64,000 bases of DNA from NCBI GenBank assembly GCA_902780395.1, contig CACZFH010000014.1, forward strand, positions 5,160 through 69,159. Direction: 5' to 3'. Of the stretch, positions 1-64,000 are shown piece after piece (positions within the stretch are counted from its first letter, which is position 1; every line of letters begins with the position of its first letter). A program made the position numbers and the translations under genes. This DNA is from an uncultured Erysipelotrichaceae bacterium (lineage in GTDB: Bacteria > Bacillota_I > Bacilli_A > RF39 > UBA660). The notes below the pieces were generated by a model. That model did no database searches. It was not told where the DNA came from and worked only from the letters and a program-made list of their open reading frames with translations.

Positions 1-114
1 AGGTACTTGTGTTTCAATACCTGGGAACAAATATCTGTTGATATGAACTACTCAATACAGCACATACACCGTATGCATAGTTCAGCTTTGAAAGAAATTG
101 TAGTTCCAAGCTAA
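1..114 (+). CDS. C-terminal fragment of a phage late-gene regulator (sigma-70 region-4-like HTH, ArpU/DUF1492-like)
   Basis: Frame 1 is open from the window edge to TAA at 112-114. The tail TWEQISVDMNYSIQHIHRMHSSALKEI resembles a region 4.2 HTH. It sits just upstream of the HNH/terminase genes. Confidence 0.4.
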   Translation, partial: RYLCFNTWEQISVDMNYSIQHIHRMHSSALKEIVVPS

Positions 115-187
115 GATGAGAGTAAATGTGATAGTATGAGACTATTGTCTTGTGATATCATTATAATGGAAGAAATTAAAATGATGA

Positions 188-220
188 AAGCCTTATGGGG
201 AAACCTGTAGGGCTTTTATT
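188..220 (+). terminator. Rho-independent terminator
   Basis: Stem AAGCCTTA/TAGGGCTT (one G-U pair), with further pairing in the loop, followed by TTATT. It covers the ATG at 195, so that start is unlikely. Confidence 0.55.
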
Positions 221-242
221 ATGGAAGAAAGGAAATAGAAAG

Positions 243-617
243 ATGCCAAAGAAACCAAAGCGTCCATGTTCTTACCCAGGATGTCCACGATTAACGGATG
301 GCAGGTTTTGTTTAGAACATGAGAAACAAGAGAACAAAAGGTATGAACAATACGATAGAAGTCCAGAAGTAAAGAAAAGGTACGGACGAGTTTGGAAAAG
401 AATAAGAGATAGTTATGCAAAAGAACACCCTTTGTGTGAGTTGTGTTTAGAGCGTGGGATTTACAAACCAACTGAAGAGGTACACCATAGACTACCACTG
501 GCAGAGGGTGGAACACATGATAGAAAGAATTTAATTTCACTTTGTAAATCGTGCCATGCTACGATTCATGCTGAACGTGGAGACAGATGGAGAGCTAAAC
601 CTAAATATTATAGGTAG
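243..617 (+). CDS. HNH endonuclease (packaging-associated)
   Basis: CELC...HHRLPLAEGGTHDRKNLISLCKSCHATIH is an HNH motif. It lies immediately upstream of TerS. Start moved to ATG 243, downstream of the terminator. Confidence 0.85.
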   Translation: MPKKPKRPCSYPGCPRLTDGRFCLEHEKQENKRYEQYDRSPEVKKRYGRVWKRIRDSYAKEHPLCELCLERGIYKPTEEVHHRLPLAEGGTHDRKNLISLCKSCHATIHAERGDRWRAKPKYYR

Positions 618-718
618 GGGGAGTCAAATCTCTACAAAGTATGGGCGTTGCAACGGGCGTGGGGTCTTATGTGTAAAAAAAGCGAATTCAAAAGGGTATT
701 AAAGGGAGGTGAGATTAA

Positions 719-1273
719 ATGCCAACAAAATCAAACAACATCGGTGGTAGAGGTGGTGCAAGAATTGGTGCTGGAAGGAAAAAATCAGCAATAAAAGAAA
801 AAGCACAAAATGGAAATCCAGGTGGTAGAACTTTAGAAACTTTGGATATTCCAGAAATCGAAGGAGCAGAGATGCCAAAGCCACATGAGTTCTTATCTGA
901 AAAACAACGTGATGGAAATGAACTACAAGCAAAAGAGATATATCAGGAAACTTGGGAGTGGCTAAAAAAAGTAGGCTGTGCTCAAAAAATCTCGCCACAG
1001 CTTTTGGAGAGATATTCAATGTGTAGTGCAAGATGGATACAATGTGAAGAACTAACTAACAAGTTGGGACTTCTATCAAAACATCCAACTACTCAAAAGC
1101 CAATACCATCGCCATTCATAAATATTGGTATCAATTATATGAACCAAGCAGTTAGATTATGGAATGAGATATTCCAAATAGTAAAAGAAAATTGCAGTAC
1201 ATCTTATGAAGATGCTGCACCACAAAATGATTTGATGGAGAGACTATTAAGAGCAAGAGAGGAGAGAAAATAA
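719..1273 (+). CDS. Terminase small subunit, P27 family
   Basis: Pattern GAGRKK...NGNPGGR...PKPHEFLSEKQ...YQETWEWL...LLERYSMCSARWIQCEE is typical of P27-type TerS. RBS GGGAGG is upstream. Confidence 0.75.
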   Translation: MPTKSNNIGGRGGARIGAGRKKSAIKEKAQNGNPGGRTLETLDIPEIEGAEMPKPHEFLSEKQRDGNELQAKEIYQETWEWLKKVGCAQKISPQLLERYSMCSARWIQCEELTNKLGLLSKHPTTQKPIPSPFINIGINYMNQAVRLWNEIFQIVKENCSTSYEDAAPQNDLMERLLRAREERK

Positions 1274-2055
1274 TGATAGAAAAGGTTAATCCAAAGCACC
1301 CAGATAAAATTGCAGATAGAATTGCAGGTGCGATAGTAGATTTAGGATATAAGCTACAAGAGAATCCTAAAATAGCAGTCGAGGTTTTAATAGGACATGG
1401 AGTATGCCATGTGATTGTTGAAACATCAGTAGATTTTAATAAGGAAGATATAGAAAATATCATCACAAGAATAGCAGGAGATATGACAAAAGATATCGTA
1501 TTAGTTCCACAAGATATACACTTATCAAAGAATCAGGAGAAAGAGATTAGATGTGGAGACAATGGAATATTTAAAGGGACACCTTTAACTGACGAGCAAA
1601 AGAAGTTATCTGAAATTGCTCGTTTTATTTATGAAAAATATCCAAGCGATGGTAAGTACATTTTAGATAATGAAAAACTAATTATTTGTCAAAGCAATTG
1701 TAAGACAGAAGAATTAAAAGAATTGTATCAAGATGCAACAATCAACCCACTAGGAGATTGGACAGGAGGCACTGATGTTGATACAGGTGCTACTAATAGA
1801 AAACTTGGTTCTGATATGGCAGATGGTGTAACTGGTGGAGGACTTCATGGTAAGGATCTATCAAAAGCAGATGTGTCAGTAAATATTTATGCTTTCTTGA
1901 AAGCCCAAGAAACTAATGAAGTTGTGAAGATATCATGTGCTATTGGTGATAAAGAAGTAGATGGAAGACCTTATGAAGAAATAGTAAACATTGCTAAAGA
2001 TTACATTGAGTCTATCGGTGGATTTGAAAAATTCGCTGAATGGGGACTTTTTTAG
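1273..2055 (+). CDS. Miniature S-adenosylmethionine synthetase (MetK)-like protein, 260 aa
   Basis: [16 protein letters not shown] matches MetK [25 protein letters not shown] matches GAGDQGLMFGY. INPLG...[14 protein letters not shown] matches [38 protein letters not shown] matches GGGAFSGKDPSKVDRS. It is about 120 aa shorter than canonical MetK. Confidence 0.65.
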   Translation: [260 protein letters not shown]

Positions 2056-2067
2056 GAGGTGGATAAA

Positions 2068-3327
2068 ATGTCTAAAACAACAACAGAAATGCAACTAATA
2101 TCAATTGATAAATTAGTTCCTTATGTGAATAATGCAAGAACACACTCGGCAGAACAAATATTGAAACTTCGTTCTTCACTTAGAGAGTTTGGATTTGTTA
2201 ATCCAATAATAATTGATAGAGAGTTTAATGTAATCGCTGGTCATGGAAGATTGATGGCAGCTAAAGAAGAAGGAATAGAAGAAGTACCATGTGTATTCGT
2301 TGACTACTTAACTGATGCTCAAAAGAAAGCATATATTTTAGCAGATAACCGTATGGCAATGGATGCAGGTTGGGATGACGAATTATTAAAAATAGAAATG
2401 GAAGAGTTACAAAATCTAGGATATGATTTAGAGTTTACAGGTTTTGATGAAAAAGAACTAGCTGACTTATTTGGAGTAGATGACAAAGAAGTAAAAGAAG
2501 ATGAATTTGATTTAACTGCTGCCCTTGAAAAAGCAAGTTTTGTTGAAAGAGGGGATGTGTGGTTTGTAGGAAAGCATAAGTTGATGTGTGGTGATGCAAC
2601 ATCAAGTGAAGATGTAGCAAAACTAATGGAAGATAAAAAAGCAAACTTAATCTTGACCGACCCACCTTACAACGTAGCTTTCAAAAGCTCTGATGGATTA
2701 ACAATCCAAAATGATAGTATGGATAACAATGACTTCTATGAGTTCTTATATTTATCATTTAAAAATATGGCAGACCATTTGGAAAACGGTGGAGCTGCAT
2801 ATGTATTCCATGCTGATACAGAAGGCTTGAATTTTAGAAAAGCTTTTATAGATGCAGGATTTCATTTAGCAGGTTGTTGCATATGGGTAAAAGATAGCTT
2901 AGTACTAGGTCGCTCAGATTATCAATGGCAACATGAACCTGTATTATATGGATTTTTACAAAATGGAAAACATCCATGGTATTCAGATAGAAAACAAACT
3001 ACTATCTGGAACTTTGATAAACCTAAAAAGAACTCAAATCATCCAACTTCTAAACCACTTGATTTATTAGCTTATCCAATAAACAATTCAACTCAAGCTA
3101 ATGCTATTGTTATAGACACATTTGGTGGTAGTGGATCAACACTTATGGCTTGTGAGCAAATGAATAGAATTTGTTACACAATGGAACTTGATGAAAAGTA
3201 TGCATCAGTTATTTTAAGAAGATATGTTGAAGATACTAACGATAGTGAAAATGTGTATGTAATTAGAGATGGTGTAAAGATATTGTATAAAGATTTAGTT
3301 AAAGAGGTAGAAGTTGATAATGGATAA
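2068..3327 (+). CDS. ParB-like N-terminal domain fused to an N6/N4 DNA methyltransferase
   Basis: N-terminus: LVPYVNNARTHS...GFVNPIIID...IAGHGR (ParB/Srx fold). C-terminus: ILTDPPYNV catalytic motif and DTFGGSGST SAM-binding motif. ATG 2068 has better RBS spacing (AGGAGG) than GTG 2059. Confidence 0.85.
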   Translation: MSKTTTEMQLISIDKLVPYVNNARTHSAEQILKLRSSLREFGFVNPIIIDREFNVIAGHGRLMAAKEEGIEEVPCVFVDYLTDAQKKAYILADNRMAMDAGWDDELLKIEMEELQNLGYDLEFTGFDEKELADLFGVDDKEVKEDEFDLTAALEKASFVERGDVWFVGKHKLMCGDATSSEDVAKLMEDKKANLILTDPPYNVAFKSSDGLTIQNDSMDNNDFYEFLYLSFKNMADHLENGGAAYVFHADTEGLNFRKAFIDAGFHLAGCCIWVKDSLVLGRSDYQWQHEPVLYGFLQNGKHPWYSDRKQTTIWNFDKPKKNSNHPTSKPLDLLAYPINNSTQANAIVIDTFGGSGSTLMACEQMNRICYTMELDEKYASVILRRYVEDTNDSENVYVIRDGVKILYKDLVKEVEVDNG

Positions 3328-4693
3328 AGAACTAACACTTGCAAGTTTATTTGACGGAAGTGGTGGTTTTCCATTGGGTGGGATGTTAGCAGGTATTAAA
3401 CCTATATGGAGTTCAGAGATAGAGCCATTTGCAATAAGGGTAACAACTAAAAGATTATCCAAAGTAAAGCATTATGGTGATATCACTAAAATAAAAGGAA
3501 ATGAAGTAGAGCCCGTAGATATAATTACATTTGGAAGTCCATGCCAGGATATGTCGATAGCGGGTAAAAGAGCAGGATTAGACGGAAGTAGGTCTAATCT
3601 TTTTTATGAAGCAATAAGAGTAGTAAAAGAAATGAGGTGTGCAACAAATGGAGAAAAGCCAAGATATATTGTCTGGGAAAATGTCACAGGAGCCTTCTCT
3701 TCAAACAAAGGAGACGACTTCAAAAGTGTCCTTGAAGAAATCTGCAAAGTCAAACATCAAGAATTGTCTATTCCTAAACCTGCAAAGTGGCAACAAGCAG
3801 GAACGATTATGGGAGATGATTTCTCAATCGCATGGCGAGTATTTGATGCTCAGTTTTGGGGAGTTCCCCAGAGAAGAAATCGTATCTACCTTGTCGCAGA
3901 TTTTGGAGGAAACAGTGCCTCAAAAATACTATTTGAGTCAGAGGGCTTGTCAGGGTATTCTAAGGAGAGCTTCAAGTCGTGGCAGGACTCTTCCAGAAAC
4001 ATTGAAGATAGCATTAGAGAATCAGGCAAGTTAGATTTATTTGAAAATCACTCGCAAGATTTAAGATATAAAGGACCATTGAATGTTGCACCAACAGTTC
4101 TTTCAACTTATGGAACTGGTGGCAACAATCAACCATTTATTGTTCATTCAAAAAACTACGATGTAAGATTAACATCTGAAGGTACAAAGAATGCAAGGAA
4201 TAATGTGTATGAAACAGAAACATCTAGAACTCTTGATACTAATGGAAACTTTCCAAATTCAAATCAAGGTGGAGTAGCAATTGTTTATTCGACAAGCAAG
4301 AGTTCATTTCATATTAGAGCAAGTGAAAATCTAGCTAATACATTAATTGCAACTGACTATATGGATCCTCCAATAGTGAATGATAAGTTGAGAGTTAGAA
4401 GACTTACACCAAAAGAATGTGCAAGACTTCAAGGTTTTCCTGATTGGTGGTGTTCTAATCTAGAAACAAAAGAACCAACCGAAGAAGATATTGATTATTG
4501 GAGAGAAGTATTTAATGAAAGTTCTAAAGCAGAAGGAAAAAATAAAAAAGAAAAGACAGATAGCCAAATAATTAAATGGCTACAAAATCCTCATTCTGAT
4601 TCAGCTGAATATAAGTTATGGGGAAATGGTGTAGCACTTCCATGTGTTTACTTTGTTCTATCTGGAATCGAGTATTACGCACACATCACTTGA
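3320..4693 (+). CDS. dcm: DNA (cytosine-5)-methyltransferase
   Basis: C5-MTase motifs LFDGSGGF (I), GSPCQDMSIAG (IV), ENV (VI), QRRNRIYLV (VIII) and GNGVALP (X). The start is ambiguous: TTG 3314 or ATG 3320. Confidence 0.9.
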   Translation: MDKELTLASLFDGSGGFPLGGMLAGIKPIWSSEIEPFAIRVTTKRLSKVKHYGDITKIKGNEVEPVDIITFGSPCQDMSIAGKRAGLDGSRSNLFYEAIRVVKEMRCATNGEKPRYIVWENVTGAFSSNKGDDFKSVLEEICKVKHQELSIPKPAKWQQAGTIMGDDFSIAWRVFDAQFWGVPQRRNRIYLVADFGGNSASKILFESEGLSGYSKESFKSWQDSSRNIEDSIRESGKLDLFENHSQDLRYKGPLNVAPTVLSTYGTGGNNQPFIVHSKNYDVRLTSEGTKNARNNVYETETSRTLDTNGNFPNSNQGGVAIVYSTSKSSFHIRASENLANTLIATDYMDPPIVNDKLRVRRLTPKECARLQGFPDWWCSNLETKEPTEEDIDYWREVFNESSKAEGKNKKEKTDSQIIKWLQNPHSDSAEYKLWGNGVALPCVYFVLSGIEYYAHIT

Positions 4694-4719
4694 TAAATAT
4701 GTGTTTTAGAGTGATATAT
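4687..4719 (+). promoter_or_regulatory. Copy A of the conserved promoter-like element CACTTGA-N14-AGAGTGATATAT
   Basis: Exact motif, ending 22 nt upstream of ATG 4742. Contains a TTGATA -35-like hexamer and a TG-containing AT-rich -10-like end. Confidence 0.6.
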
Positions 4720-4741
4720 GTAATGCAAGGAGGTAAACAAT

Positions 4742-4960
4742 ATGATGTTTCCAAAAAAAGAAATCGTTGAAAGAATACGAAAAGAATATCCAAAAGGAAC
4801 AAGAGTAAGGCTTATAAAGATGGATGATATGCAGGCTCCACCACTTGGAACAGAAGGGACTGTAATTGGTGTAGATGATACTGGATCAATTATGGTTGCT
4901 TGGGACAATGGTAGTTCTTTAAATGTTATTTACAATGTCGACAAATGTATCAAAATATAG
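4742..4960 (+). CDS. DUF4314-like small protein
   Basis: YPKGTRVRLIKMDDMQAPPLGTEGTVIGVDDTGSIMVAWDNGSSLNV is the typical DUF4314 pattern from clostridial phages and conjugative elements. Strong RBS AAGGAGG. Confidence 0.6.
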   Translation: MMFPKKEIVERIRKEYPKGTRVRLIKMDDMQAPPLGTEGTVIGVDDTGSIMVAWDNGSSLNVIYNVDKCIKI

Positions 4961-4989
4961 CAAAAAATATACACTTATTTTGCCTAAAT

Positions 4990-5022
4990 GACTTGATATA
5001 TATGCCTTTTAGAGTGATATAT
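4990..5022 (+). promoter_or_regulatory. Copy B of the conserved promoter-like element (GACTTGA-N14-AGAGTGATATAT)
   Basis: Same architecture and spacing as copy A, 45 nt upstream of ATG 5068. Confidence 0.6.
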
Positions 5023-5067
5023 ATACATAACAAAAAAGGAAATCTTATATAAAGAAAGGTGAGTAAG

Positions 5068-6024
5068 ATGAGTGAGAAAGCATTAAGACAATCCGAAAAG
5101 ATGAAAGAACAGACAATCGGAGTAGAAGTTGAAATGAATAATATAACCAGAGAAAAAGCCGCAAAGATAGCTGCAGAGCTATTTGGAACAGGCAGATACG
5201 AATATACAGATAGTAGAAATGGATATTTAACATGGTCTGCCTGGTCAAGCGACGGGAGAGAATGGAAGTTTCAAAGGGATACAAGTATCCTAGGAGTTGA
5301 AAGTAAAAAGTGCGAATTAGTAACACCAATATTGAAATATGAAGATATTGAACTTTTACAAGAACTAATAAGACTTTTAAGAAAAGCTGGAGCAAAGAGT
5401 GATGCAACAAGGGGATGTGGAGTACACATTCACATTGGAGCAGATGGACATACACCACAAACAATGAGAAACCTAGCAAACATTATGGCAAGTCACGAAT
5501 TGCTAATAGCTGATGCATTGAAACTTGATTCAACAAGAATAAGCAGATATTGTAGAACAGTTAATCCTGAGTTCTTAAGAGTACTTAATAGAAGAAAACC
5601 AAAAACAATGTCAAAGTTTGCAGATATTTGGTATCAAACACAGAATGCGAGTTATTCAAGAAATCAGCATTACAACGATAGCAGATACCATATGCTAAAC
5701 TTCCATGCAACCTTTACTAAAGGAACTATTGAATTTAGATTATTTCAATTTGATCCACCAGCAGAAGGAAAGCAAAATGGACTTCATGCAGGTCAATTAA
5801 AAAGCTACATTCAATTTTGCCTAGCATTAAGTCAAATGGCAAAGGATGTGAAATTTGCATCAGCTAAAAGACAACAAAACGAAAATCCAAAGTATGCAAT
5901 GAGAACATGGTTATTAAGATTAGGATTTATAGGAGATGAGTTTAAAACAGCAAGAGATGTATTAACCAAAAGACTTGAAGGTGATACAGCATTTAGACAA
6001 AAAAGAGTAAGCTCAAGGAGTTAG
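5068..6024 (+). CDS. Amidoligase_2-family (glutamine-synthetase-like) putative amidoligase
   Basis: IGVEVEMN..., WKFQRDTSI...CELVTPIL, RGCGVHIHIG and GTIEFRLFQ match the amidoligase family pattern. ATG 5068 is preferred over GTG 5059. Confidence 0.7.
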   Translation: MSEKALRQSEKMKEQTIGVEVEMNNITREKAAKIAAELFGTGRYEYTDSRNGYLTWSAWSSDGREWKFQRDTSILGVESKKCELVTPILKYEDIELLQELIRLLRKAGAKSDATRGCGVHIHIGADGHTPQTMRNLANIMASHELLIADALKLDSTRISRYCRTVNPEFLRVLNRRKPKTMSKFADIWYQTQNASYSRNQHYNDSRYHMLNFHATFTKGTIEFRLFQFDPPAEGKQNGLHAGQLKSYIQFCLALSQMAKDVKFASAKRQQNENPKYAMRTWLLRLGFIGDEFKTARDVLTKRLEGDTAFRQKRVSSRS

Positions 6025-6105
6025 CCTCCTGGTACTTTAATCGGCAGCGTTTGCTGCCTTAAGGTGGTAGAAGGGTAATCCCTTGAATAGAAAGGAGGAT
6101 ATCTT

Positions 6106-6582
6106 ATGAGGAGAAGATATTATATTGCTTACGGTAGTAACTTAAATGTAGGACAGATGAAATTCAGATGTCCAACTGCAAGGATTATTGGTACAGCAAT
6201 TATTAAGGATTACGAATTATTGTTTAAAGGAAGTAAAACAGGCTCTTATCTAACCATTGAAAAAAAGAAGGGTGAGGAAGTTCCAGTTGTAATATGGGAA
6301 ACTCAAGAAAGTGATGAACAAGCACTTGATAGATATGAAGGATGCCCACAATTCTATTACAAAAAAGAAATGATAATTCCTATTAAAGGGATAAAATCAA
6401 AAAAGACCAGAATTAGAAAAGCTTATGTTTATATAATGCATGAAGATAGAAAATTAGGTATTCCAAGCGTTCATTATTTAAGAACTTGTTATGAAGGCTA
6501 TATGAGATTTAATTTTGATCCATTGTATCTATTAGATGCACTAGATAAAAGTAGGAGGTTAGATCATGAAGAAGGAAATTAA
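6106..6582 (+). CDS. Gamma-glutamylcyclotransferase (GGCT/AIG2-like)
   Basis: YYIAYGSNLNVGQMKFRCPTARIIG...YELLF...LDRYEG is the GGCT/AIG2 signature. RBS AAGGAGG. Confidence 0.7.
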   Translation: MRRRYYIAYGSNLNVGQMKFRCPTARIIGTAIIKDYELLFKGSKTGSYLTIEKKKGEEVPVVIWETQESDEQALDRYEGCPQFYYKKEMIIPIKGIKSKKTRIRKAYVYIMHEDRKLGIPSVHYLRTCYEGYMRFNFDPLYLLDALDKSRRLDHEEGN

Positions 6583-6766
6583 TAGGAAAAGAAAATGTCC
6601 ACAATGTGGAGCAGAATATCAAGGACATCCTGCGATTTCAAGAAAAGATAATAAAACACCAATATGTCCAGACTGTGGAACAAGAGAGGCTCTTGAATCA
6701 ATAGGAATTGATATTAAAGAACAAGAGAAAATTATTAGAACAATACATAGAACTCAAGAAAAATAA
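6566..6766 (+). CDS. Small zinc-ribbon protein
   Basis: CPQCG...x21...CPDCG forms a four-Cys ribbon. It overlaps the GGCT stop by 17 nt, suggesting translational coupling. Confidence 0.55.
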   Translation: MKKEINRKRKCPQCGAEYQGHPAISRKDNKTPICPDCGTREALESIGIDIKEQEKIIRTIHRTQEK

Positions 6767-6790
6767 AACTAAATAAAATATATTTTTTGA

Positions 6791-6818
6791 AAGCACTTCG
6801 ATTATGGAGTGCTTTTTG
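6791..6818 (+). terminator. Rho-independent terminator closing the accessory wedge
   Basis: Stem AAGCACTTC/GGAGTGCTT followed by TTTTT. It contains the ATG at 6809, so that start is rejected. Confidence 0.75.
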
Positions 6819-6838
6819 CGTTGAAGGGAGATGATAAA

Positions 6839-8440
6839 TTGAGAAAGTTGAAGGACTATAAACCAACGAAGTTTATGGCTAAGACAAGTTACTATGATGA
6901 AGAGGCAGCAGATTTTGCTGTTGCCTTTATTGAGAGCCTTTGCCATACAAAAGGTACGTGGGCAGGAAAACACTTTGAATTAATCGACTGGCAAGAACAA
7001 ATCATCAGAGACATCTTTGGAATACTTAAACCAAATGGATATAGGCAATTCAATACAGCTTATGTTGAAATCCCTAAAAAGCAAGGTAAATCAGAACTAG
7101 CTGCGGCGGTAGCTCTTTTATTAACCTGTGGTGATGGAGAAGAAAGGGCTGAAGTGTATGGATGTGCTGCAGATAGAAACCAAGCAAAAATTGTATTTGA
7201 TGTTGCAGTAGATATGGTTAAGTTCTGTCCTGCACTTTCAAGAAGAGTAAAAATATTAGAGTCACAAAAGAAATTAATATATAAACCAACAAATAGTTCA
7301 TACCAAGTGTTATCAGCAGATGTTGCAAACAAGCATGGTTTCAATACTCACGGAGTTATATTTGACGAATTACATACACAACCAAATAGGAAACTATACG
7401 ATGTAATGACTCAAGGTTCTGGAGATGCCAGAATGCAACCATTGTATTTTCTGATAACTACTGCTGGAAATGATACTAATTCAATTTGTTATGAAATACA
7501 TCAAAAAGCTAAAGACATTGAAAAAGGAAATAAGATTGACCCTACATTTTATTCAGTTATTTATGGTGCTGATGAAAGCGAAGATTGGACTGATCCAAAA
7601 GTATGGAGAAAAGCAAATCCATCACTTGGAATAACAGTAGCAGAAGAAAAAGTAAGAGCCGCTTGTGAGTCAGCAAAGCAAAATCCTGGAGAAGAAAATG
7701 CATTCAGGCAGTTGCGATTAAATCAATGGGTTAAACAATCAGTAAGATGGATGCCAATGGATAAATGGGATTTATGTGCTGGAAAAATAAGAGAAGAAGA
7801 ACTAGAAGGTCGTGTGTGTTATGGAGGACTAGACTTGTCATCTACAACAGATATAACGGCTTTTTCTTTAGTATTTCCACCAAGAGATGATGAAGAAGAA
7901 TACATTATTCTACCTTACTTTTGGATACCAGAAGATACTCTTGATTTAAGAGTTAAAAGGGATCATGTTCCTTACGATGTATGGCAAAGGCAAGGATACC
8001 TTCAAACAACAGAAGGAAATGTAGTTCATTATGGATATATTGAAAAGTTTATAGAAGAACTTGGAAAGAAGTTCAATATCAGAGAAATAGCATTTGATAG
8101 ATGGGGAGCAGTTCAAATGGTTCAAAATTTAGAGAACATGGGATTTACTGTTGTTCCATTTGGACAGGGATTTAAAGACATGAGTCCACCAACTAAAGAA
8201 TTGATGAAATTAACTCTTGAAAAGAAATTAGTTCACGGAGGTCATCCAATCTTAAGATGGAATATGGACAATGTCTTTATTAAAACTGACCCTGCTGGAA
8301 ACATCAAAGCAGACAAAGAAAAATCTACTGAAAAGATAGATGGAGTAATAGCAACAATCATGGCACTTGATAGAGCAATAAGATGTGGCAGCACATTAAG
8401 TGAAAGTGTCTATGATAACAGAGGAATTTTATTCTTATAG
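6839..8440 (+). CDS. Terminase large subunit (Terminase_1 type)
   Basis: Size, position and Walker-A-like VEIPKKQGKS, FDELH and nuclease-half motifs. TTG 6839 has RBS GGGAG 8 nt upstream; ATG 6875 is an alternative start. Confidence 0.85.
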   Translation: MRKLKDYKPTKFMAKTSYYDEEAADFAVAFIESLCHTKGTWAGKHFELIDWQEQIIRDIFGILKPNGYRQFNTAYVEIPKKQGKSELAAAVALLLTCGDGEERAEVYGCAADRNQAKIVFDVAVDMVKFCPALSRRVKILESQKKLIYKPTNSSYQVLSADVANKHGFNTHGVIFDELHTQPNRKLYDVMTQGSGDARMQPLYFLITTAGNDTNSICYEIHQKAKDIEKGNKIDPTFYSVIYGADESEDWTDPKVWRKANPSLGITVAEEKVRAACESAKQNPGEENAFRQLRLNQWVKQSVRWMPMDKWDLCAGKIREEELEGRVCYGGLDLSSTTDITAFSLVFPPRDDEEEYIILPYFWIPEDTLDLRVKRDHVPYDVWQRQGYLQTTEGNVVHYGYIEKFIEELGKKFNIREIAFDRWGAVQMVQNLENMGFTVVPFGQGFKDMSPPTKELMKLTLEKKLVHGGHPILRWNMDNVFIKTDPAGNIKADKEKSTEKIDGVIATIMALDRAIRCGSTLSESVYDNRGILFL

Positions 8441-8456
8441 GAGGAGATGATTAAAT

Positions 8457-9806
8457 ATGGGAATTTTTAGTGGCATATTTAGGTCGAGGGATGCACCTAA
8501 AGATAGAACGCCAGGAAGTAACTATAGCTTTTTTATGGGAGGATCAACAAGTGGCAAGAGAGTAAATGAACGCTCTGCTATGCAAATGACTGCAGTTTAT
8601 AGCTGTGTGAGAATTTTGTCGGAGGCAGTAGCTAGTTTGCCATTGCATTTCTACAAGTATGATGAAAACGGAAGTAAAAAGAAAGCAATAGAACATCCAT
8701 TGTATTTTCTATTGCATGATGAACCTAATCCAGAGATGACGTCTTTTGTGTTTAGAGAAACACTTATGACTCATCTTTTATTATGGGGTAATGCATATGC
8801 ACAAATCATAAGAAATGGAAAAGGCGAAATCATAGCATTGTATCCACTTATGCCAGATAGAATGACAGTTAATAGAGATGAAAAGGGAAAATTATACTAC
8901 GAATATTTAACAAGTACAGATGAGGCTCCAATCAATAAAGGTGTAACAGTTAGACTTAGTGCAACGGATGTCCTACATATTCCTGGATTAGGATTTGATG
9001 GACTGGTTGGGTATTCTCCAATTGCAATGGCTAAAAATGCGATTGGTCTTGCAATAGCAGCAGAAGAATATGGTAGCAAGTTTTATGCGAATGGTGCTGC
9101 ACCTAGTGGTGTGTTAGAACATCCAGGAACATTAAAAGATCCTACCAAAGTAAGAGAAAGTTGGAATGAAACTTTTGGAGGCAGTCAAAATTCTCACAAA
9201 GTAGCTGTACTTGAAGAAGGTATGAAATATACTCCTATTTCTATTTCTCCAAATGAAGCTCAATTTTTAGAAACTCGTAAATTTCAAATAAATGAGATAG
9301 CTCGAATTTTTAGAGTCCCACCACATATGGTTGGTGACCTTGAAAAGTCGAGTTTTTCTAATATAGAGCAACAATCGTTGGAGTTTGTGAAATATACACT
9401 TGACCCTTGGGTTTCAAGATGGGAGCAAACACTTATAAGGTCGTTATTAACTAAAGAGGAAAAGAAAAAATATTTTATTAAGTTTAATGTTGATGGCTTA
9501 CTTCGTGGAGATTATCAAAGCAGAATGAGTGGATATAGCATTGGTATACAAAATGGATTCATGTCACCAAATGATGTAAGAGAACTTGAAAACCTAGATT
9601 TAATTCCAGATGAAGAAGGTGGAAACACATACATGGTAAACGGAAACATGATGCCAATCACTGAAGTAGGTGCAGCATATAGACCTAAAGGAGAGGAGGA
9701 AAAAAATGAAGAAGTTTTGGAATTGGAAGAACAAAACGATAACAAATCAGGAAACCGAAACTCAAAGTCAAGAAAGAATACTGTTTCTAAATGGAACAAT
9801 AGCTGA
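8457..9806 (+). CDS. Portal protein (HK97 family)
   Basis: About 450 aa directly after TerL, with a typical HK97 portal pattern (WGNAYAQI, FRVPPHMVGD). Confidence 0.85.
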   Translation: MGIFSGIFRSRDAPKDRTPGSNYSFFMGGSTSGKRVNERSAMQMTAVYSCVRILSEAVASLPLHFYKYDENGSKKKAIEHPLYFLLHDEPNPEMTSFVFRETLMTHLLLWGNAYAQIIRNGKGEIIALYPLMPDRMTVNRDEKGKLYYEYLTSTDEAPINKGVTVRLSATDVLHIPGLGFDGLVGYSPIAMAKNAIGLAIAAEEYGSKFYANGAAPSGVLEHPGTLKDPTKVRESWNETFGGSQNSHKVAVLEEGMKYTPISISPNEAQFLETRKFQINEIARIFRVPPHMVGDLEKSSFSNIEQQSLEFVKYTLDPWVSRWEQTLIRSLLTKEEKKKYFIKFNVDGLLRGDYQSRMSGYSIGIQNGFMSPNDVRELENLDLIPDEEGGNTYMVNGNMMPITEVGAAYRPKGEEEKNEEVLELEEQNDNKSGNRNSKSRKNTVSKWNNS

Positions 9807-10449
9807 AGAGTCATGGTTCGATGATGAAGTAACACCAGCATTATTTAAAGATGAATTAAATAGTGGTGAGGGAGACATTACCGTATGGATTAATTCTCCA
9901 GGTGGTGACTGCATTGCAGCAGCTCAAATCTACAATATGCTGATGGATTACAAAGGTAACGTAACAGTAAAAATAGATGGAATTGCAGCAAGTGCAGCAT
10001 CAGTAATTGCAATGGCTGGAAACAAAGTAATCGTATCTCCAGTATCAATGATTATGATCCACAATCCTGCAACAATAGCAGCAGGAGATACAGCAGAAAT
10101 GCAAAAAGCCATAGCTATGCTTGATGAAGTTAAGGAATCAATCATCAATGCATATGAAATCAAAACAGGCTTATCAAGAGCAAGGTTATCACATCTTATG
10201 GATGCTGAAACTTGGATGGACGCTAATAGTGCCATTGAACTTGGATTTGCAGATGAAATAATGCAAAGAAACACAGAAGAGGATGAGCTTGAAGTTCCTA
10301 ATGTAAGCATGACGTTTTCTCGTGCATCTGTTACTAACTCATTAATTGAGAAGATGGCAGAAAAGTGCAAGATAGCACAGAAAACAAAAAATGAAATAGC
10401 ATCAGACAGTTTATTAGAACGTCTGGAATTAATAAGAAATTGGAGGTAA
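9706..10449 (+). CDS. ClpP-like prohead maturation protease
   Basis: INSPGGDCIAAAQIYNML...SAASVIAMAG...IMIHNP is ClpP/S14-like. Start moved to ATG 9706, which has RBS GGAGGA. Confidence 0.85.
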   Translation: MKKFWNWKNKTITNQETETQSQERILFLNGTIAEESWFDDEVTPALFKDELNSGEGDITVWINSPGGDCIAAAQIYNMLMDYKGNVTVKIDGIAASAASVIAMAGNKVIVSPVSMIMIHNPATIAAGDTAEMQKAIAMLDEVKESIINAYEIKTGLSRARLSHLMDAETWMDANSAIELGFADEIMQRNTEEDELEVPNVSMTFSRASVTNSLIEKMAEKCKIAQKTKNEIASDSLLERLELIRNWR

Positions 10450-10454
10450 TAAAA

Positions 10455-11615
10455 ATGACTATTTTAGAATTAAGAGAAGCTAGAAATAAAGCTTGGGAAG
10501 GTGCTAAAGCCTTCGTAGAAAGTAAAAGAGATAAGGACGGACTTCTTTCAAAAGAAGATGCCGAAACTTATAACGCTATGGAAGAAAAAATAAAAAACTA
10601 TAGCAAAGAAATAGAAAGAATGGAGGAAATGGAAAACATGGAAAACGAATTAAATAAACCTGTTAATAGTCCAATCGTTACAAAGCCTTTAAAAGCAGAT
10701 AACGAAGTAAAAACAGGAAGAGCCTCAAATGAATATAAAGAGGCAATGTTAAATGCATTACGTTCAAACTTTAGACAAGTATCAAACGTATTACAAGAAG
10801 GTGTAGATGCTGATGGTGGTTATTTAGTACCAGATGAATATGACACAAGATTAATCCAAAAATTAGAAGATAATAATGTGGTTCGTGCATTAGCTACAAA
10901 GATTAAAACAAGTGGAGAACACAAAATCAATATAGCAAGTACAACACCTGCCGCAGCTTGGATTGAAGAAGGTGGAACACTAACATTTGGTGACGCTAAA
11001 TTCGAGCAAAAAATACTAGATGCCCACAAATTACACGTAGCTGTTAAAGTTACAGAAGAATTATTATATGATAACGCATTCGGTTTAGAGAATTTCTTGA
11101 TTGATAGCTTTGGTAAAGCAATCGGAAATGCTGAAGAGAATGCGTTTTTAAATGGTACAGGGAATGGACAACCAACTGGTATCTTTGCTGAAAATGGTGG
11201 TGGAACATACATCACAACAGAGGCAACAGAGGGAGATGCAATTATTGAACTTGTATACAGCTTAAAGAGAGCTTATAGAAAAAATGCTGCATTTATCTTA
11301 AATGACAAAATGATAGCAAAAATTAGAACATACAAGGATCATAACGGTGCTTATATGTGGCAACCATCATTAATTGCAGGAGAACCAGATAAATTATTAG
11401 GTTACCCTGTATATACATCTCAATATGCACCAGAAGACTCAATCGCATTTGGTGACTTTAGTTATTACAACATTGGTGATAGAGGTGCAAGATCATTCAA
11501 ACAACTTACAGAATTATTCGCTGGTAACGGAATGATTGGTTATGTTGCAAAAGAAAGAGTTGATGGAATTTTAGTACTTCCAGAAGCTGTACAAATCTTA
11601 AAAATTGAAGAATAG
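10455..11615 (+). CDS. Major capsid protein (HK97 family)
   Basis: N-terminal coiled-coil delta domain followed by ...GGYLVPDEY...EENAFLNGTGNGQPTGI. It follows the protease. ATG 10455 has RBS GGAGG. Confidence 0.85.
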   Translation: MTILELREARNKAWEGAKAFVESKRDKDGLLSKEDAETYNAMEEKIKNYSKEIERMEEMENMENELNKPVNSPIVTKPLKADNEVKTGRASNEYKEAMLNALRSNFRQVSNVLQEGVDADGGYLVPDEYDTRLIQKLEDNNVVRALATKIKTSGEHKINIASTTPAAAWIEEGGTLTFGDAKFEQKILDAHKLHVAVKVTEELLYDNAFGLENFLIDSFGKAIGNAEENAFLNGTGNGQPTGIFAENGGGTYITTEATEGDAIIELVYSLKRAYRKNAAFILNDKMIAKIRTYKDHNGAYMWQPSLIAGEPDKLLGYPVYTSQYAPEDSIAFGDFSYYNIGDRGARSFKQLTELFAGNGMIGYVAKERVDGILVLPEAVQILKIEE

Positions 11616-11645
11616 TCTTCAAAATAATAAAGGAGGTAAATAGCA

Positions 11646-11960
11646 GTGATTGAAGAGTTATTAACTAAAGTAAAACAAAATCTTATATTAGAACATTCAG
11701 TAGATGATGAATTACTAATACAATTCATCACTGCTGCAATCTCTTATGCAGAAAGCTATCAGCATATAGAAGAAGGATACTATCAAGAAAATGCAATGTC
11801 AGAAACAACAAAACAAGCAATTATTATGCTTGTTAGTCATTTCTATGAAAGTAGGGATGGTTCAACAGGTGGTTTCTTTGCTGACAATGTAAATGCATCA
11901 AGCCAAGTATGGAACACAGTAAATCTACTATTAAGACTTAATAGAGATTGGAAGGTGTAG
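11646..11960 (+). CDS. Head-tail connector (gp6-like, Phage_connect_1)
   Basis: About 100 aa after the capsid gene, GTG start with RBS AGGAGG, typical pattern ...ISYAESY...LVSHFYESR. Confidence 0.6.
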   Translation: MIEELLTKVKQNLILEHSVDDELLIQFITAAISYAESYQHIEEGYYQENAMSETTKQAIIMLVSHFYESRDGSTGGFFADNVNASSQVWNTVNLLLRLNRDWKV

Positions 11961-11963
11961 TTC

Positions 11964-12296
11964 ATGAGCTTTGGTAAAATGAATAAATTTATTGAAATAA
12001 AAAGTATCCAAAATGTAAAAGATGAAGATGGTTTTTCAACAAAACAAGAAATAACAGTTGCAAGAGTTAGAGGATATAGAGAGGGAAGACACGGAAGTGA
12101 AAAGTGGGCAAATAGAACTACTTTTACTGAAGCAACTGACCTCTTTATTATTCGTTCTATTCCAGGAACAAAACTCTCAACTGATATGACTATTTTGTGT
12201 GATGATGAGAACTTTGAAATTACTTCAATTGAGGATGTTAAAGGAAAAAATATGTATATTGAAATCCTAGCAAAGAAGGTGATTCAAAATGGCTAA
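11964..12296 (+). CDS. Head closure / head-tail adaptor protein (SPP1 gp16-like)
   Basis: Size and position in the connector module. Confidence 0.55.
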   Translation: MSFGKMNKFIEIKSIQNVKDEDGFSTKQEITVARVRGYREGRHGSEKWANRTTFTEATDLFIIRSIPGTKLSTDMTILCDDENFEITSIEDVKGKNMYIEILAKKVIQNG

Positions 12297-12720
12297 GGCT
12301 TATGTGCAATTACCTGAAGAATATCTACAAAAATTATCAAAGCTTGGAAATAAGACTGATGAAATTTGTGAAAAGATGTTGAAAGCTGGAGGAGAGGTAG
12401 TTCTTTCAAAAGTAAAAAGCAATTTAAGTTCAGTAGTGGGTAGTGGCACAAAATACAAATCAAGATCCACAGGAGAGCTTGAAGGAGCATTGGGACTATC
12501 AGAAGTAAGGCTGGACAGGAATGGAAATTACAATATTAAAGTTGGGTTTGCTGAAACAAGAAGAGATGGAACTAGCAACGCAAAATTAGCCAATATTATT
12601 GAATATGGAAAATCAGGTCAAGTTGCAAAACCATTTATGAAACCTGCAAAAGCATCATCAAAAGCAAAATGCATAGAAGTAATGAAATCAACATTTGATA
12701 AGGAGGTAAACAACATATGA
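12289..12720 (+). CDS. HK97 gp10-family tail-attachment protein
   Basis: Position, plus LANIIEYGKSGQVAKPFMKPA, which is typical of the gp10 family. Confidence 0.6.
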   Translation: MAKAYVQLPEEYLQKLSKLGNKTDEICEKMLKAGGEVVLSKVKSNLSSVVGSGTKYKSRSTGELEGALGLSEVRLDRNGNYNIKVGFAETRRDGTSNAKLANIIEYGKSGQVAKPFMKPAKASSKAKCIEVMKSTFDKEVNNI

Positions 12721-13061
12721 CAGTATTGTCCGAATTAAATACACTTTTGAGTGATATGTCGATACAAACTGAAACAGCTAAATTAAGCGACAAAGCATTA
12801 GATGAGTATGTTGTTTTAGTTCCTATATCAGATAACTTTTCATTATTCTGTGATGATAAACCAAAGTATGAAACATCAGAAGTTAGACTATCTATATTTA
12901 CAAAAGGAAACTATATGCAATTAAAAAAGAGAATCGTAAATGGATTATTAAATAACAATTTTACGATAACAGATAAACGATATGTTGAATATGAAAACGA
13001 TACAGGGTTTCATCATTACAACATAGACGTAGCAAAATATTATGAAATGGAGGAAATATAA
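12717..13061 (+). CDS. Putative tail completion/terminator protein
   Basis: Called by position only, between the gp10-like gene and the major tail protein. Confidence 0.4.
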   Translation: MTVLSELNTLLSDMSIQTETAKLSDKALDEYVVLVPISDNFSLFCDDKPKYETSEVRLSIFTKGNYMQLKKRIVNGLLNNNFTITDKRYVEYENDTGFHHYNIDVAKYYEMEEI

Positions 13062-13685
13062 ATGGCTACAATAGGTTTAGATAAATTATATTATTCAAAA
13101 ATTACTGAAGATGCATCTGGTAATGAAACATATGGAACACCAACTATTCTTGCAAAAGCTATATCTGCAGAACTTTCTGTTGAACTTGCAGAGGCAACTC
13201 TTTATGCAGATGATGTTGCAGCAGAAATAGTAAAGGAATTTAAAAGTGGTACTTTAACACTAGGTGTTGATGATATTGGAATTAATGTAGCATCAGAATT
13301 AACTGGAGCTCAAATAGATATCAATAATGTTTTAATATCAGGTGGTCAAGATGCTGGAAGCCCAGTTGCTATTGGATTTAGAGCAAAAAAATCAAATGGT
13401 AAATATAAATATTACTGGCTTTATAGAGTTAAGTTTGGAATACCTGCAGCAAGTCTTGCAACAAAAGGTGATTCAATCACATTCTCTACGCCATCTATTG
13501 AAGGTACAGTACTTTGTAGAAATAAACCAGATAGCAATGGAAAGCATCCTTGGAAAGCTGAAGTTACTGAAGGTGACACAGGTGTAAGCGATGCAACTAT
13601 TACTGGTTGGTATGATGCTGTATATGAACCAACATATACAAGAAACAGTACAAAAACAACTACAACAACTACTGGCGATAAATAA
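13062..13685 (+). CDS. Major tail protein (phi13 family)
   Basis: MATIGLDKLYY...TYGTP...AISA...ATLYADD pattern, about 200 aa, immediately before the chaperone pair. Confidence 0.75.
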   Translation: MATIGLDKLYYSKITEDASGNETYGTPTILAKAISAELSVELAEATLYADDVAAEIVKEFKSGTLTLGVDDIGINVASELTGAQIDINNVLISGGQDAGSPVAIGFRAKKSNGKYKYYWLYRVKFGIPAASLATKGDSITFSTPSIEGTVLCRNKPDSNGKHPWKAEVTEGDTGVSDATITGWYDAVYEPTYTRNSTKTTTTTTGDK

Positions 13686-13699
13686 AATGGAGGTAAGTC

Positions 13700-14083
13700 A
13701 TGGAAACTGAAAGAGTAAGTAAGATTAAAGTTGGTGATAAAGAGTATGAGTTAATCTTAACAACAAAAGCAACAAAGGAAATAGCTGGAAGATATGGTGG
13801 TTTAGAAAATTTAGGAGATAAACTAATGAAAGCTGAAAACTTTGAAATGGCTCTTGGAGAAATAGTATGGCTTATATGTCTTTTAGCAAATCAGTCAATT
13901 TTAATTCATAACTTTAAAAATAAAGATAATCAAAAAGAGTTATTAACTGAAGAAGAAGTTGAAGTCTTAACAACTCCGTTTGATTTAGCAGATTATAAAC
14001 AAGCTATAACAGATTGTTTATATAAAGGAACAAAAAGAAATATAGAAAGTGAAGAAAATTCAAAAAACGTGGAAGTCGAGTAA
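13700..14083 (+). CDS. Tail assembly chaperone (gpG analogue)
   Basis: Small acidic protein between the major tail and tape measure genes, ending just after a slippery heptamer. Confidence 0.7.
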   Translation: METERVSKIKVGDKEYELILTTKATKEIAGRYGGLENLGDKLMKAENFEMALGEIVWLICLLANQSILIHNFKNKDNQKELLTEEEVEVLTTPFDLADYKQAITDCLYKGTKRNIESEENSKNVEVE

Positions 14084-14271
14084 GTGATGAAGAATTATTT
14101 ACTCGACTTTTATATTATGGTTTAGCTCATTTAAATCTATCTTATGAAGAGGTATGGCTTATGCCTTTTGGATTACTACTAGATTTATGGGAATGCCATA
14201 GACAATTTAATGGAATAGCTAAACCAAAGAGAGAAGTCTTTATAGACGATATTATTCCAGATGGGATTTAA
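13700..14271 (+). CDS. Tail assembly chaperone -1 frameshift fusion product (gpGT analogue)
   Basis: The -1 frame after the heptamer reads KKRGSRVSDEELFTRLLYYGLAHLNLSYEEVWLMPFGLLLDLWECHRQFNGIAKPKREVFIDDIIPDGI with no independent start or RBS. Confidence 0.65.
14062..14068 (+). promoter_or_regulatory. A_AAA_AAC -1 programmed ribosomal frameshift slippery heptamer
   Basis: The heptamer is in X_XXY_YYZ phase with the 13700 frame. The -1 frame is open from 14068 to TAA at 14269-14271. Confidence 0.7.
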
Positions 14272-14285
14272 GGAGGTGAGTTATA

Positions 14286-16865
14286 ATGGCAGATAATTTC
14301 GGATTGAAGATAGGTGTCGAAGGAGAAAAGGAGTTCAAGAGTGCTCTTTATAGTATTAACCAAAGTTTCAAAGTTCTAGGATCTGAAATGAAGGTAGTTG
14401 AATCCCAATTTAGTAAAAACGATACTTCTATACAATCATTAACAGCTAAAAACCAAGTGTTAAATAAAGAAATAGATGCACAAAAACAAAAAATAGAATT
14501 ATTAAAAAATGCCTTAAATAACTCTTCCGAGTCTTTTGGAGAAAATGATAAAAGAACTCAAGAATGGCAGATTAAATTAAATAATGCTACTGCTGAATTA
14601 AATTCTATGGAAAAAGAGTTGAAAACCAATGAGGCTGCACTTGATAGTGCTGGAACTGAAATGGATGATGTATCTAAAAGTGCAGATAAGATGGGAAATG
14701 ACATAGATGATGCAGGAAACAAAGCTGAAAATAGCAATGGCAAGTTTGAAAAGCTAGGATCAGTCTTAAAAGGAATAGGTGCAACGATGGGAGCAGTAGC
14801 TGTTGCGGCAGGAGCTGCGGCAGTTGCTCTAGCATCTAAAGTTGTATCAGCTTATGCAGAATTTGAACAGCTTGAAGGTGGTGTTAAAACCTTATTTGGT
14901 ACAGAGGCATCTTCAGTTGAAGAATATGCAGCAAGTGTTGGTAAAAGTGTAGGAGAAGTTGAAGGAAAATATAACTCACTTCTTGCAGCACAAAAACAAG
15001 TCTTTAATGACGCCAACAATGCTTATAAAACAGCAGGTCTTTCTGCAAATGAATATATGAGTACAGTTACTTCATTTAGTGCTAGTTTAATATCATCATT
15101 AAATGGAGATACCGAGGCAGCAGCAAGAGCAGCAAATCAAGCTATAGTTGATATGTCAGATAACGCTAATAAGATGGGTACTGATATGTCTTTAATTCAA
15201 AGTGCATACCAAGGTTTCGCAAAGCAGAATTATACAATGTTGGATAACTTAAAATTAGGTTATGGTGGTACTAAAACTGAAATGGAAAGGTTATTGAAAG
15301 ATGCCGAAAAAATCAGTGGTGTTAAATATGACATTTCTAACTTAAATGATGTATATTCTGCAATCCATGTTATTCAAACTGAAATGGGAATAACAGGTAC
15401 TACAGCGGCAGAGGCTGAAAAGACAATATCAGGTTCAGCAAATGCTATGAAGAGTGCGTTTGAAAACTTAATAACTGGATTTGGTAATGCCGATGCAGAT
15501 ATGCAAGTCTTGGTTAAAAACCTAGCTGATTCATTAAATACTGTTATTAAAAATATAACTCCAGTTTTAAATAATATAGTATCAGTCTTACCAACAGTTC
15601 TTGATGCTCTTTTAGGTGCAATAGGTCAAATGTTGCCAACCTTATTAGAGGCAGTCACAGAACTTTTTTCAAGTTTACTTGAAACAATATTAAATTTAAT
15701 TCCAGAGCTTATTCCAACAGTAGTTACGGCATTAACCACAATAATAGAAACATTAGTGGAAAACCTACCTTTATTGATGGATGCAATTGTTGTTATTTTC
15801 ACTTCTTTGATTGAAGGAATAGGAGAATTATTGCCTACATTAATTCCAACTGCAGTAGAGGCGATTATTACAATTGTTAATGGTTTGATTGAAAACCTAC
15901 CTATGCTTTTAAATGCCGCACTTCAATTAATAATGGGATTAGCACAAGGTTTAATCACAGCACTTCCAGTTCTTATTGCAGCACTTCCTGAAATAATAAA
16001 TGGTATTGTTACTTTCCTACTAAATTCAATACCACAAATAATCCAAACAGGAATAGAACTTCTTACATCATTAATTGCTGCATTGCCAGACATTATAACA
16101 ACAATAGTTGAGGCAATACCACAAATAATTGATGGGCTACTTAATGCATTATTGGATTCAATACCACTTATTATTCAAGCAGGTATTGATTTGCTTATTG
16201 CACTTATACAAGCACTTCCTCAAATTATAACAACCATAGTAAACGCTATACCAAAAATAATAACTGGAATAGTTAATGCTTTAATTGGAAACATCGATAA
16301 AATTATAATGGCAGGAGTTCAGTTATTTGTAGCATTGATTAAGAACTTGCCTACAATCATTGTAGAAATAGTAAAAGCAGTACCACAAATCGTATCTGCT
16401 TTAGTTAATGGATTTAAAAATGGTATAGGATCATTAGCAGAAGTAGGTAAAAATTTAATTCAAGGTTTATGGAATGGTATCAATAATGCTAAAGATTGGG
16501 TGCTAGATAAAATCAAAGGCTTTGGTAAATCAATTCTTAATGGTATTAAAAGTTTCTTTGGTATTCATTCTCCATCAAGAGTATTTAGAGATGAGATTGG
16601 TTCAAATCTTGCTTTAGGTTTAGGAGAAGGTTTCACTCAAGAAATGAATAGTGTGTCTGATATGATGGAAGATGCAATTCCTACTGATTTCAATATTGGT
16701 ATGAATGCCGATGTTGATAGTATTGGAATGAATGTTGATTCATATTCAAAAGATAGTTTAGTTAGTGCTTTTCAACAAGCCCTAAATGGAATGAGCATAA
16801 AAATATCAGAAGATGTCTTTGGAGAATTGGTAATAGATAATGTAGAAAGGGCGGTGTATGGATAA
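14286..16865 (+). CDS. Tape measure protein
   Basis: 859 aa with an N-terminal coiled coil. A long internal array of LPxIIxxIVxAIPxII-type helical repeats spans about 15.55-16.45 kb. Confidence 0.9.
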   Translation: MADNFGLKIGVEGEKEFKSALYSINQSFKVLGSEMKVVESQFSKNDTSIQSLTAKNQVLNKEIDAQKQKIELLKNALNNSSESFGENDKRTQEWQIKLNNATAELNSMEKELKTNEAALDSAGTEMDDVSKSADKMGNDIDDAGNKAENSNGKFEKLGSVLKGIGATMGAVAVAAGAAAVALASKVVSAYAEFEQLEGGVKTLFGTEASSVEEYAASVGKSVGEVEGKYNSLLAAQKQVFNDANNAYKTAGLSANEYMSTVTSFSASLISSLNGDTEAAARAANQAIVDMSDNANKMGTDMSLIQSAYQGFAKQNYTMLDNLKLGYGGTKTEMERLLKDAEKISGVKYDISNLNDVYSAIHVIQTEMGITGTTAAEAEKTISGSANAMKSAFENLITGFGNADADMQVLVKNLADSLNTVIKNITPVLNNIVSVLPTVLDALLGAIGQMLPTLLEAVTELFSSLLETILNLIPELIPTVVTALTTIIETLVENLPLLMDAIVVIFTSLIEGIGELLPTLIPTAVEAIITIVNGLIENLPMLLNAALQLIMGLAQGLITALPVLIAALPEIINGIVTFLLNSIPQIIQTGIELLTSLIAALPDIITTIVEAIPQIIDGLLNALLDSIPLIIQAGIDLLIALIQALPQIITTIVNAIPKIITGIVNALIGNIDKIIMAGVQLFVALIKNLPTIIVEIVKAVPQIVSALVNGFKNGIGSLAEVGKNLIQGLWNGINNAKDWVLDKIKGFGKSILNGIKSFFGIHSPSRVFRDEIGSNLALGLGEGFTQEMNSVSDMMEDAIPTDFNIGMNADVDSIGMNVDSYSKDSLVSAFQQALNGMSIKISEDVFGELVIDNVERAVYG

Positions 16866-17563
16866 TGGCAGAAATAATATGGAAGAATAAATCAAGCAGA
16901 GAAATAGAAGGACTTATTATCACTAATACACCTCCAATCACAAAGCCAAAAATGAGAGTAGATAAAATTGAAATTGATGGTAGAGATGGAGACATTATAG
17001 AAAAAGTAGGATATGAAAGCTATACAAAAAATGTAGGAATAGGACTAGCTAGAAACTATGATATTAATGAAGTAATAAAATATTTCACAGGAGATGGAGA
17101 GCTAGTTTTAAGCGATGAACCAGATAAAGTGTATATTGCTAGTATATTTGATGATGTTGATTATGAAAGACTATTACAAGTTAGAAAAGCAACGGTTAAA
17201 TTTCATGTTCAACCATTTAAGTATTTAAAGGATGAAAGTAAGGTTAGTTTAAATATTACTACTCAAACATCAGTGGAAGTTGAGAATCAAGGCTTAGAAG
17301 TTTCTAAGCCTATTTTTATGCTTGAAGGCTCTGGGACAGTTGAAATAGCAGTTAATGGAATAAACATATTCAAATATACATTTCCAAGTGGAGAGTCTAG
17401 AGTAACAATTGATAGTTTAAAGGAAGAGGCATACCTTGAAGGCGTTTATAAAAATAGAAATATGCTTGGAGAATTTCCTAAATTACAAGTAGGTATTAAT
17501 ACTATTTCTTGGACTGGAACTTTAACCAAAATAGAAATCGAACCGAAGTCGAGGTGGTTGTAA
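16865..17563 (+). CDS. Distal tail protein (Dit, Sipho_tail family)
   Basis: About 230 aa immediately after the tape measure gene, overlapping stop/start. Confidence 0.7.
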   Translation: MAEIIWKNKSSREIEGLIITNTPPITKPKMRVDKIEIDGRDGDIIEKVGYESYTKNVGIGLARNYDINEVIKYFTGDGELVLSDEPDKVYIASIFDDVDYERLLQVRKATVKFHVQPFKYLKDESKVSLNITTQTSVEVENQGLEVSKPIFMLEGSGTVEIAVNGINIFKYTFPSGESRVTIDSLKEEAYLEGVYKNRNMLGEFPKLQVGINTISWTGTLTKIEIEPKSRWL

Positions 17564-19209
17564 TGATTAAAGTTTATGATGCAGACGAGAGATTATTTGA
17601 CCACAATGGATTAAAGATATTACATCCAAATAAAGCAGAAGTCTTTATAGAAGATAATGGCGACTACTATATAACTATTGAGTCATCAATCGAGGACTTA
17701 CCATACCTTCAAGAAGGAATGATAGTAAGAGCAAAAACTAGATGGGGAGAGCAAGGATTTAGATTAACTAATCCTGAAAAGAAAAATACAAAGATTTCTG
17801 TTAAAGGATATCATCTTTGGAAAGACTCTCAAAACTATGTGATTGTTGATTCAAATGTAGTTGATAAAGATTGCAACGATGCGTTGGATCATTTAAATAG
17901 TGCTTGTGATGTTGGAACACCATTCACAACAATATCAGATATTACAAGGATTAACTCTACTAGAGTTATTAGAAAAAGTTTAGAAGAGGCAATTGCAATC
18001 GTTGTTGAAAAATGGGGTGGACACTTATATAGAGACAATTGGGTTATTGGAGTAAAAGATACGATAGGAGCAGATAGAGGCATTGTAATTAAATATGGAA
18101 AGAACTCAAAAGATATAGAAGTCAAAGAAAACTGGGACAATGTTGTAACCAAAATACTCCCAGTTGGTTATGATGGAATAACTTTGCCAGAAGTTTATCT
18201 TGAGGCAGCAATGCAATATTCAATTCCTTATACAAAAGTTATTAAATTTGACCAGGATATAAACCAAGATGATTACAAAGATGAAGATGGAAACCTAAAA
18301 GAGGATGAGTATAGAGAAACATTAATATCTGATTTAAGAACTCAAGCAATAGCGTATCTTGAGGAAAATCAGTACTTCAAATGCAATTATAAAGTAAAAG
18401 CTCATATAGAAGGTGTTGTAGATTTAGGAGATGTAATCGTAGTAGAACATGAAAAGCTTGGAATAAAAATAACAACAAATGTAATCTCATTAAAATATGA
18501 TTGTATTCGAGATAAATACACAGAGATAGAGTTTGGTAACTTTAAGACTCAATTAAAGGATCTTGTTAAAGCCATAAAAGGAGATACAAAGGAACAAATA
18601 ACATCAGCAAATGAAGTTGTAAGAGTAACTTTAGAAAATGAACTAAATGAGGCAACCTCTAAAATATGGGGTAAGCTTGGAAACAGCTATGTTATTTATG
18701 AAGGTGATAGGATTTTAGTTGTTGACAGTTTGCCAAAAGAAACAGCTACAAATGTAATGATGATAAATGCTCAAGGTATAGGTTTTTCAAACAATGGTAT
18801 TGATGGAAATTTTAATTCTGCATGGCTTATTGATGGAACATTGGATATGCAAAATATCAATGTTATTAATATGACAGCAAACCAAGTAAAAGGTGGTACT
18901 TTCAAAGTTGGTGCAAGAATTAACGAGGCAGGTAGAATTGAAATCTATGACATTTCAAATAGATTAATAGGAACATTTGATGAAAACGGAATATGCATTT
19001 ATGGACTTGATGGAAGTAGAGTTGTAATTAATCCAGAAGAATTTACAGGTTACGACCATACAGGTGCAAGAGTATTCTGGATGAATGGTGATGAGTTCCA
19101 TATGAAGAAATCAGTAATAGAAGAAGAAATAACATTGTGTGGTCTAGCAAGATGGCTAGGAATAGAAACTACAGATAATACAGGAATTGGTATAGTTCCA
19201 TTAACATAG
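17563..19209 (+). CDS. Tail-associated protein (Tal / prophage endopeptidase-tail family)
   Basis: About 550 aa after Dit. Start at the TAATG overlap at 17563 (MIKVYDADERLFDHNGL). Confidence 0.7.
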   Translation: MIKVYDADERLFDHNGLKILHPNKAEVFIEDNGDYYITIESSIEDLPYLQEGMIVRAKTRWGEQGFRLTNPEKKNTKISVKGYHLWKDSQNYVIVDSNVVDKDCNDALDHLNSACDVGTPFTTISDITRINSTRVIRKSLEEAIAIVVEKWGGHLYRDNWVIGVKDTIGADRGIVIKYGKNSKDIEVKENWDNVVTKILPVGYDGITLPEVYLEAAMQYSIPYTKVIKFDQDINQDDYKDEDGNLKEDEYRETLISDLRTQAIAYLEENQYFKCNYKVKAHIEGVVDLGDVIVVEHEKLGIKITTNVISLKYDCIRDKYTEIEFGNFKTQLKDLVKAIKGDTKEQITSANEVVRVTLENELNEATSKIWGKLGNSYVIYEGDRILVVDSLPKETATNVMMINAQGIGFSNNGIDGNFNSAWLIDGTLDMQNINVINMTANQVKGGTFKVGARINEAGRIEIYDISNRLIGTFDENGICIYGLDGSRVVINPEEFTGYDHTGARVFWMNGDEFHMKKSVIEEEITLCGLARWLGIETTDNTGIGIVPLT

Positions 19210-19220
19210 GAGGTGAGTAG

Positions 19221-20642
19221 ATGGCAAGTAGTGGTTCATTCAATACAAGTGCATATAGTGTAAGATATTTAGTATTTAGTTGGAGCATAGCATCACAGGA
19301 TATTGCAAATAATAGGACAACAATAAACTGGTCATTAAAGGGTGCTGGTGGTTCAACTACATCTTGGTATAAAGCAGGTAACTTTAAAGTAGTTATAAAT
19401 GGAAGTACAGTATATGAAACAGGACAAGATGATAGAATTACTCTTTATGGTGATACGGTTGTTGCAACAGGACAAGCGACAATAGGACATAACTCTGATG
19501 GTACGAAATCTTTTAGTGCGAGTGCTGAGGCTGGTATTTATACTTATGCAAGAAATGTCAGTGGTAGTGGTTCGTGGTCTTTAACGAGTATACCAAGACA
19601 GGCTAACTTGACATCAGCACCTGACTTTAATGATGAACAAAATCCATCGATAGGTTATTCAAATCCTGCAGGGAATAGTGTATCTAACTTGGATGCTTGT
19701 ATCTCACTAACAGGATCAAGAGATGATATTGCATATAGAGGTATTTCTAAAACTGGCTCGTCTTATACATTTAATTTAACAGAGACTGAAAGGAATGTTT
19801 TAAGAAATGCCTGCACAACAAGTAATAGTAGAAGTGTTATTTTTTATGTTAGAACGATAATAGGTGGAAACACATTCTATTCAACAATAACAAAGACACT
19901 TTCGATAATTAATGGGAATCCAACCTTTTCATCAAGTAATGTTTCATATAAGGATAACAATAGTACAACAACAGCAGTTACAGGAAATAATCAGCATATG
20001 GTTCAGAGTTTATCAAAGTTATTAGTTACAATAACAAGTGCAACCGCAAAGAAAGGTGCAAGTATTACTAAATATGATGCAACAATAAATAATGTGACTA
20101 AAAGCATAACCAGTGCAGGTAATATCGACTTTGGAACAATTAATTCATCTAGCAATTTAACATTGTCCGTAAAAGTAACAGATAGTAGAGGTAATACAAC
20201 TACAGCTACTAAAACTGTTACTTTTTTAGCATGGTCGTTGCCTACTGCTGTAATATCTTTGAAAAGAAAAAATAACTATGAAAATGAAACGTATTTAAAA
20301 GTAAATGCATCTTATTCAAGCGTTAATTCTAAAAATACGCTTACAATTAAATATCAATTTAAGAAAACAACGGATAGTTCTTACTCATCATTAACTACAA
20401 TAAATAATAATACTCAAATAACAATATCAAAAGATAAGAACTATGCGTGGGATTTCAAGATAGTATTAACTGATGCTTTTGGAACAACAACTTATAATTT
20501 AACATTAGCAAAAGGAAAATTTATTTTATTTGTTGATACTAAAAAACTATCAGTTGGAGTCAATTGCTTTCCATCGAATAGTGAATCATTAGAAGTTAAT
20601 GGATGCCAAGTATTAGAGTATGATGTTATTTCAAGTTGGTAG
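19221..20642 (+). CDS. Tail fibre / receptor-binding protein candidate (DUF859-like N-terminus)
   Basis: Its position after Tal supports the call. It is rich in Ser/Thr/Asn and looks beta-rich. The N-terminal pattern is YLVFSWSIASQDIANNRTTINWSL. Confidence 0.45.
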   Translation: MASSGSFNTSAYSVRYLVFSWSIASQDIANNRTTINWSLKGAGGSTTSWYKAGNFKVVINGSTVYETGQDDRITLYGDTVVATGQATIGHNSDGTKSFSASAEAGIYTYARNVSGSGSWSLTSIPRQANLTSAPDFNDEQNPSIGYSNPAGNSVSNLDACISLTGSRDDIAYRGISKTGSSYTFNLTETERNVLRNACTTSNSRSVIFYVRTIIGGNTFYSTITKTLSIINGNPTFSSSNVSYKDNNSTTTAVTGNNQHMVQSLSKLLVTITSATAKKGASITKYDATINNVTKSITSAGNIDFGTINSSSNLTLSVKVTDSRGNTTTATKTVTFLAWSLPTAVISLKRKNNYENETYLKVNASYSSVNSKNTLTIKYQFKKTTDSSYSSLTTINNNTQITISKDKNYAWDFKIVLTDAFGTTTYNLTLAKGKFILFVDTKKLSVGVNCFPSNSESLEVNGCQVLEYDVISSW

Positions 20643-20651
20643 GAGGTATCT

Positions 20652-21071
20652 ATGAGTAAAGCTATTCAATTAAAAAATAGGTCTGGAGAAAAAATATATC
20701 CTTGTCCTTATTATCCAGTTGGAAGTATTTATTTATCTGTTAATAGCACAAATCCAAGTACTATATTTGGCGGATCATGGGAGCAAATAAAAGATAGATT
20801 TCTACTAGCCTGTGGGAGTACATATTCTAATGGAAGTACTGGTGGAGAAAGTACTCATAAATTAACCATTGATGAAATGCCTTCTCATAATCATGGAGTT
20901 GGTTCTAGAGATCCAAGTGCTCATTTATCTCCTAGTGGTAGTGCAATTGGTGCAGAATATCTTGGAAACTATACATATAGTTCGTTTTCAACTTCATACA
21001 CAGGTGGAAGTAAAGCTCATAATAATATGCCACCTTATTTAGCAGTTTATGTGTGGAAGAGGGTGTCATAG
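20652..21071 (+). CDS. Baseplate/fibre accessory protein, shared MSK N-terminal module (copy 1)
   Basis: MSKAIQLKNRSGEKIYPCPYYPVGSIYLSVNSTNPSTIFGGSWEQI, then GGESTHKLTIDEMPSHNHG, which is tail-collar-like. Confidence 0.5.
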   Translation: MSKAIQLKNRSGEKIYPCPYYPVGSIYLSVNSTNPSTIFGGSWEQIKDRFLLACGSTYSNGSTGGESTHKLTIDEMPSHNHGVGSRDPSAHLSPSGSAIGAEYLGNYTYSSFSTSYTGGSKAHNNMPPYLAVYVWKRVS

Positions 21072-21671
21072 ATGAGTAAGGGAATAAGATTTAAAAATAA
21101 AAATAATGAGCATATTTATCCATGTGCTTATATGCCAGTAGGTGCTATTTATAAATCTACTTCAAACACAAATCCTTCAACAATTTTTGATGGTACGTGG
21201 GCATTGGTTCATAGTGGATATGAGAGACAACAGATAGGGAGCCAAGTATTGCATCCAGGATTAAGTGGTACTGGAAATGTAGGAAAAACAAATATATTAG
21301 GTGCTTATGATTATTCTTTAATAAGCGGACTTTTTAGTAATATAGCAGTTCCTTCTGGATGCCATAAAGAATATAAATTAACCTTTCAAGGTAGAACTGG
21401 TGGAGATAATAAAATAACAATGTATATAAACAATATTGCAACTAACAGTATTGGAACGTGGTCATCAGAGACCTTTAGGTATATTGGTTCAAGTAAGTTT
21501 TTTAAGGAGTCAGAAATAACTTTAGAAACAACAATGGGATACTCAAGTCCAGGATGCAATCTTAAATATCAAGTGACGGGTTCATCAAATAACTGGAGTT
21601 TTTATAATGTAACGATTAGTGGATTTATAGTTACTGATGTACAAATATATACTTGGAGGAGAACGGCATGA
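21072..21671 (+). CDS. Fibre accessory protein, shared MSK N-terminal module (copy 2)
   Basis: MSKGIRFKNKNNEHIYPCAYMPVGAIYKSTSNTNPSTIFDGTW is paralogous to the N-terminus of the previous gene. The C-terminus is unrelated. Confidence 0.5.
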   Translation: MSKGIRFKNKNNEHIYPCAYMPVGAIYKSTSNTNPSTIFDGTWALVHSGYERQQIGSQVLHPGLSGTGNVGKTNILGAYDYSLISGLFSNIAVPSGCHKEYKLTFQGRTGGDNKITMYINNIATNSIGTWSSETFRYIGSSKFFKESEITLETTMGYSSPGCNLKYQVTGSSNNWSFYNVTISGFIVTDVQIYTWRRTA

Positions 21672-22195
21672 GTAAAGCTATAAAATTTAGAAATAATACG
21701 TACTTGGATACATCAAGTATCAGTCATAACAAACATAATTTTAAAGATAAATTTCAAGAAATTAAAATGAATACGGGAGTTATGAATAATAAAAATTGGG
21801 TAAAAATATGTAATTTTAAATTTGATAGTCATAATCAAGGGGAATTTGCATATTTTAAGATATTTATAGGTGCGGGAAATAATGGTAATACAAATCAAAA
21901 TGCCTATATTGATTTAATAATGCAGCTAGGATGGACTGGAAGTAATGAAGGTCGATTGGGTTGCAATGCAATACTGTATCCATTAGAAACATCGTTTAGT
22001 ACAAGTAATACTAATGTGAAAGTAATAAGCAAATCAAATATAGATTACGATTTATGGGTATATAGTACACAGACCTATTGTAAGCCTAATTATATTGCAA
22101 ATGTATCTGAAAGAGTTACAGTGACACCAAAATGGGAATTATCAGCAAGTGAACCATCAGGGACTTCGTGTAGTTTATCATACATTCAAAGATAG
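21668..22195 (+). CDS. Fibre-region protein sharing only the first ~10 residues (MSKAIKFRNN)
   Basis: ATGA overlap with the previous gene and RBS GGAGGAG. No recognisable domain. Confidence 0.45.
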   Translation: MSKAIKFRNNTYLDTSSISHNKHNFKDKFQEIKMNTGVMNNKNWVKICNFKFDSHNQGEFAYFKIFIGAGNNGNTNQNAYIDLIMQLGWTGSNEGRLGCNAILYPLETSFSTSNTNVKVISKSNIDYDLWVYSTQTYCKPNYIANVSERVTVTPKWELSASEPSGTSCSLSYIQR

Positions 22196-22206
22196 GAGGA
22201 AAATGA

Positions 22207-22602
22207 ATGAAATCAATTTTTAATTTTATAACAGGTACGGTACTGACAACAGTAGTGTACTTTTTAGGAGGCTTGGATGTGGCACTTAAAACATTGTTAG
22301 TTTTCATATTACTCGATTATATTACAGGAGTATGTGAGGCAATAACAAAGAAAAAGCTCAATAGCATCATTGGTGCTAAAGGAATAGTAAAGAAAATAGG
22401 TTACTTGATAATAGTTGCTCTATCGGTTCAGTTAGACAGAATAACTGGAGAAACTGGTGCAATTAGAACTCTTGTAATCTATTTTTTTGTAGCAAACGAA
22501 GGAATTTCAATTCTAGAGAATTGGGGCTCTATGGGGTTGCCACTACCTAAAGTAATCATTGAAACATTGGAACAATTAAAAAGTAAGAATGGAGGAGAAT
22601 AA
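22207..22602 (+). CDS. Holin (Phage_holin_4 / TcdE-like)
   Basis: Three predicted TM segments, LDYITGV...KKLNS...KKIGY pattern, directly before the endolysin. Confidence 0.75.
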   Translation: MKSIFNFITGTVLTTVVYFLGGLDVALKTLLVFILLDYITGVCEAITKKKLNSIIGAKGIVKKIGYLIIVALSVQLDRITGETGAIRTLVIYFFVANEGISILENWGSMGLPLPKVIIETLEQLKSKNGGE

Positions 22603-22603
22603 C

Positions 22604-23498
22604 ATGGAAAGAAAAGGTCTAGATATATCTTCATACCAAAGAGGAATCAACTTTGATGTAGTAAAGTCAAATGTTGATTTTTTAATTTTAAGAGCTGGTT
22701 TTACTGGTTGGGGTGGAGATGGCACTAATAAAAATAAAGATAATTGTTTTGAGGATTTTTACAATCAATCAAAAGCAAGAGGAATACCTAAGAGGAAAGC
22801 AATTTGAATATCCAATTTATATGGATGTTGAAGAAGATAGACACCAACAAGTAGGAAAATCAAGAATGGCAGATGCAATAAAAGGTTTCTGTGAATATTT
22901 AGAAAATAAAGGATACTATGTAGGTATTTATGCTAATAGTAATTACTTTAATAATTTCATAGATACTGCAAAATTATCTATGTATGATAAATGGCTTGCA
23001 GTATGGACTAGCAATAAGCCTTCATTTAAATATGGTGATTATGGTTTGTGGCAAAATTCATCAAGTGGTTATATTTCTGGAATGAGAGTTGATACAGATT
23101 ATGCATATAAAGATTATCCAACTATAATTAAAAAAGCTGGATTAAATGGTTATTTAAAAGGAACACCAGAAACTCCAAAAATCGAGCCAACAAAAAAGAG
23201 CAATGATGAAATTGCCACAGAAGTCATTAATGGAAATTGGGGTAATGGTGCTGATCGAAAAAATGCACTTACTAATGCGGGTTATGATTATGCTGTAATT
23301 CAATCAATAGTAAATGCTAGATTAGGAGTTACACCAAAACCATCTGCAAAATATCACACAGTAGTAAAGGGTGATACTTTATGGGCTATTGCTAAAAAAT
23401 ATTATGGTGATGGAAACAAATACCCAGAGATAGCAAGAGCTAATAATATAGCAAATCCAAACATCATAAGCGTAGGTCAAAAATTATTAATACCATAA
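22604..23498 (+). pseudogene. GH25 muramidase endolysin with CW_7 and LysM domains, disrupted by an internal deletion and frameshift
   Basis: The N-terminal part GLDISSYQRGINFDVVK...ARGIP ends at TGA 22805-22807. The rest (LRGKQFEYPIYMDVEED..., GNWGNGADRKNALTNAGYDYAVIQSIVN = CW_7, HTVVKGDTLWAIAKKY = LysM) is in another frame. The roughly 25-30 aa normally lying between GIP and FEYP in GH25 enzymes are missing. Confidence 0.6.
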
Positions 23499-23501
23499 CA
23501 A

Positions 23502-23534
23502 AAGGGCAGCTTATTCGCTGTCCTTATTTTTTTT
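23502..23534. terminator. Bidirectional terminator between the endolysin and the convergent gene
   Basis: 9-bp stem AAGGGCAGC/GCTGTCCTT (one G-U pair) followed by a T-run. Confidence 0.7.
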
Positions 23535-23855
23535 GCTCATTTTTTCAATGAACTCTCCATACTCGGTATAGTCTTCAAATAACTTTTTGTCTAATTCTTC
23601 AATGTCTTTTCTTGTGTAGTGAACTTTGTTTTCCCAATCACGATGTAAAGATTTAAAAAGTTTAGGAGGTTCACTTTGTTCTAACTCTGCTAAAAAATTA
23701 TGTCTTGATTTAATTTGTTCTTCTAATGCTTTGATGGAAATTTCGGTAAATTTATTATTTTGTATTTCCATTAAATCTAAAAGTTTTTTGTTTAAATCTT
23801 GTGATTCTTTTAGTGCTTCGATTAGCTCTTCTTTAGACAATTTTTCATAGTCCAT
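23511..23855 (-). CDS. Coiled-coil hypothetical protein (moron)
   Basis: Minus-strand ORF. Start trimmed to MDYEKLSKEEL, which has RBS AGGAG. No recognisable domain. Confidence 0.5.
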   Translation of the reverse strand: MDYEKLSKEELIEALKESQDLNKKLLDLMEIQNNKFTEISIKALEEQIKSRHNFLAELEQSEPPKLFKSLHRDWENKVHYTRKDIEELDKKLFEDYTEYGEFIEKMSKKNKDSE

Positions 23856-23978
23856 ACAATTACTCCTTTCCTTTTTTGCTTGATTCATAAATAGTATACC
23901 ATAAAAATGGAAATTCGGCACGGAAGGTCACTTATTTTTTGTAAAAAAAATGGAATAATATCTATTAGGGTGATTGAT

Positions 23979-24212
23979 ATGAAAGAATATAATTTCAATA
24001 AAAACATCAAGTCAGTCATATGCCAAAATATAAAAAAGTACAGAAACGAAAAGAATGTAAGACTGATGGATTTAGCTGAAGCTGTGGATGTAACTCCTGA
24101 TCATTTGAAAAGGATTGAATCTGAAAATGACAGAAACAATATATCATTAACAACCCTATATAAGATATCCATAGTTTTAGATGTCAGTATTGAAAAATTT
24201 TTTGAAGAATAA
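23979..24212 (+). CDS. XRE-family HTH transcriptional regulator
   Basis: IKKYRNEKNVRLMDLAEAVDVTPDHLKRIESE...ISLTTLYKISIVLDVSIEKFF is an HTH_3 pattern. Confidence 0.75.
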   Translation: MKEYNFNKNIKSVICQNIKKYRNEKNVRLMDLAEAVDVTPDHLKRIESENDRNNISLTTLYKISIVLDVSIEKFFEE

Positions 24213-24245
24213 AGAGATATGAAAGCAAAATCATATCTCTTTTAA
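24212..24245. terminator. Bidirectional terminator
   Basis: Perfect 11-bp stem AAGAGATATGA/TCATATCTCTT followed by TTT. Confidence 0.75.
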
Positions 24246-24512
24246 TTTTAATGGATTTTCTTCAACTATTTCTAATTTATACTTTTCTTTCAATATTTGT
24301 TTTATATCAGTGATAACTTTATCAGTATTTTCAAAATAGATATTGAAAACATCTGCTGCCGAATTAAAATGCTGTTTCAATGATGACGTGCCAAGAACAT
24401 CTAATGAATAACCTCTTGCCAGATAAAATGCAATATAAGGTGCTGCAACATTCTCTTCAATATAACGTTCGCAATCAAGCACAAATTTATTTTGATTTAT
24501 TTCATCATACAT
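24231..24512 (-). CDS. Hypothetical protein (93 aa)
   Basis: Minus-strand ORF with RBS GGAGGA 8 nt upstream and its own copy (D) of the conserved motif. Confidence 0.55.
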   Translation of the reverse strand: MYDEINQNKFVLDCERYIEENVAAPYIAFYLARGYSLDVLGTSSLKQHFNSAADVFNIYFENTDKVITDIKQILKEKYKLEIVEENPLKLKEI

Positions 24513-24534
24513 AAAATTAATCCTCCTAGCTTTT

Positions 24535-24567
24535 ATATATCACTCTTTCTTTATTAAAAGTCAAGTG
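24535..24567 (-). promoter_or_regulatory. Copy D of the conserved promoter-like element, minus strand
   Basis: The reverse complement reads CACTTGA-CTTTTAATAAAGAA-AGAGTGATATAT, ending 22 nt upstream of the start at 24512. Confidence 0.6.
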
Positions 24568-24647
24568 ATGATAAAAGCTATTTTTTTTTGTTTATAGGTT
24601 AAAAATCACATACTAATTTTTGACTGTTATTTAGGAGGTAATAGTCA

Positions 24648-25076
24648 ATGGATGAAATACAAAGACAAAAAATTAGAAAGTTAAGAAGTCAAGGATATGG
24701 GTATTTAAGAATATCATCTTTGCTAGAAATTTCTCCAAATACAATTAGATCCTTTTGTAAAAAGGAAAATATAGCAGGATACATTAAAACTGGAGAACAA
24801 TTAAAGGGAAAAGATAATCTCCAAGTGTGTAAACAATGTGGAAAGAAGTTCTATCAAATAGCAGGAAGAAAAAATAAAACTTTTTGTTCAGATAGTTGTT
24901 GTAAGGTTTATTGGACTCTTCATAAAGATAAGCAACGTAGGTTAATTCCTCAAAAGTATAACTGCATCATTTGCAATAAAGAATATTTTGAATATCCATC
25001 AAGGAATAGAAAGTATTGTTCCAGGGAGTGTTACTACATTAGCAAACGCAAGGTGGTGGACTCTGATGAAAATTAA
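24648..25076 (+). CDS. HTH (sigma-70 region-4-like) plus double zinc-ribbon protein, recombinase-associated
   Basis: The N-terminus IRKLRSQGYGYLRISSLLEISPNTIRSF is an HTH. Two motifs follow: CKQCG...FCSDSCC and CIICN...YCSRECY. It lies upstream of the serine recombinases. Confidence 0.55.
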   Translation: MDEIQRQKIRKLRSQGYGYLRISSLLEISPNTIRSFCKKENIAGYIKTGEQLKGKDNLQVCKQCGKKFYQIAGRKNKTFCSDSCCKVYWTLHKDKQRRLIPQKYNCIICNKEYFEYPSRNRKYCSRECYYISKRKVVDSDEN

Positions 25077-25230
25077 AAATGAAATAGCATATCAAATTAC
25101 AATGAATTATTTAAAAGATATGCTTGAAAAGAAGATTATTTCAATTGAAGAATACAATCAAATGATGGTTGAATTTAAAAAGAAATATACACCAAAAGTT
25201 AGTCATTTATTCTTTGAAATAGCCCAATAA
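25066..25230 (+). CDS. Small helical protein, recombinase-associated (possible directionality factor)
   Basis: MKIKNEIAYQITMNYLKDMLEKKIISIEEYNQMMVEFKKKYTPKV. Its start overlaps the previous stop, and it sits directly before the recombinase promoter copy. Confidence 0.45.
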   Translation: MKIKNEIAYQITMNYLKDMLEKKIISIEEYNQMMVEFKKKYTPKVSHLFFEIAQ

Positions 25231-25263
25231 CACTTGATATATACATCATTTAGAGTGATATAT
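25231..25263 (+). promoter_or_regulatory. Copy C of the conserved promoter-like element
   Basis: CACTTGA-TATATACATCATTT-AGAGTGATATAT, 22-25 nt upstream of the recombinase start codons. Confidence 0.6.
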
Positions 25264-25288
25264 AGTAATGGAAAATTGGAGGTGTATG

Positions 25289-26650
25289 ATGCGTAAAATA
25301 ACAAAATTAGAAACAAAAAAAATAGACCTTCCTAAACTTAAAAGAGTAGCTGCTTATGCAAGAGTATCAGTTGAAAGAGGTAGAACGCTACATTCTTATT
25401 CTGCTCAAGTTAGTTACTACAATGATTTAATACAAAAAAATCCTGAATGGGAGTTTGCAGGAGTTTATGCTGATTTAGGTATAAGCGGTACCGGTATCGA
25501 AAAGCGTAATGACTTTAAAAGGCTGTTACAAGATTGTGAGGAAGGCAAGATTGATATTATTCTTACAAAATCTGTTTCAAGGTTTGCTAGGAATACAGTG
25601 GATCTCTTAAATGTAGTAAGGCACTTAAAAGAATTAGGAATTGAAGTTAGATTTGAAAAAGAAGGCATCAATTCCTTAACAGGTGATGGAGAACTTATGC
25701 TTTCTATCCTTGCTTCATTCGCTCAAGAAGAGGTTATCTCAACAAGTAACAATATTAAATGGGCTATAAAAAAGAAATTTGAAAGTGGGAAACCTCAATG
25801 CAGATATAAGATATATGGGTATCGTTGGGATGGGGATAATTTAGTAATAGAACCTGAAGAAGCAAAAATAGTAAAGCTCATATTTCAAATGTATTTAAAT
25901 AAAGTATCGGCAGAACGAATGGAGATAGAACTTAAAAAGATGGGAGTGATTGCAACTAATGGTGGATATTTTAATATTGGAACTATTAGGGATATGCTTA
26001 AAAATATAACTTATACTGGAAACTTATTATTACAAAAATCTTATACACCAAATCCTTTGGTAAGAAGAAAAAAAGAAAATACTGGACAACTTCCAAAATA
26101 CTATGTTGAAAATAACCACGAGCCAATAATACCTTTGGAAATGTTTATGCAAGTTCAAGAAGAAAGAGAAAGAAGAAAAGCAGAAGGTCAAAGAGCTAAT
26201 TTTGGTAAAAATATAACTTGTTTTTCTTGCAGAGTTAAATGTCCAATATGTGGTAGGAATTATATGAGAAATTCAAGGTCTAAAAATTCTGATGGAATAA
26301 AAGCTCACATATGGACTTGTGGTACAAGATTAATAGGTGGATCAAAAGCCTGTCCTGGAAAAACTATAAATGAGATTGCATTAAAGAGAGTGTCAGCTAA
26401 AGTTCTTGGATTAGATGAATTTGACTCAAATGCATTTGATGAACAAATAGAAAAAGTAATTGTAGTTGGCGATGACCTGTTAGAATTTCATTTTAATGAT
26501 GGAAAAATAGTAAGTGAAAAATGGGAATATAATGCCAGAAAAGAATATTGGACTGAAGAAAAGAAAAAAGAGAGAGCAGAAAAGCTTAGAAAGATGTGGA
26601 GGGAGAAAAATGACAAAAAAAGTAACAACAATACCAGCATTATTAAATAA
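25289..26650 (+). CDS. Large serine recombinase 1
   Basis: VAAYARVS (nucleophile Ser), SVSRFARNTVD, a recombinase domain and the zinc ribbon CPICGRNY...HIWTC. The start is ATG 25286 or 25289; RBS GGAGG favours 25289. Confidence 0.85.
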   Translation: MRKITKLETKKIDLPKLKRVAAYARVSVERGRTLHSYSAQVSYYNDLIQKNPEWEFAGVYADLGISGTGIEKRNDFKRLLQDCEEGKIDIILTKSVSRFARNTVDLLNVVRHLKELGIEVRFEKEGINSLTGDGELMLSILASFAQEEVISTSNNIKWAIKKKFESGKPQCRYKIYGYRWDGDNLVIEPEEAKIVKLIFQMYLNKVSAERMEIELKKMGVIATNGGYFNIGTIRDMLKNITYTGNLLLQKSYTPNPLVRRKKENTGQLPKYYVENNHEPIIPLEMFMQVQEERERRKAEGQRANFGKNITCFSCRVKCPICGRNYMRNSRSKNSDGIKAHIWTCGTRLIGGSKACPGKTINEIALKRVSAKVLGLDEFDSNAFDEQIEKVIVVGDDLLEFHFNDGKIVSEKWEYNARKEYWTEEKKKERAEKLRKMWREKNDKKSNNNTSIIK

Positions 26651-28187
26651 GCAATCTACGAATCAGGTTGGAACAATAAAAAAGAGAAGAGTTGCTGCAT
26701 ATGCCAGAGTTTCAACAGACCAAGAAGAACAATTAACAAGTTATGAGGCACAGGTTGATTATTATACCAATTATATAAAATCAAGAGAAGATTGGGAATT
26801 TGTAGATGTTTATACTGATGAGGGTATAAGTGGAACATCTACAAAACATCGTGAAGGATTTAATAGGATGGTTAAATCTGCATTAGATGGTAACATCGAT
26901 TTAATCATTACAAAGTCTGTTTCAAGATTTGCTAGAAATACTGTAGATAGCTTAACAACCATAAGAAAACTAAAAGATATAGGGTGCGAATGTTATTTTG
27001 AAAAAGAAAACATCTGGACATTTGATGGTAAGGGAGAATTGTTGCTTACAATAATGAGTTCATTAGCTCAAGAAGAAAGTAGATCCATATCAGAGAATGT
27101 CAAATGGGGACACAGGAAAAGATTTGCCGATGGTAAAGTATCAGTGCCATTTAATAATTTCCTAGGCTATAAAAAAGGAGAAGATGGAAACCTTGTTATT
27201 GATGAAGAACAAGCAATGATTGTAAAAAGGATATATCGTGAATTTTTATCAGGGTCATCATCTGTTGCTATTGCAAAGGGACTAACAAATGATGGAATAG
27301 AGACTCCAGGACATAAACAAAAATGGTATGCTACAACTGTTAGGAGTATTCTTACCAACGAAAAATATAAAGGAGATGCGTTACTTCAAAAGCATTATAC
27401 TGTTGATTTCTTAACTAAAAAGCAAAAAATAAATAATGGAGAGGTACAACAATACTATGTTGAAAATAACCATCCAGCGATTATAGAACCAGATGTATTT
27501 GAGATGGTAAGATTAGAAATTGATAGACGATTAATGCTTAAGGGTAAGTATAGTGGAACTGATATTTTGACAGCGAAGATTAGATGTGGAGAATGTGGTG
27601 GTAGCTATGGAGCTAAAGTATGGCATTCAAATGATAAGTATAGAAGGGTAATGTATCAATGCAATAGTAAATACTCTGGAAAAGAGAAATGTAAAACACC
27701 CGCAATAAGGTCTGAAGATATCGAAAGCAGATTTGTAAATGTAGTTAATATATTAATTGAAAGTAAAGATGAGATAATTTCAAATTTAGAAAAAGTACTT
27801 GATAAGATATGTAACAAAAAAGAATTGCTAGAAGAAAAAGAAAAATTGGAAAATAGCCTAACGGAACAAGTAGAAAAAATACAAGACCTAATCGATATAA
27901 ATTCTAGAGTAGCACAAAATCAAGAAAAATATAAAAAAGAATATGATGCCTTAATAAAAAACTATGATGAAACTAAATGCAAGTTTGAACAACTAGAAAT
28001 TAAATTATCTCAACAAGCAGCTAAGCATCAGATGATAAAAGATTACATTAATACTTTAAAGAAACAAGAAAAGCTTTTGACAAAATTTGATGGTTTGGTT
28101 TGGGGAAGTTTGCTAGAAAGTGCGACAATTAAAGATAAGGATGTCATAGTATTTAGATTTAAAGATGGAACAGAAATAAATGGATAA
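26610..28187 (+). CDS. Large serine recombinase 2
   Basis: VAAYARVSTDQEEQLTSYEAQ, SVSRFARNTVDS, zinc ribbon CGECGGSY...YQC and a long C-terminal coiled coil. It overlaps recombinase 1 by 41 nt. RBS GGAGGGAG. Confidence 0.9.
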   Translation: MTKKVTTIPALLNKQSTNQVGTIKKRRVAAYARVSTDQEEQLTSYEAQVDYYTNYIKSREDWEFVDVYTDEGISGTSTKHREGFNRMVKSALDGNIDLIITKSVSRFARNTVDSLTTIRKLKDIGCECYFEKENIWTFDGKGELLLTIMSSLAQEESRSISENVKWGHRKRFADGKVSVPFNNFLGYKKGEDGNLVIDEEQAMIVKRIYREFLSGSSSVAIAKGLTNDGIETPGHKQKWYATTVRSILTNEKYKGDALLQKHYTVDFLTKKQKINNGEVQQYYVENNHPAIIEPDVFEMVRLEIDRRLMLKGKYSGTDILTAKIRCGECGGSYGAKVWHSNDKYRRVMYQCNSKYSGKEKCKTPAIRSEDIESRFVNVVNILIESKDEIISNLEKVLDKICNKKELLEEKEKLENSLTEQVEKIQDLIDINSRVAQNQEKYKKEYDALIKNYDETKCKFEQLEIKLSQQAAKHQMIKDYINTLKKQEKLLTKFDGLVWGSLLESATIKDKDVIVFRFKDGTEING

Positions 28188-28305
28188 AATTATTTAATAA
28201 ATTTTTAGGGCAAATGTGAAAATTTGCTCTTTTTGTGTTATAATATGCTTACAGATAAATAGTAATTTGTTGTTTAGTTTATATTTATAGAAAGGGGCTT
28301 TCTAA

Positions 28306-28890
28306 ATGTCAGAAAAAGAAGAAAATGAAATAACAGTAAAAGTTATATGTTCAAAAGACGAATTATTAAAATCACTAATAAAACAAGGATTTAAAGCAGG
28401 TAGAAAATTTTCACTTGATGATGATTATTATATTCCATCAACATTAGACATTCAAAATATGACTACTAGAGATATTTTATCTAAAGCAATTATTTTAAGA
28501 TATATTGTAGATGATGGAAAAATAATTCAAAAAATTACATTTAAAATAAAAAATATTGCAGATAATGGGGATATTATCAGTCAAAAGGCTATTAATTGTG
28601 ATGTTTTAGATATAGAGGATGCAAAGAAAATATTTAAATTATTAGGATATTATGAAATTATGAATATAAAAGAAAATGACATTATTTATTATAAAAATAA
28701 ATTTGAATTAGCTATAAAGTTTATTGAAAATAGTGATATTCTAATAGAGATAGAAACAGAGCCAAATACTGAATGGGATAGTATAGAAAAAATAAAAACG
28801 ATTATATCTGAAATAGATATACCAATTGAAAAAGATAGATATTTTATAAAAAAAGCAGAAAATGAATTAAATAAAATATTAAAAAGATAA
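28306..28890 (+). CDS. CYTH-domain protein (CyaB-like class IV adenylyl cyclase / triphosphate tunnel metalloenzyme fold)
   Basis: N-terminal EITVKV (ExExK-like), ...LIEIETE acidic strand near the C-terminus, about 190 aa. It has its own TGTTATAAT extended -10 at about 28236. It is much more AT-rich than the phage genes. Confidence 0.5.
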   Translation: MSEKEENEITVKVICSKDELLKSLIKQGFKAGRKFSLDDDYYIPSTLDIQNMTTRDILSKAIILRYIVDDGKIIQKITFKIKNIADNGDIISQKAINCDVLDIEDAKKIFKLLGYYEIMNIKENDIIYYKNKFELAIKFIENSDILIEIETEPNTEWDSIEKIKTIISEIDIPIEKDRYFIKKAENELNKILKR

Positions 28891-28916
28891 ATTACAATTT
28901 ATAGGGTAAAGATAAT

Positions 28917-28940
28917 AGGAGCCGAAAGGCTCTTATTTTT
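28917..28940 (+). terminator. Terminator after the CYTH gene
   Basis: Stem AGGAGCC/GGCTCTT with GAAA loop, then ATTTTT. Confidence 0.65.
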
Positions 28941-29740
28941 GTGCCTTTAAATCCTATTCACTTACAAAACTTTTCTTATTATATATTATTAAGAATGGTG
29001 TCGTGATAGATGTTGATCAAGGAGATTCTACAATACTTTATTTAAATAATCAAACGATAGTAATAGATACTGGTGGAAAAAGACAAAATCCAGATAGTAT
29101 AACCAATAATATCATAATTCCCTTTTTAAAAAGTAAAGGATTAAACTCAATCCAAACTCTAATAATTAGTCACGGAGACTACGATCATATGGGAGAAGCT
29201 ATTAATTTAGTAGAAAACTTTAAGGTAGAGAAAGTAATATTTAATTGCGGAGAATTTAATGATTTAGAAAAAGAATTAATTAAAATATTAGATAAAAAGA
29301 AGATTAAACATTATTCTTGTATTAAAGAATTAAACATAGATAAGAATAAACTATATTTTCTACAAACAAAAGAATATGATAATGAAAATGATAATTCAAA
29401 TGTTATTTATACTGAACTTGATGATTATAAATTTATGTTTATGGGAGATGCATCAAGTACTACAGAACATGAAATATTAAATGAATATAACTTACCAAAC
29501 ATAGATGTCTTAAAAGTAGGACATCATGGAAGTAATACAAGTAGTAGTAAAGAGTTTATCGAAGAGATTAATCCAAAATATTCAATAATTAGTGTAGGTA
29601 AAAATAATAGATATGGGCATCCAAATAAAGAAGTATTGGAAAATCTAAAAAAATCCAAAATATATAGAACAGACAAACAAGGAAGTATTATGTTTAAGAT
29701 TAAAAAGGATAAATTCAAGATTGAGACTTGTAGTCCATAG
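28919..29740 (+). pseudogene. comEC: comEC/rec2 3' fragment: complete metallo-beta-lactamase domain only (copy 1)
   Basis: VIDVDQGDSTILY, ISHGDYDHMGEA, LKVGHHGSNTSSSKEF, SVGKNNRYGHPNKEVL and IYRTDKQGSI are ComEC C-terminal motifs. The frame is open only back to 28919. There is no credible RBS or start, and the N-terminal membrane/competence domain is absent. Confidence 0.7.
28931..28957 (+). repeat. Junction J1 (T-rich tract plus CTTTAAATCC)
   Basis: TCTTATTTTTGTGCCTTTAAATCCTAT resembles the left flanks of J2 and J3. Confidence 0.4.
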
Positions 29741-29756
29741 AAAGGAAGACAATAAA

Positions 29757-30578
29757 ATGAATGAAATAAAAGAATATACAGAAAAAGTATTTGAAGATAT
29801 TAAATATATAGATGAATTTGGCAATGAATATTGGTTAGCTAGAGAGTTAATGTCAATACTTGAATATACATTATGGCAACGATTTTCAAATGTAATTAAA
29901 AAAGCCATAGAGAATTGCAAAAATAGCAATAACAATGTTTTAGACCATTTTATCGGCACCGATAAAATGGTTAGTATTGGTTCAAATACTAAAAGAAAAA
30001 TTCAAGATTACAAATTATCAAGATATGCATGTTATTTGATAGTATTAAATTGTGATCCTAGAAAGAAAATAATTGCTTTAGCTAAATCATATTTTGCAAT
30101 TCAAACAAGAAAACAAGAACTTTCCGAAAAAGAGTATAATGAACTAACTGAAGATAAGAAAAGATTATATAGAAGAAATCAAACAAGAAAAGGAAATTAT
30201 AATTTGAATAAAACTGCAGTTAATAGTGGAGTAAAAGATTTAGCAAGATTTCATAATGCAGGATATAAAGGACTTTATAATGGAGAAACAGCAGATGATA
30301 TTTTTAAAAGAAAGAAACTAAGATATAGAGAAGATATATTAGATAATATGGGTAGTGAAGAACTTGCAGATAATATATTTAGAATTGCTCAAACAGATGC
30401 TAAATTAAAAAGAGATAATGTAGATAACGAATATACTGCAAACTCTGTTCATTATGAAGTAGGTAAAGAAGTGAGAGATAGTATTAAAAGATTAGGTGGT
30501 ACTATGCCAGAAGATTTACCAACTCCAGAGAAAAGTCTAAAAGAATTAGAAAAAGAAAGTAGGAAATTAAAAGAATAG
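29757..30578 (+). CDS. dinD: DNA damage-inducible protein D homologue
   Basis: Collinear similarity to E. coli DinD: DHF...KMVSIGSNTKRKIQDYKLSRYACYLIVLNCDPRK, YFAIQTRKQEL, HNAGYKGLY, LDNMGSEELADNIFRIAQT, LGGTMPEDLPTPEKSLKELE. Confidence 0.8.
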   Translation: MNEIKEYTEKVFEDIKYIDEFGNEYWLARELMSILEYTLWQRFSNVIKKAIENCKNSNNNVLDHFIGTDKMVSIGSNTKRKIQDYKLSRYACYLIVLNCDPRKKIIALAKSYFAIQTRKQELSEKEYNELTEDKKRLYRRNQTRKGNYNLNKTAVNSGVKDLARFHNAGYKGLYNGETADDIFKRKKLRYREDILDNMGSEELADNIFRIAQTDAKLKRDNVDNEYTANSVHYEVGKEVRDSIKRLGGTMPEDLPTPEKSLKELEKESRKLKE

Positions 30579-30611
30579 AAAAAGTATGGTATAATTTAAA
30601 TGGTGATAATT

Positions 30612-31775
30612 ATGAATAAGAAAAATGTATTAGTCTTATTTATATATTCCTTTTTAAATAGTTTTTTATTATATAGAGCATGTGATGTTTTATATTATTT
30701 ATCAAAAGGAATTAGTAATTCAGAATATATCAATTATTTAACAATTGGTAGTTTAATAACTATTATATTCTTAATACCATTTGGAATAATAAAAGATAAA
30801 TATAATCGTAAATATATACTTCTTGTAAGTAATTTATTTTTATTAATTGCTACAGCTTTATATATTTATGCGGATAATGTATTAGTAATGGGTATTGGTA
30901 TAATTATGTCAGCTATTTCTAATTTATTATCACAGGGAATTGTCATATCTTTATTACATTCATATGTAGATGCTAAAAAAGAATATTCTAAGATGTATTA
31001 TAAATGGTCTATATACTATTACTCAGGTTATTTGATTTCAATGGTATTTGGAGGAATAGTAGCAAAATTTAGTTTGGTTTCGATGTATTATATAAGTATT
31101 ATACCTATTATGATGAATTTCTTGGTTTTATTATTTTTTAATGATTCTTATGAAAAAAGCAAAAGAAAAAACAGTTCAAAATTATTATTAAAGGAATCTT
31201 ATAAATTGTTAAAGAGTAGCAGACTATTAAAAAATATATTATTATCAGAAATGGTCATTATTCCACTTGCTGATATATTAGCCGAGAGCCATCCAGAATA
31301 TTTGTCGAATATAGGCGCTTCTACTACATTAATTGGTATATATACAGCTATTATGTGCTTATTTGCAATAGTAGGAAATAAAATAGCAAGTATTTATAAA
31401 GACCAAAGTAGTAAGTTTTTTATCTTTGCTCTATTATTTAATCTTAGTTTAATTGCAATAGGATTGTTAAATAATTATTTTTCTATTGCTTTCATAATAT
31501 TATTCCAATGCTTCTTTTCAGTAACAAATAATATTTATAATACAATAGTTCAAAATGAATGTAATGATTCATATAGACAAACAGTTTTAGCAATACTTAC
31601 TTTTATAACTTCAATTTCAGAAATGATTATATGTACTATAACATCAATGATATTTAAAAATATTAGTTTAGGACATTCATATATTGTATTAGGCATATTT
31701 GGTTTAGCGATAATGTTGATTATAGTTATATTTAATATTTTTAAAAATAAAAATGCTCAAGAATTATCAAAATGA
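30612..31775 (+). CDS. MFS-type transporter
   Basis: About 12 predicted TM helices, with a GIIKDKYNRKY loop between TM2 and TM3 (MFS motif-A-like). Confidence 0.6.
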   Translation: MNKKNVLVLFIYSFLNSFLLYRACDVLYYLSKGISNSEYINYLTIGSLITIIFLIPFGIIKDKYNRKYILLVSNLFLLIATALYIYADNVLVMGIGIIMSAISNLLSQGIVISLLHSYVDAKKEYSKMYYKWSIYYYSGYLISMVFGGIVAKFSLVSMYYISIIPIMMNFLVLLFFNDSYEKSKRKNSSKLLLKESYKLLKSSRLLKNILLSEMVIIPLADILAESHPEYLSNIGASTTLIGIYTAIMCLFAIVGNKIASIYKDQSSKFFIFALLFNLSLIAIGLLNNYFSIAFIILFQCFFSVTNNIYNTIVQNECNDSYRQTVLAILTFITSISEMIICTITSMIFKNISLGHSYIVLGIFGLAIMLIIVIFNIFKNKNAQELSK

Positions 31776-31780
31776 TAATT

Positions 31781-31823
31781 CTTTTTCTTTAACTAAATAC
31801 GTATGCATAAACGTATGTCACCA
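31781..31823 (+). repeat. Junction J2
   Basis: TTCTTTTTCTTTAACTAAATACGTATGCATAAACGTATGTCACCA aligns with J3 and abuts the HGDYDH codons. Confidence 0.55.
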
Positions 31824-32250
31824 CATGGAGACTATGACCATATGGGAGAAGCGATTAACTTAGTAAATAACTTCAAGGTAGAAAAAGTAATCTTTAATTG
31901 TGGAGAATATAATGATTTAGAAAAAGAATTAATTAAGATATTAAATAAAAAGAAAATTAAATATTATTCATGTATTAAAGAACTAAACATAGATAACAAT
32001 AAATTATATTTTTTACAGACAAAAGAATATGATAATGAAAATGATAACAGTAATGTTATCTATACAGAACTTAATGGTTATAAATATATGTTTATGGAAG
32101 ATGCTGGAGTTACTACTGAAAAAGAAATACAAGATAAATATAATTTACCAGATATAGATGTATTAAAAGTAGGACATCATGGGAGTAAAACAAGTAGTGG
32201 GAAAGAATTCATTAATGAAATGAATCCAACATATTCCATAACTGGTATAC
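31824..32250 (+). pseudogene. comEC: comEC 3' fragment, copy 2 (HGDYDH to NPTYSI; truncated at both ends)
   Basis: In about 235 nt compared by eye, roughly nine of ten positions match copy 1 (29172-29600). The protein reads HGDYDHMGEAINLVNNFKVEKVIFNCGE...LKVGHHGSKTSSGKEF. Confidence 0.75.
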
Positions 32251-32305
32251 GGTTTATTGACAAAAAATAATTTCAATGTATATTATATGTAGGAGGAATG
32301 TTATT

Positions 32306-32704
32306 ATGATAAGAATTTTCAAACCCAAATCATTATATCCGAGAGATGATAACAATGAGGTAGAAATAGATGAATTAAATCTAGATTCATCAGAATTGTA
32401 TTTGAATTTTTGCGAGACTAAGGATGTAGGCAGGTATTTTTATAGATCTCAAGAAGATGGTGGATCCGAAGCTGACTGGCGATGGATAGGTATAAAGAAT
32501 CCTTAGCCAGATGATGAAATAATGTCTCAAGCAGCGTTTATGTTTTATATGAATAATGCGGTTAACTCGCAATATGGAGGAACAGGATTAATAGTTTGTT
32601 CTGATAAAAATAATTTTGCATATTGTATTGATAAAAAGATGTCAAAAGAATTAGAAGGACTACTAGAATGTTCACAAGAAGATATACAACAACGAATGAG
32701 ATGA
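32306..32704 (+). pseudogene. Hypothetical ~132-codon ORF interrupted by one in-frame TAG (32504-32506)
   Basis: ORFs 32276..32506 and 32522..32704 are in the same frame, separated only by the amber codon and five sense codons. Confidence 0.45.
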
Positions 32705-32987
32705 TATATGAAAATTAATGGTTAAAGTCGCGATGGTTTTGACCATAGAATAGATTATACAAATAATAATTTATAGTTTAGTTTAAATTATTTAGATATG
32801 AAGAGAATATAAAAATGAAGTTGTCGATGAAAATTTGACACTAAAAAAATATTTGAAGCCTGGTTGAGTTTTAAATTCAACTAGGTTTTTATAATGAATA
32901 TGTAATTGATTATTGTTCAGAAGATAGAATTGCTGTAAGAAAGTATTAGTTAGTATGATATAATAATTCATTATTAGGAGGCCTATT

Positions 32988-33530
32988 ATGGTAATTAATA
33001 TTAGAAGTGATCAATATAAAAAACTAATATCATTGTGCATTCAATCGAAACTGGAACAAAATGGATTAATAAGGTTAAAAATATTAAATGGTGAAGTTTA
33101 CTTTTTAGATTATTATGAGTCAAATGGAGAAGAAATCATTGAAAGGACCAATAATCACATACAATATAATAGTAAAGATTTTATATATTATCAAACGGTG
33201 ACGACATTATTATTTGATCCTTCAAAGGAAATATGGGTTAATTATCATACTCATCCAGGTTTATTGTCTATTAATGGCTTAAGTGAATCTGATTTTGAAA
33301 CATTACAATATAGAACATATTTAAGAAATAGGGTTTATACAGAGATATATCAAATCGAACCTCCAATTCAAGTTGACGCTATTATCACAGAAGACGAAGT
33401 TGGTTTTTATAGTATAGTGGATGATAAAATCGTTAAGCATAATCTTTGGATTGATGGAAAACCAATAAAAGATGTTAAAAATACTAATGCTATAATTCTA
33501 AAAAGAATTGTAAAAAGAATAATAAAATAA
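32988..33530 (+). CDS. JAB/MPN (JAMM) domain protein
   Basis: LEQNGLIRL resembles the ExxG strand. YHTHPGLLSINGLSESD is HxH-x9-S-xx-D, two residues longer than the canonical spacing. RBS AGGAGG and TGATATAAT extended -10 upstream. Confidence 0.5.
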   Translation: MVINIRSDQYKKLISLCIQSKLEQNGLIRLKILNGEVYFLDYYESNGEEIIERTNNHIQYNSKDFIYYQTVTTLLFDPSKEIWVNYHTHPGLLSINGLSESDFETLQYRTYLRNRVYTEIYQIEPPIQVDAIITEDEVGFYSIVDDKIVKHNLWIDGKPIKDVKNTNAIILKRIVKRIIK

Positions 33531-33560
33531 TATGACAAGAAGGTTTAAGAATTAAAATAA

Positions 33561-33603
33561 GTCTTTTTTACTTTAAATCCATATGCATAAACATATGCTA
33601 CCA
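33561..33603 (+). repeat. Junction J3
   Basis: GTCTTTTTTACTTTAAATCCATATGCATAAACATATGCTACCA aligns with J2 and shares CTTTAAATCC with J1. Confidence 0.55.
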
Positions 33604-33695
33604 CATGGGATTTTGATCATATGGGAGAAGCTATTAATTTAATTAATCTTAAAGTTGAGAAAGTAATCTCTTTAATTGAAGAGAATATGAATCAG
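33604..33695 (+). pseudogene. comEC: comEC 3' fragment, copy 3, proximal remnant
   Basis: CATGGGATTTTGATCATATGGGAGAAGCTATTAAT... aligns with copy 1 from the HGDYDH codons. It carries a 1-nt deletion in HGD(Y/F)DH and a 3-nt deletion further on. Confidence 0.65.
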
Positions 33696-33725
33696 TGTGA
33701 CATAATTAATTTAGGAGATGATTAT

Positions 33726-34154
33726 ATGAAAAAAAAGCATATTTTGATATTAGTAGTGGTGTTATGTCTATTTGTTTTTACTGGTTGCAATAAAAATGAT
33801 AAAACTAAACTTATAGAGGGAGTTGATTATAAAATAAAAGGAGAATTTACTGGCAAATATCTAGATATATCAAAAAGAGGATATTATATAGATACATTGA
33901 ATGAGCCTGGTTCACCATATTATTATATTATATGCATGGGTCAAAAGAATACTGGAGGATATAGTTTAAAAATTAAAGAAGTGAATGCAATTGCTGAAGA
34001 AATTGAAATAATAGTAGAGGAAGTTGCTCCAGGTGAAGGGAATACGGTTACCATGGTAATTACTAATCCAACTATTATCGTAGAATTTGCAAAATATCAA
34101 GAAAAAATTATAATAAAAAATATGAAAGGTGAAGTATTTGAAGAATTAAATTAA
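33726..34154 (+). CDS. PrcB_C-domain lipoprotein
   Basis: Lipobox LFVFTGC after a signal peptide. ICMGQKNTGGYSLKIKEV...IIVEEVAPGEGNTVTMVITNPTIIVEF matches the PrcB C-terminal domain pattern. Confidence 0.6.
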   Translation: MKKKHILILVVVLCLFVFTGCNKNDKTKLIEGVDYKIKGEFTGKYLDISKRGYYIDTLNEPGSPYYYIICMGQKNTGGYSLKIKEVNAIAEEIEIIVEEVAPGEGNTVTMVITNPTIIVEFAKYQEKIIIKNMKGEVFEELN

Positions 34155-34246
34155 ATCTTGTAAAAAAACTAAAATATATAGAACAAATGAAAACGGGAGT
34201 ATTATGGTTAAAATTTAAAAAATAGCTAGTTGAAACTTGCAGTCTA
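34153..34246 (+). pseudogene. comEC: comEC 3' fragment, copy 3, distal remnant
   Basis: AAATCTTGTAAAAAAACTAAAATATATAGAACAAATGAAAACGGGAGTATTATGGTTAAAAT...TTGAAACTTGCAGTC aligns with the last ~95 nt of copy 1 (ENLKKSKIYRTDKQGSIMFKIK...ETCSP) and contains in-frame stops. Confidence 0.65.
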
Positions 34247-34289
34247 AAATTAGTTTTAATATGGTATAATTATTATAGGATGTGATATT

Positions 34290-35165
34290 TTGATAACAAT
34301 TAATCAGATTTTATCCGAAACAGATACTGAAAATAGAAAAAAATTAATTAGTATTCGATTATCAGAATTAGAACAAAACTCAGAGCAAGATAAAGAATTG
34401 AATTTAAATGCAATTCATAAAGGTTACATATCAACAAGCAATACGATACAGTTTTCATCTGATTTAATAGATATTAATGATTACCCAGTGATGTCTAAGT
34501 ATACTATGAAGGCAACAGATTATTTTTATGAATTTATAAATTATTTAATCCAAAAAAATATTAAAAATATAATGGATGCCCTATACTTGGTAAGCCCATT
34601 TCTTCATGAATATTTTGGAACTAATAGTGATTATACTAATAAAAATAATCGAAGTAGTTCATTTGATAATATGGGTAATCAACTAGGAAAAATTAAAGAA
34701 AAATATGGTAATTCTATGTTTAATGATTATTATAATAAATGGTTTGATATTTCAATCTTTAAGAATAATTCTATGGCTGAATGTACTGAATATGCTGCTT
34801 TAACACAAAACTTATTTTCGTTTATAGGAGCAAATTCTTATTATGTTTTGGGAAGCTTTTCTTCAGATGAAGGTAAAAGTGAAAGTCATGCCTTCAATTT
34901 GGCTCAACTTGATGCAGATTCTTTCTTTATTGTAGATACAGCCAATCCAACAATTACTTATGATATGGAATATAATATTATTTCATCTAGACCTAGGATT
35001 CAAAAAATATCTAGAAATGAATTCATTAATGCAATAACTGGGAATGGTTTAAATGTTGATTTTTCTGCATGTAATTTCCAAATAAATGGACATAATACTA
35101 GAAAAATAGATGTTATAAATTGTAATTATAGTATCAAAACCAAAACAAATTTGAAATCAAAATAA
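34290..35165 (+). CDS. Transglutaminase-like / papain-fold cysteine peptidase candidate
   Basis: Ordered Cys-His-Asp candidates: NSMAECTEYAALTQNLF, SESHAFNLAQL, FIVDTAN. TTG start, TGGTATAAT extended -10 upstream. Confidence 0.45.
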   Translation: MITINQILSETDTENRKKLISIRLSELEQNSEQDKELNLNAIHKGYISTSNTIQFSSDLIDINDYPVMSKYTMKATDYFYEFINYLIQKNIKNIMDALYLVSPFLHEYFGTNSDYTNKNNRSSSFDNMGNQLGKIKEKYGNSMFNDYYNKWFDISIFKNNSMAECTEYAALTQNLFSFIGANSYYVLGSFSSDEGKSESHAFNLAQLDADSFFIVDTANPTITYDMEYNIISSRPRIQKISRNEFINAITGNGLNVDFSACNFQINGHNTRKIDVINCNYSIKTKTNLKSK

Positions 35166-35271
35166 ACAAGTATTAAATAATTTACAAAGCTGATCTAATG
35201 TAATAATGTTATTACTACTAGAGTTTATAAAATAGTGCGATATAATGAATATAGAAGATGAGGTTGATTAT

Positions 35272-35736
35272 ATGAATAAATATTTAGATAATAGTCTAAC
35301 AAATCCAAAATTTTTGTTTCACGGAAGTCCTAAAAAATTGAAAGTTATTGAACAAAGACAAGCATATGATTCAGATGGTACTAAAGAAAATGAAGATTTC
35401 GCAGTATTTATGACATCATCATTTATCGTCGCAAGTGCTTATGCTTTTAAAGATAAAATAAAAGAAATAAGTGAAGGCTTAGATTGGAAGTTTGAAATAG
35501 GTAGAGATTCTAATACTGATGAAATATTTGTAAGTATGGATAATGTCAATGTTGATGATGAATTAGAGGGATATATCTACGTCTTTAATTATGATGAATC
35601 TTATACTCATGTGAGAAAATCAATTCAATATAAATGTCACAAAAATGTATTACCAATAGATGTTGTAAGCATTAAATTTAAAGATTTTAAAAATTATTAT
35701 AGTATTAATAATAAGGATAAAAAAACTTTAAAATAA
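35272..35736 (+). CDS. Hypothetical protein with weak H-Y-E ADP-ribosyltransferase-like pattern
   Basis: FLFHGSP..., ...AVFMTSSFIVASAYAF..., ...LEGYIYVF. This is a pattern-level resemblance only. ATG 35272 lies downstream of a TATAAT at 35241. Confidence 0.4.
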   Translation: MNKYLDNSLTNPKFLFHGSPKKLKVIEQRQAYDSDGTKENEDFAVFMTSSFIVASAYAFKDKIKEISEGLDWKFEIGRDSNTDEIFVSMDNVNVDDELEGYIYVFNYDESYTHVRKSIQYKCHKNVLPIDVVSIKFKDFKNYYSINNKDKKTLK

Positions 35737-35799
35737 TAACTATAACCTGACTATATCATTAATAATTATAGAATAAATTACCAATTTGAGGAACTTATT

Positions 35800-36207
35800 A
35801 TGAAAGTAAGAGATTTTTTAAATGGTGCTGCAGAATATTTAACAGAGTATAAAAATACACCATTTTCAGTAAAATGTATTAATTATCCTATTCAATATGT
35901 AGGAGTAGGTACCCATAGTGATTATCCAGCAGAGTATTATGAACCTACAATCGAAGGAGTAATATGTATAGCTAGAGATGATTTTGATATAGAACATATC
36001 CATCAAGGTTATTTATGTTATCCAGAAGAATATCAAGATTTTTATAAAAAAAGAGATTTTATATTATGCTTTGGTCCTCAAAAGGATTTAGATTTTGAAG
36101 AAATTTTAGAAAGTGAATTTGACTTTAAAAATCACGGAATTTATGGACTGGCAGAAAGTCAAATAAGTAAGGTTAAAAAGAAATATATACCCCATAATAG
36201 ACACTAA
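35800..36207 (+). CDS. Hypothetical acidic protein (135 aa)
   Basis: ORF with RBS-like GAGGAA upstream and a terminator downstream. No recognisable domain. Confidence 0.45.
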   Translation: MKVRDFLNGAAEYLTEYKNTPFSVKCINYPIQYVGVGTHSDYPAEYYEPTIEGVICIARDDFDIEHIHQGYLCYPEEYQDFYKKRDFILCFGPQKDLDFEEILESEFDFKNHGIYGLAESQISKVKKKYIPHNRH

Positions 36208-36211
36208 TATT

Positions 36212-36232
36212 AGCACAGTTATGTGCTTTTTC
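36212..36232 (+). terminator. Rho-independent terminator
   Basis: AGCACA-GTTA-TGTGCT followed by TTTTT. Confidence 0.7.
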
Positions 36233-36307
36233 TTTGTTGTAAGTACATGGAAATTATAATTTAATTATTATTTATTAATATGTTATAATTTAATAGAGGT
36301 TGATAAT

Positions 36308-37081
36308 ATGAATTATGAAGAAGCTAAAAAGCATTTTGAAGATTTTTTGAATGATAATTATGATATTAATGATAAAAAAATAAATCGTAAAAAGGAACAT
36401 ACATATAAAGTTGTTGAAAATGCCAAATATTTATGTGAATTTTTAAAATTAGATAAGATAAATACCGAATTAGCCATGATAATTGCCTTGCTTCATGATA
36501 TTGGAAGATTTGACCAAGCCAAAATAATGAAAACATTCAGAGAAGACATTACCAATTTTGATCATGCATCTTTAGGAATAAAAATATTATTTGAGAAAGG
36601 TGAAATTAAAAGATATGTAGATAATGAATCATATTATCCAATTATTAAAAAAGCTATAGGAAATCACAGCAAATATATTTTAGATGAAACAGGAATGAAT
36701 GATGTTGAAATACTTCATTGCAAAATAATTAGAGATGCAGATAAAATAGATTCTTTTAGATCTAAACTTGTTGATGATATTTATACTATTGCTAATATTT
36801 CTAAAGAAGAACTTGAAAACTCAAAAGTTACTGAAAAAGTTTATAATACATTTAAAGAACATAAAACAGTTTTTAGTAAAGATAGACAAACTGGATTGGA
36901 CATTTGGGTTTCATATATTGCATTTATATTTGGATTAGAATTTAAAGGAAGCTATGAGTTAATAAATAAAAATGATTACTTAAATAAACTATTCAATAGG
37001 TATGATTATAAAGCTGATAAATCAACGATGGATGAATTAAAAGAATGTGCTTTTGAGTATTTGAATAATAAACTAAAATAG
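36308..37081 (+). CDS. HD-domain phosphohydrolase
   Basis: H...ALLHDIGRFDQ, DHASLG, IGNHSK and IRDADKIDS are HD superfamily motifs. TGTTATAAT extended -10 upstream. Confidence 0.65.
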   Translation: MNYEEAKKHFEDFLNDNYDINDKKINRKKEHTYKVVENAKYLCEFLKLDKINTELAMIIALLHDIGRFDQAKIMKTFREDITNFDHASLGIKILFEKGEIKRYVDNESYYPIIKKAIGNHSKYILDETGMNDVEILHCKIIRDADKIDSFRSKLVDDIYTIANISKEELENSKVTEKVYNTFKEHKTVFSKDRQTGLDIWVSYIAFIFGLEFKGSYELINKNDYLNKLFNRYDYKADKSTMDELKECAFEYLNNKLK

Positions 37082-37131
37082 AAAAAAAGGTAAATAAAAA
37101 ACACATAATAATTGATAAAGGATGTGGTAAT

Positions 37132-37809
37132 ATGAGTTATGTAACAAATAAGTATAATGAAGGTAAATTAATAATTAGAGCAGTTGACTTACCAATGTTA
37201 CATAAAGTAAATGATGAAATAAAATATGATTGTTCAGTATGGGCAACTGAATTTGACATGATAATGCATGATGAATTTGAATCAGTCTCATCTACTTTAC
37301 TAGTTCCAAATGTAGGAGTTAAAACATATAAAAATGTAGGTTTTCTAGTTGATTATGATTTAGCAACAATTCAACATGTTGCATTAACTGATAGTGTAAG
37401 TAGTGGTAGTTTTAAAAATGGTGATTTTCATGCTGCTCACTCTGATTTCGAAACATTACAACAGGCTGCAGATTACATAAAAAATAATAATTATACCCCA
37501 ATGAATGAAGTTAATATATCTATTCCATTAAATTCTGTAGTAGGATTAGTAGTAATAAAGTGTAATAATGAATTAAAACATCTTAAAGCAATGCTAGCTG
37601 TCAGAAAATGTTTATATGAATTAACTGGAATAGAATTTGCTATTTTTGAATATGACAGTAGTTGTGGAATATTAAAAGAACTTGCTTTAACTGACGACTT
37701 GATTGAAACAATTAATTCAGCAACAGATGTAAACAAATATGACTATTATACAAATTATAGTGATGAGATTTATGAAGGAAGTATAAATACTGTTATAAAA
37801 CACTTATAA
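37132..37809 (+). CDS. Hypothetical protein (225 aa)
   Basis: ORF with RBS AAAGGATG-like sequence upstream. No recognisable domain. Confidence 0.45.
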   Translation: MSYVTNKYNEGKLIIRAVDLPMLHKVNDEIKYDCSVWATEFDMIMHDEFESVSSTLLVPNVGVKTYKNVGFLVDYDLATIQHVALTDSVSSGSFKNGDFHAAHSDFETLQQAADYIKNNNYTPMNEVNISIPLNSVVGLVVIKCNNELKHLKAMLAVRKCLYELTGIEFAIFEYDSSCGILKELALTDDLIETINSATDVNKYDYYTNYSDEIYEGSINTVIKHL

Positions 37810-38003
37810 TGAGTAATCTATTAAAAAAAGAAGCTATTAATTTGATGTAAATGATTGAAGAATAAAAGATAAGTATTTAGACCAATAAGTCATATTAAAA
37901 AAATATCAATCTACAATGAATAGTAATATAATAAACAATCAAGAGGTGTAACATGTATCCAATTGAATATTATAAAACGGAAAAATAAAAAGAAAATAAA
38001 GTA

Positions 38004-38029
38004 AAAAGGAAAAGAGATTTCCTTTTTTT
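38004..38029 (+). terminator. Rho-independent terminator at the island/core boundary
   Basis: Perfect 8-bp stem AAAGGAAA/TTTCCTTT followed by TTTTT. Confidence 0.75.
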
Positions 38030-38107
38030 ATGAATAATGTCCTAATAGTGGTAGAAAAAGTAAAAAAAATGTGTTACTATAATTTGGTATGGAAGGTTGG
38101 GGGTACC

Positions 38108-39835
38108 GTGAACAACGAGTTAGCAAATACAATTCGTAGCAAAGTTGATATCGTTGATATCATTGGTGAGAGAATACCATTAGTCGCAAAAGGGAAAAAC
38201 TTTTTTGGAGTTTGTCCTTTTCATGATGATACAAATCCTTCCATGAGTGTTTCAAGAGATAAACAAATATATACTTGTTTCTCTTGTCATGCCACTGGTA
38301 ATGTTTTTACTTTCTTAATGAATTATGAACATATGGATTTCAAAGAAGTATTAAAATATCTTGGAGACAAAGTTGGTATTGATACTGGAAAAATCCAAAT
38401 AAAAAAGAAAACTACCAAATATGATAAATTATATGAAGCCTATCAATTTGCCCTAAAATACTATCAGAATAACTTAAATAGTAACCTTGGCAAAACGGCA
38501 AAAAAATATTTAAAAGATAGAGATATCAGTGATGAAATAATAAAAGAATTTGAAATAGGACTATCACTAGAATCAAAAGATGATCTAACAAAACTACTTG
38601 AAAGTAAATCATATGATTTAGTAATGCTAAATAGAATCGGTTTATCCTCAGAAACACACGATATATATAATGACAGAATTATGTTTCCTCTTTATGATAT
38701 TACCGGAAAAGTAGTTGGTTTTAGTGGTCGCATTTATAAAGATAATGGACAAAATAAATATTTAAATACCAAAGAAACAGAAATCTTTAAAAAAGGAGAA
38801 ATGCTTTACCATTACCATATTGCCAAAGAAGAATGTCGAAAAAATAATACTGTAATTGTAATGGAAGGCTTCATGGATGTTATAAGAGCAAGTACTATTG
38901 GAATAAAAAATACAATTGCTTTAATGGGAACCGCTTTAACCAAAGACCAAATGCAATTAATAAAAAGATTGGCTCATACAATCATTCTATGTTTAGATGG
39001 AGATAATCCAGGAGTACATGCCACTCTTAGTATAGGAGAACAATTTCAAAAAGAAGGAATAGAAACAAAAGTAATAGCACTTCCCAATCCAGAAGATCCA
39101 GATAGTTTTATCAGAAAGAATGGCGAAGAGCGATTTAAAAACTTAGTAGAAGCAGCATTAAACTTTACAGATTTCAAAATGCAAAAGTTAAAAGAAAATG
39201 TTGATTTCCGATCTGACGAAGAAAAAGCCAACTATATTAACAAAGTAATAGAAGAGACAGTAAAAATAGAAGATGAAATTAGGCGAGAAGTAATACTAAA
39301 AAGACTTGCAAAAGAGTTTGATATAGGTTATAATACACTGGAAATGCGTATGAATAGACTTTTAATGAATAAAGAAGAAAAACAAGAAAGTCAAATCATA
39401 AAACCAAAGACAACAATAAAAAAAGATAAATATCAAAAAGCATTTGAACAAATAATATACTTTATGTTGAATAATGATTGGATTATTACCCAAGTAGAAA
39501 AAGAAAGATTAATATTTCCTACAGAAGGAATGAGAGCGACTTGTACGGAAATAATCTATTATTATAAACAGTATGGAATGATAAATGTTGCTGATTTCTA
39601 TACTTATGTTCAAGATAAAGCAAATATATTAGAATTCCTAAACAAAGTTTTAGCAGGTTCTTATAAAGAGACTACCAATAAGGAAGAGTTACTAGAGTAT
39701 TTCAAAGTTATTCGTGAATATAGCGAAAAACAAGAAATTAAGAGGCTCACAAATTTAATGAAAAAAGAAGTAGATCCAATCGAACAAGCTAAAATAGTGG
39801 AAAAGATTAGAAAGTTAAGGTTAGGAGATAATTAG
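38108..39835 (+). CDS. dnaG: DNA primase
   Basis: Zinc ribbon [14 protein letters not shown]...CFSCHATGN, and TOPRIM motifs MEGFMDV and LDGDNPG. GTG 38108 lies downstream of a TATAAT at about 38077 and RBS GGTTGGGGG. ATG 38030 abuts the terminator and is rejected. Confidence 0.9.
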
Positions 39836-39836
39836 A

Positions 39837-40928
39837 ATGGTGGAAGAAATTAAAACTCTAGACGAAAGAAAAGAAAAATTACTAGCAATTGGTAAAAAGC
39901 AAGGATATGTAACTTATGAACAATTAGCTGATCAATTAAAAGGCTTAGATGTAGATAGTGATACTCTAGATGAATTATATAATTTCCTAGTAGAAGCAAA
40001 TATTGATATTGTTTCAGAAGATGGAACAGATGATGCCACTGGAGAAGAAATTACTACAGATATGTCTGTTGAAAACTTAACACTTAGCAAAGATGTTAAA
40101 ATTAATGATCCAGTAAGAATGTATTTAAAAGAAATTGGTCGTATTAATTTGTTAACATCTGATGAAGAATTTGAATATGCTCAAAGAGCAGTAGAAGGCG
40201 ATGAAGAAGCTAAGAAAATGCTTGCTGAATCTAATCTTCGTTTAGTTGTAAGTATTGCCAAAAGATATGTCGGTCGTGGAATGCTTTTCTTAGATTTGAT
40301 TCAAGAAGGAAATATTGGATTAATGAAAGCAGTTGATAAATTTGATCCTACAAAAGGATACAAATTCTCAACTTATGCGACTTGGTGGATTAGACAAGCA
40401 ATCACAAGAGCAATAGCTGATCAAGCTAGAACCATTCGTGTTCCTGTCCACATGGTAGAAACAATTAATAAACTTGCTCGTGTTCAAAGACAATTAACTC
40501 AAGAATTAAATAGGGAACCAACCGATGAAGAAATTGCTAAAAAATTAGGAATTAATGTAGATAAAGTAAGAGAAGTATATAAAATATCTCAAGACCCAGT
40601 TTCCTTAGAAACACCAATTGGAGAAGAAGATGACTCTCATTTAGGAGACTTCATAAAAGATGAAAGAACAATGGGACCAGAAGAATATGCTACCGTAGAA
40701 ATGCTAAAAGAAGAATTAAAAGGAGTACTTGCTACATTGACAGAAAGAGAAGAAAAAGTATTACGTCTTCGTTTTGGCTTAGATGATGGACAATGCCGAA
40801 CCTTAGAAGAAGTAGGACAAATATTTGGAGTTACTCGTGAAAGAATTCGTCAAATTGAAGCTAAAGCCCTTCGTAAACTAAGACACCCATCTCGTTCACG
40901 TAAACTAAAGGATTTCTTAACAGACTAA
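39837..40928 (+). CDS. sigA: Primary sigma factor SigA/RpoD
   Basis: Regions 1.2-4 are present: [65 protein letters not shown]. Confidence 0.95.
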
Positions 40929-41596
40929 TGAAAATAAATGCAAGATTAAAAAAAATAGGGGATTTAGTGGAAGCTAATTCCTTTTGTTTAGATGTTGGCT
41001 GTGATCATGGATTATTAGATATCTACCTTGTAAAGAAAAATAAAAATATTAAAGCAGTAGCTTCTGATATTGCTAAAGGACCTTTAGACCAAGCTAAAAA
41101 AAATATTGCCAAAGAAGGTCTACAAGATCAAATAGAAGTTAGATTAGGTCCAGGGCTAGACACTTATACAAAAGAAATAGATACCATTATTATTTCTGGA
41201 ATGGGTGGCAGAAATATAATTGGAATACTAAAAGAAAATTCAAAAATTCTAAAGAAAATTAAAACAATCATTCTAAGTCCCAACAACTATCAAGAAGATG
41301 TAAAAAAGTATTGTTGTAAAAATGGCTTTTATATAGAAAATGAAGAATTTGTAAGAGATAATCGTTTTATTTATCAAATAATAGTTCTTAAACCAGGAAC
41401 CAAAAAATATAGTAAGAAAGAATACTTCTTTGGACCAGTATTTATTCAAAAAAAAGGACCATTATTTAGAGATTATTATCTGAGAGAATTAAAGTCAAGA
41501 GAAATATTACTTACCTTATTACCAAAAAATTATTGTATAAAAAGAATGAAAACAAAGAAAGAAATAGATATGATTCGAAAAGAAATCACAGACTAA
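40928..41596 (+). CDS. trmK: tRNA (adenine22-N1)-methyltransferase
   Basis: LDVGCDHGLL...SGMGG pattern. Its position after sigA matches Bacillus. Confidence 0.75.
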   Translation: MKINARLKKIGDLVEANSFCLDVGCDHGLLDIYLVKKNKNIKAVASDIAKGPLDQAKKNIAKEGLQDQIEVRLGPGLDTYTKEIDTIIISGMGGRNIIGILKENSKILKKIKTIILSPNNYQEDVKKYCCKNGFYIENEEFVRDNRFIYQIIVLKPGTKKYSKKEYFFGPVFIQKKGPLFRDYYLRELKSREILLTLLPKNYCIKRMKTKKEIDMIRKEITD

Positions 41597-41654
41597 TCTT
41601 TCTTTTTTTTGAAAATATGATTATAATAAAAGTAAATAAATGTTGAGGTGTCCC

Positions 41655-42902
41655 ATGAAAAGAATACGCAGTATAATAATTCTATTCATTGTAATTTTCC
41701 TTAGTAGTTTTGAAGTATTAGCTCAAGACTCAGTATATTCTCTAAATAAATATCAAAAGGAAAGTCTAGATACTATTATCAAAGGTTATAAAGAAAATAA
41801 TACACAAGAAGGATTTATAACCGCAGGAACTGTTTTAAATAAAGAAAAAAAGATCCAAACTATTATGATTAAATATAGTAACTCTGGTGAAATAATATGG
41901 ATTTATACTCATCCAACAACAGAAGAAGAAGAAGAACTAACAGGAGTTACCTATACTTATCAGAATAATCAAATAGATGGCTATTTATTACTAATACGTA
42001 AAGCAGAAAAAACCTTTCTTTTAAAAGTAGATTTAAAAGGAATCTTATGCTGGGAAAAAGAATTAGATAGTTATTATAAAAAAATAATTATCACTAAGAA
42101 CGATAATAAAGAACCTATTAATTATATTTTAATAGGAAATCATGAAAAAACAGCTATTATTGACACCTATAATTTAGATTTAGACAGAATTGATAGAAAA
42201 GAGTATCCAAAAGAAGACTATGAAACAACCTTCAATGATATTGCCATAATACAAGAAAATCAATTTGCTATTATACTAAATAAACAGAATAAAGAAGAAA
42301 AAGAAGATGCATTATGGCTTGTTAAATTAGAAACAAATGAAATAATAGAATTAGATAATTCATTGAATAAGTATTTGAATTCGCAAGTACTATCAGTAGA
42401 AGACGGTTTTATTCTATATGGAATTACCAACGAAGTTAAACTAAAAAAAGGAGAAGCTAGTTACTATATCATTAAGTATAATAAAGAAGGAATAATTGAA
42501 TGGGAAAGTATCGGTGATATTCCTATTAATATAAAAGAGCCAATCAAAATTAAAAATAAAAATAATCAGTTCTTTGTATTATATGAAAATGCGGATAATA
42601 GTAAAGAAGTAATTGTCTTAAATCAAGATGGAACCTATAACCAAAAAATAAAAAAAATAAGCAATAATTACTATAAATTTAATAATTTCTATGTAAAAGG
42701 AAAAAATCTCTATTTTGTAGGAGAAATTCATTGTGCAGCAGAAGATGATTGTAAATATGACACCAGTTCTTTATTCTTAGTAAGTGATGAAGATAAAGTA
42801 ATAGAAGTAGAAGATAATACTAGTACCGGAATATTAATTGGAATAGGTTTATTCATAATAGTAATAGTAGGAATAATAATCAAAAAAAGAAGTAGTCATT
42901 AA
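41655..42902 (+). CDS. Secreted/membrane-anchored hypothetical protein
   Basis: N-terminal signal peptide and C-terminal TM helix (GILIGIGLFIIVIVGIII) followed by KKRSS. Confidence 0.5.
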   Translation: MKRIRSIIILFIVIFLSSFEVLAQDSVYSLNKYQKESLDTIIKGYKENNTQEGFITAGTVLNKEKKIQTIMIKYSNSGEIIWIYTHPTTEEEEELTGVTYTYQNNQIDGYLLLIRKAEKTFLLKVDLKGILCWEKELDSYYKKIIITKNDNKEPINYILIGNHEKTAIIDTYNLDLDRIDRKEYPKEDYETTFNDIAIIQENQFAIILNKQNKEEKEDALWLVKLETNEIIELDNSLNKYLNSQVLSVEDGFILYGITNEVKLKKGEASYYIIKYNKEGIIEWESIGDIPINIKEPIKIKNKNNQFFVLYENADNSKEVIVLNQDGTYNQKIKKISNNYYKFNNFYVKGKNLYFVGEIHCAAEDDCKYDTSSLFLVSDEDKVIEVEDNTSTGILIGIGLFIIVIVGIIIKKRSSH

Positions 42903-43267
42903 CTTCTTTTTTGATTTATACCAGTAATACTTCCTAAAATAGAAGAAGCAAGAATTAATCCATAATAGAATAACAATTTCACTTTAAATTTAGAACATGA
43001 AAGTACAAAGAAAAAGGAAATAAGTATTAACAAAAATCCATATATTATACCAGTTAAGTATCCCTTTTTAAGACATTTCTTTCCAAGATAGAAACTATTA
43101 ATAAAAATACTAAATAGTAAGAAAAGAAGTTTTAATAAAGAATAAGTTCTATAAGATAAAAAATGATAATAGTAAAAAAATGATAATATTAATAGAATGA
43201 TAAGTATTTCTACTATCTGATAAAGTAAACATTTACTATAGCGAAGAAAAAACTCTATAAGTATCAC
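42899..43267 (-). CDS. Small integral membrane protein
   Basis: Four predicted TM helices on the minus strand. Its stop overlaps the neighbouring gene's stop. Confidence 0.5.
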   Translation of the reverse strand: MILIEFFLRYSKCLLYQIVEILIILLILSFFYYYHFLSYRTYSLLKLLFLLFSIFINSFYLGKKCLKKGYLTGIIYGFLLILISFFFVLSCSKFKVKLLFYYGLILASSILGSITGINQKRS

Positions 43268-43331
43268 CTCTAATAATATATATGTATAGAATAAAAGAAT
43301 ATGATTTGGATATACTAAAAAAGGTGATTCT

Positions 43332-43976
43332 ATGAAATACTTTGTAGTTTTATGGAGAAGTATTCTTTTTTACTTTTTAGTAACCATCATGTACCGAATT
43401 ATGGGGAAAAGAGAAATCGGAGAATTATCTATGATGGATTTTACAGTTTCCCTTTTTATAGCTGAAATGGCAGCAATTTCGATTGAAAATTATAAAACAG
43501 GAATATGGTTATCATTAATACCAATATTAATTTTAGGTGGGATTCAAATCATATTATCTCATTTCTCATTAAAAAATAAAAAGCTAAGAGATATTATAGA
43601 TGGCAAACCATCCATTATTATTGAGCAAGGAATTATTAACTTAAAAGAAATGAAAAAACAAAGATATAACTTAGACGATTTATTAATCCAATTAAGAAGT
43701 CAATCGATTAAGTCACTACAAGAAGTAGATTATGCTATCTTAGAGAATAATGGTAAACTATCAATCTTTAAGAAAAAAGATGATCTATTTCATGATTATC
43801 CTCTTCCTATTATAATAGATGGAAAAATAGAAGAAATAACTTTAAAAAGAATAAATAAGACTAAAGATTGGCTAAATCAATCATTAAAAAAGAATCATGT
43901 ATCCCTTCAAGATGTATTTTATGGTTTTTATCAAAAGAGTCAGTTATATATAATTGAAAAAGACAAGATAAAATGA
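43332..43976 (+). CDS. DUF421 (YetF-like) membrane protein
   Basis: MYRIMGKREIGELSMMDFTVSLFIAE is the DUF421 pattern. Confidence 0.65.
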   Translation: MKYFVVLWRSILFYFLVTIMYRIMGKREIGELSMMDFTVSLFIAEMAAISIENYKTGIWLSLIPILILGGIQIILSHFSLKNKKLRDIIDGKPSIIIEQGIINLKEMKKQRYNLDDLLIQLRSQSIKSLQEVDYAILENNGKLSIFKKKDDLFHDYPLPIIIDGKIEEITLKRINKTKDWLNQSLKKNHVSLQDVFYGFYQKSQLYIIEKDKIK

Positions 43977-44020
43977 CATAATTCATCATCATATCAAAAT
44001 AAAATAATACTGGTGATAAA

Positions 44021-45133
44021 ATGAAAAAAATAATAATAATAGTTTTATTATTGGGATTATTAATAAATAATAGTGGAACCAAAGAAGAAATAGAACAAAG
44101 AGGTATCTTTATAAGTTATATTGAACTAAAAGAAATACTAGATAATAAAACTGATAAGGAACAAAGACATGAAATCATTAGTATGTTAAATAATCTAAAG
44201 AATATTAAAGGAAATATGATTATCTTACAAGTAAGAGCTAATCAAGATGCTTTATATAAGTCTAGTATTTTTCCAAGTATGGTATCATCTAATGAAGATT
44301 TATTAAATGTCTTTTTAGAAGAGTCTCATCAAAGAAATATAAAAGTAATTGCCTGGATTAATCCCTATCGAGTATCAACAACCAATAAAGAAATAGATAA
44401 ATATTCTCCACTATATCAATATAAGGATACAAATATAATATATAAAGGACAAGGAGTCTTTTTAAATCCAGCCAAAAAAGAAACAGAAAGTCTTATCATC
44501 CAAGGAGTAGAAGAAATAATAAAGTACAATATCGATGGCTTATTAATGGATGATTATTTTTATCCATCAGATGATATTGATAAGGAGGAATATGAAGAAT
44601 ATAAAAAGAATCATGAAACAATAACTTTACAAAAATATCATTTTCAAGTGATTAATCAAATGATTAAAAAAGTTCATTCTCTATGTAAACAAAAAGGTGT
44701 CAAGTTTGGGATTTCCCCAGATGGAAATATAAATAACAATCTAACTAAACATTATGCTGATATAAAGACTTGGTTAAAGGAGAAAGACTATGTAGATTTC
44801 ATAATGCCTCAACTTTATTATGGTTTTTATAATAGTACTCAGGCTTATAGTAAGGTACTAAAGGAATGGGAAACTTTACTAGAAAATGAAGAAATATCCT
44901 TTTATGTAGCTTTAGCTTTTTACAAAGTAGGAGTAGAAGACATATATGCTAATGCTGGGAGAAAAGAATGGTTAGAAAATGATGATATTATGATGAGAGA
45001 AATACTACTATCTAGAAATACCAAGAATTATAAAGGATATGCTTTATTCCGTTATAATTATGTATTTAATAATAATTTATATACTAACAATACTGAAAAA
45101 GAGTTAAAAAACATGAAAAAAGTAATAAAATAG
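44021..45133 (+). CDS. Glycosyl-hydrolase-like 10 (GHL10/YngK-like) secreted protein
   Basis: Signal peptide, RGIFISYIE..., ILQVRANQDALYKS, AWINPYR. This is a pattern-level match. Confidence 0.45.
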   Translation: MKKIIIIVLLLGLLINNSGTKEEIEQRGIFISYIELKEILDNKTDKEQRHEIISMLNNLKNIKGNMIILQVRANQDALYKSSIFPSMVSSNEDLLNVFLEESHQRNIKVIAWINPYRVSTTNKEIDKYSPLYQYKDTNIIYKGQGVFLNPAKKETESLIIQGVEEIIKYNIDGLLMDDYFYPSDDIDKEEYEEYKKNHETITLQKYHFQVINQMIKKVHSLCKQKGVKFGISPDGNINNNLTKHYADIKTWLKEKDYVDFIMPQLYYGFYNSTQAYSKVLKEWETLLENEEISFYVALAFYKVGVEDIYANAGRKEWLENDDIMMREILLSRNTKNYKGYALFRYNYVFNNNLYTNNTEKELKNMKKVIK

Positions 45134-45183
45134 TAACCTTTATTAAAAATATTTGCTATAATTAAAAGGAAAGTAGGTAGAGT

Positions 45184-45744
45184 ATGAAAAATAGTAAAGG
45201 ATTTACTTTAGTAGAATTATTAGCAATGTTAGTAGTATTAGGAATACTAATGGTGGTGGCAGTACCAAATATAACAGGTATTATGCGAAATAACAGACTA
45301 AATGGATATAAAGGTGATGCCAAACAAATGGTAGAAAAAACCAATATAATGGTGTCAAAAACAAAAAGTATAAAAAAACCAGCAGCCGGAGAATGTTTAA
45401 TATTTACATTAGATTATCTAAACACCAATGATGATTTGACAGCTGGACCTAATGGTGGTTTATATAACCAGGAAGAATCATTTGTAATATATACCAGACA
45501 AGGTCAAAAATATGAATACTATGTGAGGTTAATAGAAGATGTTGATGGTTCAAGTGTTGGAATGAATTATATCCAATCTGATAGAATTGATAGCTTAACA
45601 GCTGATGATATTGAGAAAATAAGCACAGTTTACGGTATTTCAAAATCAAATACAGAATCAGAAAATATCAATGTATTAGTAGGAGAACCATTTGACACTA
45701 TTTGCAATTCAGGTGGAATTAATAAACTGTATATTAGAAAATAA
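45184..45744 (+). CDS. Prepilin-type N-terminal cleavage/methylation domain protein (pilin/pseudopilin)
   Basis: MKNSKG/FTLVELLAMLVVLGILMVVAVPNI is a class III signal, followed by a ~160 aa globular part. Confidence 0.8.
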   Translation: MKNSKGFTLVELLAMLVVLGILMVVAVPNITGIMRNNRLNGYKGDAKQMVEKTNIMVSKTKSIKKPAAGECLIFTLDYLNTNDDLTAGPNGGLYNQEESFVIYTRQGQKYEYYVRLIEDVDGSSVGMNYIQSDRIDSLTADDIEKISTVYGISKSNTESENINVLVGEPFDTICNSGGINKLYIRK

Positions 45745-45785
45745 AAAAGTGTAAACAAATGTCATTTTAAAAAAAAGCTATTGTC

Positions 45786-45797
45786 AAAAAAAAAAAA
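45786..45797 (+). repeat. A12 homopolymer inside a promoter spacer
   Basis: TTGTCA (45781-45786), 17 nt, TACGAT (45804-45809). The spacer is mostly the A-run. Confidence 0.8.
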
Positions 45798-45849
45798 GCA
45801 TGCTACGATTAAAATGTAAAAAAAAATAAAGAAAGAGAGTGAGTTAAAA

Positions 45850-46440
45850 ATGAACAAAAAAGGATTTACCTTGATCGAGTTACTTGCCGTAATTACTATC
45901 ATGGGTATATTGATGTTGGTTGCAATTCCAGCAGTTTCAAGAACAATTGAAAATTCAAGAAGGGATACGTTTGCAGATAATGTAGTTACATACCTAAATA
46001 CTGTAAGAAACATGGTATTAGCTGATGAGCTAAAATGTGGTAAAACGGTTAGTGCAGGAGTTGAATCTTGGGAATACGCAAATGTTTCAGGAACACCAGA
46101 TGGAACTTATTATGTAAAAATAAATACAAATGATCCAATAACTCAAGATATGATGGAAAGTGTTGCTAAGTCATCTTGGGGTAATTCAGATATGGTAGGA
46201 TACGTTAAATGGGTTAAGTCAGAAGGTAATACTGAATACTTTGCATTTATGTCAGATATTGCAAAACATGGTATGGCAAAAGAACAAGGTGAATTAAATA
46301 TTAATCGTGGTACTATTTTTGCAAATATTGAAACACAAAAATGTCCAACAGAAACTGATTCAAATGCTAAATGTACAGGAGCAACAGCTGACTCAACACC
46401 TGCTGATGCTAATGCAAAAGAATGTACATTAAAATATTAA
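45850..46440 (+). CDS. Prepilin-type N-terminal cleavage/methylation domain protein (second pilin)
   Basis: MNKKG/FTLIELLAVITIMGILMLVAIPAV. The C-terminal part is Cys-containing and unrelated to the first pilin. Confidence 0.8.
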   Translation: MNKKGFTLIELLAVITIMGILMLVAIPAVSRTIENSRRDTFADNVVTYLNTVRNMVLADELKCGKTVSAGVESWEYANVSGTPDGTYYVKINTNDPITQDMMESVAKSSWGNSDMVGYVKWVKSEGNTEYFAFMSDIAKHGMAKEQGELNINRGTIFANIETQKCPTETDSNAKCTGATADSTPADANAKECTLKY

Positions 46441-46446
46441 TAAAAT

Positions 46447-46472
46447 AAGACTTCTTTGGAAGTCTTTTTTTT
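46447..46472 (+). terminator. Rho-independent terminator
   Basis: AAGACTTC-TTTG-GAAGTCTT followed by T8. Confidence 0.8.
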
Positions 46473-46495
46473 GTTATAATGGAAGAGGTGATAAT

Positions 46496-47392
46496 ATGTT
46501 GTATATCGGAAGTCATGTAGGTTTTAATAAATCAAATCAATTGGTTGGTAGTGTAAAAGAAGCTTTAAGTTATGGCGCTAATACCTTTATGTTTTATACC
46601 GGAGCACCTCAAAATACTACTAGAAATCCCATCATAGATGAATTAACCCTAGAAGCCCTTTCCATAATGAAAGAAAATAATATGGATTATTCTAAAGTAA
46701 TTGTTCATGCTCCTTATATTATGAATTTATGTAATGAAGAAAAATTCTCTTTTTCCGTAGAATTCTTAACTCATGAATTAGAAAGAGTAAATCAATTAGG
46801 AATAAAATATTTAGTACTACATCCAGGAAGTCATGTAGGACAAGGAATAGAAACAGGGATAAATAGGATTATCGAAGGAATAAATATGGCATTTCAAAAT
46901 CTTGGAAATAATAATCAAGTTACTATTTTACTAGAAACAATGGCAGGTAAAGGAACAGAAGTTGGAACGAACATCCAAGAATTAAAAAAAATCATAGAAG
47001 GTATAAAAGATCAATCTCATATTGGAGTATGCCTAGATACTTGTCATTTAAATGATGCGGGATATGACTTAAATGATTTTGATCATTATTTAGACGAATT
47101 TGATCAAGAAATAGGAATTGAAAAGATAGGATGTATTCATATTAATGATTCCAAAAATGAGAAATCATCTCATAAAGATAGACATGAAAATATAGGCTTT
47201 GGAACAATAGGCTTTGATACACTTATCAGTATTATTTATAATGAACGATTAAAAGATATCCCTAGAATTCTAGAAACCCCATATGTAGATAGATTATATC
47301 CACCATATCAAGAAGAAATAGAAATGATCAGAAAGAAAGAATTTAATAAAGATCTTATTAATATAATTAAAAATAAAGCTAACAATACTTAG
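46496..47392 (+). CDS. nfo: Endonuclease IV
   Basis: IGSHV..., VHAPYIMNL, LHPGSH, LETMAGKG, CLDTCHL, IHINDS. Confidence 0.9.
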   Translation: MLYIGSHVGFNKSNQLVGSVKEALSYGANTFMFYTGAPQNTTRNPIIDELTLEALSIMKENNMDYSKVIVHAPYIMNLCNEEKFSFSVEFLTHELERVNQLGIKYLVLHPGSHVGQGIETGINRIIEGINMAFQNLGNNNQVTILLETMAGKGTEVGTNIQELKKIIEGIKDQSHIGVCLDTCHLNDAGYDLNDFDHYLDEFDQEIGIEKIGCIHINDSKNEKSSHKDRHENIGFGTIGFDTLISIIYNERLKDIPRILETPYVDRLYPPYQEEIEMIRKKEFNKDLINIIKNKANNT

Positions 47393-47603
47393 CCTTATTT
47401 TTTTTATATTCTTCTAAAATTATTTGGAATAAATCATCACTAACTTTAGGTTTTAATTGATATAAAACATCATCATTTTCTAATAATTCCAAATAATTAT
47501 CTAAAATAAAAGAATAAATAATCATTACTTCTGAATCAGACAACGAAACAGAAATAGAATTAGCATAATTACGAATATGTTCTGGTTTAAGAAAAACAAT
47601 CAT
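47379..47603 (-). CDS. YqfT-like small protein (DUF2624)
   Basis: Small minus-strand ORF convergent with nfo, as in Bacillus (yqfS-yqfT). Weak pattern match. Confidence 0.4.
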   Translation of the reverse strand: MIVFLKPEHIRNYANSISVSLSDSEVMIIYSFILDNYLELLENDDVLYQLKPKVSDDLFQIILEEYKKNKAKYC

Positions 47604-47699
47604 CTTTTGAATATAATTTTTAACAATATCACCTCTTTTTAAAAATATATGAATGAAGTATAATAATATGTGATAAACTAATATTAGGAGACGACTATC

Positions 47700-49748
47700 A
47701 TGAAAAGAAAAAGACGTAAAAAAGTAAATTATGAAAAAATAATAAAAAGACGTTTTTTAGGCTTTTTTATTGGTATTATTATCTTATTTAGCATAGTTTT
47801 ATGGAAATTAGGAGAAGTTATGCTAGTAAAGGGAAAAGACTATCAAAAAGATTTAGCAATCTTAACTCATGCCAATGTATATGGAACAAGTAGTCCAAGA
47901 GGAAGAATTTATGATAGAAATTATAATATTTTAGTAGACAATAAATCCTTAAAAACAATTACATATCAAAAGAAAAAAGGAGTATCAGCTCTAGAAATGA
48001 TAGAAGTTGCTAGAAAAATTGCTCCTCATCTTGATTTAGAGTATCAAAGATTAACTACGCGCAGTAAAAAAGAATATTTTTTTGCTCTTAATAGAGAATA
48101 TTGTGATAGTTTAGTAACGGAAAAAGAAAAAGAAAAAGTTGTAAAAAGAAAAATGACTCAACATGAATTAAATGAACTAGAGATAGAAAGAATTCCCGAA
48201 GAAAAATTAGAGTATTCTGAAGAAGAAAAGAAAGTAGCTTATATTTATTATTTAATGAATAAAGGTTATGCTTATGAAGAAAAAATAATTAAAAGTGATG
48301 TAACCGATAAAGAGTATGCTTATGTATCAGAAAATAATGAATTATTAGATGGCTTTAATACTAAAATAGATTGGGAAAGAGTTTATCCTTATGGAGATAC
48401 CTTAAAAAGTATTTTAGGAACTGTCTCAACGAGTAGTCAAGGAATCCCAGCTGAGCTAAAAGATTATTATTTAGAAAAAGGATATAGTCTAAATGATAGA
48501 GTAGGATTAAGTTATATTGAAAAACAATATGAAGACTATTTAAAAGGAGAAAAAGCTTTATATGAAGTAGTAAGTTCCCATGAAACAAAGTTAATTCAAG
48601 AAGGAAGTAGAGGAAAAGATATTGTTTTAACGATTGATATTAATCTTCAACAAGAAGTAGAAAGAATTCTAGGAGAACAAATATTAAGAGCCAAAAGTGA
48701 ACCCAATACAGAGTATTATGATCATTCTAGTGTCATTATTCAAGATCCCCAAACAGGAGAGATTTTAGCCATGGCTGGAAAAAGATATGTAAATGGTGAA
48801 ATAAAAGATAATACGATTAGTATATTAACTTCTCCAATAACTCCTGGAAGTGTTGTGAAAGGTGCTTCTATGTTAGTAGGCTATAATACAGGAGCAGTAC
48901 ATATTGGAGAAAGAATGCTAGATGAATGTGTAAAAGTAGCAGGTGTTGCGGAAAAATGTTCTTCTGTCAATAATTTAGGTGTAATTGATGATATTACAGC
49001 TTTAGCTAAAAGTAGTAACGTTTATCAGTTTAAAATTGCTATCAGAGTAAATGGTCAAGAATACTTTAGAGAAATGAAATTAAATTTCAATCAATCTTCA
49101 TTTGATACTTATAGATCAATGTATCATTCCTTTGGACTAGGTGTAAAAACTGGAATTGATTTACCAGTAGAAAGTAATGGCTACACTTCCAAAGACAAAG
49201 CTGCCGGTAATTTATTAGATTTTGTTATGGGACAATATGAAACTTATACTCCAATTCAACTATCTCAATATATAACAACAATTGCTAATGGAGGAGAAAG
49301 ATTAGCTCCTCATCTCTTAAAAGAAGTACATAGTTCTAGTGAAACAGATGAAATAGGGGCACTTGAATCAACTACAGAGAAAAAAGTCCTAAATACCATA
49401 AATACTGCTCCCGAATATATGGCTAGAGTTAAAGAAGGATTTAAAGCAGTTCTTAATTCTCCGGGAGGATATGGAGTAGGTTATATGAATACCGCTATGA
49501 GACCAGCCGGAAAAACAGGAACTTCTCAAAGCTTCATTGATACGGATAATGATGGACGAATTGATACTGAAACAATAACAAGTTCTTTTATAGGATATGC
49601 TCCATACGACAATCCTAAGATGAGTATTTTAGTAACATCTCCCGATTCATCTCATCCCAACTCATCTACAAATTATGCCTCATTAGTAACTTATCGAATT
49701 ACCAGAGAAATAACAGCTAAATATGCAGAGATGTATGGTATAAATTAA
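47700..49748 (+). CDS. Class B penicillin-binding protein (transpeptidase)
   Basis: N-terminal TM anchor, then SVVK (SxxK), SSN (SxN) and KTGTS (KTG) motifs in order. Confidence 0.85.
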   Translation: MKRKRRKKVNYEKIIKRRFLGFFIGIIILFSIVLWKLGEVMLVKGKDYQKDLAILTHANVYGTSSPRGRIYDRNYNILVDNKSLKTITYQKKKGVSALEMIEVARKIAPHLDLEYQRLTTRSKKEYFFALNREYCDSLVTEKEKEKVVKRKMTQHELNELEIERIPEEKLEYSEEEKKVAYIYYLMNKGYAYEEKIIKSDVTDKEYAYVSENNELLDGFNTKIDWERVYPYGDTLKSILGTVSTSSQGIPAELKDYYLEKGYSLNDRVGLSYIEKQYEDYLKGEKALYEVVSSHETKLIQEGSRGKDIVLTIDINLQQEVERILGEQILRAKSEPNTEYYDHSSVIIQDPQTGEILAMAGKRYVNGEIKDNTISILTSPITPGSVVKGASMLVGYNTGAVHIGERMLDECVKVAGVAEKCSSVNNLGVIDDITALAKSSNVYQFKIAIRVNGQEYFREMKLNFNQSSFDTYRSMYHSFGLGVKTGIDLPVESNGYTSKDKAAGNLLDFVMGQYETYTPIQLSQYITTIANGGERLAPHLLKEVHSSSETDEIGALESTTEKKVLNTINTAPEYMARVKEGFKAVLNSPGGYGVGYMNTAMRPAGKTGTSQSFIDTDNDGRIDTETITSSFIGYAPYDNPKMSILVTSPDSSHPNSSTNYASLVTYRITREITAKYAEMYGIN

Positions 49749-49751
49749 AAA

Positions 49752-49778
49752 AAGTTGGAAAAAATCCAACTTTTTTTA
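49752..49778. terminator. Bidirectional terminator
   Basis: AAGTTGGA-AAAAA-TCCAACTT flanked by A- and T-runs. Confidence 0.75.
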
Positions 49779-51176
49779 AATCATAACTTGTCTTGTATTA
49801 ACATAATTATCAATATCTTGATAAATATTAGTTGCTTCAATACAAGTTAATTCATATTCTCTTTGAAGCAACTGATTAGTTTTGAAACTTGGTTGTGAAG
49901 CCAAAAAATCAACATGATTTAGAGCATCTATTAATCTATCAAAGTTATCCTTCCCAATAAGTTTAATAAACAAATTTGGATCTTTGCCATTTTTAACTTC
50001 GATTATGGCCTCCCTATATTTTGGATTAAGCATTAATGGTTCTAACAATAAAGCATTTTCTTTAGGAGTATTATTACTACTATAATTCATATTAGTTAAT
50101 TCTTTCGACTCCATTAAGAATTTACCATTACTATATAAAAGATTTAATCCTTCTCTAGTAAAAATATCACTTAATGTCTCATTAAATCTTTCATATAATC
50201 GATATTTTGAATTATATTTGTTTTTAGTATAATCTATATCAAAACCAACTGAATATGAATCTCTTTGTTCACAAATATGAGTACATTCATGCAACAAATT
50301 ATAAAATAAGTCTCCCATCTTTTTAACAGAAAATAACATGATAGATCTTGAGGACATATCATCATCATACATTCTATCTAAAACACAAGCATCATATTCT
50401 CCAACTTGATGTTTTTGAATCTGCTTTTTAAAAATAACAAATAAGGGGTCATCTGGACTTATTGTATGAAAAGATTTTTGAAAGTTTATAAAATCTTTTC
50501 TAGTAATAAGATACTTATCAGTAGCATCTCTTTCTGCAGCTAGTCTAGTCCTTGCAATTTGTTTAATTTGTTTTTCATTAGGTAAATAGTTTTCTAAATC
50601 ATCATCACTAATTTTTAATTTTTTTAAGTATTCAAGATATGGCTTCTGTTTAGCAATTGTTGCTCTCCCCATCATAGAAAAAGCATATTCACGATTAGCT
50701 AATTTATCTAGATTCTCTTTACTAAATGCTTCAAAACAAGATGCCTCACTCAAGTCACCTGCAGTATTTCCATACATATTAGGAGGTAAAAATATTTTTA
50801 CTAATTGTTCTTCACTTAAATTAGATAGAACGTTTTGCGCTTTTTGAGGAAGTAAATACATTATATCTGTACAAAACTTTTTCGCATATAAATATCTTAC
50901 ATTTTTTTCACGTTCTTTTTCGGACTCTACATAATCTTTAATTCGTTGTATTTCTTGATAATTAGCATCTAAATTTTGCAAATTACTTTTTCGCATTTGA
51001 TAGTTTTCAAAATCCTTTACATATCTTGTTAGTGCATATAAATCATAAAAATAAAAAAATATTGTCTTATTTAGTTTTTCTTTAATAGAGTCTCGGTACT
51101 TATCTCCATATAAATAAGCTAAAACATCAATAATAGCTGGAGTGAAACTTTGAAAATCAATATTTAGTATATCCAT
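49776..51176 (-). CDS. Hypothetical protein with HExxH motif (putative zinc metallopeptidase)
   Basis: 466 aa on the minus strand. NLLHECTHICEQ, with a downstream Glu in RFNETLSD. No signal peptide. Confidence 0.5.
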   Translation of the reverse strand: MDILNIDFQSFTPAIIDVLAYLYGDKYRDSIKEKLNKTIFFYFYDLYALTRYVKDFENYQMRKSNLQNLDANYQEIQRIKDYVESEKEREKNVRYLYAKKFCTDIMYLLPQKAQNVLSNLSEEQLVKIFLPPNMYGNTAGDLSEASCFEAFSKENLDKLANREYAFSMMGRATIAKQKPYLEYLKKLKISDDDLENYLPNEKQIKQIARTRLAAERDATDKYLITRKDFINFQKSFHTISPDDPLFVIFKKQIQKHQVGEYDACVLDRMYDDDMSSRSIMLFSVKKMGDLFYNLLHECTHICEQRDSYSVGFDIDYTKNKYNSKYRLYERFNETLSDIFTREGLNLLYSNGKFLMESKELTNMNYSSNNTPKENALLLEPLMLNPKYREAIIEVKNGKDPNLFIKLIGKDNFDRLIDALNHVDFLASQPSFKTNQLLQREYELTCIEATNIYQDIDNYVNTRQVMI

Positions 51177-51403
51177 AATAAACCTCTCTCAAATACTATT
51201 ATAACTTAATACAATTAATTAGGCAAAAATATGTTATTTAAATATTTTAGATGTTATGATTGCTTTATTATAAAAAATCTGTTATAATACTGACATCTTG
51301 TGAAAGTACCTAGTTTTATAGAAATATGATAATATTAAGAAAAATCTTTTGCAAAATAAAAAAAATCTGATATAATACATGTAGACGTGTAAGGAGGGAT
51401 AAT

Positions 51404-51568
51404 ATGGCTAAAGTAGGAAATAGACAATACAAAACTCTAGTATGTAGTGAATGTAAAGAAGAAAATTATAGAGAACAGAAAAATATTAAAAATACAACAG
51501 ACCGTCTTGAAATGAATAAATACTGCCCTAAGTGTAGAAAACATACTGTACATAAGGAAAAGAAATAA
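51404..51568 (+). CDS. rpmG: Ribosomal protein L33
   Basis: 54 aa, too short for the ORF track: [54 protein letters not shown]. CxxC...CxxC ribbon. RBS AAGGAGGG. Confidence 0.85.
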
Positions 51569-51608
51569 AATAAGTTAATCGCTTATTTTTTAATTTAGGA
51601 GTGATAAA

Positions 51609-52166
51609 ATGATTAGTACAAATGATTTAAAAAATGGTATTACAATTGAATATGAAGGAAATATTTATGTTGTAATGGAAACTCAACATGTAAAACCAGG
51701 AAAAGGTGCTGCTATTGTAAAAGCCAAATTAAAGAATCTAAGAACAGGAGCTATCTTTGAACAAACATTTAATGCTGGTGTAAAAGTAGCAACAGCTCGT
51801 ATTGAAAAGCAACAAATGCAATATCTATATAATATGAATGATGTTTTCTATTTCATGAACATGGAATCTTATGAACAATTAGAAATTCCAGCTTCAAAAA
51901 TTGGTGATCAAGCTAAATTATTAAAAGAAAATTTAGAAGTGTATATTACTAGTTATGAGGGAGAAATCTTAGGAATTGATTTACCTGATAAAGTAGAATT
52001 AGTAGTAACTCATACGGAACCAGCTGTAAAAGGAAATACTACAACCAATGCTTTAAAAGATGCAGAATGTGAGACTGGTTTAATGGTTAGAGTACCATTA
52101 TTTATTGAAGAAGGAGAAACTATTATTGTTTCAACAGCTGATGGAAAATATGTATCAAGAGCGTAA
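51609..52166 (+). CDS. efp: Elongation factor P
   Basis: MISTNDLKNGITIEYEGNIYVVMETQHVKPGKGAAIVKAKLKNLRTG is the canonical EF-P pattern. Confidence 0.95.
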   Translation: MISTNDLKNGITIEYEGNIYVVMETQHVKPGKGAAIVKAKLKNLRTGAIFEQTFNAGVKVATARIEKQQMQYLYNMNDVFYFMNMESYEQLEIPASKIGDQAKLLKENLEVYITSYEGEILGIDLPDKVELVVTHTEPAVKGNTTTNALKDAECETGLMVRVPLFIEEGETIIVSTADGKYVSRA

Positions 52167-52228
52167 AGCTCTTTTTCTTTTTGTTGAAACAAAAAAAAAT
52201 AATTTATATAATAATAGGTGATAATAAT

Positions 52229-52540
52229 ATGATAATGGCAAAGAAAAATGAGCATAATAAGCAAAACAGCAATGTTATTATAAATAGCAAATTCAAAGAA
52301 TTAATAGAATATTCAAGTGGAGAAGGAGAAATTAAACGTTTTATAATCACTTATTGGCTAAATCCAGCAGATCAGAAACTATATTTGTTCAAAAGCAATT
52401 ATATCAGTTATGAAGAATACAAGAATTTGATAAATAATGATATAAAAGAATTTCCTGTTATTTATGAAGCAAACAATATAAAAAAATATGAAATAGATAC
52501 TAAAATACTAAAGGAGACTCGACATGAATCAAATGAATAA
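52229..52540 (+). CDS. Hypothetical small protein
   Basis: ORF with RBS AGGTGA. No recognisable domain. Confidence 0.4.
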   Translation: MIMAKKNEHNKQNSNVIINSKFKELIEYSSGEGEIKRFIITYWLNPADQKLYLFKSNYISYEEYKNLINNDIKEFPVIYEANNIKKYEIDTKILKETRHESNE

Positions 52541-53006
52541 TAATATAAAACATGTCATTATAGCTATTATATCAAACTCAATTTTTATTATTGCAGGATT
52601 GATTTTTTATATATTATATAAATACAACCCAAGTAATGATTATTTATTTTTGACAATTATTTGTTTTATCTTAGGATTAATTACAATAATAGGTAATATT
52701 TACAATTATTTAAAAACGCAAAATAAGCCAGCTAAAATAAAAAAAATTAAGGAATTTAGTACCCCTGTTAAAGCTAAAATAATTAAAGAAAAATTTGACC
52801 CATCATATGGTAATGTAATAGTCTGTACTGCTTTAATAGATGGGCAAGATTATGAATTTATTAGTGAACCAGTAAATAAAAATTTTATTTTTGCAACAAA
52901 AGTATTTAATATAAATGAATTAACTGTCTATGTAGATGCCAATAATAGGAAAAAGTATTACGTAGATACCACAGAAGTAGAAGATAGAATTGTAGATTTA
53001 ACATAA
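52524..53006 (+). CDS. Membrane protein (two TM helices plus beta-rich C-terminal domain, DUF3592-like)
   Basis: Two N-terminal TM helices. Overlaps the preceding ORF. Confidence 0.4.
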   Translation: MNQMNNNIKHVIIAIISNSIFIIAGLIFYILYKYNPSNDYLFLTIICFILGLITIIGNIYNYLKTQNKPAKIKKIKEFSTPVKAKIIKEKFDPSYGNVIVCTALIDGQDYEFISEPVNKNFIFATKVFNINELTVYVDANNRKKYYVDTTEVEDRIVDLT

Positions 53007-53095
53007 TATAATCTACAATTTGTAAATTTTATGTAAATCAATTTAAAAAATTGATTTTTTTGTAGTATAATGATACTAGAAGAATAGGTGATATC

Positions 53096-55339
53096 ATGGC
53101 AAAGAAAAAAAGAAAAAGACAAAAGCAACAAACAAGTGAAATATCCATTGAATTATATGCAATAGTATTATTTATTATGGCAATTTTAGGAATTGGAAAA
53201 TTAGGACCGGTAGGAAGATTAATCGCTTCATTTGGTTTATTCTTAACAGGTTCAATCTATATGATTTTTTTATTAATACTCTTATTAATAGCTGTATATG
53301 GATTTATTAAAAGAGAATGGCCTGATTTTTTCTCAACTAAAATGTTTGGTTTCTATTTATTTATTATTGGAGCCCTAACTTTTATGCACTGGGATTTCGT
53401 TTCTTTAAATAATAGTAATAGTAGCATTATTTTTAGAGAAACAATTAATCAATTACTAAAAGGTTTTAATAGTATTATGTCTGTAGGGACAGTCGGAGAA
53501 AGTATTTCAGTTGGTGGGGGAATGATAGGAGGAGTATTTGCTATTCTCTTTTCAAAACTATTCTCTTATGTTGGAATGCAAATAGTAACTATAACCTTAA
53601 TGCTAGTAGGAGTTTGTATGTTTACAGGCTTTTCAATCGTAGATTATATTAAAGAAAAAGTAACTATAGTAAAGAATCACCAAAAAGATGATAATGAAGA
53701 AGAGGAAGAAAATACGCATAAGAAAGTAAAAATTAGTAATGGTAATGAAGAAGAAGAACCTGATAAACAAGTTGTTAAAAATATTGAGGAATTAAAGAAA
53801 CTTCAAACTCAACCAATCCAAGAAGAAACCAAAGAAGAAACTAAAGCGCCTCAACAAGCTGTTATTAATCCAAGCTATAAATTACCACCTTTAGATTTAT
53901 TAAATAAACCAAAAAATAAGAATTCAGCTACTGATAATTCTGCTATCGAAGCCAATATTGAAAAACTAGAAAATGTCCTAAAAAGCTTTGGAGTAATTGC
54001 TAAAGTAGTAGAAGTACACATAGGACCTACAGTTGCACAATATGAATTAGAGATAGCAAGTGGCACGCGAGTAAATAAGATAACTACCTTAAATAGAGAA
54101 ATTGCCTTAGCTTTATCAAAAAAAGATGTTCGTATTGAAGCTCCAATTCCCGGAAAAAGCACTGTCGGAGTTGAATTTGCTAATGATACTCCAACTTCTG
54201 TAAGTTTCTATGAAATTATGGCTAGTAAAGTAATGATGCAATCTTTTGATAAGAAATTAATGGTCCCTCTTGGCAAAAGTATTATGGGAGAAATTGGTGT
54301 TTGTGAAATTAACAAGATGCCTCATATGCTAATTGCTGGTACTACTGGTTCAGGAAAATCAGTCTGCGTCAATGGAATTATCTGTTCAATTTTAATGAGA
54401 GCTAAGCCAGATGAAGTAAAATTAGCTATGGTTGATCCAAAAGTAGTAGAATTATCAGTATATAATGGTATTCCGCATCTAATGTGTCCTATAGTATCAG
54501 ACCCTAAACAAGCAGCTATTTTATTACATAAAATGGTTAATGAAATGGAAAAAAGATATCACATGTTTGCATCAACTGGTACCAAAAAAATTGAAGGGTA
54601 TAATGAATATGTAGAAAAGTGGAATAAATCTCATCCAGATGAAAAATTAGATAAAATGCCATTTGTAGTTATTATTATTGATGAGTTATCTGACTTAATG
54701 ATGGTAGCTGCTAAAGAAGTAGAAGATTCTATTTTAAGAATTACGCAAAAAGCAAGAGCTGCTGGAATTCACCTAATAGTTGCAACTCAAAGACCATCTA
54801 CCGAAGTAATTACAGGATTGATTAAAGCTAATATTCCATCTCGTATAGCCTTCACTGTTGGATCAGGAATTGATTCTCGTACTATTCTTGACCAAGTAGG
54901 AGCAGAAAAACTTTTAGGAAAAGGAGATATGTTATTCTTACCAATTGGTATGAATTCACCAATTCGTATCCAAGGTTCTTTTATAACCGATGAAGAAATA
55001 GAAAAGATAATTAACTTTACAAAGAATCAACAAGAAGCTTCTTATGTTGATGACTTTATGAAACTAGAAGAAGAAAAAGAAGAGCCTTCTAAAGTAGAAG
55101 ATGAAGGTGGACAATCTTCTTCAGAAGATGAGTTATATGATCAAATAGTAGATTTTGTTGTAAAAACACAAAAAGCATCAGCCTCACTATTACAAAGAAA
55201 ATTCAAGATTGGTTACAATAAAGCTGCTACTATGATTGATAAATTAGAAGAAAATAATATCATTGGACCAGCAACTGGAAACTCAAAGCCACGAGAGGTT
55301 TTAGTTCAGTATAGCGAATCTTCAAATGACGATGAATAA
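53096..55339 (+). CDS. ftsK: DNA translocase FtsK/SpoIIIE
   Basis: N-terminal TM helices and an acidic linker. Walker A is GTTGSGKS and Walker B is VIIIDELSDL. The C-terminal gamma winged helix is LLQRKFKIGYNKAATMIDKLE. Confidence 0.95.
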   Translation: MAKKKRKRQKQQTSEISIELYAIVLFIMAILGIGKLGPVGRLIASFGLFLTGSIYMIFLLILLLIAVYGFIKREWPDFFSTKMFGFYLFIIGALTFMHWDFVSLNNSNSSIIFRETINQLLKGFNSIMSVGTVGESISVGGGMIGGVFAILFSKLFSYVGMQIVTITLMLVGVCMFTGFSIVDYIKEKVTIVKNHQKDDNEEEEENTHKKVKISNGNEEEEPDKQVVKNIEELKKLQTQPIQEETKEETKAPQQAVINPSYKLPPLDLLNKPKNKNSATDNSAIEANIEKLENVLKSFGVIAKVVEVHIGPTVAQYELEIASGTRVNKITTLNREIALALSKKDVRIEAPIPGKSTVGVEFANDTPTSVSFYEIMASKVMMQSFDKKLMVPLGKSIMGEIGVCEINKMPHMLIAGTTGSGKSVCVNGIICSILMRAKPDEVKLAMVDPKVVELSVYNGIPHLMCPIVSDPKQAAILLHKMVNEMEKRYHMFASTGTKKIEGYNEYVEKWNKSHPDEKLDKMPFVVIIIDELSDLMMVAAKEVEDSILRITQKARAAGIHLIVATQRPSTEVITGLIKANIPSRIAFTVGSGIDSRTILDQVGAEKLLGKGDMLFLPIGMNSPIRIQGSFITDEEIEKIINFTKNQQEASYVDDFMKLEEEKEEPSKVEDEGGQSSSEDELYDQIVDFVVKTQKASASLLQRKFKIGYNKAATMIDKLEENNIIGPATGNSKPREVLVQYSESSNDDE

Positions 55340-55361
55340 AAAAGCCTATAGTGGCTTTTTT
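55340..55361 (+). terminator. Rho-independent terminator
   Basis: AAAGCC-TATAGT-GGCTTT followed by TTT. Confidence 0.65.
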
Positions 55362-55415
55362 CATTGAAAGAAAAATAGGAAATTGTTATAATAAAAGAAG
55401 AAAGAAGGTAAGAAA

Positions 55416-56132
55416 ATGTCAACTCCACATATAGAAAGTAAAAAAGAAGAGATAGCTCCTTATGTATTAATGCCAGGAGATCCTCTTCGAGCTAAATATA
55501 TAGCAGATAATTTTTTAGAAGATGTTCAAATGGTCAATAGAGTAAGAAATATGTTTGCCTATACAGGAACATACAAAGGAAAAAGAGTAACAGTTTTTCC
55601 ATCAGGTATGGGTGTTCCTAGTATGGGAATTTATTCTTATGAGCTATTTAAATTTTATGATGTTAAAAAAATAATTAGGATTGGCACTTGTGGATCATTT
55701 AATGAAAACATTAAATGTTTAGATGTTATATTAGCCGAGAAAGCTTATTGTAAAACATATTTTGATAAATTATTAGATGATGGAAATGATAATTTAGTAG
55801 AAGCTTCTATTGATTTAAACAGAAAGATTATGAATGCTGCTAAAAGAAATGGAATTGATTTAAAAATAGGGGAAGTTATTACTAGCGATGTTTTTGATTT
55901 GTATTGTGATGATAAAGAAAAATATCGTAGTAATTATCCTAAAAGAGACTTTATTGCCGTAGAAATGGAAGCTTATGGGTTATTATATATTGCTCGAAAA
56001 TTCCAAAGAGAAGGAGCTTGTTTATTAACCGTAGTAGATTCCTTATTTGATGATAAAAACTTAACAATTGAAGAACGAGAAAAGTCTTTGAATGAGATGA
56101 TAAAAGTTGCATTAGAGTCTATGATAGATTAA
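55416..56132 (+). CDS. deoD: Purine nucleoside phosphorylase, DeoD type
   Basis: TPHI...YVLMPGDPLRAKYIA...GTYKGKRVTVFPSGMGVPS...GTCG...VEMEA. Confidence 0.85.
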   Translation: MSTPHIESKKEEIAPYVLMPGDPLRAKYIADNFLEDVQMVNRVRNMFAYTGTYKGKRVTVFPSGMGVPSMGIYSYELFKFYDVKKIIRIGTCGSFNENIKCLDVILAEKAYCKTYFDKLLDDGNDNLVEASIDLNRKIMNAAKRNGIDLKIGEVITSDVFDLYCDDKEKYRSNYPKRDFIAVEMEAYGLLYIARKFQREGACLLTVVDSLFDDKNLTIEEREKSLNEMIKVALESMID

Positions 56133-56166
56133 GAATAAAAGGGTATACTAAGAAAGAGGTGTCATA

Positions 56167-57438
56167 ATGAAATATACAAAAAAAGATTTAGGTTCTTATA
56201 ACCTTCACTTAATCAATACCAATCGTTTAAAAACAATAACAATAAAAGTCGTTTTTCATACCCCAATCAAAAAAGAAGAAATAATGAAAAGAATCATTCT
56301 ATCCGATATTCTTCTTCAATCTACCAAAAAATATAATAGTAAACGTTTACTAACTATCGAAGCAGAAGAATTATATGCAGCAAGTATTGGTATTAGTAGT
56401 CAAAGAATGGGTAATTATATTCATACAAGTTTTATTTTAGAGGTATTACAAGATAAATACACTGAAGCAGGAAATTTAGAAAAATCAATAGAATTTTTAA
56501 AAGAAATCATTTTTAATCCTGATATTACTGAAAAAGCCTTTCAAAAAGACAAATTAGATTTATCAAAATATAACTCTGTTGTAGCAATTCAATCCCTAAA
56601 AGAAGATGCATCTAATTATAGTGCTATAAGATTATTAGAAGCCTATGATAAAGATAGTCCAATTTCTTATAGAATGACTGGATACATAGAAGATTTAGAA
56701 AAAATAGATGAGAAAAATCTAACAGAAACTTATCAGAAGATGATAGAAAATGATTATGTAGATATTTATGTAGCTGGAGATTTTGAAGAAAAAGAAATGA
56801 CTGCTCTTATCAAGCAATATTTTAAACTTAAAAAAATAAAAAAACAAAAAGAAAACTATTTTTTACCATATAGAAAAATACGTCATAGAAAGTTAATTGC
56901 TAAAGAAACAATTGATAATTCCCAATCAAAATTATTAATTGCATGTCCATATAAAAAACTATCTGACTATGAAAGAGACTATGCTTTAGTACTTGCTAAT
57001 ATTATTTTTGGTGGAGGAACAGATTCCAAATTATTTAAAAATGTCAGAGAAAAACATTCACTTTGTTACAGTATCTATTCAACTGTCCACAAATTAGATA
57101 ATCTTATGATTGTAGCTGCCGGAATTGATCGTAATAATTTTAGAAAAACAGTTGATTTAATAACGAAAAATCTAAATGCCATGAAAAAGGGATATTTTAC
57201 CGAAAAGGATATTGAAACAGCCAAAGAATTTTATAATTCATCTCTATTAGAAATCGATGAAAATGCTAATAGATTGATTAGTGAAGCTATGGCCGAAGAT
57301 ATTTTGAAAATGGATTCTGTAGAAGGAAGAATGGAAAGAATGAATTCTGTTAAAAAAGCAGATATCGTCAAAGTATGTAAAAAGATAGGAATTGATACAG
57401 TATTTTTACTAGAGGGGGTAAAAAATGAAGACAATTAA
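56167..57438 (+). CDS. M16-family (insulinase-like) protein lacking the HxxEH motif (YmfF-like)
   Basis: Size, pairing with the next gene, and KLFKNVREKHSLCYSIYS pattern. Confidence 0.65.
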   Translation: MKYTKKDLGSYNLHLINTNRLKTITIKVVFHTPIKKEEIMKRIILSDILLQSTKKYNSKRLLTIEAEELYAASIGISSQRMGNYIHTSFILEVLQDKYTEAGNLEKSIEFLKEIIFNPDITEKAFQKDKLDLSKYNSVVAIQSLKEDASNYSAIRLLEAYDKDSPISYRMTGYIEDLEKIDEKNLTETYQKMIENDYVDIYVAGDFEEKEMTALIKQYFKLKKIKKQKENYFLPYRKIRHRKLIAKETIDNSQSKLLIACPYKKLSDYERDYALVLANIIFGGGTDSKLFKNVREKHSLCYSIYSTVHKLDNLMIVAAGIDRNNFRKTVDLITKNLNAMKKGYFTEKDIETAKEFYNSSLLEIDENANRLISEAMAEDILKMDSVEGRMERMNSVKKADIVKVCKKIGIDTVFLLEGVKNEDN

Positions 57439-58693
57439 TTTAAAAGGGCTAGAAATGGATGCATATGAAGAAACTCTTGAAAATGGTTTAAAAATATACA
57501 TGTTACCATATGAAAATAAAAAGAATTATTTTATCAGTTTTGCTACTCGTTTTGGTAGTGATGTTTTAGAGTTTATTGATGAAAATAATGAAAAACAAGT
57601 TCCACCTCTTGGAATTGCTCATTTTCTAGAACATAAAATGTTTGAACAATCATCAGGAGAAGACCCCTTTACTTTTTTCTCTAAAAGTGGAACAGATTCA
57701 AATGCTTCTACTTCATTTGACAATACCCAATATATTTGTTATGGAACCAAAGATTTTGCAACCAATTTAAGATATTTATTAAACTTTGTAATGAGTCCAT
57801 ACTATACAGATCAAAATGTAGAAAAAGAAAAAGGAATTATTGCCGAAGAAATAAAGATGTATGAAGACATGAAAGAATTTGCCTTAGAGATGAGATTAAG
57901 AGAATGTGTTTATAAGAATCATCCACGAAGATATGATATAGCAGGAACTGTAGAAGAAATAGAAAAGATTACTAAAGAAGATTTATATCATTGTTATAAT
58001 AGTTTTTATATTCCTAACAACATGTTTGTCTTAATAGTTGGAAATTTCAAAAAAGAAGAAGCTTTAAAAATCATTAGAGAAGAATTAGCTGATAAGAAAG
58101 AAAAAACTCTCCCAACCATAAAAAGTATAGCAGAGCCAAGCAAAGTAAATGAAAAAGAAGCAATCATAACCTCCAATGTTGAAATACCTAAAATAGCTTA
58201 TGCCTTAAAATTTCCTATTAAGAATACTTCTCTATCAGGTGTAGAACTAGATTTATATCTTCATATGTTAACAACTATTATCTTTGGAGCATCATCTTTA
58301 TTTAGAGAAAGAGTAAGACAAGAAAAACTATTAAGTAGTTTATATACAGAATGGGAATCAACAGAAGAATATAAAGTATTTTACTTAATGGCTTCTACCA
58401 TTGAACCAGAACAATTAATAAAAGAAATAAAAAAAGAATTAGAAAACATTGAGTGTAATGAACAAACTATGAATAGAATCAAAAAAGTTTGGATATCATC
58501 AGAAGTCAGAATGATTGATAATATTGATGCTACCGTAAATAATCTTTATGATGATATAATAAGATATCAAAGAATTATTCCTAATAAACTAGAATTAATC
58601 AAAAATATGAAATTAAAAAAACTAAAAGAATTAATAAAAGAAATAGATTTTAAGAATAGTAGTATTGTCAAGATGGTCAAAGACAAAGACTAA
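57425..58693 (+). CDS. M16-family zinc peptidase (YmfH-like)
   Basis: GIAHFLEHKMFE is the inverted zincin HxxEH motif. Overlaps the preceding gene by 14 nt. Confidence 0.8.
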   Translation: MKTINLKGLEMDAYEETLENGLKIYMLPYENKKNYFISFATRFGSDVLEFIDENNEKQVPPLGIAHFLEHKMFEQSSGEDPFTFFSKSGTDSNASTSFDNTQYICYGTKDFATNLRYLLNFVMSPYYTDQNVEKEKGIIAEEIKMYEDMKEFALEMRLRECVYKNHPRRYDIAGTVEEIEKITKEDLYHCYNSFYIPNNMFVLIVGNFKKEEALKIIREELADKKEKTLPTIKSIAEPSKVNEKEAIITSNVEIPKIAYALKFPIKNTSLSGVELDLYLHMLTTIIFGASSLFRERVRQEKLLSSLYTEWESTEEYKVFYLMASTIEPEQLIKEIKKELENIECNEQTMNRIKKVWISSEVRMIDNIDATVNNLYDDIIRYQRIIPNKLELIKNMKLKKLKELIKEIDFKNSSIVKMVKDKD

Positions 58694-58757
58694 AAAAGGA
58701 AAACCTATTTCTTTTTTTTGATTATTTTGCTACAATACTAATAATAGAGGTGATAAT

Positions 58758-59645
58758 ATGGACTTTAAAATTGGAGATGACATAACAGAAGATAATAAGA
58801 AAAAAAATTCAGTTGTACCAATTATTATAATAGTAGTAATGGCAATTATTATAGGATTAATAGTATTCTTTATTAGTAATGCTATATTTGGAGTTAAAGA
58901 ACCAAAAGAAGAAGCACCTGTAAGTACCCAATTAAGTATTACCGATGAGAATGTAAAAATACTATATCAGTATGTAACCTATGGAATAAAAGGAGAAAGA
59001 AATACTAAGTTTATCAAAGAAAAAAATGTAACTATTGATTCTTTTACTAATGAAGAAAAATTCTATTATGCTTTACAATTTGCTCAAGTAGAGGATTTTA
59101 AAGTAACAGATAAAGTAGATGAAAAAAATAGAAAGGTATATAGGCTTTATCATGAAACAGTAAAAGAATACATGCAAAGATTCTTTGGGGGTAGTGTACA
59201 ATATTCATCAGATATATCACTCGTTTATCCATTTAGTTTTAGAATTAATGGTAATAATGTTGGCTATATAACAGAAGTAGAGGAAGATGGTTTTGATGTA
59301 GTATTTGATGGTTTAGAAGAAGATATTATCTCAAGTAACATAGTAGAACCATATTATTCAGAATTAGTAGCAGCTTATAAAGAAGCTGATGGTACCTATC
59401 GTCTAGAAGAAAAAATAATATACACAGATGTTAAAGAAGAGGAAGGTATTTATACAGTAAATATATTTAAAGACTATGAAAAAACTCAATTAATAGAAAC
59501 AAAAGAGAATCAAACAAAAGAAATGTTAGCTAATAATCCTATTAATATAGAGAATTATAAGGATAAGGCTTCTACTATTACCTATCACTTTGGTCTATTT
59601 GACAAAATGTTATATTTTGATAGTAGTACCATTACAAATGCATAA
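58758..59645 (+). CDS. Membrane-anchored hypothetical protein
   Basis: Single N-terminal TM helix (VVPIIIIVVMAIIIGLIVFFI). No recognisable domain. Confidence 0.45.
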   Translation: MDFKIGDDITEDNKKKNSVVPIIIIVVMAIIIGLIVFFISNAIFGVKEPKEEAPVSTQLSITDENVKILYQYVTYGIKGERNTKFIKEKNVTIDSFTNEEKFYYALQFAQVEDFKVTDKVDEKNRKVYRLYHETVKEYMQRFFGGSVQYSSDISLVYPFSFRINGNNVGYITEVEEDGFDVVFDGLEEDIISSNIVEPYYSELVAAYKEADGTYRLEEKIIYTDVKEEEGIYTVNIFKDYEKTQLIETKENQTKEMLANNPINIENYKDKASTITYHFGLFDKMLYFDSSTITNA

Positions 59646-59667
59646 AAGTACTGATAAAGTACTTTTA
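59644..59667 (+). terminator. Rho-independent terminator
   Basis: AAAGTACT-GATA-AAGTACTTT followed by TATT. Confidence 0.6.
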
Positions 59668-59699
59668 TTGTGCTATAATAATGTTGCTTAGGAGGACAT

Positions 59700-61493
59700 A
59701 TGAAACAGGAAAATATTAGAAATTTTTGTATTATTGCCCATATTGATCATGGTAAAAGTACTCTAGCTGATCGTATCTTAGAATATACAGGAGCCATTGA
59801 TAAAAGAGAATTAAAAGATCAAATGCTAGATTCAATGGATTTAGAAAGAGAACGTGGTATTACTATTAAATTAAATGCTGTTCAATTAGAGTATAAAGAA
59901 GGAAATGAAGTATATCAGTTAAATTTAATTGATACTCCCGGACATGTTGATTTTTCATATGAAGTATCGCGTAGTTTAGCTGCTTGTGAGGGAGCTCTTT
60001 TAGTAGTTGATGCATCACAAGGAATAGAAGCTCAAACATTAGCTAATCTATACCTAGCATTAGATAATAATCTAAGTATTATTCCTGTCATTAATAAAAT
60101 AGATTTACCAAGTGCAGATCCTGAAAAAGTAACTAAAGAACTAGAAAATATTGGTTTTAGCAAGGAAGAAATCGTCCTTACAAGTGCTAAAACTGGAGTA
60201 GGAATAAACGAATTGTTAAAAAAGATTATTGAAGTTATTCCAGCTCCAATTGGAAAAAAAGAGGCACCTTTAAAAGCCTTAATCTTTGATAGTTTATTTG
60301 ATCCTTATCGTGGAGTAATAACGAGCATATGTATCAAAGAAGGTATGGTAAAAAAAGGGGATATGATTAAAATGATGGAAACAGGAGCTACTTATGATGT
60401 AGTAGGTTTATCTGTAAATACCCCTAAAGAAAAAGAAGTAAATAGTCTAAGTGCCGGAGAAGTAGGCTATTTATATGCCTCTATCAAAAGTATACAAGAT
60501 GTTCATGTAGGTGATACTATTACTTTAGAAAAAGAACCTGCTAAAGAAAAACTTCCAGGATATAAACCAATGAAACCAACTGTATATTGTGGAATTTATC
60601 CAATAGAAGCTAATAAATTTGAAGACTTAAGAGAAGCCTTAAATAAATTAAAATTAAATGATGCCGCCTTAACCTTTGAACCAGAAACTTCAAAAGCCCT
60701 AGGTTTTGGATTTAGATGTGGATTTTTGGGCTTATTACATATGGAGATAATGGAAGAAAGAATAGAAAGAGAATTTGGAATAGATTTAATTGCAACTTCT
60801 CCTTCAGTTGTTTATGAAGTAGAATTAAATGATAAAACAACTGTCTTAGTAGATAGTCCAACTAAAATGCCTAAAAGAGAATTTATTGCTAAAACATATG
60901 AACCATATGTTAAATGTAGTATCTTTACACCAAGTGAATATATTGGCCCACTAATGGAATTATGTCAGGATAAAAGAGGAAACTTTCTAAATATGGATTA
61001 TCTAGATACTGAAAGAGTAACTATTCAGTATGAATTACCCTTATCCGAGATTGTTTATGATTTTTTTGATCGTTTAAAAAGTAGCACGAAAGGATATGCC
61101 TCTTTTGACTATGAAGTAATTGGTTATAAAGCTAGTAATTTAGTAAAAATGGACATTTTATTAAACGGTGAAATAGTGGATGCTTTAAGTGTAATTGTTC
61201 ATAAAGATTTTGCCTATCAAAGAGGAAAAATTGTTTGTGAAAAGTTAAAAGAAATAATTCCAAGACAATTATTTGAAGTACCAATTCAAGCAGCTATAGG
61301 AGGCCATATTATTGCCCGTGAAACAGTAAAAGCTTTAAGAAAAGATGTTCTTGCTAAATGTTATGGTGGAGATGTTACCCGTAAGAAAAAGCTATTAGAA
61401 AAACAAAAAGAAGGAAAGAAAAGAATGAAACAAATTGGTAATGTCGAAGTACCACAAGAAGCATTCTTATCAATTCTTTCTACCAAGGAGTAA
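59700..61493 (+). CDS. lepA: Translation elongation factor 4
   Basis: [33 protein letters not shown] and the LepA C-terminal domain. Confidence 0.95.
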
Positions 61494-61496
61494 AAA

Positions 61497-61955
61497 ATGG
61501 AAGATAAAAAAGAAAAAATTATCGAAGAAGCTAAGTATTATTTAAAATCAGATAAAACTTTAAAAGAAGTAGCTGAAGAATTACAGATTAGTTTAAGGAC
61601 CCTTCAGCTTCATATAAAAAAATTACCAGAAATAAATAGCAATTTATATAGCCTAGTATTAAATAAACAAAAAGCTGCTCAAATAGCAGGAAGAAAAATA
61701 GGAGGGCAAAAAGGAAAAAGAACTGTCTCTTATACATATGAAAAAGCCCAAGAAATAAAAAATCTAATCATAACCCATCAATTAACTTATCTAGAGGCCT
61801 CTCTTTGTACAGGAATATCTACTTCTACTATATATGATATGGTTCACAGTACTTTTATTTCAGAAGAAGATAAAATAAAACTAGATTTAATAGCTGAAGC
61901 TAATAAAAAGAAAATAACCGTAGAAGAGTATCAAGAAAGGCATAGAAAAAGATGA
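61497..61955 (+). CDS. SpoIIID-like HTH regulator (two HTH-like halves)
   Basis: TLKEVAEELQISLRTLQLHIKKLPEINSNLYSLV resembles SpoIIID (KSTVHKDLTERLPEINPDLANEV). Confidence 0.35.
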   Translation: MEDKKEKIIEEAKYYLKSDKTLKEVAEELQISLRTLQLHIKKLPEINSNLYSLVLNKQKAAQIAGRKIGGQKGKRTVSYTYEKAQEIKNLIITHQLTYLEASLCTGISTSTIYDMVHSTFISEEDKIKLDLIAEANKKKITVEEYQERHRKR

Positions 61956-63055
61956 TTAAAAGTTGCTACATCCATATCCCTTTTTGTGATACAATTTGTT
62001 CTTATTGTGACTTTTGTAAAGTATATAAAATAGATAAATGGATTGATTTATATTTAGATAATTTAGAAAAGGAAATAAAAAGTAATCCTGTAAAAGATCC
62101 TTTAGAAACAATATATATTGGAGGAGGAACTCCTAGTTGCCTATCACCAAGTCAATTAGAAAGATTATTAAAAATAATAGATACTCTTCCTAAAAAAGAA
62201 ATAATAGAATATACAATTGAAGGAAATTTTGAAAGTACTACTAAAGAAAAACTCTTATTATATAAAAAGTATGGAATAAATCGATTAAGTTTTGGAATAG
62301 AAACCACCAACAATGAATTATTGAAAAAAATAAATCGTGTATCCAACAAAGAAGAAATAAGAAAATTATTAGAAGAAGCTAAAAAAATAGGACTTAATAA
62401 TATTAATATAGATATGATTTATGGAATTCCTAATGAGACTATAAATGATATTAAAAATGACTTAGATTTTATTCTATCTTTACAACCTACTCATATCTCA
62501 GCATATTCTCTTATTTTTGAAAAACACACCATTCTTACCATTAATAAAGAAAAACCAGTACCTGAAGAATTAGAATTAGAAATGATAAACAAAATAAATC
62601 AAGTATTAAAAGAAAATCAATATGAACACTATGAAATAAGTAACTATGCCAAAGCAAATTATCAGTCTAAGCATAATAAAACTTATTGGAAAAATGAAGA
62701 GTATTATGCTTATGGATTAGGAGCTAGTTCCTATATAGATGATAAGAGAGAAAAAACAACTCGTTCCTTAACAAAATATTTAAATGGAATTATTACTAAA
62801 GAAACAGAAGTCTTATCAAAAAAAGATAAAATAGTCTATGAAATAATATTAAATCTTAGGACAAAAGAAGGAATATCACTAGAAAAGTTTTATGAAAAAT
62901 ATCAAGTAGAATTAAAAAAAATATATAATTATCAAGAATTAATAAACAATAATTTTTTAATAGTAGAAAATGATCAACTATCAATTCCCGAAGATAAATG
63001 GTATATTAGTAATGAAATAATAGTAAAAGTATTAGAAGGTGAAATAAATGAATAA
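61952..63055 (+). CDS. hemW: Radical SAM haem chaperone HemW (HemN-like)
   Basis: YIHIPFCDTICSYCDF is the CxxxCxxC cluster. GGGTPS is present. It follows lepA as in Bacillus. Confidence 0.85.
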   Translation: MIKSCYIHIPFCDTICSYCDFCKVYKIDKWIDLYLDNLEKEIKSNPVKDPLETIYIGGGTPSCLSPSQLERLLKIIDTLPKKEIIEYTIEGNFESTTKEKLLLYKKYGINRLSFGIETTNNELLKKINRVSNKEEIRKLLEEAKKIGLNNINIDMIYGIPNETINDIKNDLDFILSLQPTHISAYSLIFEKHTILTINKEKPVPEELELEMINKINQVLKENQYEHYEISNYAKANYQSKHNKTYWKNEEYYAYGLGASSYIDDKREKTTRSLTKYLNGIITKETEVLSKKDKIVYEIILNLRTKEGISLEKFYEKYQVELKKIYNYQELINNNFLIVENDQLSIPEDKWYISNEIIVKVLEGEINE

Positions 63056-63629
63056 AGAAGAATTATTTTTAGATGAATTGAATTATATTAAAGATGATGA
63101 ATTACAAGAATCATTAATAAGTATTATCCAAGCTTTACCAGAGTATTGGTTTAAAGTACCAGCTTCTTCAACAGGAAAGTATCATCCCTCTTATGCCTTA
63201 GGAGAAGGTGGATTATTAAGACATTCAAAAGCTGCTATGAGAATAGGGTATGAGTTATTGAATAATCCAATCATAGGAGGAAAATATACCACCCATGAAA
63301 AAGATTTATTATTAATGTCTCTTTTAGTACATGATGGTTTAAAATTAGGCATGCCAGAAGAAAAGTATACTAGATTTGATCATCCCATTCTAATGGCTAA
63401 TTTTATCAAAGAAAAAAAAGATGAATTTAATCTATCAGAAGAAGATGCAAACTTTATGGCTGATGTTATTAAAACTCATATGGGTCCATGGACAACAGAT
63501 TATAATGGGGAAGAAGTACTTGAAAAACCAAAAACCAAATATCAGAACTTTGTTCATATGTGTGATTTCTTAGCTGCTAAAAAATGTCTTTTAGTACCTT
63601 TTGACAAAGATAACAATATAATTGAGTAA
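63048..63629 (+). CDS. HD-domain phosphohydrolase
   Basis: GKYHP...LLRHS...LLVHDGLK...THMGPW. Confidence 0.55.
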   Translation: MNKEELFLDELNYIKDDELQESLISIIQALPEYWFKVPASSTGKYHPSYALGEGGLLRHSKAAMRIGYELLNNPIIGGKYTTHEKDLLLMSLLVHDGLKLGMPEEKYTRFDHPILMANFIKEKKDEFNLSEEDANFMADVIKTHMGPWTTDYNGEEVLEKPKTKYQNFVHMCDFLAAKKCLLVPFDKDNNIIE

Positions 63630-63682
63630 TTTAAATACTCTTTTTTTTTAGAACATGATATAATAACCATAGAAGGTAAAAA

Positions 63683-64000
63683 ATGAGGAAGTTCAAAAAG
63701 AGAAGAAAAAAACTACATACAAGAAAAGTATTCCTACTAAATAGTATTTTAGTAGTTTTTCTGTTTCTAGGAATAGGATATTCTCTTTTATCAACAGAAT
63801 TAACCATAGATGGAAGTACTAAAGTAAAAGAATACTTAGAACCAACTCTATATAATGTTCTTTATAAAGAAGCTAAAAAGAATGGTTTAGCCAAAGAATA
63901 CACAGAATCCCATCAAGATTCCATGAACGCTTCATTATCAACTGAAAAAATATATCATTGGTACGCTAAGAATAGTACTGAAGGGACAGCAATACACGAT
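63683..64000 (+). CDS. N-terminal fragment of a membrane-anchored protein (runs off the window)
   Basis: Begins at ATG 63683. A basic N-terminus (MRKFKKRRKK) precedes a TM helix. The frame stays open to the window end. Confidence 0.45.
   Translation, partial: MRKFKKRRKKLHTRKVFLLNSILVVFLFLGIGYSLLSTELTIDGSTKVKEYLEPTLYNVLYKEAKKNGLAKEYTESHQDSMNASLSTEKIYHWYAKNSTEGTAIHD

Follow-up and report, generated by a model that had tools for sequence, protein, structure and literature searches.

A promoter element conserved throughout a widespread temperate phage lineage, with a candidate anti-Shine-Dalgarno spacer at accessory genes

Anti-Shine-Dalgarno (anti-SD) silencing has a literature precedent in the T4 genes e, soc, 49 and I-TevI (PMC3014915), and the PeSL cassettes of T4-like phages are a precedent for recombination linkers (PMC2839356, PMC4122927). 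The prophage studied here lies in a 64,000-nt stretch of DNA from an uncultured Erysipelotrichaceae bacterium, referred to below as the window, and belongs to the Ca. Heliusvirales, a very widespread temperate phage lineage. It carries four copies of a promoter element of ~45 bases that is not private to this prophage but is almost unchanged throughout the Ca. Heliusvirales/phi1207.3 lineage.

The window was scanned for CACTTGA-N14-AGAGTGATATAT with up to three mismatches and exactly four matches were found; the chance expectation is a mean of 0.06, and none of 100 dinucleotide-preserving shuffles reached four. All four are intergenic and share the same N14 gap, and each faces a start codon 22-45 nt away. 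The pattern scan and shuffles bear out the first-pass annotation, which had placed the motif at these four sites with equal spacing, and its start codon distances of 22-25 nt (22 nt here at three copies) and 45 nt were recovered as well. A profile built from more than 170 related copies returned the same four and no further copy in the window, the ~36 kb low-GC host flank included. The right block alone was not enriched in the window at two mismatches (12 found vs 17.7 expected), so the signal resides in the composite motif.

Copy 1 (4687-4719, plus strand) carries a TTGATA -35-like hexamer, a 17-nt spacer and GATATA(T), and drives the DUF4314 gene (4742-4960, plus strand; Pfam E = 1.6e-31) from 22 nt upstream of its ATG at 4742, with a transcript start expected at ~4725-4729. 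The C5 cytosine methylase gene (3314-4693, plus strand) runs into this copy, its TGA stop codon (4691-4693) lying inside the left block, and because no terminator separates the two, upstream transcripts should read through the motif. Copy 2 (4990-5022, plus strand) reads GACTTGA, with G at position 1 of the copy, and is the top match to the family profile among the window copies (E = 1.6e-13). It drives the Amidoligase_2 gene (5068-6024, plus strand; Pfam E = 1.8e-55), whose SD-preceded ATG at 5068 lies 45 nt downstream, the mechanical ORF beginning at GTG 5059. Copies 1 and 2 thereby enclose the DUF4314 gene in a 303-nt cassette, a spacing that recurs in loci L008, L041, L125, L139 and L162. 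No plus-strand terminator-like site was found within 4500-6900, the stretch holding both copies. The GGACT/AIG2-like gene (6106-6582, plus strand) and the small zinc-ribbon gene (6566-6766, plus strand), which share the 6106-6766 stretch after the amidoligase, lack a motif copy of their own in the window, as well as any preceding terminator-like site, and are therefore probably driven by copy 2 as part of its transcription unit.

The other two copies diverge from one another, an arrangement that recurs in locus L013. Copy 3 (24535-24567, minus strand) is the most divergent of the four, with TTGACT in the left block and GAAAGAG replacing TTTAGAG; it drives a 93-aa gene without a Pfam family (24231-24512, minus strand), which starts 22 nt away at 24512. 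Copy 4 (25231-25263, plus strand) opens on the base directly after the stop codon of the small SHOCT_2 gene (25066-25230, plus strand; mechanical ORF 24988-25230, likely start ATG 25066) and drives two tandem large serine recombinase genes. Recombinase 1 (25286-26650, plus strand; Resolvase, Recombinase and zinc-ribbon domains) has its SD-preceded ATG at 25286, 22 nt past the motif, within an ORF that opens at 25268. Recombinase 2 (mechanical ORF 26514-28187, plus strand; likely start ATG 26610) overlaps the end of recombinase 1, and the prophage ends just past it, at a drop in GC content. Two plus-strand terminator-like hairpins, one after the lysin gene (23502-23525) and one after the HTH_3 gene (24211-24242), should shield this module from late read-through transcription. 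The synteny of copy 4 is also found in Streptococcus phage phi1207.3, where the exact motif lies between orf55, a small gene at the position matching the SHOCT_2 gene, and the resolvase orf56, despite only 43% identity between orf56 and recombinase 1.

The exact 18-base pattern was recovered from Bacillota genomes and viral contigs at more than 225 loci, phi1207.3 and Ca. Heliusvirales phages among them. The total comprises more than 120 genome loci and more than 105 viral contigs, figures that are lower bounds (at least 120 and at least 105), against a uniform-composition chance estimate of ~17 for the genome collection. Motif-bearing records comprise 78 phage vs 9 plasmid records, and a copy is present even in a phage of Gardnerella (Actinomycetota). 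The element always points toward a gene: in 222 of 248 copies (90%) an SD-preceded start codon follows at 22-49 nt, and in none is it closer than 22 nt. Recombinases account for 90 of the downstream genes, the cluster with the 232-aa protein and amidoligases for 73 and DUF4314 for 11, alongside ~27 other small families. The motif thus marks accessory genes and the recombinase, not replication or structural genes, and no copy was found in the 10 kb replication module of close relatives of the window phage. Of the earlier proposal of a regulon internal to the prophage, the restriction to accessory and recombinase genes stands, but its local character does not, since the motif is lineage-wide. 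Conservation extends to positions that the search pattern left free, and A/T tracts upstream of the motif repeat every ~10-13 nt. Among secondary copies that the search pattern did not impose, the left block varies between CTTGCTAT and CTTGATAT, while TTTAGAGTGATATAT is nearly invariant. The near-invariance of TTTAGAGTG among very divergent phages is beyond that of ordinary promoters.

Transcription from homologous copies in another species was examined in a Clostridium tyrobutyricum lysogen (locus L073), using stranded raw reads of four runs and contigs of four further runs. At copy A of this locus (motif end 5307), sense RNA was zero over 5122-5326 and coverage began at 5327-5333 in three runs. 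At copy B (motif end 5859), runs X46 and X48 had zero RNA upstream and coverage only after the motif. One RNA contig begins at 5867, corresponding to +8, an end that is no more than suggestive since adaptor-ended contigs also occur at impossible transcript-start positions. RNA-seq coverage opens 8-26 nt past each copy and none crosses the motif, at a low depth (about 5-12) that resolves 5' ends to roughly +8..+26. Zero RNA over the motif with coverage directly after it identifies the motif as a promoter, and the promoter class put forward in the first-pass annotation is upheld by these de novo transcript starts. Expression from the motif copies in this lysogen was low.

The cassette can be read as a compact promoter occupying nearly all of the intergenic space. 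Phased A/T tracts would be followed by a -35-like CTTG(A/C)TA, a spacer that differs from gene to gene and closes with (C)TTT, and a near-invariant AGAGTGATATAT(A/G) block providing the -10 function; the transcript would start ~8 nt further, where a conserved C/A precedes an A-run, and have a short leader with a Shine-Dalgarno sequence. This promoter is non-canonical. Among hexamers 16-19 nt from the TTGATA block, none combines A at -11 with T at -7, a T follows ATATAT in only 2 of 220 copies, and a standard sigma-70 scan misses all four window copies. The first-pass annotation was thus right about the poor match of the right block to a sigma-A -10. Host sigma-A alone is accordingly an uncomfortable fit. 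Rarer variants, however, carry a canonical -10 (CAATAT 16 nt, or TAATAT/GAATAT 17 nt, past the -35-like hexamer) indicative of sigma-A geometry. We take host sigma-A RNA polymerase as the default reader of the invariant TTTAGAGTGATATAT block; it would read TTGATA, the 17-nt spacer and GATATA. Since GATATA has A at -11 without T at -7, the promoter is probably intrinsically weak or factor-assisted. Variants with a changed -10 hexamer still keep TTTAGAG, and sigma-A alone does not appear to account for the invariance of that sequence.

At accessory genes the variable spacer is complementary to the leader, Shine-Dalgarno region included, of the gene that it precedes. Across 97-102 non-redundant copies, the duplex energy was -7.3 to -7.4 kcal/mol, compared with -5.9 for permuted pairs (z about -8; 0/5000 and 0/3000 permutations reached the observed energy), and coding-window controls gave z = -1.0 and -1.9. 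The variable spacer positions 9-17 alone (the A of ACTTGA being position 1) gave z = -8.0 with the leader and 0.1 with the coding window. Only non-recombinase copies showed the pairing (n=74, z = -8.5); recombinase copies did not (n=23, z = +0.4), consistent with the predicted shielding of the recombinase module by two terminator-like hairpins. Of 38 strong stems, 28 placed the 3' arm over the SD region. Opening the SD-AUG region was predicted to cost 8.1 kcal/mol for read-through RNA, 6.9 for read-through RNA with a foreign spacer (native vs foreign, p = 3e-6) and 3.2 for RNA from the cassette's own promoter; the native spacer accounts for ~1.2 kcal/mol on average, a modest anti-SD effect, and had no effect on this predicted cost at recombinase copies. 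The stem keeps no fixed register, and folding of the window copies is only slightly better than that of shuffles (z = -2.2, -1.0, -2.9 and +0.95). Antisense complementarity is likewise significant (z = -6.6), the sense signal being slightly stronger, so the complementarity may also act at the DNA level or on the opposite strand. Neither the gene-specific spacer-leader complementarity nor the lineage-wide conservation was part of the first-pass annotation.

This pairing could also be taken as the sign of an RNA hairpin, variable in its stems and conserved in its loop, that forms in long late transcripts and is the target of a protein or RNase involved in their processing, stabilisation or insulation; the promoter features would then be secondary. 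Stems with gene-specific complementarity do flank the conserved block, the sense strand has the slightly higher signal, and copies sit within the late operon without preceding terminators. We nevertheless consider this improbable: the 3' arm has no fixed register and loop length varies from roughly 15 to 55 nt among the stems found, which gives no defined RNA motif; recombinase copies retain the conserved block without the stem; the motif has no Rfam match; and the -35-like block, fixed 14-nt gap and phased A-tracts are DNA-level promoter features, with lysogen RNA starting downstream of the block. The weak inverted repeat CACT...AGTG and the 90 of 248 copies that precede a recombinase gene could instead indicate a binding site of the large serine recombinase, as a pseudo-att or autoregulatory operator. 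This is very unlikely, as most copies stand before other genes, far from recombinase genes, no copy was found downstream of copy 4, where attR is expected, related recombinases of Bacillus, Staphylococcus and Listeria phages lack the motif, and the strict orientation, start codon spacing and transcript starts fit a promoter.

Other readings concern what reads the promoter and what keeps it constant. The model of the first-pass annotation, which we regard as a tentative possibility, is a dedicated promoter/operator class under the control of a DNA-binding factor, encoded by the phage or expressed from the prophage. This factor would bind the invariant TTTAGAGTGATATAT block and either make up for the defective -10 or repress it. 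Conservation of the right block far beyond sigma-A need without T at -7, TTTAGAG retained in variants of the hexamer, low lysogen expression, confinement to one phage lineage and occurrence even in the Gardnerella phage would suit such a factor. No candidate, however, is universal. Rapid divergence is the norm for immunity repressors, whereas the site here stays constant. The DUF1492/sigma-region-4-like protein, whose C-terminal fragment lies at 1-114 (plus strand) just upstream of HNH and terS, had been proposed as the reader, but its putative recognition helix is not conserved, differing strongly between the window phage, NatCom_3357 and phi1207.3, in which the motif is identical. The other proposed regulator, the HTH_38/double zinc-ribbon protein (24648-25076, plus strand), fares no better: it often, but not always, accompanies recombinase copies, being detectable upstream of 35 of 48 and missing at about a quarter of the loci, and none is annotated between lysin and orf55 in phi1207.3. 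A Sigma70_r4_2 protein occurs in some relatives only, and the nine reported core genes of the lineage include no transcription factor (PMC9226167). It is likewise a tentative possibility that the promoter is real but secondary and that recombination is the main cause of conservation, short identical boundary cassettes allowing homologous swaps between co-infecting or resident phages while exchange and gene conversion keep the copies homogeneous, as in the PeSLs. About 30 unrelated gene families lie downstream of the motif, arrays of two to three co-oriented copies have one gene after each, and the DUF4314 cassette with its 303-nt spacing is found in several phages. Insertions or deletions of the C5-methylase gene and a 233-aa gene are bounded by the motif. 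The former is absent from the close relatives L229 and L231, and the window matches L229 exactly after the motif but shares no homology with it before the motif, the breakpoint falling inside the motif itself; the cassettes preceding the amidoligase gene also differ between phages. Against recombination as the main cause, homologous recombination would have only a short conserved stretch (~20 contiguous nt) to act on, and the recombinase copy is syntenic from Streptococcus to Clostridia phages with recombinases only 43% identical, which has the appearance of vertical inheritance under purifying selection and not of recent exchange.

On balance we lean, with moderate confidence, toward a compact promoter cassette with an anti-SD spacer at accessory genes that also serves as a crossover point. 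The ability of the spacer to pair with the ribosome-binding site at accessory genes gives the element the look of a portable, insulated expression cassette, and suggests that read-through transcripts at these copies are translationally silenced, as proposed by likeness to T4 gene e. Within the late operon, RNA reading through from upstream would include the spacer and fold over the ribosome-binding site, and RNA from the cassette's own promoter would lack the spacer and be open for translation. The cassette, and not passing late transcription, would then set the timing of accessory gene expression, low-level expression in the lysogen included, and the near-identical cassette in different phages may double as a crossover point for accessory gene swaps.

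A search of the window for CACTTGA-N14-AGAGTGATATAT with up to three mismatches returned exactly four matches, against a chance average of 0.06, and none of 100 dinucleotide-preserving shuffles reached four; the four copies reported in the first-pass annotation are thus real. The right block alone, allowing two mismatches, was not enriched in the window, indicating that the signal resides in the composite motif. All four copies are intergenic and oriented toward a start codon, which lies 22 nt from copy 1 (4687-4719, + strand; DUF4314 gene), 45 nt from copy 2 (4990-5022, + strand; amidoligase), 22 nt from copy 3 (24535-24567, - strand; a 93-aa gene) and 22 nt from copy 4 (25231-25263, + strand; tandem recombinases). 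The stop codon of the upstream C5-methylase falls inside copy 1, and the first base of copy 4 directly follows the stop codon of the SHOCT gene. A direct repeat, TGATA(A/T)AT, is common to the left and right blocks of copies 1 (4692-4699 and 4713-4720), 2 (4995-5002 and 5016-5023) and 4 (25236-25243 and 25257-25264) at a 21-nt spacing, or two helical turns, and the motif also contains a short inverted repeat, CACT...AGTG; interpretation of the motif as a promoter needs neither repeat.

The right part of the prophage occupies positions 1 to ~28,200 at a GC content of 0.30-0.36, and the host flank has a GC content of 0.23-0.31. The prophage genes begin with a truncated DUF1492/sigma-region-4-like gene, followed by HNH, TerS, a SAM-synthetase-like gene, a ParB-methylase and the C5-methylase; then come copy 1, DUF4314, copy 2, the amidoligase, GGACT and a zinc-ribbon gene; then TerL, the structural genes, the lysin, an HTH_3 gene and, on the opposite strand, the 93-aa gene with copy 3; and finally an HTH/zinc-ribbon gene, SHOCT, copy 4 and two large serine recombinases. 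A 12-bp perfect-stem hairpin at 24211-24242, between the convergent HTH_3 gene (+) and 93-aa gene (-), looks from its sequence like a bidirectional terminator separating the two. In a profile over 26000-32000, GC content falls from ~0.31 to 0.24 at 28188-30000, just past the second recombinase gene, and the right end of the prophage (attR) should therefore be near 28.2 kb. The next ORF after the recombinases (28306-28890, 194 aa) matched no Pfam family.

Neither region had a near-identical DNA match in the phage collection. In protein searches, the phage groups with Streptococcus phage phi1207.3 and the "NatCom" phages, the latter deposited as Ca. Heliusvirales. Among the streptococcal members are carriers of macrolide and tetracycline resistance genes, such as phi1207.3 and phi-m46.1. 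Upstream of the window, near-identical relatives carry a replication module composed of DUF2800, an Enc34-type ssDNA-binding protein, PolA, D5 primase and an SNF2 helicase, which agrees with the core genes of the lineage (PMC9226167), and most of the human guts surveyed are reported to contain Ca. Heliusvirales prophages (PMC9226167, PMC11283538). At the left edge of this module, the close relatives L230 and L232 have a gene for HamA of the Hachiman defence system (1-1385, minus strand) where L229 and L231 have a 178-aa Sigma70_r4_2 protein; judged by gene content, this edge looks like a second variable slot.

The exact 18-base pattern occurs in at least 120 stretches of a one-genome-per-species collection and in at least 105 viral contigs; chance expectation in the genome collection is ~17 at uniform base composition and higher in AT-rich DNA. 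Positions left free by the search were also conserved among 220 unique instances, giving AAAT(g)ACTTGATAtat..c.TTTAGAGTGATATAT(A/G)... and, eight bases past the motif, a conserved C that precedes an A-run. Upstream of the -35-like block, A/T tracts recur every ~10-13 nt. A start codon preceded by a Shine-Dalgarno (SD) sequence was present 22-49 nt downstream of 222 of 248 copies and closer than 22 nt in none of the 248. A profile search of the fetched loci added 55 copies outside the exact pattern, in which the left block takes the form CTTGCTAT or CTTGATAT, any base being allowed ahead of CTTG, and TTTAGAGTGATATAT hardly changes. Genomes carry one to four copies. The downstream genes fall into ~30 families, including 90 large serine recombinases, a cluster of 73 genes encoding a ~232-aa protein and amidoligases, DUF4314 (11 genes), DUF7698, DUF6809, Nmad4, DUF6329 and more.

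In phi1207.3, whose recombinases are 43% identical to those of the window, the exact motif lies between the small orf55 and the resolvase orf56. With a 61-nt copy as query, 78 phage records and nine plasmid records were matched, the former comprising streptococcal Javan and phi-Ssu phages, NatCom phages, Erysipelothrix phage phi1605 and one Gardnerella phage. The Gardnerella match looks genuine, the host of that phage being a cultured vaginal isolate, and the motif there occupies the same methylase-to-TerL slot. Bacillus, Staphylococcus and Listeria phages with related recombinases were absent among the motif matches. Exact matches were also observed in bins labelled Bacteroidaceae, Alistipes, Spirochaetaceae, Anaerolineaceae and Promethearchaeota (L033, L048, L052, L083, L091), which are probably mis-binned contigs of Bacillota phages and not a real host range. 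Rfam 15 gave no match at gathering score in the window, and at a permissive threshold only chance-level matches at 4600-5120. The Heliusvirales and phi1207.3 papers mention neither promoters nor the motif, and literature matches to the literal right block were confined to unrelated eukaryotic papers; we thus found no account of the element in these papers or in Rfam, which is not proof that it was never noted.

Transcripts were examined in a homologous prophage of Clostridium tyrobutyricum (L073) that carries two copies of the motif, A and B; no RNA run contains the window's own sequence. At copy A (motif end 5307), sense-strand coverage was zero over ~5122-5326 in four stranded raw-read runs and began at 5327-5333 in three runs, and independent RNA contigs start from 5332 and 5341. 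At copy B (motif end 5859), two runs lacked upstream RNA and had coverage beginning past the motif, two others showed low read-through with a step up at ~5877-5890, and one RNA contig begins at 5867, which is +8, the conserved C. Because depth in L073 was low (5-12) and adaptor-ended contigs occur elsewhere too, the start can be placed only within ~+8 to +26 of the motif end. That transcripts begin somewhere past the motif is nevertheless clear in L073, and these transcript data from homologous copies support a role for the motif as a promoter. The 22-nt minimum distance to the start codon would fit initiation near +8 and a minimal leader with an SD sequence. The first-pass annotation had proposed a promoter class co-regulating accessory and recombinase genes, possibly through a phage-encoded factor; the downstream starts in L073 support the promoter and the co-regulated set is reasonable, while the two candidate regulators it named are not supported, as described below.

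Other RNA features of these loci were set aside. At L073 6873-6878, a strong 5' end unrelated to the motif falls within a different gene. A gene downstream of the motif-driven genes (6856-7400) is transcribed ~10 times more strongly than they are, and the many fragment ends at 6873-6878 fall within the listed ORF 6708-7781, which points to a wrongly placed start codon or else an internal promoter in a gene expressed during lysogeny. In Streptococcus suis run X50, the motif ahead of the recombinase in L007 (1565-1588) contains the junction of two RNA contigs whose depths differ 19-fold. This junction could reflect a strong promoter or an assembly break at repeated or variable motif sequence; the S. 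suis contigs were left out as evidence since a break inside the motif is probably an assembly effect of this kind.

Essentially all copies have TTGATA, TTGACT or TTGCTA as a -35 element, close to TTGACA. At a 17-nt spacer the -10 hexamer would be GATATA, with A at -11 but A at -7, and at a 19-nt spacer TGaTATAT(A/G), which has the extended -10 TG and again no T at -7. None of the registers TGATAT, GATATA, ATATAT and TATAT(A/G) (19 nt) combines A at position 2 with T at position 6; T follows ATATAT in two of 220 copies, and a standard sigma-70 consensus scan detected none of the four window copies. Rarer natural variants place CAATAT 16 nt, or TAATAT or GAATAT 17 nt, past the -35-like hexamer and keep TTTAGAG. 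These variants qualify as sigma-A -10 elements, and the copy before DUF4314 in L229 and L231 is one of them; their existence argues for sigma-A geometry. We infer that host sigma-A polymerase reads the motif, because it is the only universally shared candidate and because the promoters fire in the lysogen with neighbouring phage genes almost silent. The nine core genes of the lineage include no transcription factor (PMC9226167). Sigma-A alone leaves the invariance of TTTAGAGTG and the missing T at -7 unexplained, so a helper or gatekeeper is plausible.

The phage-encoded candidate readers fare poorly. The DUF1492/sigma-region-4-like protein at 1-114, one of the regulators proposed in the first-pass annotation, differs strongly in its C-terminal helix-turn-helix in three phages with an identical motif. 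The other, the HTH/zinc-ribbon protein at 24648, can be detected ahead of 35 out of 48 recombinase copies, and none is annotated between the lysin and orf55 in phi1207.3. A late promoter of the ArpU/RinA/DUF1492 type was also rejected: the region from the DUF1492-like gene through HNH and terS (115-718) has no copy, the copies being instead in the accessory slot and before the recombinase, and the motif stays identical while the activator's helix-turn-helix diverges, with no co-conservation. By consensus sequence, neither SigD, SigE/K/F/G, SigH, ECF and TcdR-type sites nor CIRCE, NrdR and LexA operators fit the motif; streptococci are not known to have most of these alternative sigma factors. 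Lack of conservation in the spacer led us to discard a MerR-type mechanism for a 19-nt spacer.

The spacer itself is predicted to pair with the downstream leader. In L073 the variable spacer is complementary to the 5' UTR at both copy B (CTGTGCTTT / AAAGCACAG) and copy A (TGTGTTTT / AAAACACA). Over 97-102 non-redundant copies, the duplex of each spacer with its own leader averaged -7.3 to -7.4 kcal/mol, versus -5.9 kcal/mol with the leaders of other copies. No fixed-register hairpin amenable to column-wise covariation was found, and permutation tests were therefore used instead; these gave z of about -8 for own-leader pairing (0/5000 and 0/3000 permutations), and control pairings of spacers with coding windows gave z = -1.0 and -1.9. 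Restricted to its variable part, the spacer still gave z = -8.0 against the leader and 0.1 against a coding window. A 5' arm taken upstream of the -35 block showed little pairing signal, complementarity of the spacer to the 50 nt upstream of the motif was weaker (z = -3.4), and antisense complementarity was likewise significant (z = -6.6). Arm sequences differ by copy (for example GTGGCCG/CGGCCAC, CACCTTTT/AAAGGTG and TTCGCTTT/AAAGCGA), and of 38 strong stems, 28 have their 3' arm over the SD region. The four window copies folded only weakly better than shuffles (z = -2.2, -1.0, -2.9 and +0.95).

The pairing signal is confined to copies before non-recombinase genes (n = 74, z = -8.5), with no spacer-leader signal at recombinase copies (n = 23, z = +0.4). 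Opening the SD-AUG region is predicted to cost 8.1 kcal/mol in read-through RNA, 6.9 kcal/mol when that RNA has a foreign spacer and 3.2 kcal/mol in RNA from +8. The difference between native and foreign spacers in read-through RNA is significant (p = 3e-6) and the spacer-specific contribution small, ~1.2 kcal/mol on average; recombinase copies showed no spacer-specific effect on this predicted opening. The restriction to non-recombinase copies fits the layout of the window, where no plus-strand terminator-like site was found in 4500-6900, so that copies 1 and 2 follow upstream genes without one, and where the recombinase module sits behind two terminator-like hairpins. The accessory-copy stem is AT-rich, with a large loop and without a U-tract, and read-through RNA is present at copy B in some runs; as modeled, the stem looks like an anti-SD structure rather than a terminator.

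In a small number of comparisons, motif copies also mark boundaries of insertion, deletion or replacement between related phages. Arrays of two or three co-oriented copies with one gene behind each are common, and the gene ahead of the amidoligase varies by phage, being DUF4314, a 71-aa relative, the 232-aa protein, DUF6329 or others. The C5-methylase (3314-4693) is present in the window and L230 and absent from the otherwise near-identical L229 and L231. The window matches L229 exactly downstream of the motif and is unrelated to L229 on the upstream side, the transition falling inside the motif; in the few cases examined, the motif bounds insertions or deletions of the C5-methylase and of a 233-aa gene. 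At 13130-13190 in L229 and L231, a variant motif (AGAGCAATATAT) and then DUF4314 come immediately after the ParB-methylase. The ~232-aa protein, which has no Pfam family, is the first gene past the motif in several loci (L002, L010, L029, L068, L089 and others). Its 60-residue N-terminus (MKMQINYNVTGPKRKALVNAISQELNAPVKYLGAPTFAYEV...) is identical, or in L029 differs at one residue, among the Bacillus, Heyndrickxia, Lysinibacillus and Dehalobacter copies and differs at two to four residues in the Aneurinibacillus and Clostridium copies, and these sequences suggest a recent cross-genus spread of one phage or module. In the Gardnerella phage, the gene in the same slot is annotated as a "virulence protein".

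Two of the systems closest to the element come from T4-like phages. In promoter-early stem-loop (PeSL) cassettes, a sigma-70-like promoter is joined to an AT-rich region, a stem-loop and an SD sequence, and the whole acts as a linker at which accessory genes recombine (Arbiol et al. 2010, PMC2839356; Comeau et al. 2014, PMC4122927). Like the motif, they recur in a phage genome as short, conserved intergenic elements, with an AT-rich stretch before the -35, a stem-loop possibly overlapping the -10, and an SD sequence and start codon at the 3' end, and they precede variable accessory genes at insertion/deletion boundaries between related phages. They differ in belonging to lytic T4-like myoviruses, whereas the motif is found in temperate siphovirus-type Bacillota prophages, and in having a GC-rich terminator hairpin in place of the AT-rich, gene-specific, large-loop stem that is predicted to pair with the SD. 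The promoter of the motif, moreover, is not consensus sigma-70 (no T at -7), is conserved over phages of different bacterial classes, and in one copy drives an integrase.

In the T4 genes e (lysozyme), soc, 49 and I-TevI, a promoter lies within the hairpin region, so that their own transcripts are open and longer ones translationally silent (PMC3014915). As in these genes, the motif places an internal promoter inside the region encoding the 5' strand of a hairpin that would sequester the SD and AUG; transcripts from this promoter lack that strand and are predicted to be open, and long upstream transcripts are predicted to be poorly translated. The T4 e-type hairpin applies at the accessory-gene copies only, not at the recombinase copies. 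The timing differs: T4 silences early transcripts and uses a late, gp55-dependent internal promoter, whereas for the motif it is RNA of the late operon that would be silenced, and the internal promoter works in the lysogen at the least. The motif further differs as a repeated, portable module for dozens of unrelated genes, and its insulation is predicted from computed complementarity.

Lambdoid morons are reportedly genes with their own promoter and terminator inserted between core genes. The genes behind the motif are similarly accessory genes in the late region, with their own promoter and expressed from the prophage; morons, however, each have unrelated regulatory sequences and usually a terminator, whereas here one cassette is shared and no terminator-like site lies among the accessory genes of the window. 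Extended -10 (TGn) sigma-A promoters, said to be used in Gram-positive bacteria, share with the motif a TG one base before a TATAT run (TGATATAT), a -35-like TTGATA and AT-rich upstream sequence. The TG register of the motif, in contrast, has a 19-nt spacer and A or G at -7, and the 17-nt register loses the TG, so neither matches the usual extended -10 definition. Mycobacteriophages of clusters A and K are said to carry stoperators and start-associated sequences, respectively. Stoperators are repressor binding sites that block elongation, with 20-30 per genome, and start-associated sequences act at translation starts. Both resemble the motif as short, oriented, highly conserved sequences repeated in small intergenic gaps of one phage lineage, but the motif has one to four copies per genome, promoter geometry and, at homologous copies, approximately mapped transcript starts.

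Taken together, the element is best described as a moron promoter combined with a PeSL-like cassette and the insulation structure of the T4 e-type genes, distinguished by conservation over an entire, very widespread phage lineage, a non-canonical -10 and a predicted gene-specific anti-SD spacer. Only tentatively do we extend this to an insulated cassette common to all Ca. Heliusvirales, in which a non-canonical promoter whose TTTAGAGTGATATAT is read or gated by a conserved factor would be joined to an anti-SD spacer and to crossover points. In such a cassette the spacer would be re-tuned for each gene as an anti-SD, allowing translation only from the gene's own transcript, and the copies would serve as crossover points for trading accessory genes across bacterial classes.

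The ~45-nt signature marks accessory genes together with the integrase and thus offers an annotation handle for locating the cargo slot and integration module in new contigs, and the motif is a defined control point for lysogeny-expressed genes. If host RNA polymerase alone suffices, it would be a compact promoter for many Bacillota, useful in genetic tools. The retention of a non-canonical -10 over such distances poses a question about promoter recognition, and pairing between spacer and SD would carry a classic T4 mechanism into temperate Gram-positive phages as a reusable module rather than a one-gene curiosity.

What the first reader, a model, noticed from the sequence alone, without database searches (positions are those of the whole stretch)
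28919..34246. Three copies of the comEC 3' (MBL-domain) end, each behind a related junction, with cargo modules in between
Seen directly: copy 1 (28919-29740) encodes the whole ComEC metallo-beta-lactamase domain but no N-terminal membrane domain and no credible start. Copy 2 (31824-32250) begins exactly at the HGDYDH codons and matches copy 1 at roughly nine of ten positions in the ~235 nt I compared. Copy 3 survives only as a proximal remnant (33604-33695, with a 1-nt deletion in the HGDYDH codons) and a distal remnant (34153-34246). Copies 2 and 3 are preceded by nearly the same non-comEC sequence, T-rich tract/CTTTAA(A)T(A/C)C/(G/A)TATGCATAAAC(G/A)TATG(T/C)(C/T)ACCA. The first part of it (T-rich tract plus CTTTAAATCC) also precedes copy 1. 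Unrelated cargo lies between the copies: CYTH; dinD plus MFS; amber-split ORF plus JAB. Inference: this is the footprint of repeated site-specific insertions (accretion) into one target inside comEC. Each incoming element would bring a surrogate 3' end and displace the previous one. Copy 3 is the most decayed and is therefore probably the oldest. No integrase lies inside the island, so the two phage serine recombinases just upstream are candidate trans-acting enzymes. The arrangement also implies that comEC is split or inactivated here. That resembles phage-interrupted competence genes (the comK prophage in Listeria), but I know of no such description for the comEC MBL motif.
Basis: partly seen in the sequence, partly recalled or inferred. 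Interest (0 to 1): 0.75.

Follow-up and report, generated by a model that had tools for sequence, protein, structure and literature searches.

The report
Gene-cassette array built on comEC's end
Behind a prophage that splits the DNA-uptake gene comEC lies a stack of small integrase-less gene cassettes, each carrying a spare copy of the gene's tail and ending in a phage attachment-site arm; about 70% of related gut bacteria have such a stack.

Summary
Copy 1 (29003-29740), copy 2 (31824-~32250) and two remnants of copy 3 are comEC metallo-beta-lactamase-domain 3' ends. J2 and J3 share a 25-nt non-comEC arm.

- 41 of 59 related RF39-type genomes carry displaced comEC 3' fragments.
- The fragments start at two fixed points: the CA of the first His codon of HGDYDH (site A), and a GT in SVGKNN (site B).
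- In functional comEC genes, identity between species jumps at exactly these points, for example from 55-65% to 100%.

Three details of the reading are wrong.
- There are three targets, not one. J1 is the attR of the Phi1207.3-like prophage, with a GA core in the IDVGQGD codons.
- The motif J1 shares with J2/J3 is phage DNA.
- The J2/J3 arm is the P arm of a different large-serine-recombinase clade. A true attP next to such a recombinase was found, as were lysogens split at HGDYDH. The two upstream recombinases are therefore not the enzymes for J2/J3.

Phage insertion into comEC is already known from streptococci. The cassette array with long surrogate gene ends appears undescribed. I rate it a new variant of site-specific accretion (SCC- or CIME-like). 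The mobilisation route is inferred, not shown.

The parts
25289..26650 (+). Large serine recombinase 1 of the prophage (int1, 453 aa)
   Evidence: Resolvase, Recombinase and Zn_ribbon_recom domains; called gene in L001.
26610..28187 (+). Large serine recombinase 2 of the prophage (int2, 525 aa)
   Evidence: Pfam. 51% identical to the integrase of S. suis phage phi-SsuSH0918_comEC. The identical protein occurs in many other contigs.
28188..28270 (+). Conserved tail of the recombinase module: terminator 28207-28230, then a promoter-like TGTGTTATAAT and leader
   Evidence: Homology with L133 and L135-L140 ends at 28270; terminator and promoter scan.
28306..28890 (+). CYTH-like ORF (194 aa) occupying the variable cargo slot 28271-28888 of the prophage
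   Evidence: Sub-threshold TIGR00318 hit. The same slot holds erm, tet and ant(6)-like genes or HTH/PAP2 genes in other contigs.
28889..28986 (+). Conserved 98-bp right end of the prophage, with terminator 28919-28932 and CTTTAAATCC 28945-28954
   Evidence: 94-100% identical in L133, L135 and L136, which are not comEC contexts.
28987..29010 (+). J1: remaining inner part of the site-C attR P arm (TATTAAGAATGGTGTCGTGATA) plus the GA core at 29009-29010. The outer 32 nt of the arm present in sibling contigs are missing here
   Evidence: Compared with L001, L136 and L135. attL of a related prophage in L097 reads ..ATGATGATT|GA|CCAAAC.
29003..29170 (+). comEC MBL domain, codons q1-56 (IDVDQGDS ... 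LIIS), downstream of the prophage attR
29171..29740 (+). comEC codons q57-245 of copy 1: the 3' segment that travels with cassette 1 (surrogate end)
   Evidence: In relatives this segment is exchanged between species, with sharp breakpoints at site A.
29757..30578 (+). dinD (Bro-N domain; PADLOC candidate defence gene PDC-S13), starting 17 nt after the comEC stop
   Evidence: NF008573 E 3e-102; PDC-S13 E 8e-99. dinD follows a comEC stop in 22 array positions in relatives.
30600..31775 (+). MFS transporter, cargo of cassette 1
   Evidence: MFS_1 E 4e-25. A 92%-identical copy lies in the array of L028, whose comEC is 77% identical.
31760..31798 (+). Cassette-end terminator hairpin AGAATTATCA-AAA-TGATAATTCT, T tract and TAAAT
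   Evidence: Read from the sequence. The same hairpin type precedes the arms in many genomes.
31799..31825 (+). J2: type-A1 P arm (ACGTATGCATAAACGTATGTCACCA) plus the CA core at 31824-31825; an attR of a single-LSR phage clade
   Evidence: The outer 12 nt mirror the P' arm of L093/L094 lysogens. The sister arm type A2 is half of a true attP in L091.
31824..32250 (+). Copy 2: displaced comEC codons q57 to about q198
32276..32704 (+). ORF split by an in-frame TAG (32504-32506), with a promoter-like site at 32257-32284; cargo of cassette 2, function unknown
32988..33530 (+). 180-aa ORF with an HTHP..SESD motif ('JAB-like', unverified); cargo of cassette 2
   Evidence: No profile hit.
33579..33605 (+). 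J3: type-A1 P arm (CCATATGCATAAACATATGCTACCA) plus the CA core at 33604-33605
33604..33695 (+). Copy 3, proximal remnant (q57 to about q88) with a 1-nt deletion in the HGDYDH codons
33726..34154 (+). PrcB_C-domain lipoprotein. It is a cassette gene in L038, where it directly follows the functional comEC
   Evidence: PF14343 E 3.5e-13; L038 and L124.
34128..34246 (+). Copy 3, distal remnant (about q208-245, with stops)
   Evidence: (D5).

Best explanation
Two things are stacked here.

(A) A Phi1207.3/Phi-m46.1-type prophage runs from before position 1 to 29008. It has two tandem large serine recombinases (LSRs) at its right end and is integrated at a GA dinucleotide in the IDVGQGD codons of comEC (site C). 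It separates the roughly 435-codon membrane part, which lies outside the window, from the MBL domain. J1 is its attR. In this window the outer 32 nt of the attR arm and 80 bp of the endolysin gene are missing, so the prophage is probably stuck and comEC is split for good.

(B) Downstream lies an array of small cassettes that encode no recombinase. Each cassette has the same layout: a comEC 3' segment starting at an att core, cargo gene(s) in the comEC orientation, a terminator, and a 25-nt P arm of an LSR attP. J2 and J3 are attR sites at a second target, the CA of the first His codon of HGDYDH (site A). They were made by a different, single-LSR phage clade.

Shown: when a cassette sits next to the comEC 5' part, its comEC segment becomes the working 3' end of the gene, and the former end is pushed downstream and decays. 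This array type is widespread in RF39-type gut Bacilli, and the cassettes, including their comEC segment, move between species.

Inferred mobilisation route, about 50% within this explanation: accretion-mobilisation by the phages. A phage integrated at site A excises by recombining attL with a distal rather than the proximal attR. It carries the intervening cassette(s) into a new host and integrates by attP x attB. It later leaves through the proximal attR, depositing the cassette with its surrogate end. Every step uses canonical LSR site pairs. The first duplication probably arose from an aberrantly excised phage that integrated by homologous recombination in the comEC 3' homology.
For: The prophage and J1:
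- Phage modules and tandem LSRs.
- 51% identity to the integrase of a streptococcal phage named for its comEC insertion, and the literature GA core.
- attL of a related prophage in L097, comEC 5' 463 aa ..ATT|GA|CCAAAC, matches the window attR ..GATA|GA|TGTTGATCAAGG.
- 75 of 80 related genomes have an uninterrupted comEC of about 680 aa across this point.

The array is general:
- 41 of 59 genomes with at least 2.5 kb of downstream sequence have 1-6 displaced fragments.
- 44 fragments start at q57 and 16 at q195/196.
- Arrays hold 127 plus-strand ORFs of at least 70 aa against 3 minus-strand ORFs of at least 120 aa, and the plus-strand ORFs fall into 50 clusters.

The arms are LSR P arms:
- The type-A2 arm TCGACTTACTTTTTGACAATCACCA is the left half of a 52-bp dyad-symmetric attP that abuts a 473-aa LSR on viral contig L091.
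- Four genomes carry related LSRs directly next to a comEC 5' part that ends at site A (attL).
- The outer 12 nt of the A1 arm (J2, J3) are the reverse complement of the outer 12 nt of the L093/L094 P' arm, at the same distance from the core.

The surrogate end is real:
- Median identity among 76 functional genes is 55% (upstream 600 nt), 61% (q1-56), 82% (q57-194) and 83% (q195-245).
- Third-codon-position identity is 0.48 against 0.67.
- Pairs such as L058/L065 (55/65 then 100%), L014/L053 (52/51 then 97/97) and L049/L064 (96/96/95 then 80) switch exactly at CATGG or at AGT|GT|TGG.

Cargo moves: dinD is 92% identical and MFS 92% identical in genomes whose comEC is 76-77% identical.

The window arrangement is seen in at least 8 independent assemblies.
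Against: - No excision product, circle or phage genome carrying a cassette was seen. IMG/VR holds no phage with these comEC segments and no exact A1 or B arm.
- The right end of a site-A lysogen could not be fetched, so a prophage with an array behind it is documented only for the site-C phage of this window.
- The sequence just upstream of the A2 arm differs between phage L091 and the cassettes. Cassette right ends are therefore not simply that phage's end.
- The recombinase for site B was not identified.
- The window lineage's own comEC 5' fragment and attL were not recovered.
- Some gene pairs become identical only 25-30 nt after the core. Two reciprocal contigs switch inside the 3' segment. 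Homologous recombination therefore also shapes these segments.
Confidence: 0.72

Rival explanations
1. The cassettes are independent mini-elements, analogous to integron cassettes. Each excises as a small circle carrying a P-arm/comEC-segment site. A resident or phage LSR, acting in trans, re-inserts it directly into the comEC site. No phage genome serves as vehicle.
For: The cassettes are small (0.6-3 kb), uniformly oriented and end in a conserved terminator plus arm. No phage carrying them was found. The arrays look like cassette arrays.
Against: The site on such a circle would have a P-type left half and a B'-type right half, which is an attR. By established LSR biochemistry, attR x attB is not a productive pair. 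If instead the right half acted as P', the product next to comEC would be an attL and would block the next insertion. Yet several A-type junctions accumulate in one array (window J2 and J3; L017, L027, L028). No LSR gene lies within 8-10 kb of 110 arrays.
Confidence: 0.15
2. Homologous recombination alone built and spreads the array. A circular or linear DNA carrying a comEC 3' fragment recombines with the resident comEC (Campbell-type insertion-duplication or transformation). The conserved arms are relics of a few ancient phage insertions.
For: Displaced and functional copies share 80-100% identity, which would support RecA-dependent exchange. Some identity tracts begin 25-30 nt inside the segment. 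Contigs L002 and L147 switch within a 38-nt identical zone inside copy 2. Homologous-recombination spread of streptococcal prophage-ICE tandems is documented (PMC13651849).
Against: A single crossover inside the fragment would leave the resident sequence between the core and the crossover. In several pairs, identity starts at the core itself, while the flank 5' of it is only 51-65% identical, too diverged for a left-hand crossover. At least four arm types (A1, A2, A3, B), each conserved across many species and one matching a live attP, are hard to explain as relics. L002 and L147 come from one sample and may be reciprocal assembly chimeras.
Confidence: 0.1
3. The copies are an ancestral tandem duplication, free-standing MBL paralogues, or a reservoir of silent 3' cassettes kept for gene conversion that varies the extracellular nuclease domain of ComEC.
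For: Several partial copies in direct orientation with 84-87% identity. The MBL domain is surface-exposed in monoderm bacteria (general knowledge).
Against: Displaced copies are truncated at variable points, frameshifted and carry stops. Their starts coincide with phage att cores and phage arms. 18 of 59 genomes have none. Copy number and cargo differ between species.
Confidence: 0.03

Closest known systems
Phi1207.3 / Tn1207.3, Phi10394.4 (Streptococcus pyogenes) and S. suis phi-SsuSH0918_comEC: prophages integrated in comEC
   Same: Phage with DNA methylases and a lysis cassette. Two tandem serine recombinase genes sit at the right end, followed by one cargo gene and then attR. Integration is at a GA dinucleotide inside comEC (PMC4260502). 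Window int2 is 51% identical to the S. suis phage integrase. The S. suis attR lies in the same HxDxDH motif that RF39 cassettes use.
   Different: The window prophage sits 56 codons further upstream, in the IDVGQGD motif. No array of surrogate comEC ends behind these streptococcal phages came up in what I read, and the S. suis record ends at the comEC stop.
SCC elements (SCCmec, composite and pseudo-SCC) at the 3' end of rlmH/orfX in staphylococci (from my own knowledge)
   Same: Large serine recombinases (CcrAB). Insertion is in the 3' end of a conserved gene, whose last codons are replaced by the element. Tandem accretion occurs, including units without recombinase genes, each bounded by a repeat of the target end.
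   Different: The repeat there is about 15-20 bp, and the target lies at the very end of the gene. Here 150-570 bp of coding sequence, up to 77% of a catalytic domain, are replaced and become horizontally exchanged. The vehicle appears to be phages.
ICESt1/ICESt3 and cis-mobilisable elements (CIMEs) at the fda 3' end in Streptococcus thermophilus: accretion-mobilisation; also the phage-ICE tandems of PMC13651849
   Same: Recombinase-less modules bounded by att sites accumulate next to an autonomous element. They can leave with it when the outer att sites recombine. This is the route proposed here.
   Different: Those systems use tyrosine integrases, short repeats, and conjugative rather than phage vehicles. 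Their mobilisation was shown experimentally, whereas here it is inferred.
e14 / phage 21 in icd, and dusA-specific integrases (PMC4482086)
   Same: Elements that insert inside a protein-coding gene and bring a replacement for the displaced end, so the gene stays intact.
   Different: Those use tyrosine integrases with an extended identity block. They are single insertions, not arrays. icd and dusA rather than a competence gene.
Integron cassette arrays
   Same: Arrays of co-oriented, mostly single-gene cassettes without their own recombinase, each ending in a recombination site.
   Different: No intI tyrosine recombinase, no attI and no folded attC. The sites here are halves of serine-recombinase attP sites, and each cassette carries part of a host gene.
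Listeria comK prophage (A118 / phi10403S)
   Same: An LSR prophage splits a competence gene.
   Different: comK is a regulator. There is no surrogate end and no array. Regulated excision ('active lysogeny') was not examined here, and the window's attR looks damaged.

Membership tests
Phi1207.3/Phi-m46.1-type comEC-inserting prophage (applies to window 1-29010) | Two tandem large serine recombinase genes at the right end, followed by a cargo gene and attR | tested here: met
   layout as in PMC4260502.
Phi1207.3/Phi-m46.1-type comEC-inserting prophage (applies to window 1-29010) | Insertion inside the comEC coding sequence at a GA dinucleotide | tested here: met
   attR ..GTGATA|GA|TGTTGATCAAGG (window) and attL ..ATGATGATT|GA|CCAAAC in the related prophage L097. 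Relatives have an intact gene across the point. The attL of this very lineage was not recovered.
Phi1207.3/Phi-m46.1-type comEC-inserting prophage (applies to window 1-29010) | Recombinase sequence relatedness to the streptococcal phages | tested here: met
   51-53% identity over 99% of int2 to Javan phages and phi-SsuSH0918_comEC.
Phi1207.3/Phi-m46.1-type comEC-inserting prophage (applies to window 1-29010) | Ability to excise and transfer | not testable with these tools
   The window lacks 32 nt of the attR arm and 80 bp of the endolysin gene relative to sibling contigs, which suggests it cannot.
Site-specific accretion array (SCC / CIME type) | Direct repeats of the target end, each joined to an element-derived att arm, bounding modules | tested here: met
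   J2 and J3 in the window; 44 site-A and 16 site-B junctions in relatives; 34 more A1 junctions.
Site-specific accretion array (SCC / CIME type) | Modules lack their own recombinase | tested here: met
   No recombinase domain in 28900-34300. No LSR within 8-10 kb of about 110 arrays except L067, where it is unrelated.
Site-specific accretion array (SCC / CIME type) | The att arm equals that of an autonomous element encoding the recombinase | tested here: met
   The A2 arm is the left half of the attP in L091, next to an LSR. The A1 arm is matched only through dyad symmetry with the L093/L094 P' arm. The site-B recombinase was not found.
Site-specific accretion array (SCC / CIME type) | Excision of single or composite units as circles, and transfer | not testable with these tools
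   Needs reads or experiments. Indirect evidence only: cassette segments 97-100% identical in species whose comEC 5' parts are 51-65% identical.
Integron | intI tyrosine recombinase with adjacent attI and Pc | tested here: not met
   No tyrosine recombinase in the window region or in the loci examined. The sites are LSR half-sites.
Integron | attC: imperfect palindrome recombined as folded single strand | tested here: not met
   Cassette ends are a terminator hairpin followed by a 25-28-nt arm. For the A2 set, conservation starts 28 nt from the core. The arm pairs with a P' arm in a duplex attP.
Free-standing MBL-fold paralogue | Own start and conserved full length, independent of comEC | tested here: not met
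   The copy 1 frame continues from phage DNA with no credible start. In 75 of 80 relatives the same segment is the C-terminus of a comEC of about 680 aa.

The most novel reading that the evidence does not exclude
RF39-type gut Bacilli have a serine-recombinase-based counterpart of the integron. The 3' part of comEC serves as a universal docking platform with at least two att cores placed in catalytic-motif codons. Recombinase-less cassettes, often carrying defence-type genes (dinD/PDC-S13, YhcG nuclease, HD proteins), dock and undock there through LSRs supplied in trans. Every exchange also swaps most of the ComEC nuclease domain. The competence gene is therefore kept working, and part of it has become a mobile, pan-species sequence.
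Probability: 0.3. Interest if true: 0.85.

Novelty: new variant of a known kind. Interest (0 to 1): 0.68.

Why it matters
- It shows how an essential part of the DNA-uptake machine can be a favoured phage target and still stay functional. The incoming DNA brings a replacement for up to 189 of the 245 codons of the nuclease domain. As a result, that part of comEC is shared horizontally between species whose remaining comEC is only about 55% identical.
- It defines natural attB/attP pairs for at least two clades of large serine recombinases. One 52-bp attP is in hand, and these enzymes are of practical interest as genome-integration tools.
- It marks a predictable hotspot where uncultured gut Bacilli store variable genes, possibly anti-phage ones.
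- It gives a concrete, testable case of phage-driven accretion-mobilisation with serine integrases.
- The same recombinase module flanks erm, tet and aminoglycoside-resistance cargo in other gut bacteria, which links this phage family to resistance-gene traffic.

Tried and rejected
- Viral-contig scans for the A1 arm, the site-B arm and the putative site-B P' sequence found nothing. A scan for phages encoding the comEC 3' segment also found nothing.
- I first read the end of copy 2 (about 32240-32270) as an attL of a site-B element. A careful alignment and a survey of other truncated fragments show variable truncation points followed by promoters, so I treat it as a deletion endpoint.
- L116 seemed to hold a full attP inside an array. 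It is a decayed comEC fragment.
- A recurrent 'site D' near q88 was considered and rejected, because the endpoints scatter from about q75 to q118.
- L147 looked like the empty site of this species, and L002 like the donor. Together they suggested homologous-recombination transfer. L155 then showed that the two are reciprocal joins between two species (dnaG 79% identical) from one sample. I therefore do not use them as evidence.
- Walking to the prophage left end in the window's own contig failed. Look-ups are restricted to window proteins or search hits, and the 472-aa comEC fragment P0247 belongs to the other species.
- L067, with an LSR 9 kb downstream of an intact comEC, is not a prophage carrying a surrogate end.
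- The promoter scan is uninformative in this AT-rich DNA: 50 found against 56 expected.
- Pfam, NCBIfam and PADLOC give nothing for the 180-aa 'JAB' ORF, the split ORF, or ORFs 34290-36207 and 37132-37809.

Full report
**What is in the window**

The region has a G+C content of 24-27%, against 31-36% for positions 1 to about 28200. The left part is a prophage. It encodes terminase, portal, capsid, tail, holin and endolysin, then two overlapping large serine recombinase (LSR) genes at 25289-26650 and 26610-28187.

Downstream genes all lie on the plus strand:
- a 194-aa ORF with a sub-threshold class IV adenylate cyclase/CYTH hit;
- copy 1 of the comEC metallo-beta-lactamase (MBL) domain (29003-29740; TIGR00361 positions 445-663);
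- dinD (29757-30578);
- an MFS transporter (30600-31775);
- copy 2 (31824 to about 32250);
- an ORF split by TAG;
- a 180-aa ORF;
- the proximal remnant of copy 3 (33604-33695);
- a PrcB_C lipoprotein gene;
- the distal remnant of copy 3 (about 34128-34246);
- five more small genes, then dnaG and sigA.

Copies 1 and 2 are 87% identical over 300 nt. All three copies align from the HGDYDH codons. The 35 nt in front of copies 2 and 3 are 86% identical. The core of that junction occurs nowhere else in the window. The arrangement is present base for base in at least eight independent metagenome assemblies, so it is not an assembly accident.

**J1 is the attR of the prophage, at a different site**

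In 75 of 80 related genomes (uncultured RF39-type Bacilli), the segment equivalent to copy 1 is the C-terminus of an uninterrupted comEC of about 680 aa. There are 420-450 in-frame codons upstream, against 28 in the window. Native genes read ..Y-I-x-F-I-D-V-G-Q-G-D-S. Window homology to them begins at ATAGATGT.

A related prophage (L097, 86% identical PD-(D/E)XK protein, same gene order) has a 463-aa comEC 5' part at its left end, finishing ..ATGATGATT|GA|CCAAAC. The window has ..GGTGTCGTGATA|GA|TGTTGATCAAGG. The crossover is therefore a GA in the I-D codons of the IDVGQGD motif, which I call site C.

This fits the literature. Phi1207.3/Tn1207.3 and Phi10394.4 of S. pyogenes have two serine recombinase genes and one cargo gene at their right end, and they integrate at a GA inside comEC (PMC4260502). 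Window int2 is 51-53% identical to integrases of streptococcal phages, including one named phi-SsuSH0918_comEC.

The exact int2 protein occurs in many other contigs. DNA comparison shows a conserved recombinase module ending at 28270. After it comes a variable slot: CYTH-like here; erm-, tet- and ant(6)-like genes or others elsewhere. Then comes a conserved 98-bp block (28889-28986) and the arm GTTAAATCGTATTCACTCTAAAAAGTTTGTTGTATTAAGAATGGTGTCGTGATA. In L135 this arm is joined to a different gene (..GTGATG|GA|ACCTACTAATGGAGAT).

It is not a comEC-specific junction, and the 10-mer occurs five times in the window. Relative to sibling contigs, the window lacks the outer 32 nt of the arm and 80 bp of the endolysin gene.

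**J2 and J3 are attR sites of another recombinase clade**

A tblastn survey of the 80 loci found extra comEC 3' fragments behind the functional gene in 41 of the 59 genomes with at least 2.5 kb of downstream sequence. There are one to six per genome, in arrays of 0.7-7.7 kb. The fragment starts are not scattered. Forty-four begin at codon 57 of my copy-1 numbering, the CAT/CAC of HGDYDH (site A). Sixteen begin at codon 195/196, in ..S-V-G-K-N-N-R-Y-G-H-P (site B).

The non-comEC sequence in front is conserved across species and falls into types:
- A1: TCGTATGCATAAACGTATGTCACCA|CATGG (window J2 and J3; 34 further junctions in 32 genomes);
- A2: TCGACTTACTTTTTGACAATCACCA|CATGG;
- A3: ATGTGAGAAACCAYTAATCACCA|CATGG;
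- B: TATGTAYTAACTACTYAATACCA|GTTGG.

For the A2 set, conservation starts 28 nt from the core. Further upstream there is only a terminator hairpin and a T tract.

The A2 arm occurs on an IMG/VR viral contig (L091) as the left half of TCGACTTACTTTTTGACAATCACCA-CA-TGGAGGTATGTGGTTAGTAAGTCGA. This is 25+2+25 bp with inverted outer decamers, and it lies immediately next to a 473-aa LSR gene. That is a textbook LSR attP.

Four GTDB genomes carry LSRs 65-73% identical to it. Each abuts a comEC 5' part that ends at site A, for example ..CTTACT|CA|TGGACATTGAGTGTTATGCACACGA. These are attL sites, and these phages split comEC at HGDYDH without supplying a replacement. The outer 12 nt of the L093/L094 P' arm are the reverse complement of the outer 12 nt of the A1 arm, at the mirror position. 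A1 is therefore the P arm of that sub-clade.

These LSRs are only about 23% identical to window int1. The two recombinases in the window are thus not the enzymes behind J2 and J3. The S. suis phage attR (..GTACTAATACC|GACGCTGACCATGTGGGC) lies in the same HxDxDH motif, 6 nt further downstream.

**The incoming unit supplies the working 3' end**

I aligned 79 functional genes plus fragments and compared segments.

| Segment | Median nucleotide identity among functional genes | Third-codon-position identity |
|---|---|---|
| 600 nt upstream of the MBL domain | 55% | not computed |
| Codons 1-56 | 61% | 0.48 |
| Codons 57-194 | 82% | 0.67 |
| Codons 195-245 | 83% | 0.67 |

The third-position figures show that the difference is not just protein constraint.

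Individual pairs switch abruptly (upstream / codons 1-56 / 57-194 / 195-245):
- L058/L065: 55/65/100/88;
- L014/L053: 52/51/97/97;
- L042/L046: 65/65/97/99;
- L049/L064: 96/96/95/80;
- L035/L088: 92/92/74/87.

The pairwise alignments show the switch at CATGG for site A and at AGT|GT|TGG for site B. Nine pairs have at least 92% identity in codons 57-194 with less than 70% identity upstream.

dinD always begins about 18 nt after a comEC stop and is repeated along arrays with the fragments (L039, L076). Cargo can be more similar than comEC: dinD and MFS reach 92% against 76-77% for comEC.

The mobile unit is therefore the following: comEC segment from the core to the stop, then cargo, then terminator, then P arm. 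Displaced copies decay. Their distal ends are cut at scattered positions (about q75 to q118), often directly followed by a promoter-like sequence and a new gene. Copy 3 of the window is frameshifted and interrupted.

Cargo is diverse (50 sequence clusters, which also include the comEC fragments themselves) and almost always co-oriented with comEC. Frequent cargo families are dinD, which matches the PADLOC defence candidate PDC-S13, and a YhcG/DUF1016 nuclease.

**How it most likely works**

Shown:
- the att-type junctions;
- their link to LSR phages;
- the lysogens;
- the horizontal exchange bounded by the cores.

Inferred: the route of movement. A circle carrying only a cassette would bear a P-arm/B'-arm site, which is an attR. 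By what is established for LSRs, attR x attB is not a productive pair.

A route that uses only canonical pairs is accretion-mobilisation:
1. A phage sits at site A in front of an existing array.
2. It excises by attL x a distal attR and thereby takes up the cassette(s) in between.
3. It integrates in a new host by attP x attB.
4. It later leaves by attL x the proximal attR, leaving the cassette fused to the new host's comEC 5' part and the host's own end displaced.

This route also explains why the phage right end in the window looks like a cassette: promoter, one variable gene, terminator, arm. The first duplication would need a non-canonical event, for instance an aberrantly excised phage integrating by homology in the comEC 3' part.

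Homologous recombination clearly contributes as well. Some identity tracts start 25-30 nt inside the segment.

**Caveats**

- Two contigs from one sample (L002 and L147) are reciprocal joins between the window type and a second species (L155 type; dnaG 79% identical). They switch in a 38-nt zone inside copy 2. They are either real recombinants or chimeric assemblies, and I did not rely on them.
- The window lineage's own attL was not recovered.
- The recombinase for site B is unknown.
- No phage carrying a cassette was found.

**Comparison with what is known**

The prophage part is a member of a known kind: Phi1207.3-like LSR phages in comEC. The array resembles three known systems:
- SCC composite islands at rlmH (LSRs, recombinase-less units, target-end repeats);
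- CIME accretion at fda;
- icd/e14 or dusA elements that carry surrogate gene ends (PMC4482086).

It differs in combining these features with serine-integrase half-sites. It also differs in the length of the replaced coding segment (150-570 bp of a catalytic domain), in having several cores inside one domain, and in its prevalence across a bacterial order.

Full-text searches and a 2025 review of mobile elements against competence genes list only disruption of comEC, not such arrays.

**Verdict**

The array is a new variant of a known kind. Interest is 0.68.

Noticed in passing
window 22788/22789 and 28986/28987 (compare L001 3675-3754 and 9953-9984): The window is 100% identical to sibling contigs except for two clean deletions. 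One removes 80 bp inside the GH25 endolysin gene and shifts its frame. The other removes 32 bp, the outer part of the prophage attR arm. Together they would ground the prophage and make the comEC split permanent. I saw no flanking direct repeats around the 80-bp deletion, and the origin of both is unclear.
   Followed up: partly
window 28271-28888; loci L133 (CP118265.1, 3.36-Mb genome), L135-L138, L140: The identical int2 protein and its promoter-bearing tail flank a variable slot. In other bacteria that slot holds erm-type methylase, tet ribosomal-protection, ant(6)-type and PadR/glyoxalase genes instead of the CYTH-like ORF. The same 98-bp right end follows in L133, L135 and L136. In L135 and L138 a 23S rRNA uracil-methyltransferase (rum-like) gene lies a few kb upstream of the recombinase pair.
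   Followed up: partly
L002/L134/L143 and L147 (sample ERZ27280616) against window 32132-32169: These are reciprocal contigs that swap partners between the window type and a second species inside copy 2, within a 38-nt identical zone. They are either inter-species recombination in the comEC 3' segment or paired assembly chimeras.
   Followed up: partly
L155 11078-11917 (species with the 678-aa comEC, 20 contigs); L002 13432-14260: This is a clean single site-B cassette: a 191-aa ORF with its own promoter, then a terminator, a degenerate site-B-type arm and a decayed q196-245 remnant, then LOR, a DnaC-like gene, RNase R and thrS. It would be a good species for population-level mapping of gain and loss.
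   Followed up: partly
L097 1135-6875: The related comEC-inserting prophage carries a complete type I restriction-modification system (HsdM, HsdS, HsdR) at its left end, just inside attL.
   Followed up: no
window 1273-4693 and 5059-6582 (L004 10555-15864): The prophage encodes a SAM-synthetase-like protein, a ParB-N6/N4 methylase, a C5 methylase, an amidoligase and a GGACT-type protein ahead of the terminase. This matches the two methylation systems described for Phi1207.3.
   Followed up: no
window 34290-37809: Five small ORFs lie between the last comEC remnant and dnaG: 291, 163, 135, 257 (HD domain, weak Cas3-HD-like hits) and 225 aa. Distant relatives of the 291-aa ORF (25-31% identity) sit directly behind comEC in five other genomes. 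This stretch may therefore be older cassettes whose att remnants have eroded.
   Followed up: partly
L154 about 7125-7179; L130 5724-7001; L131 67-1708: These are further ways of interrupting comEC in relatives. L154 has a break at about codon 40 of the MBL domain, at a contig end. L130 has a 1.3-kb stretch without a called gene in front of an MBL-only ORF. L131 has an ABC-2 membrane gene directly upstream of an MBL-only ORF.
   Followed up: no
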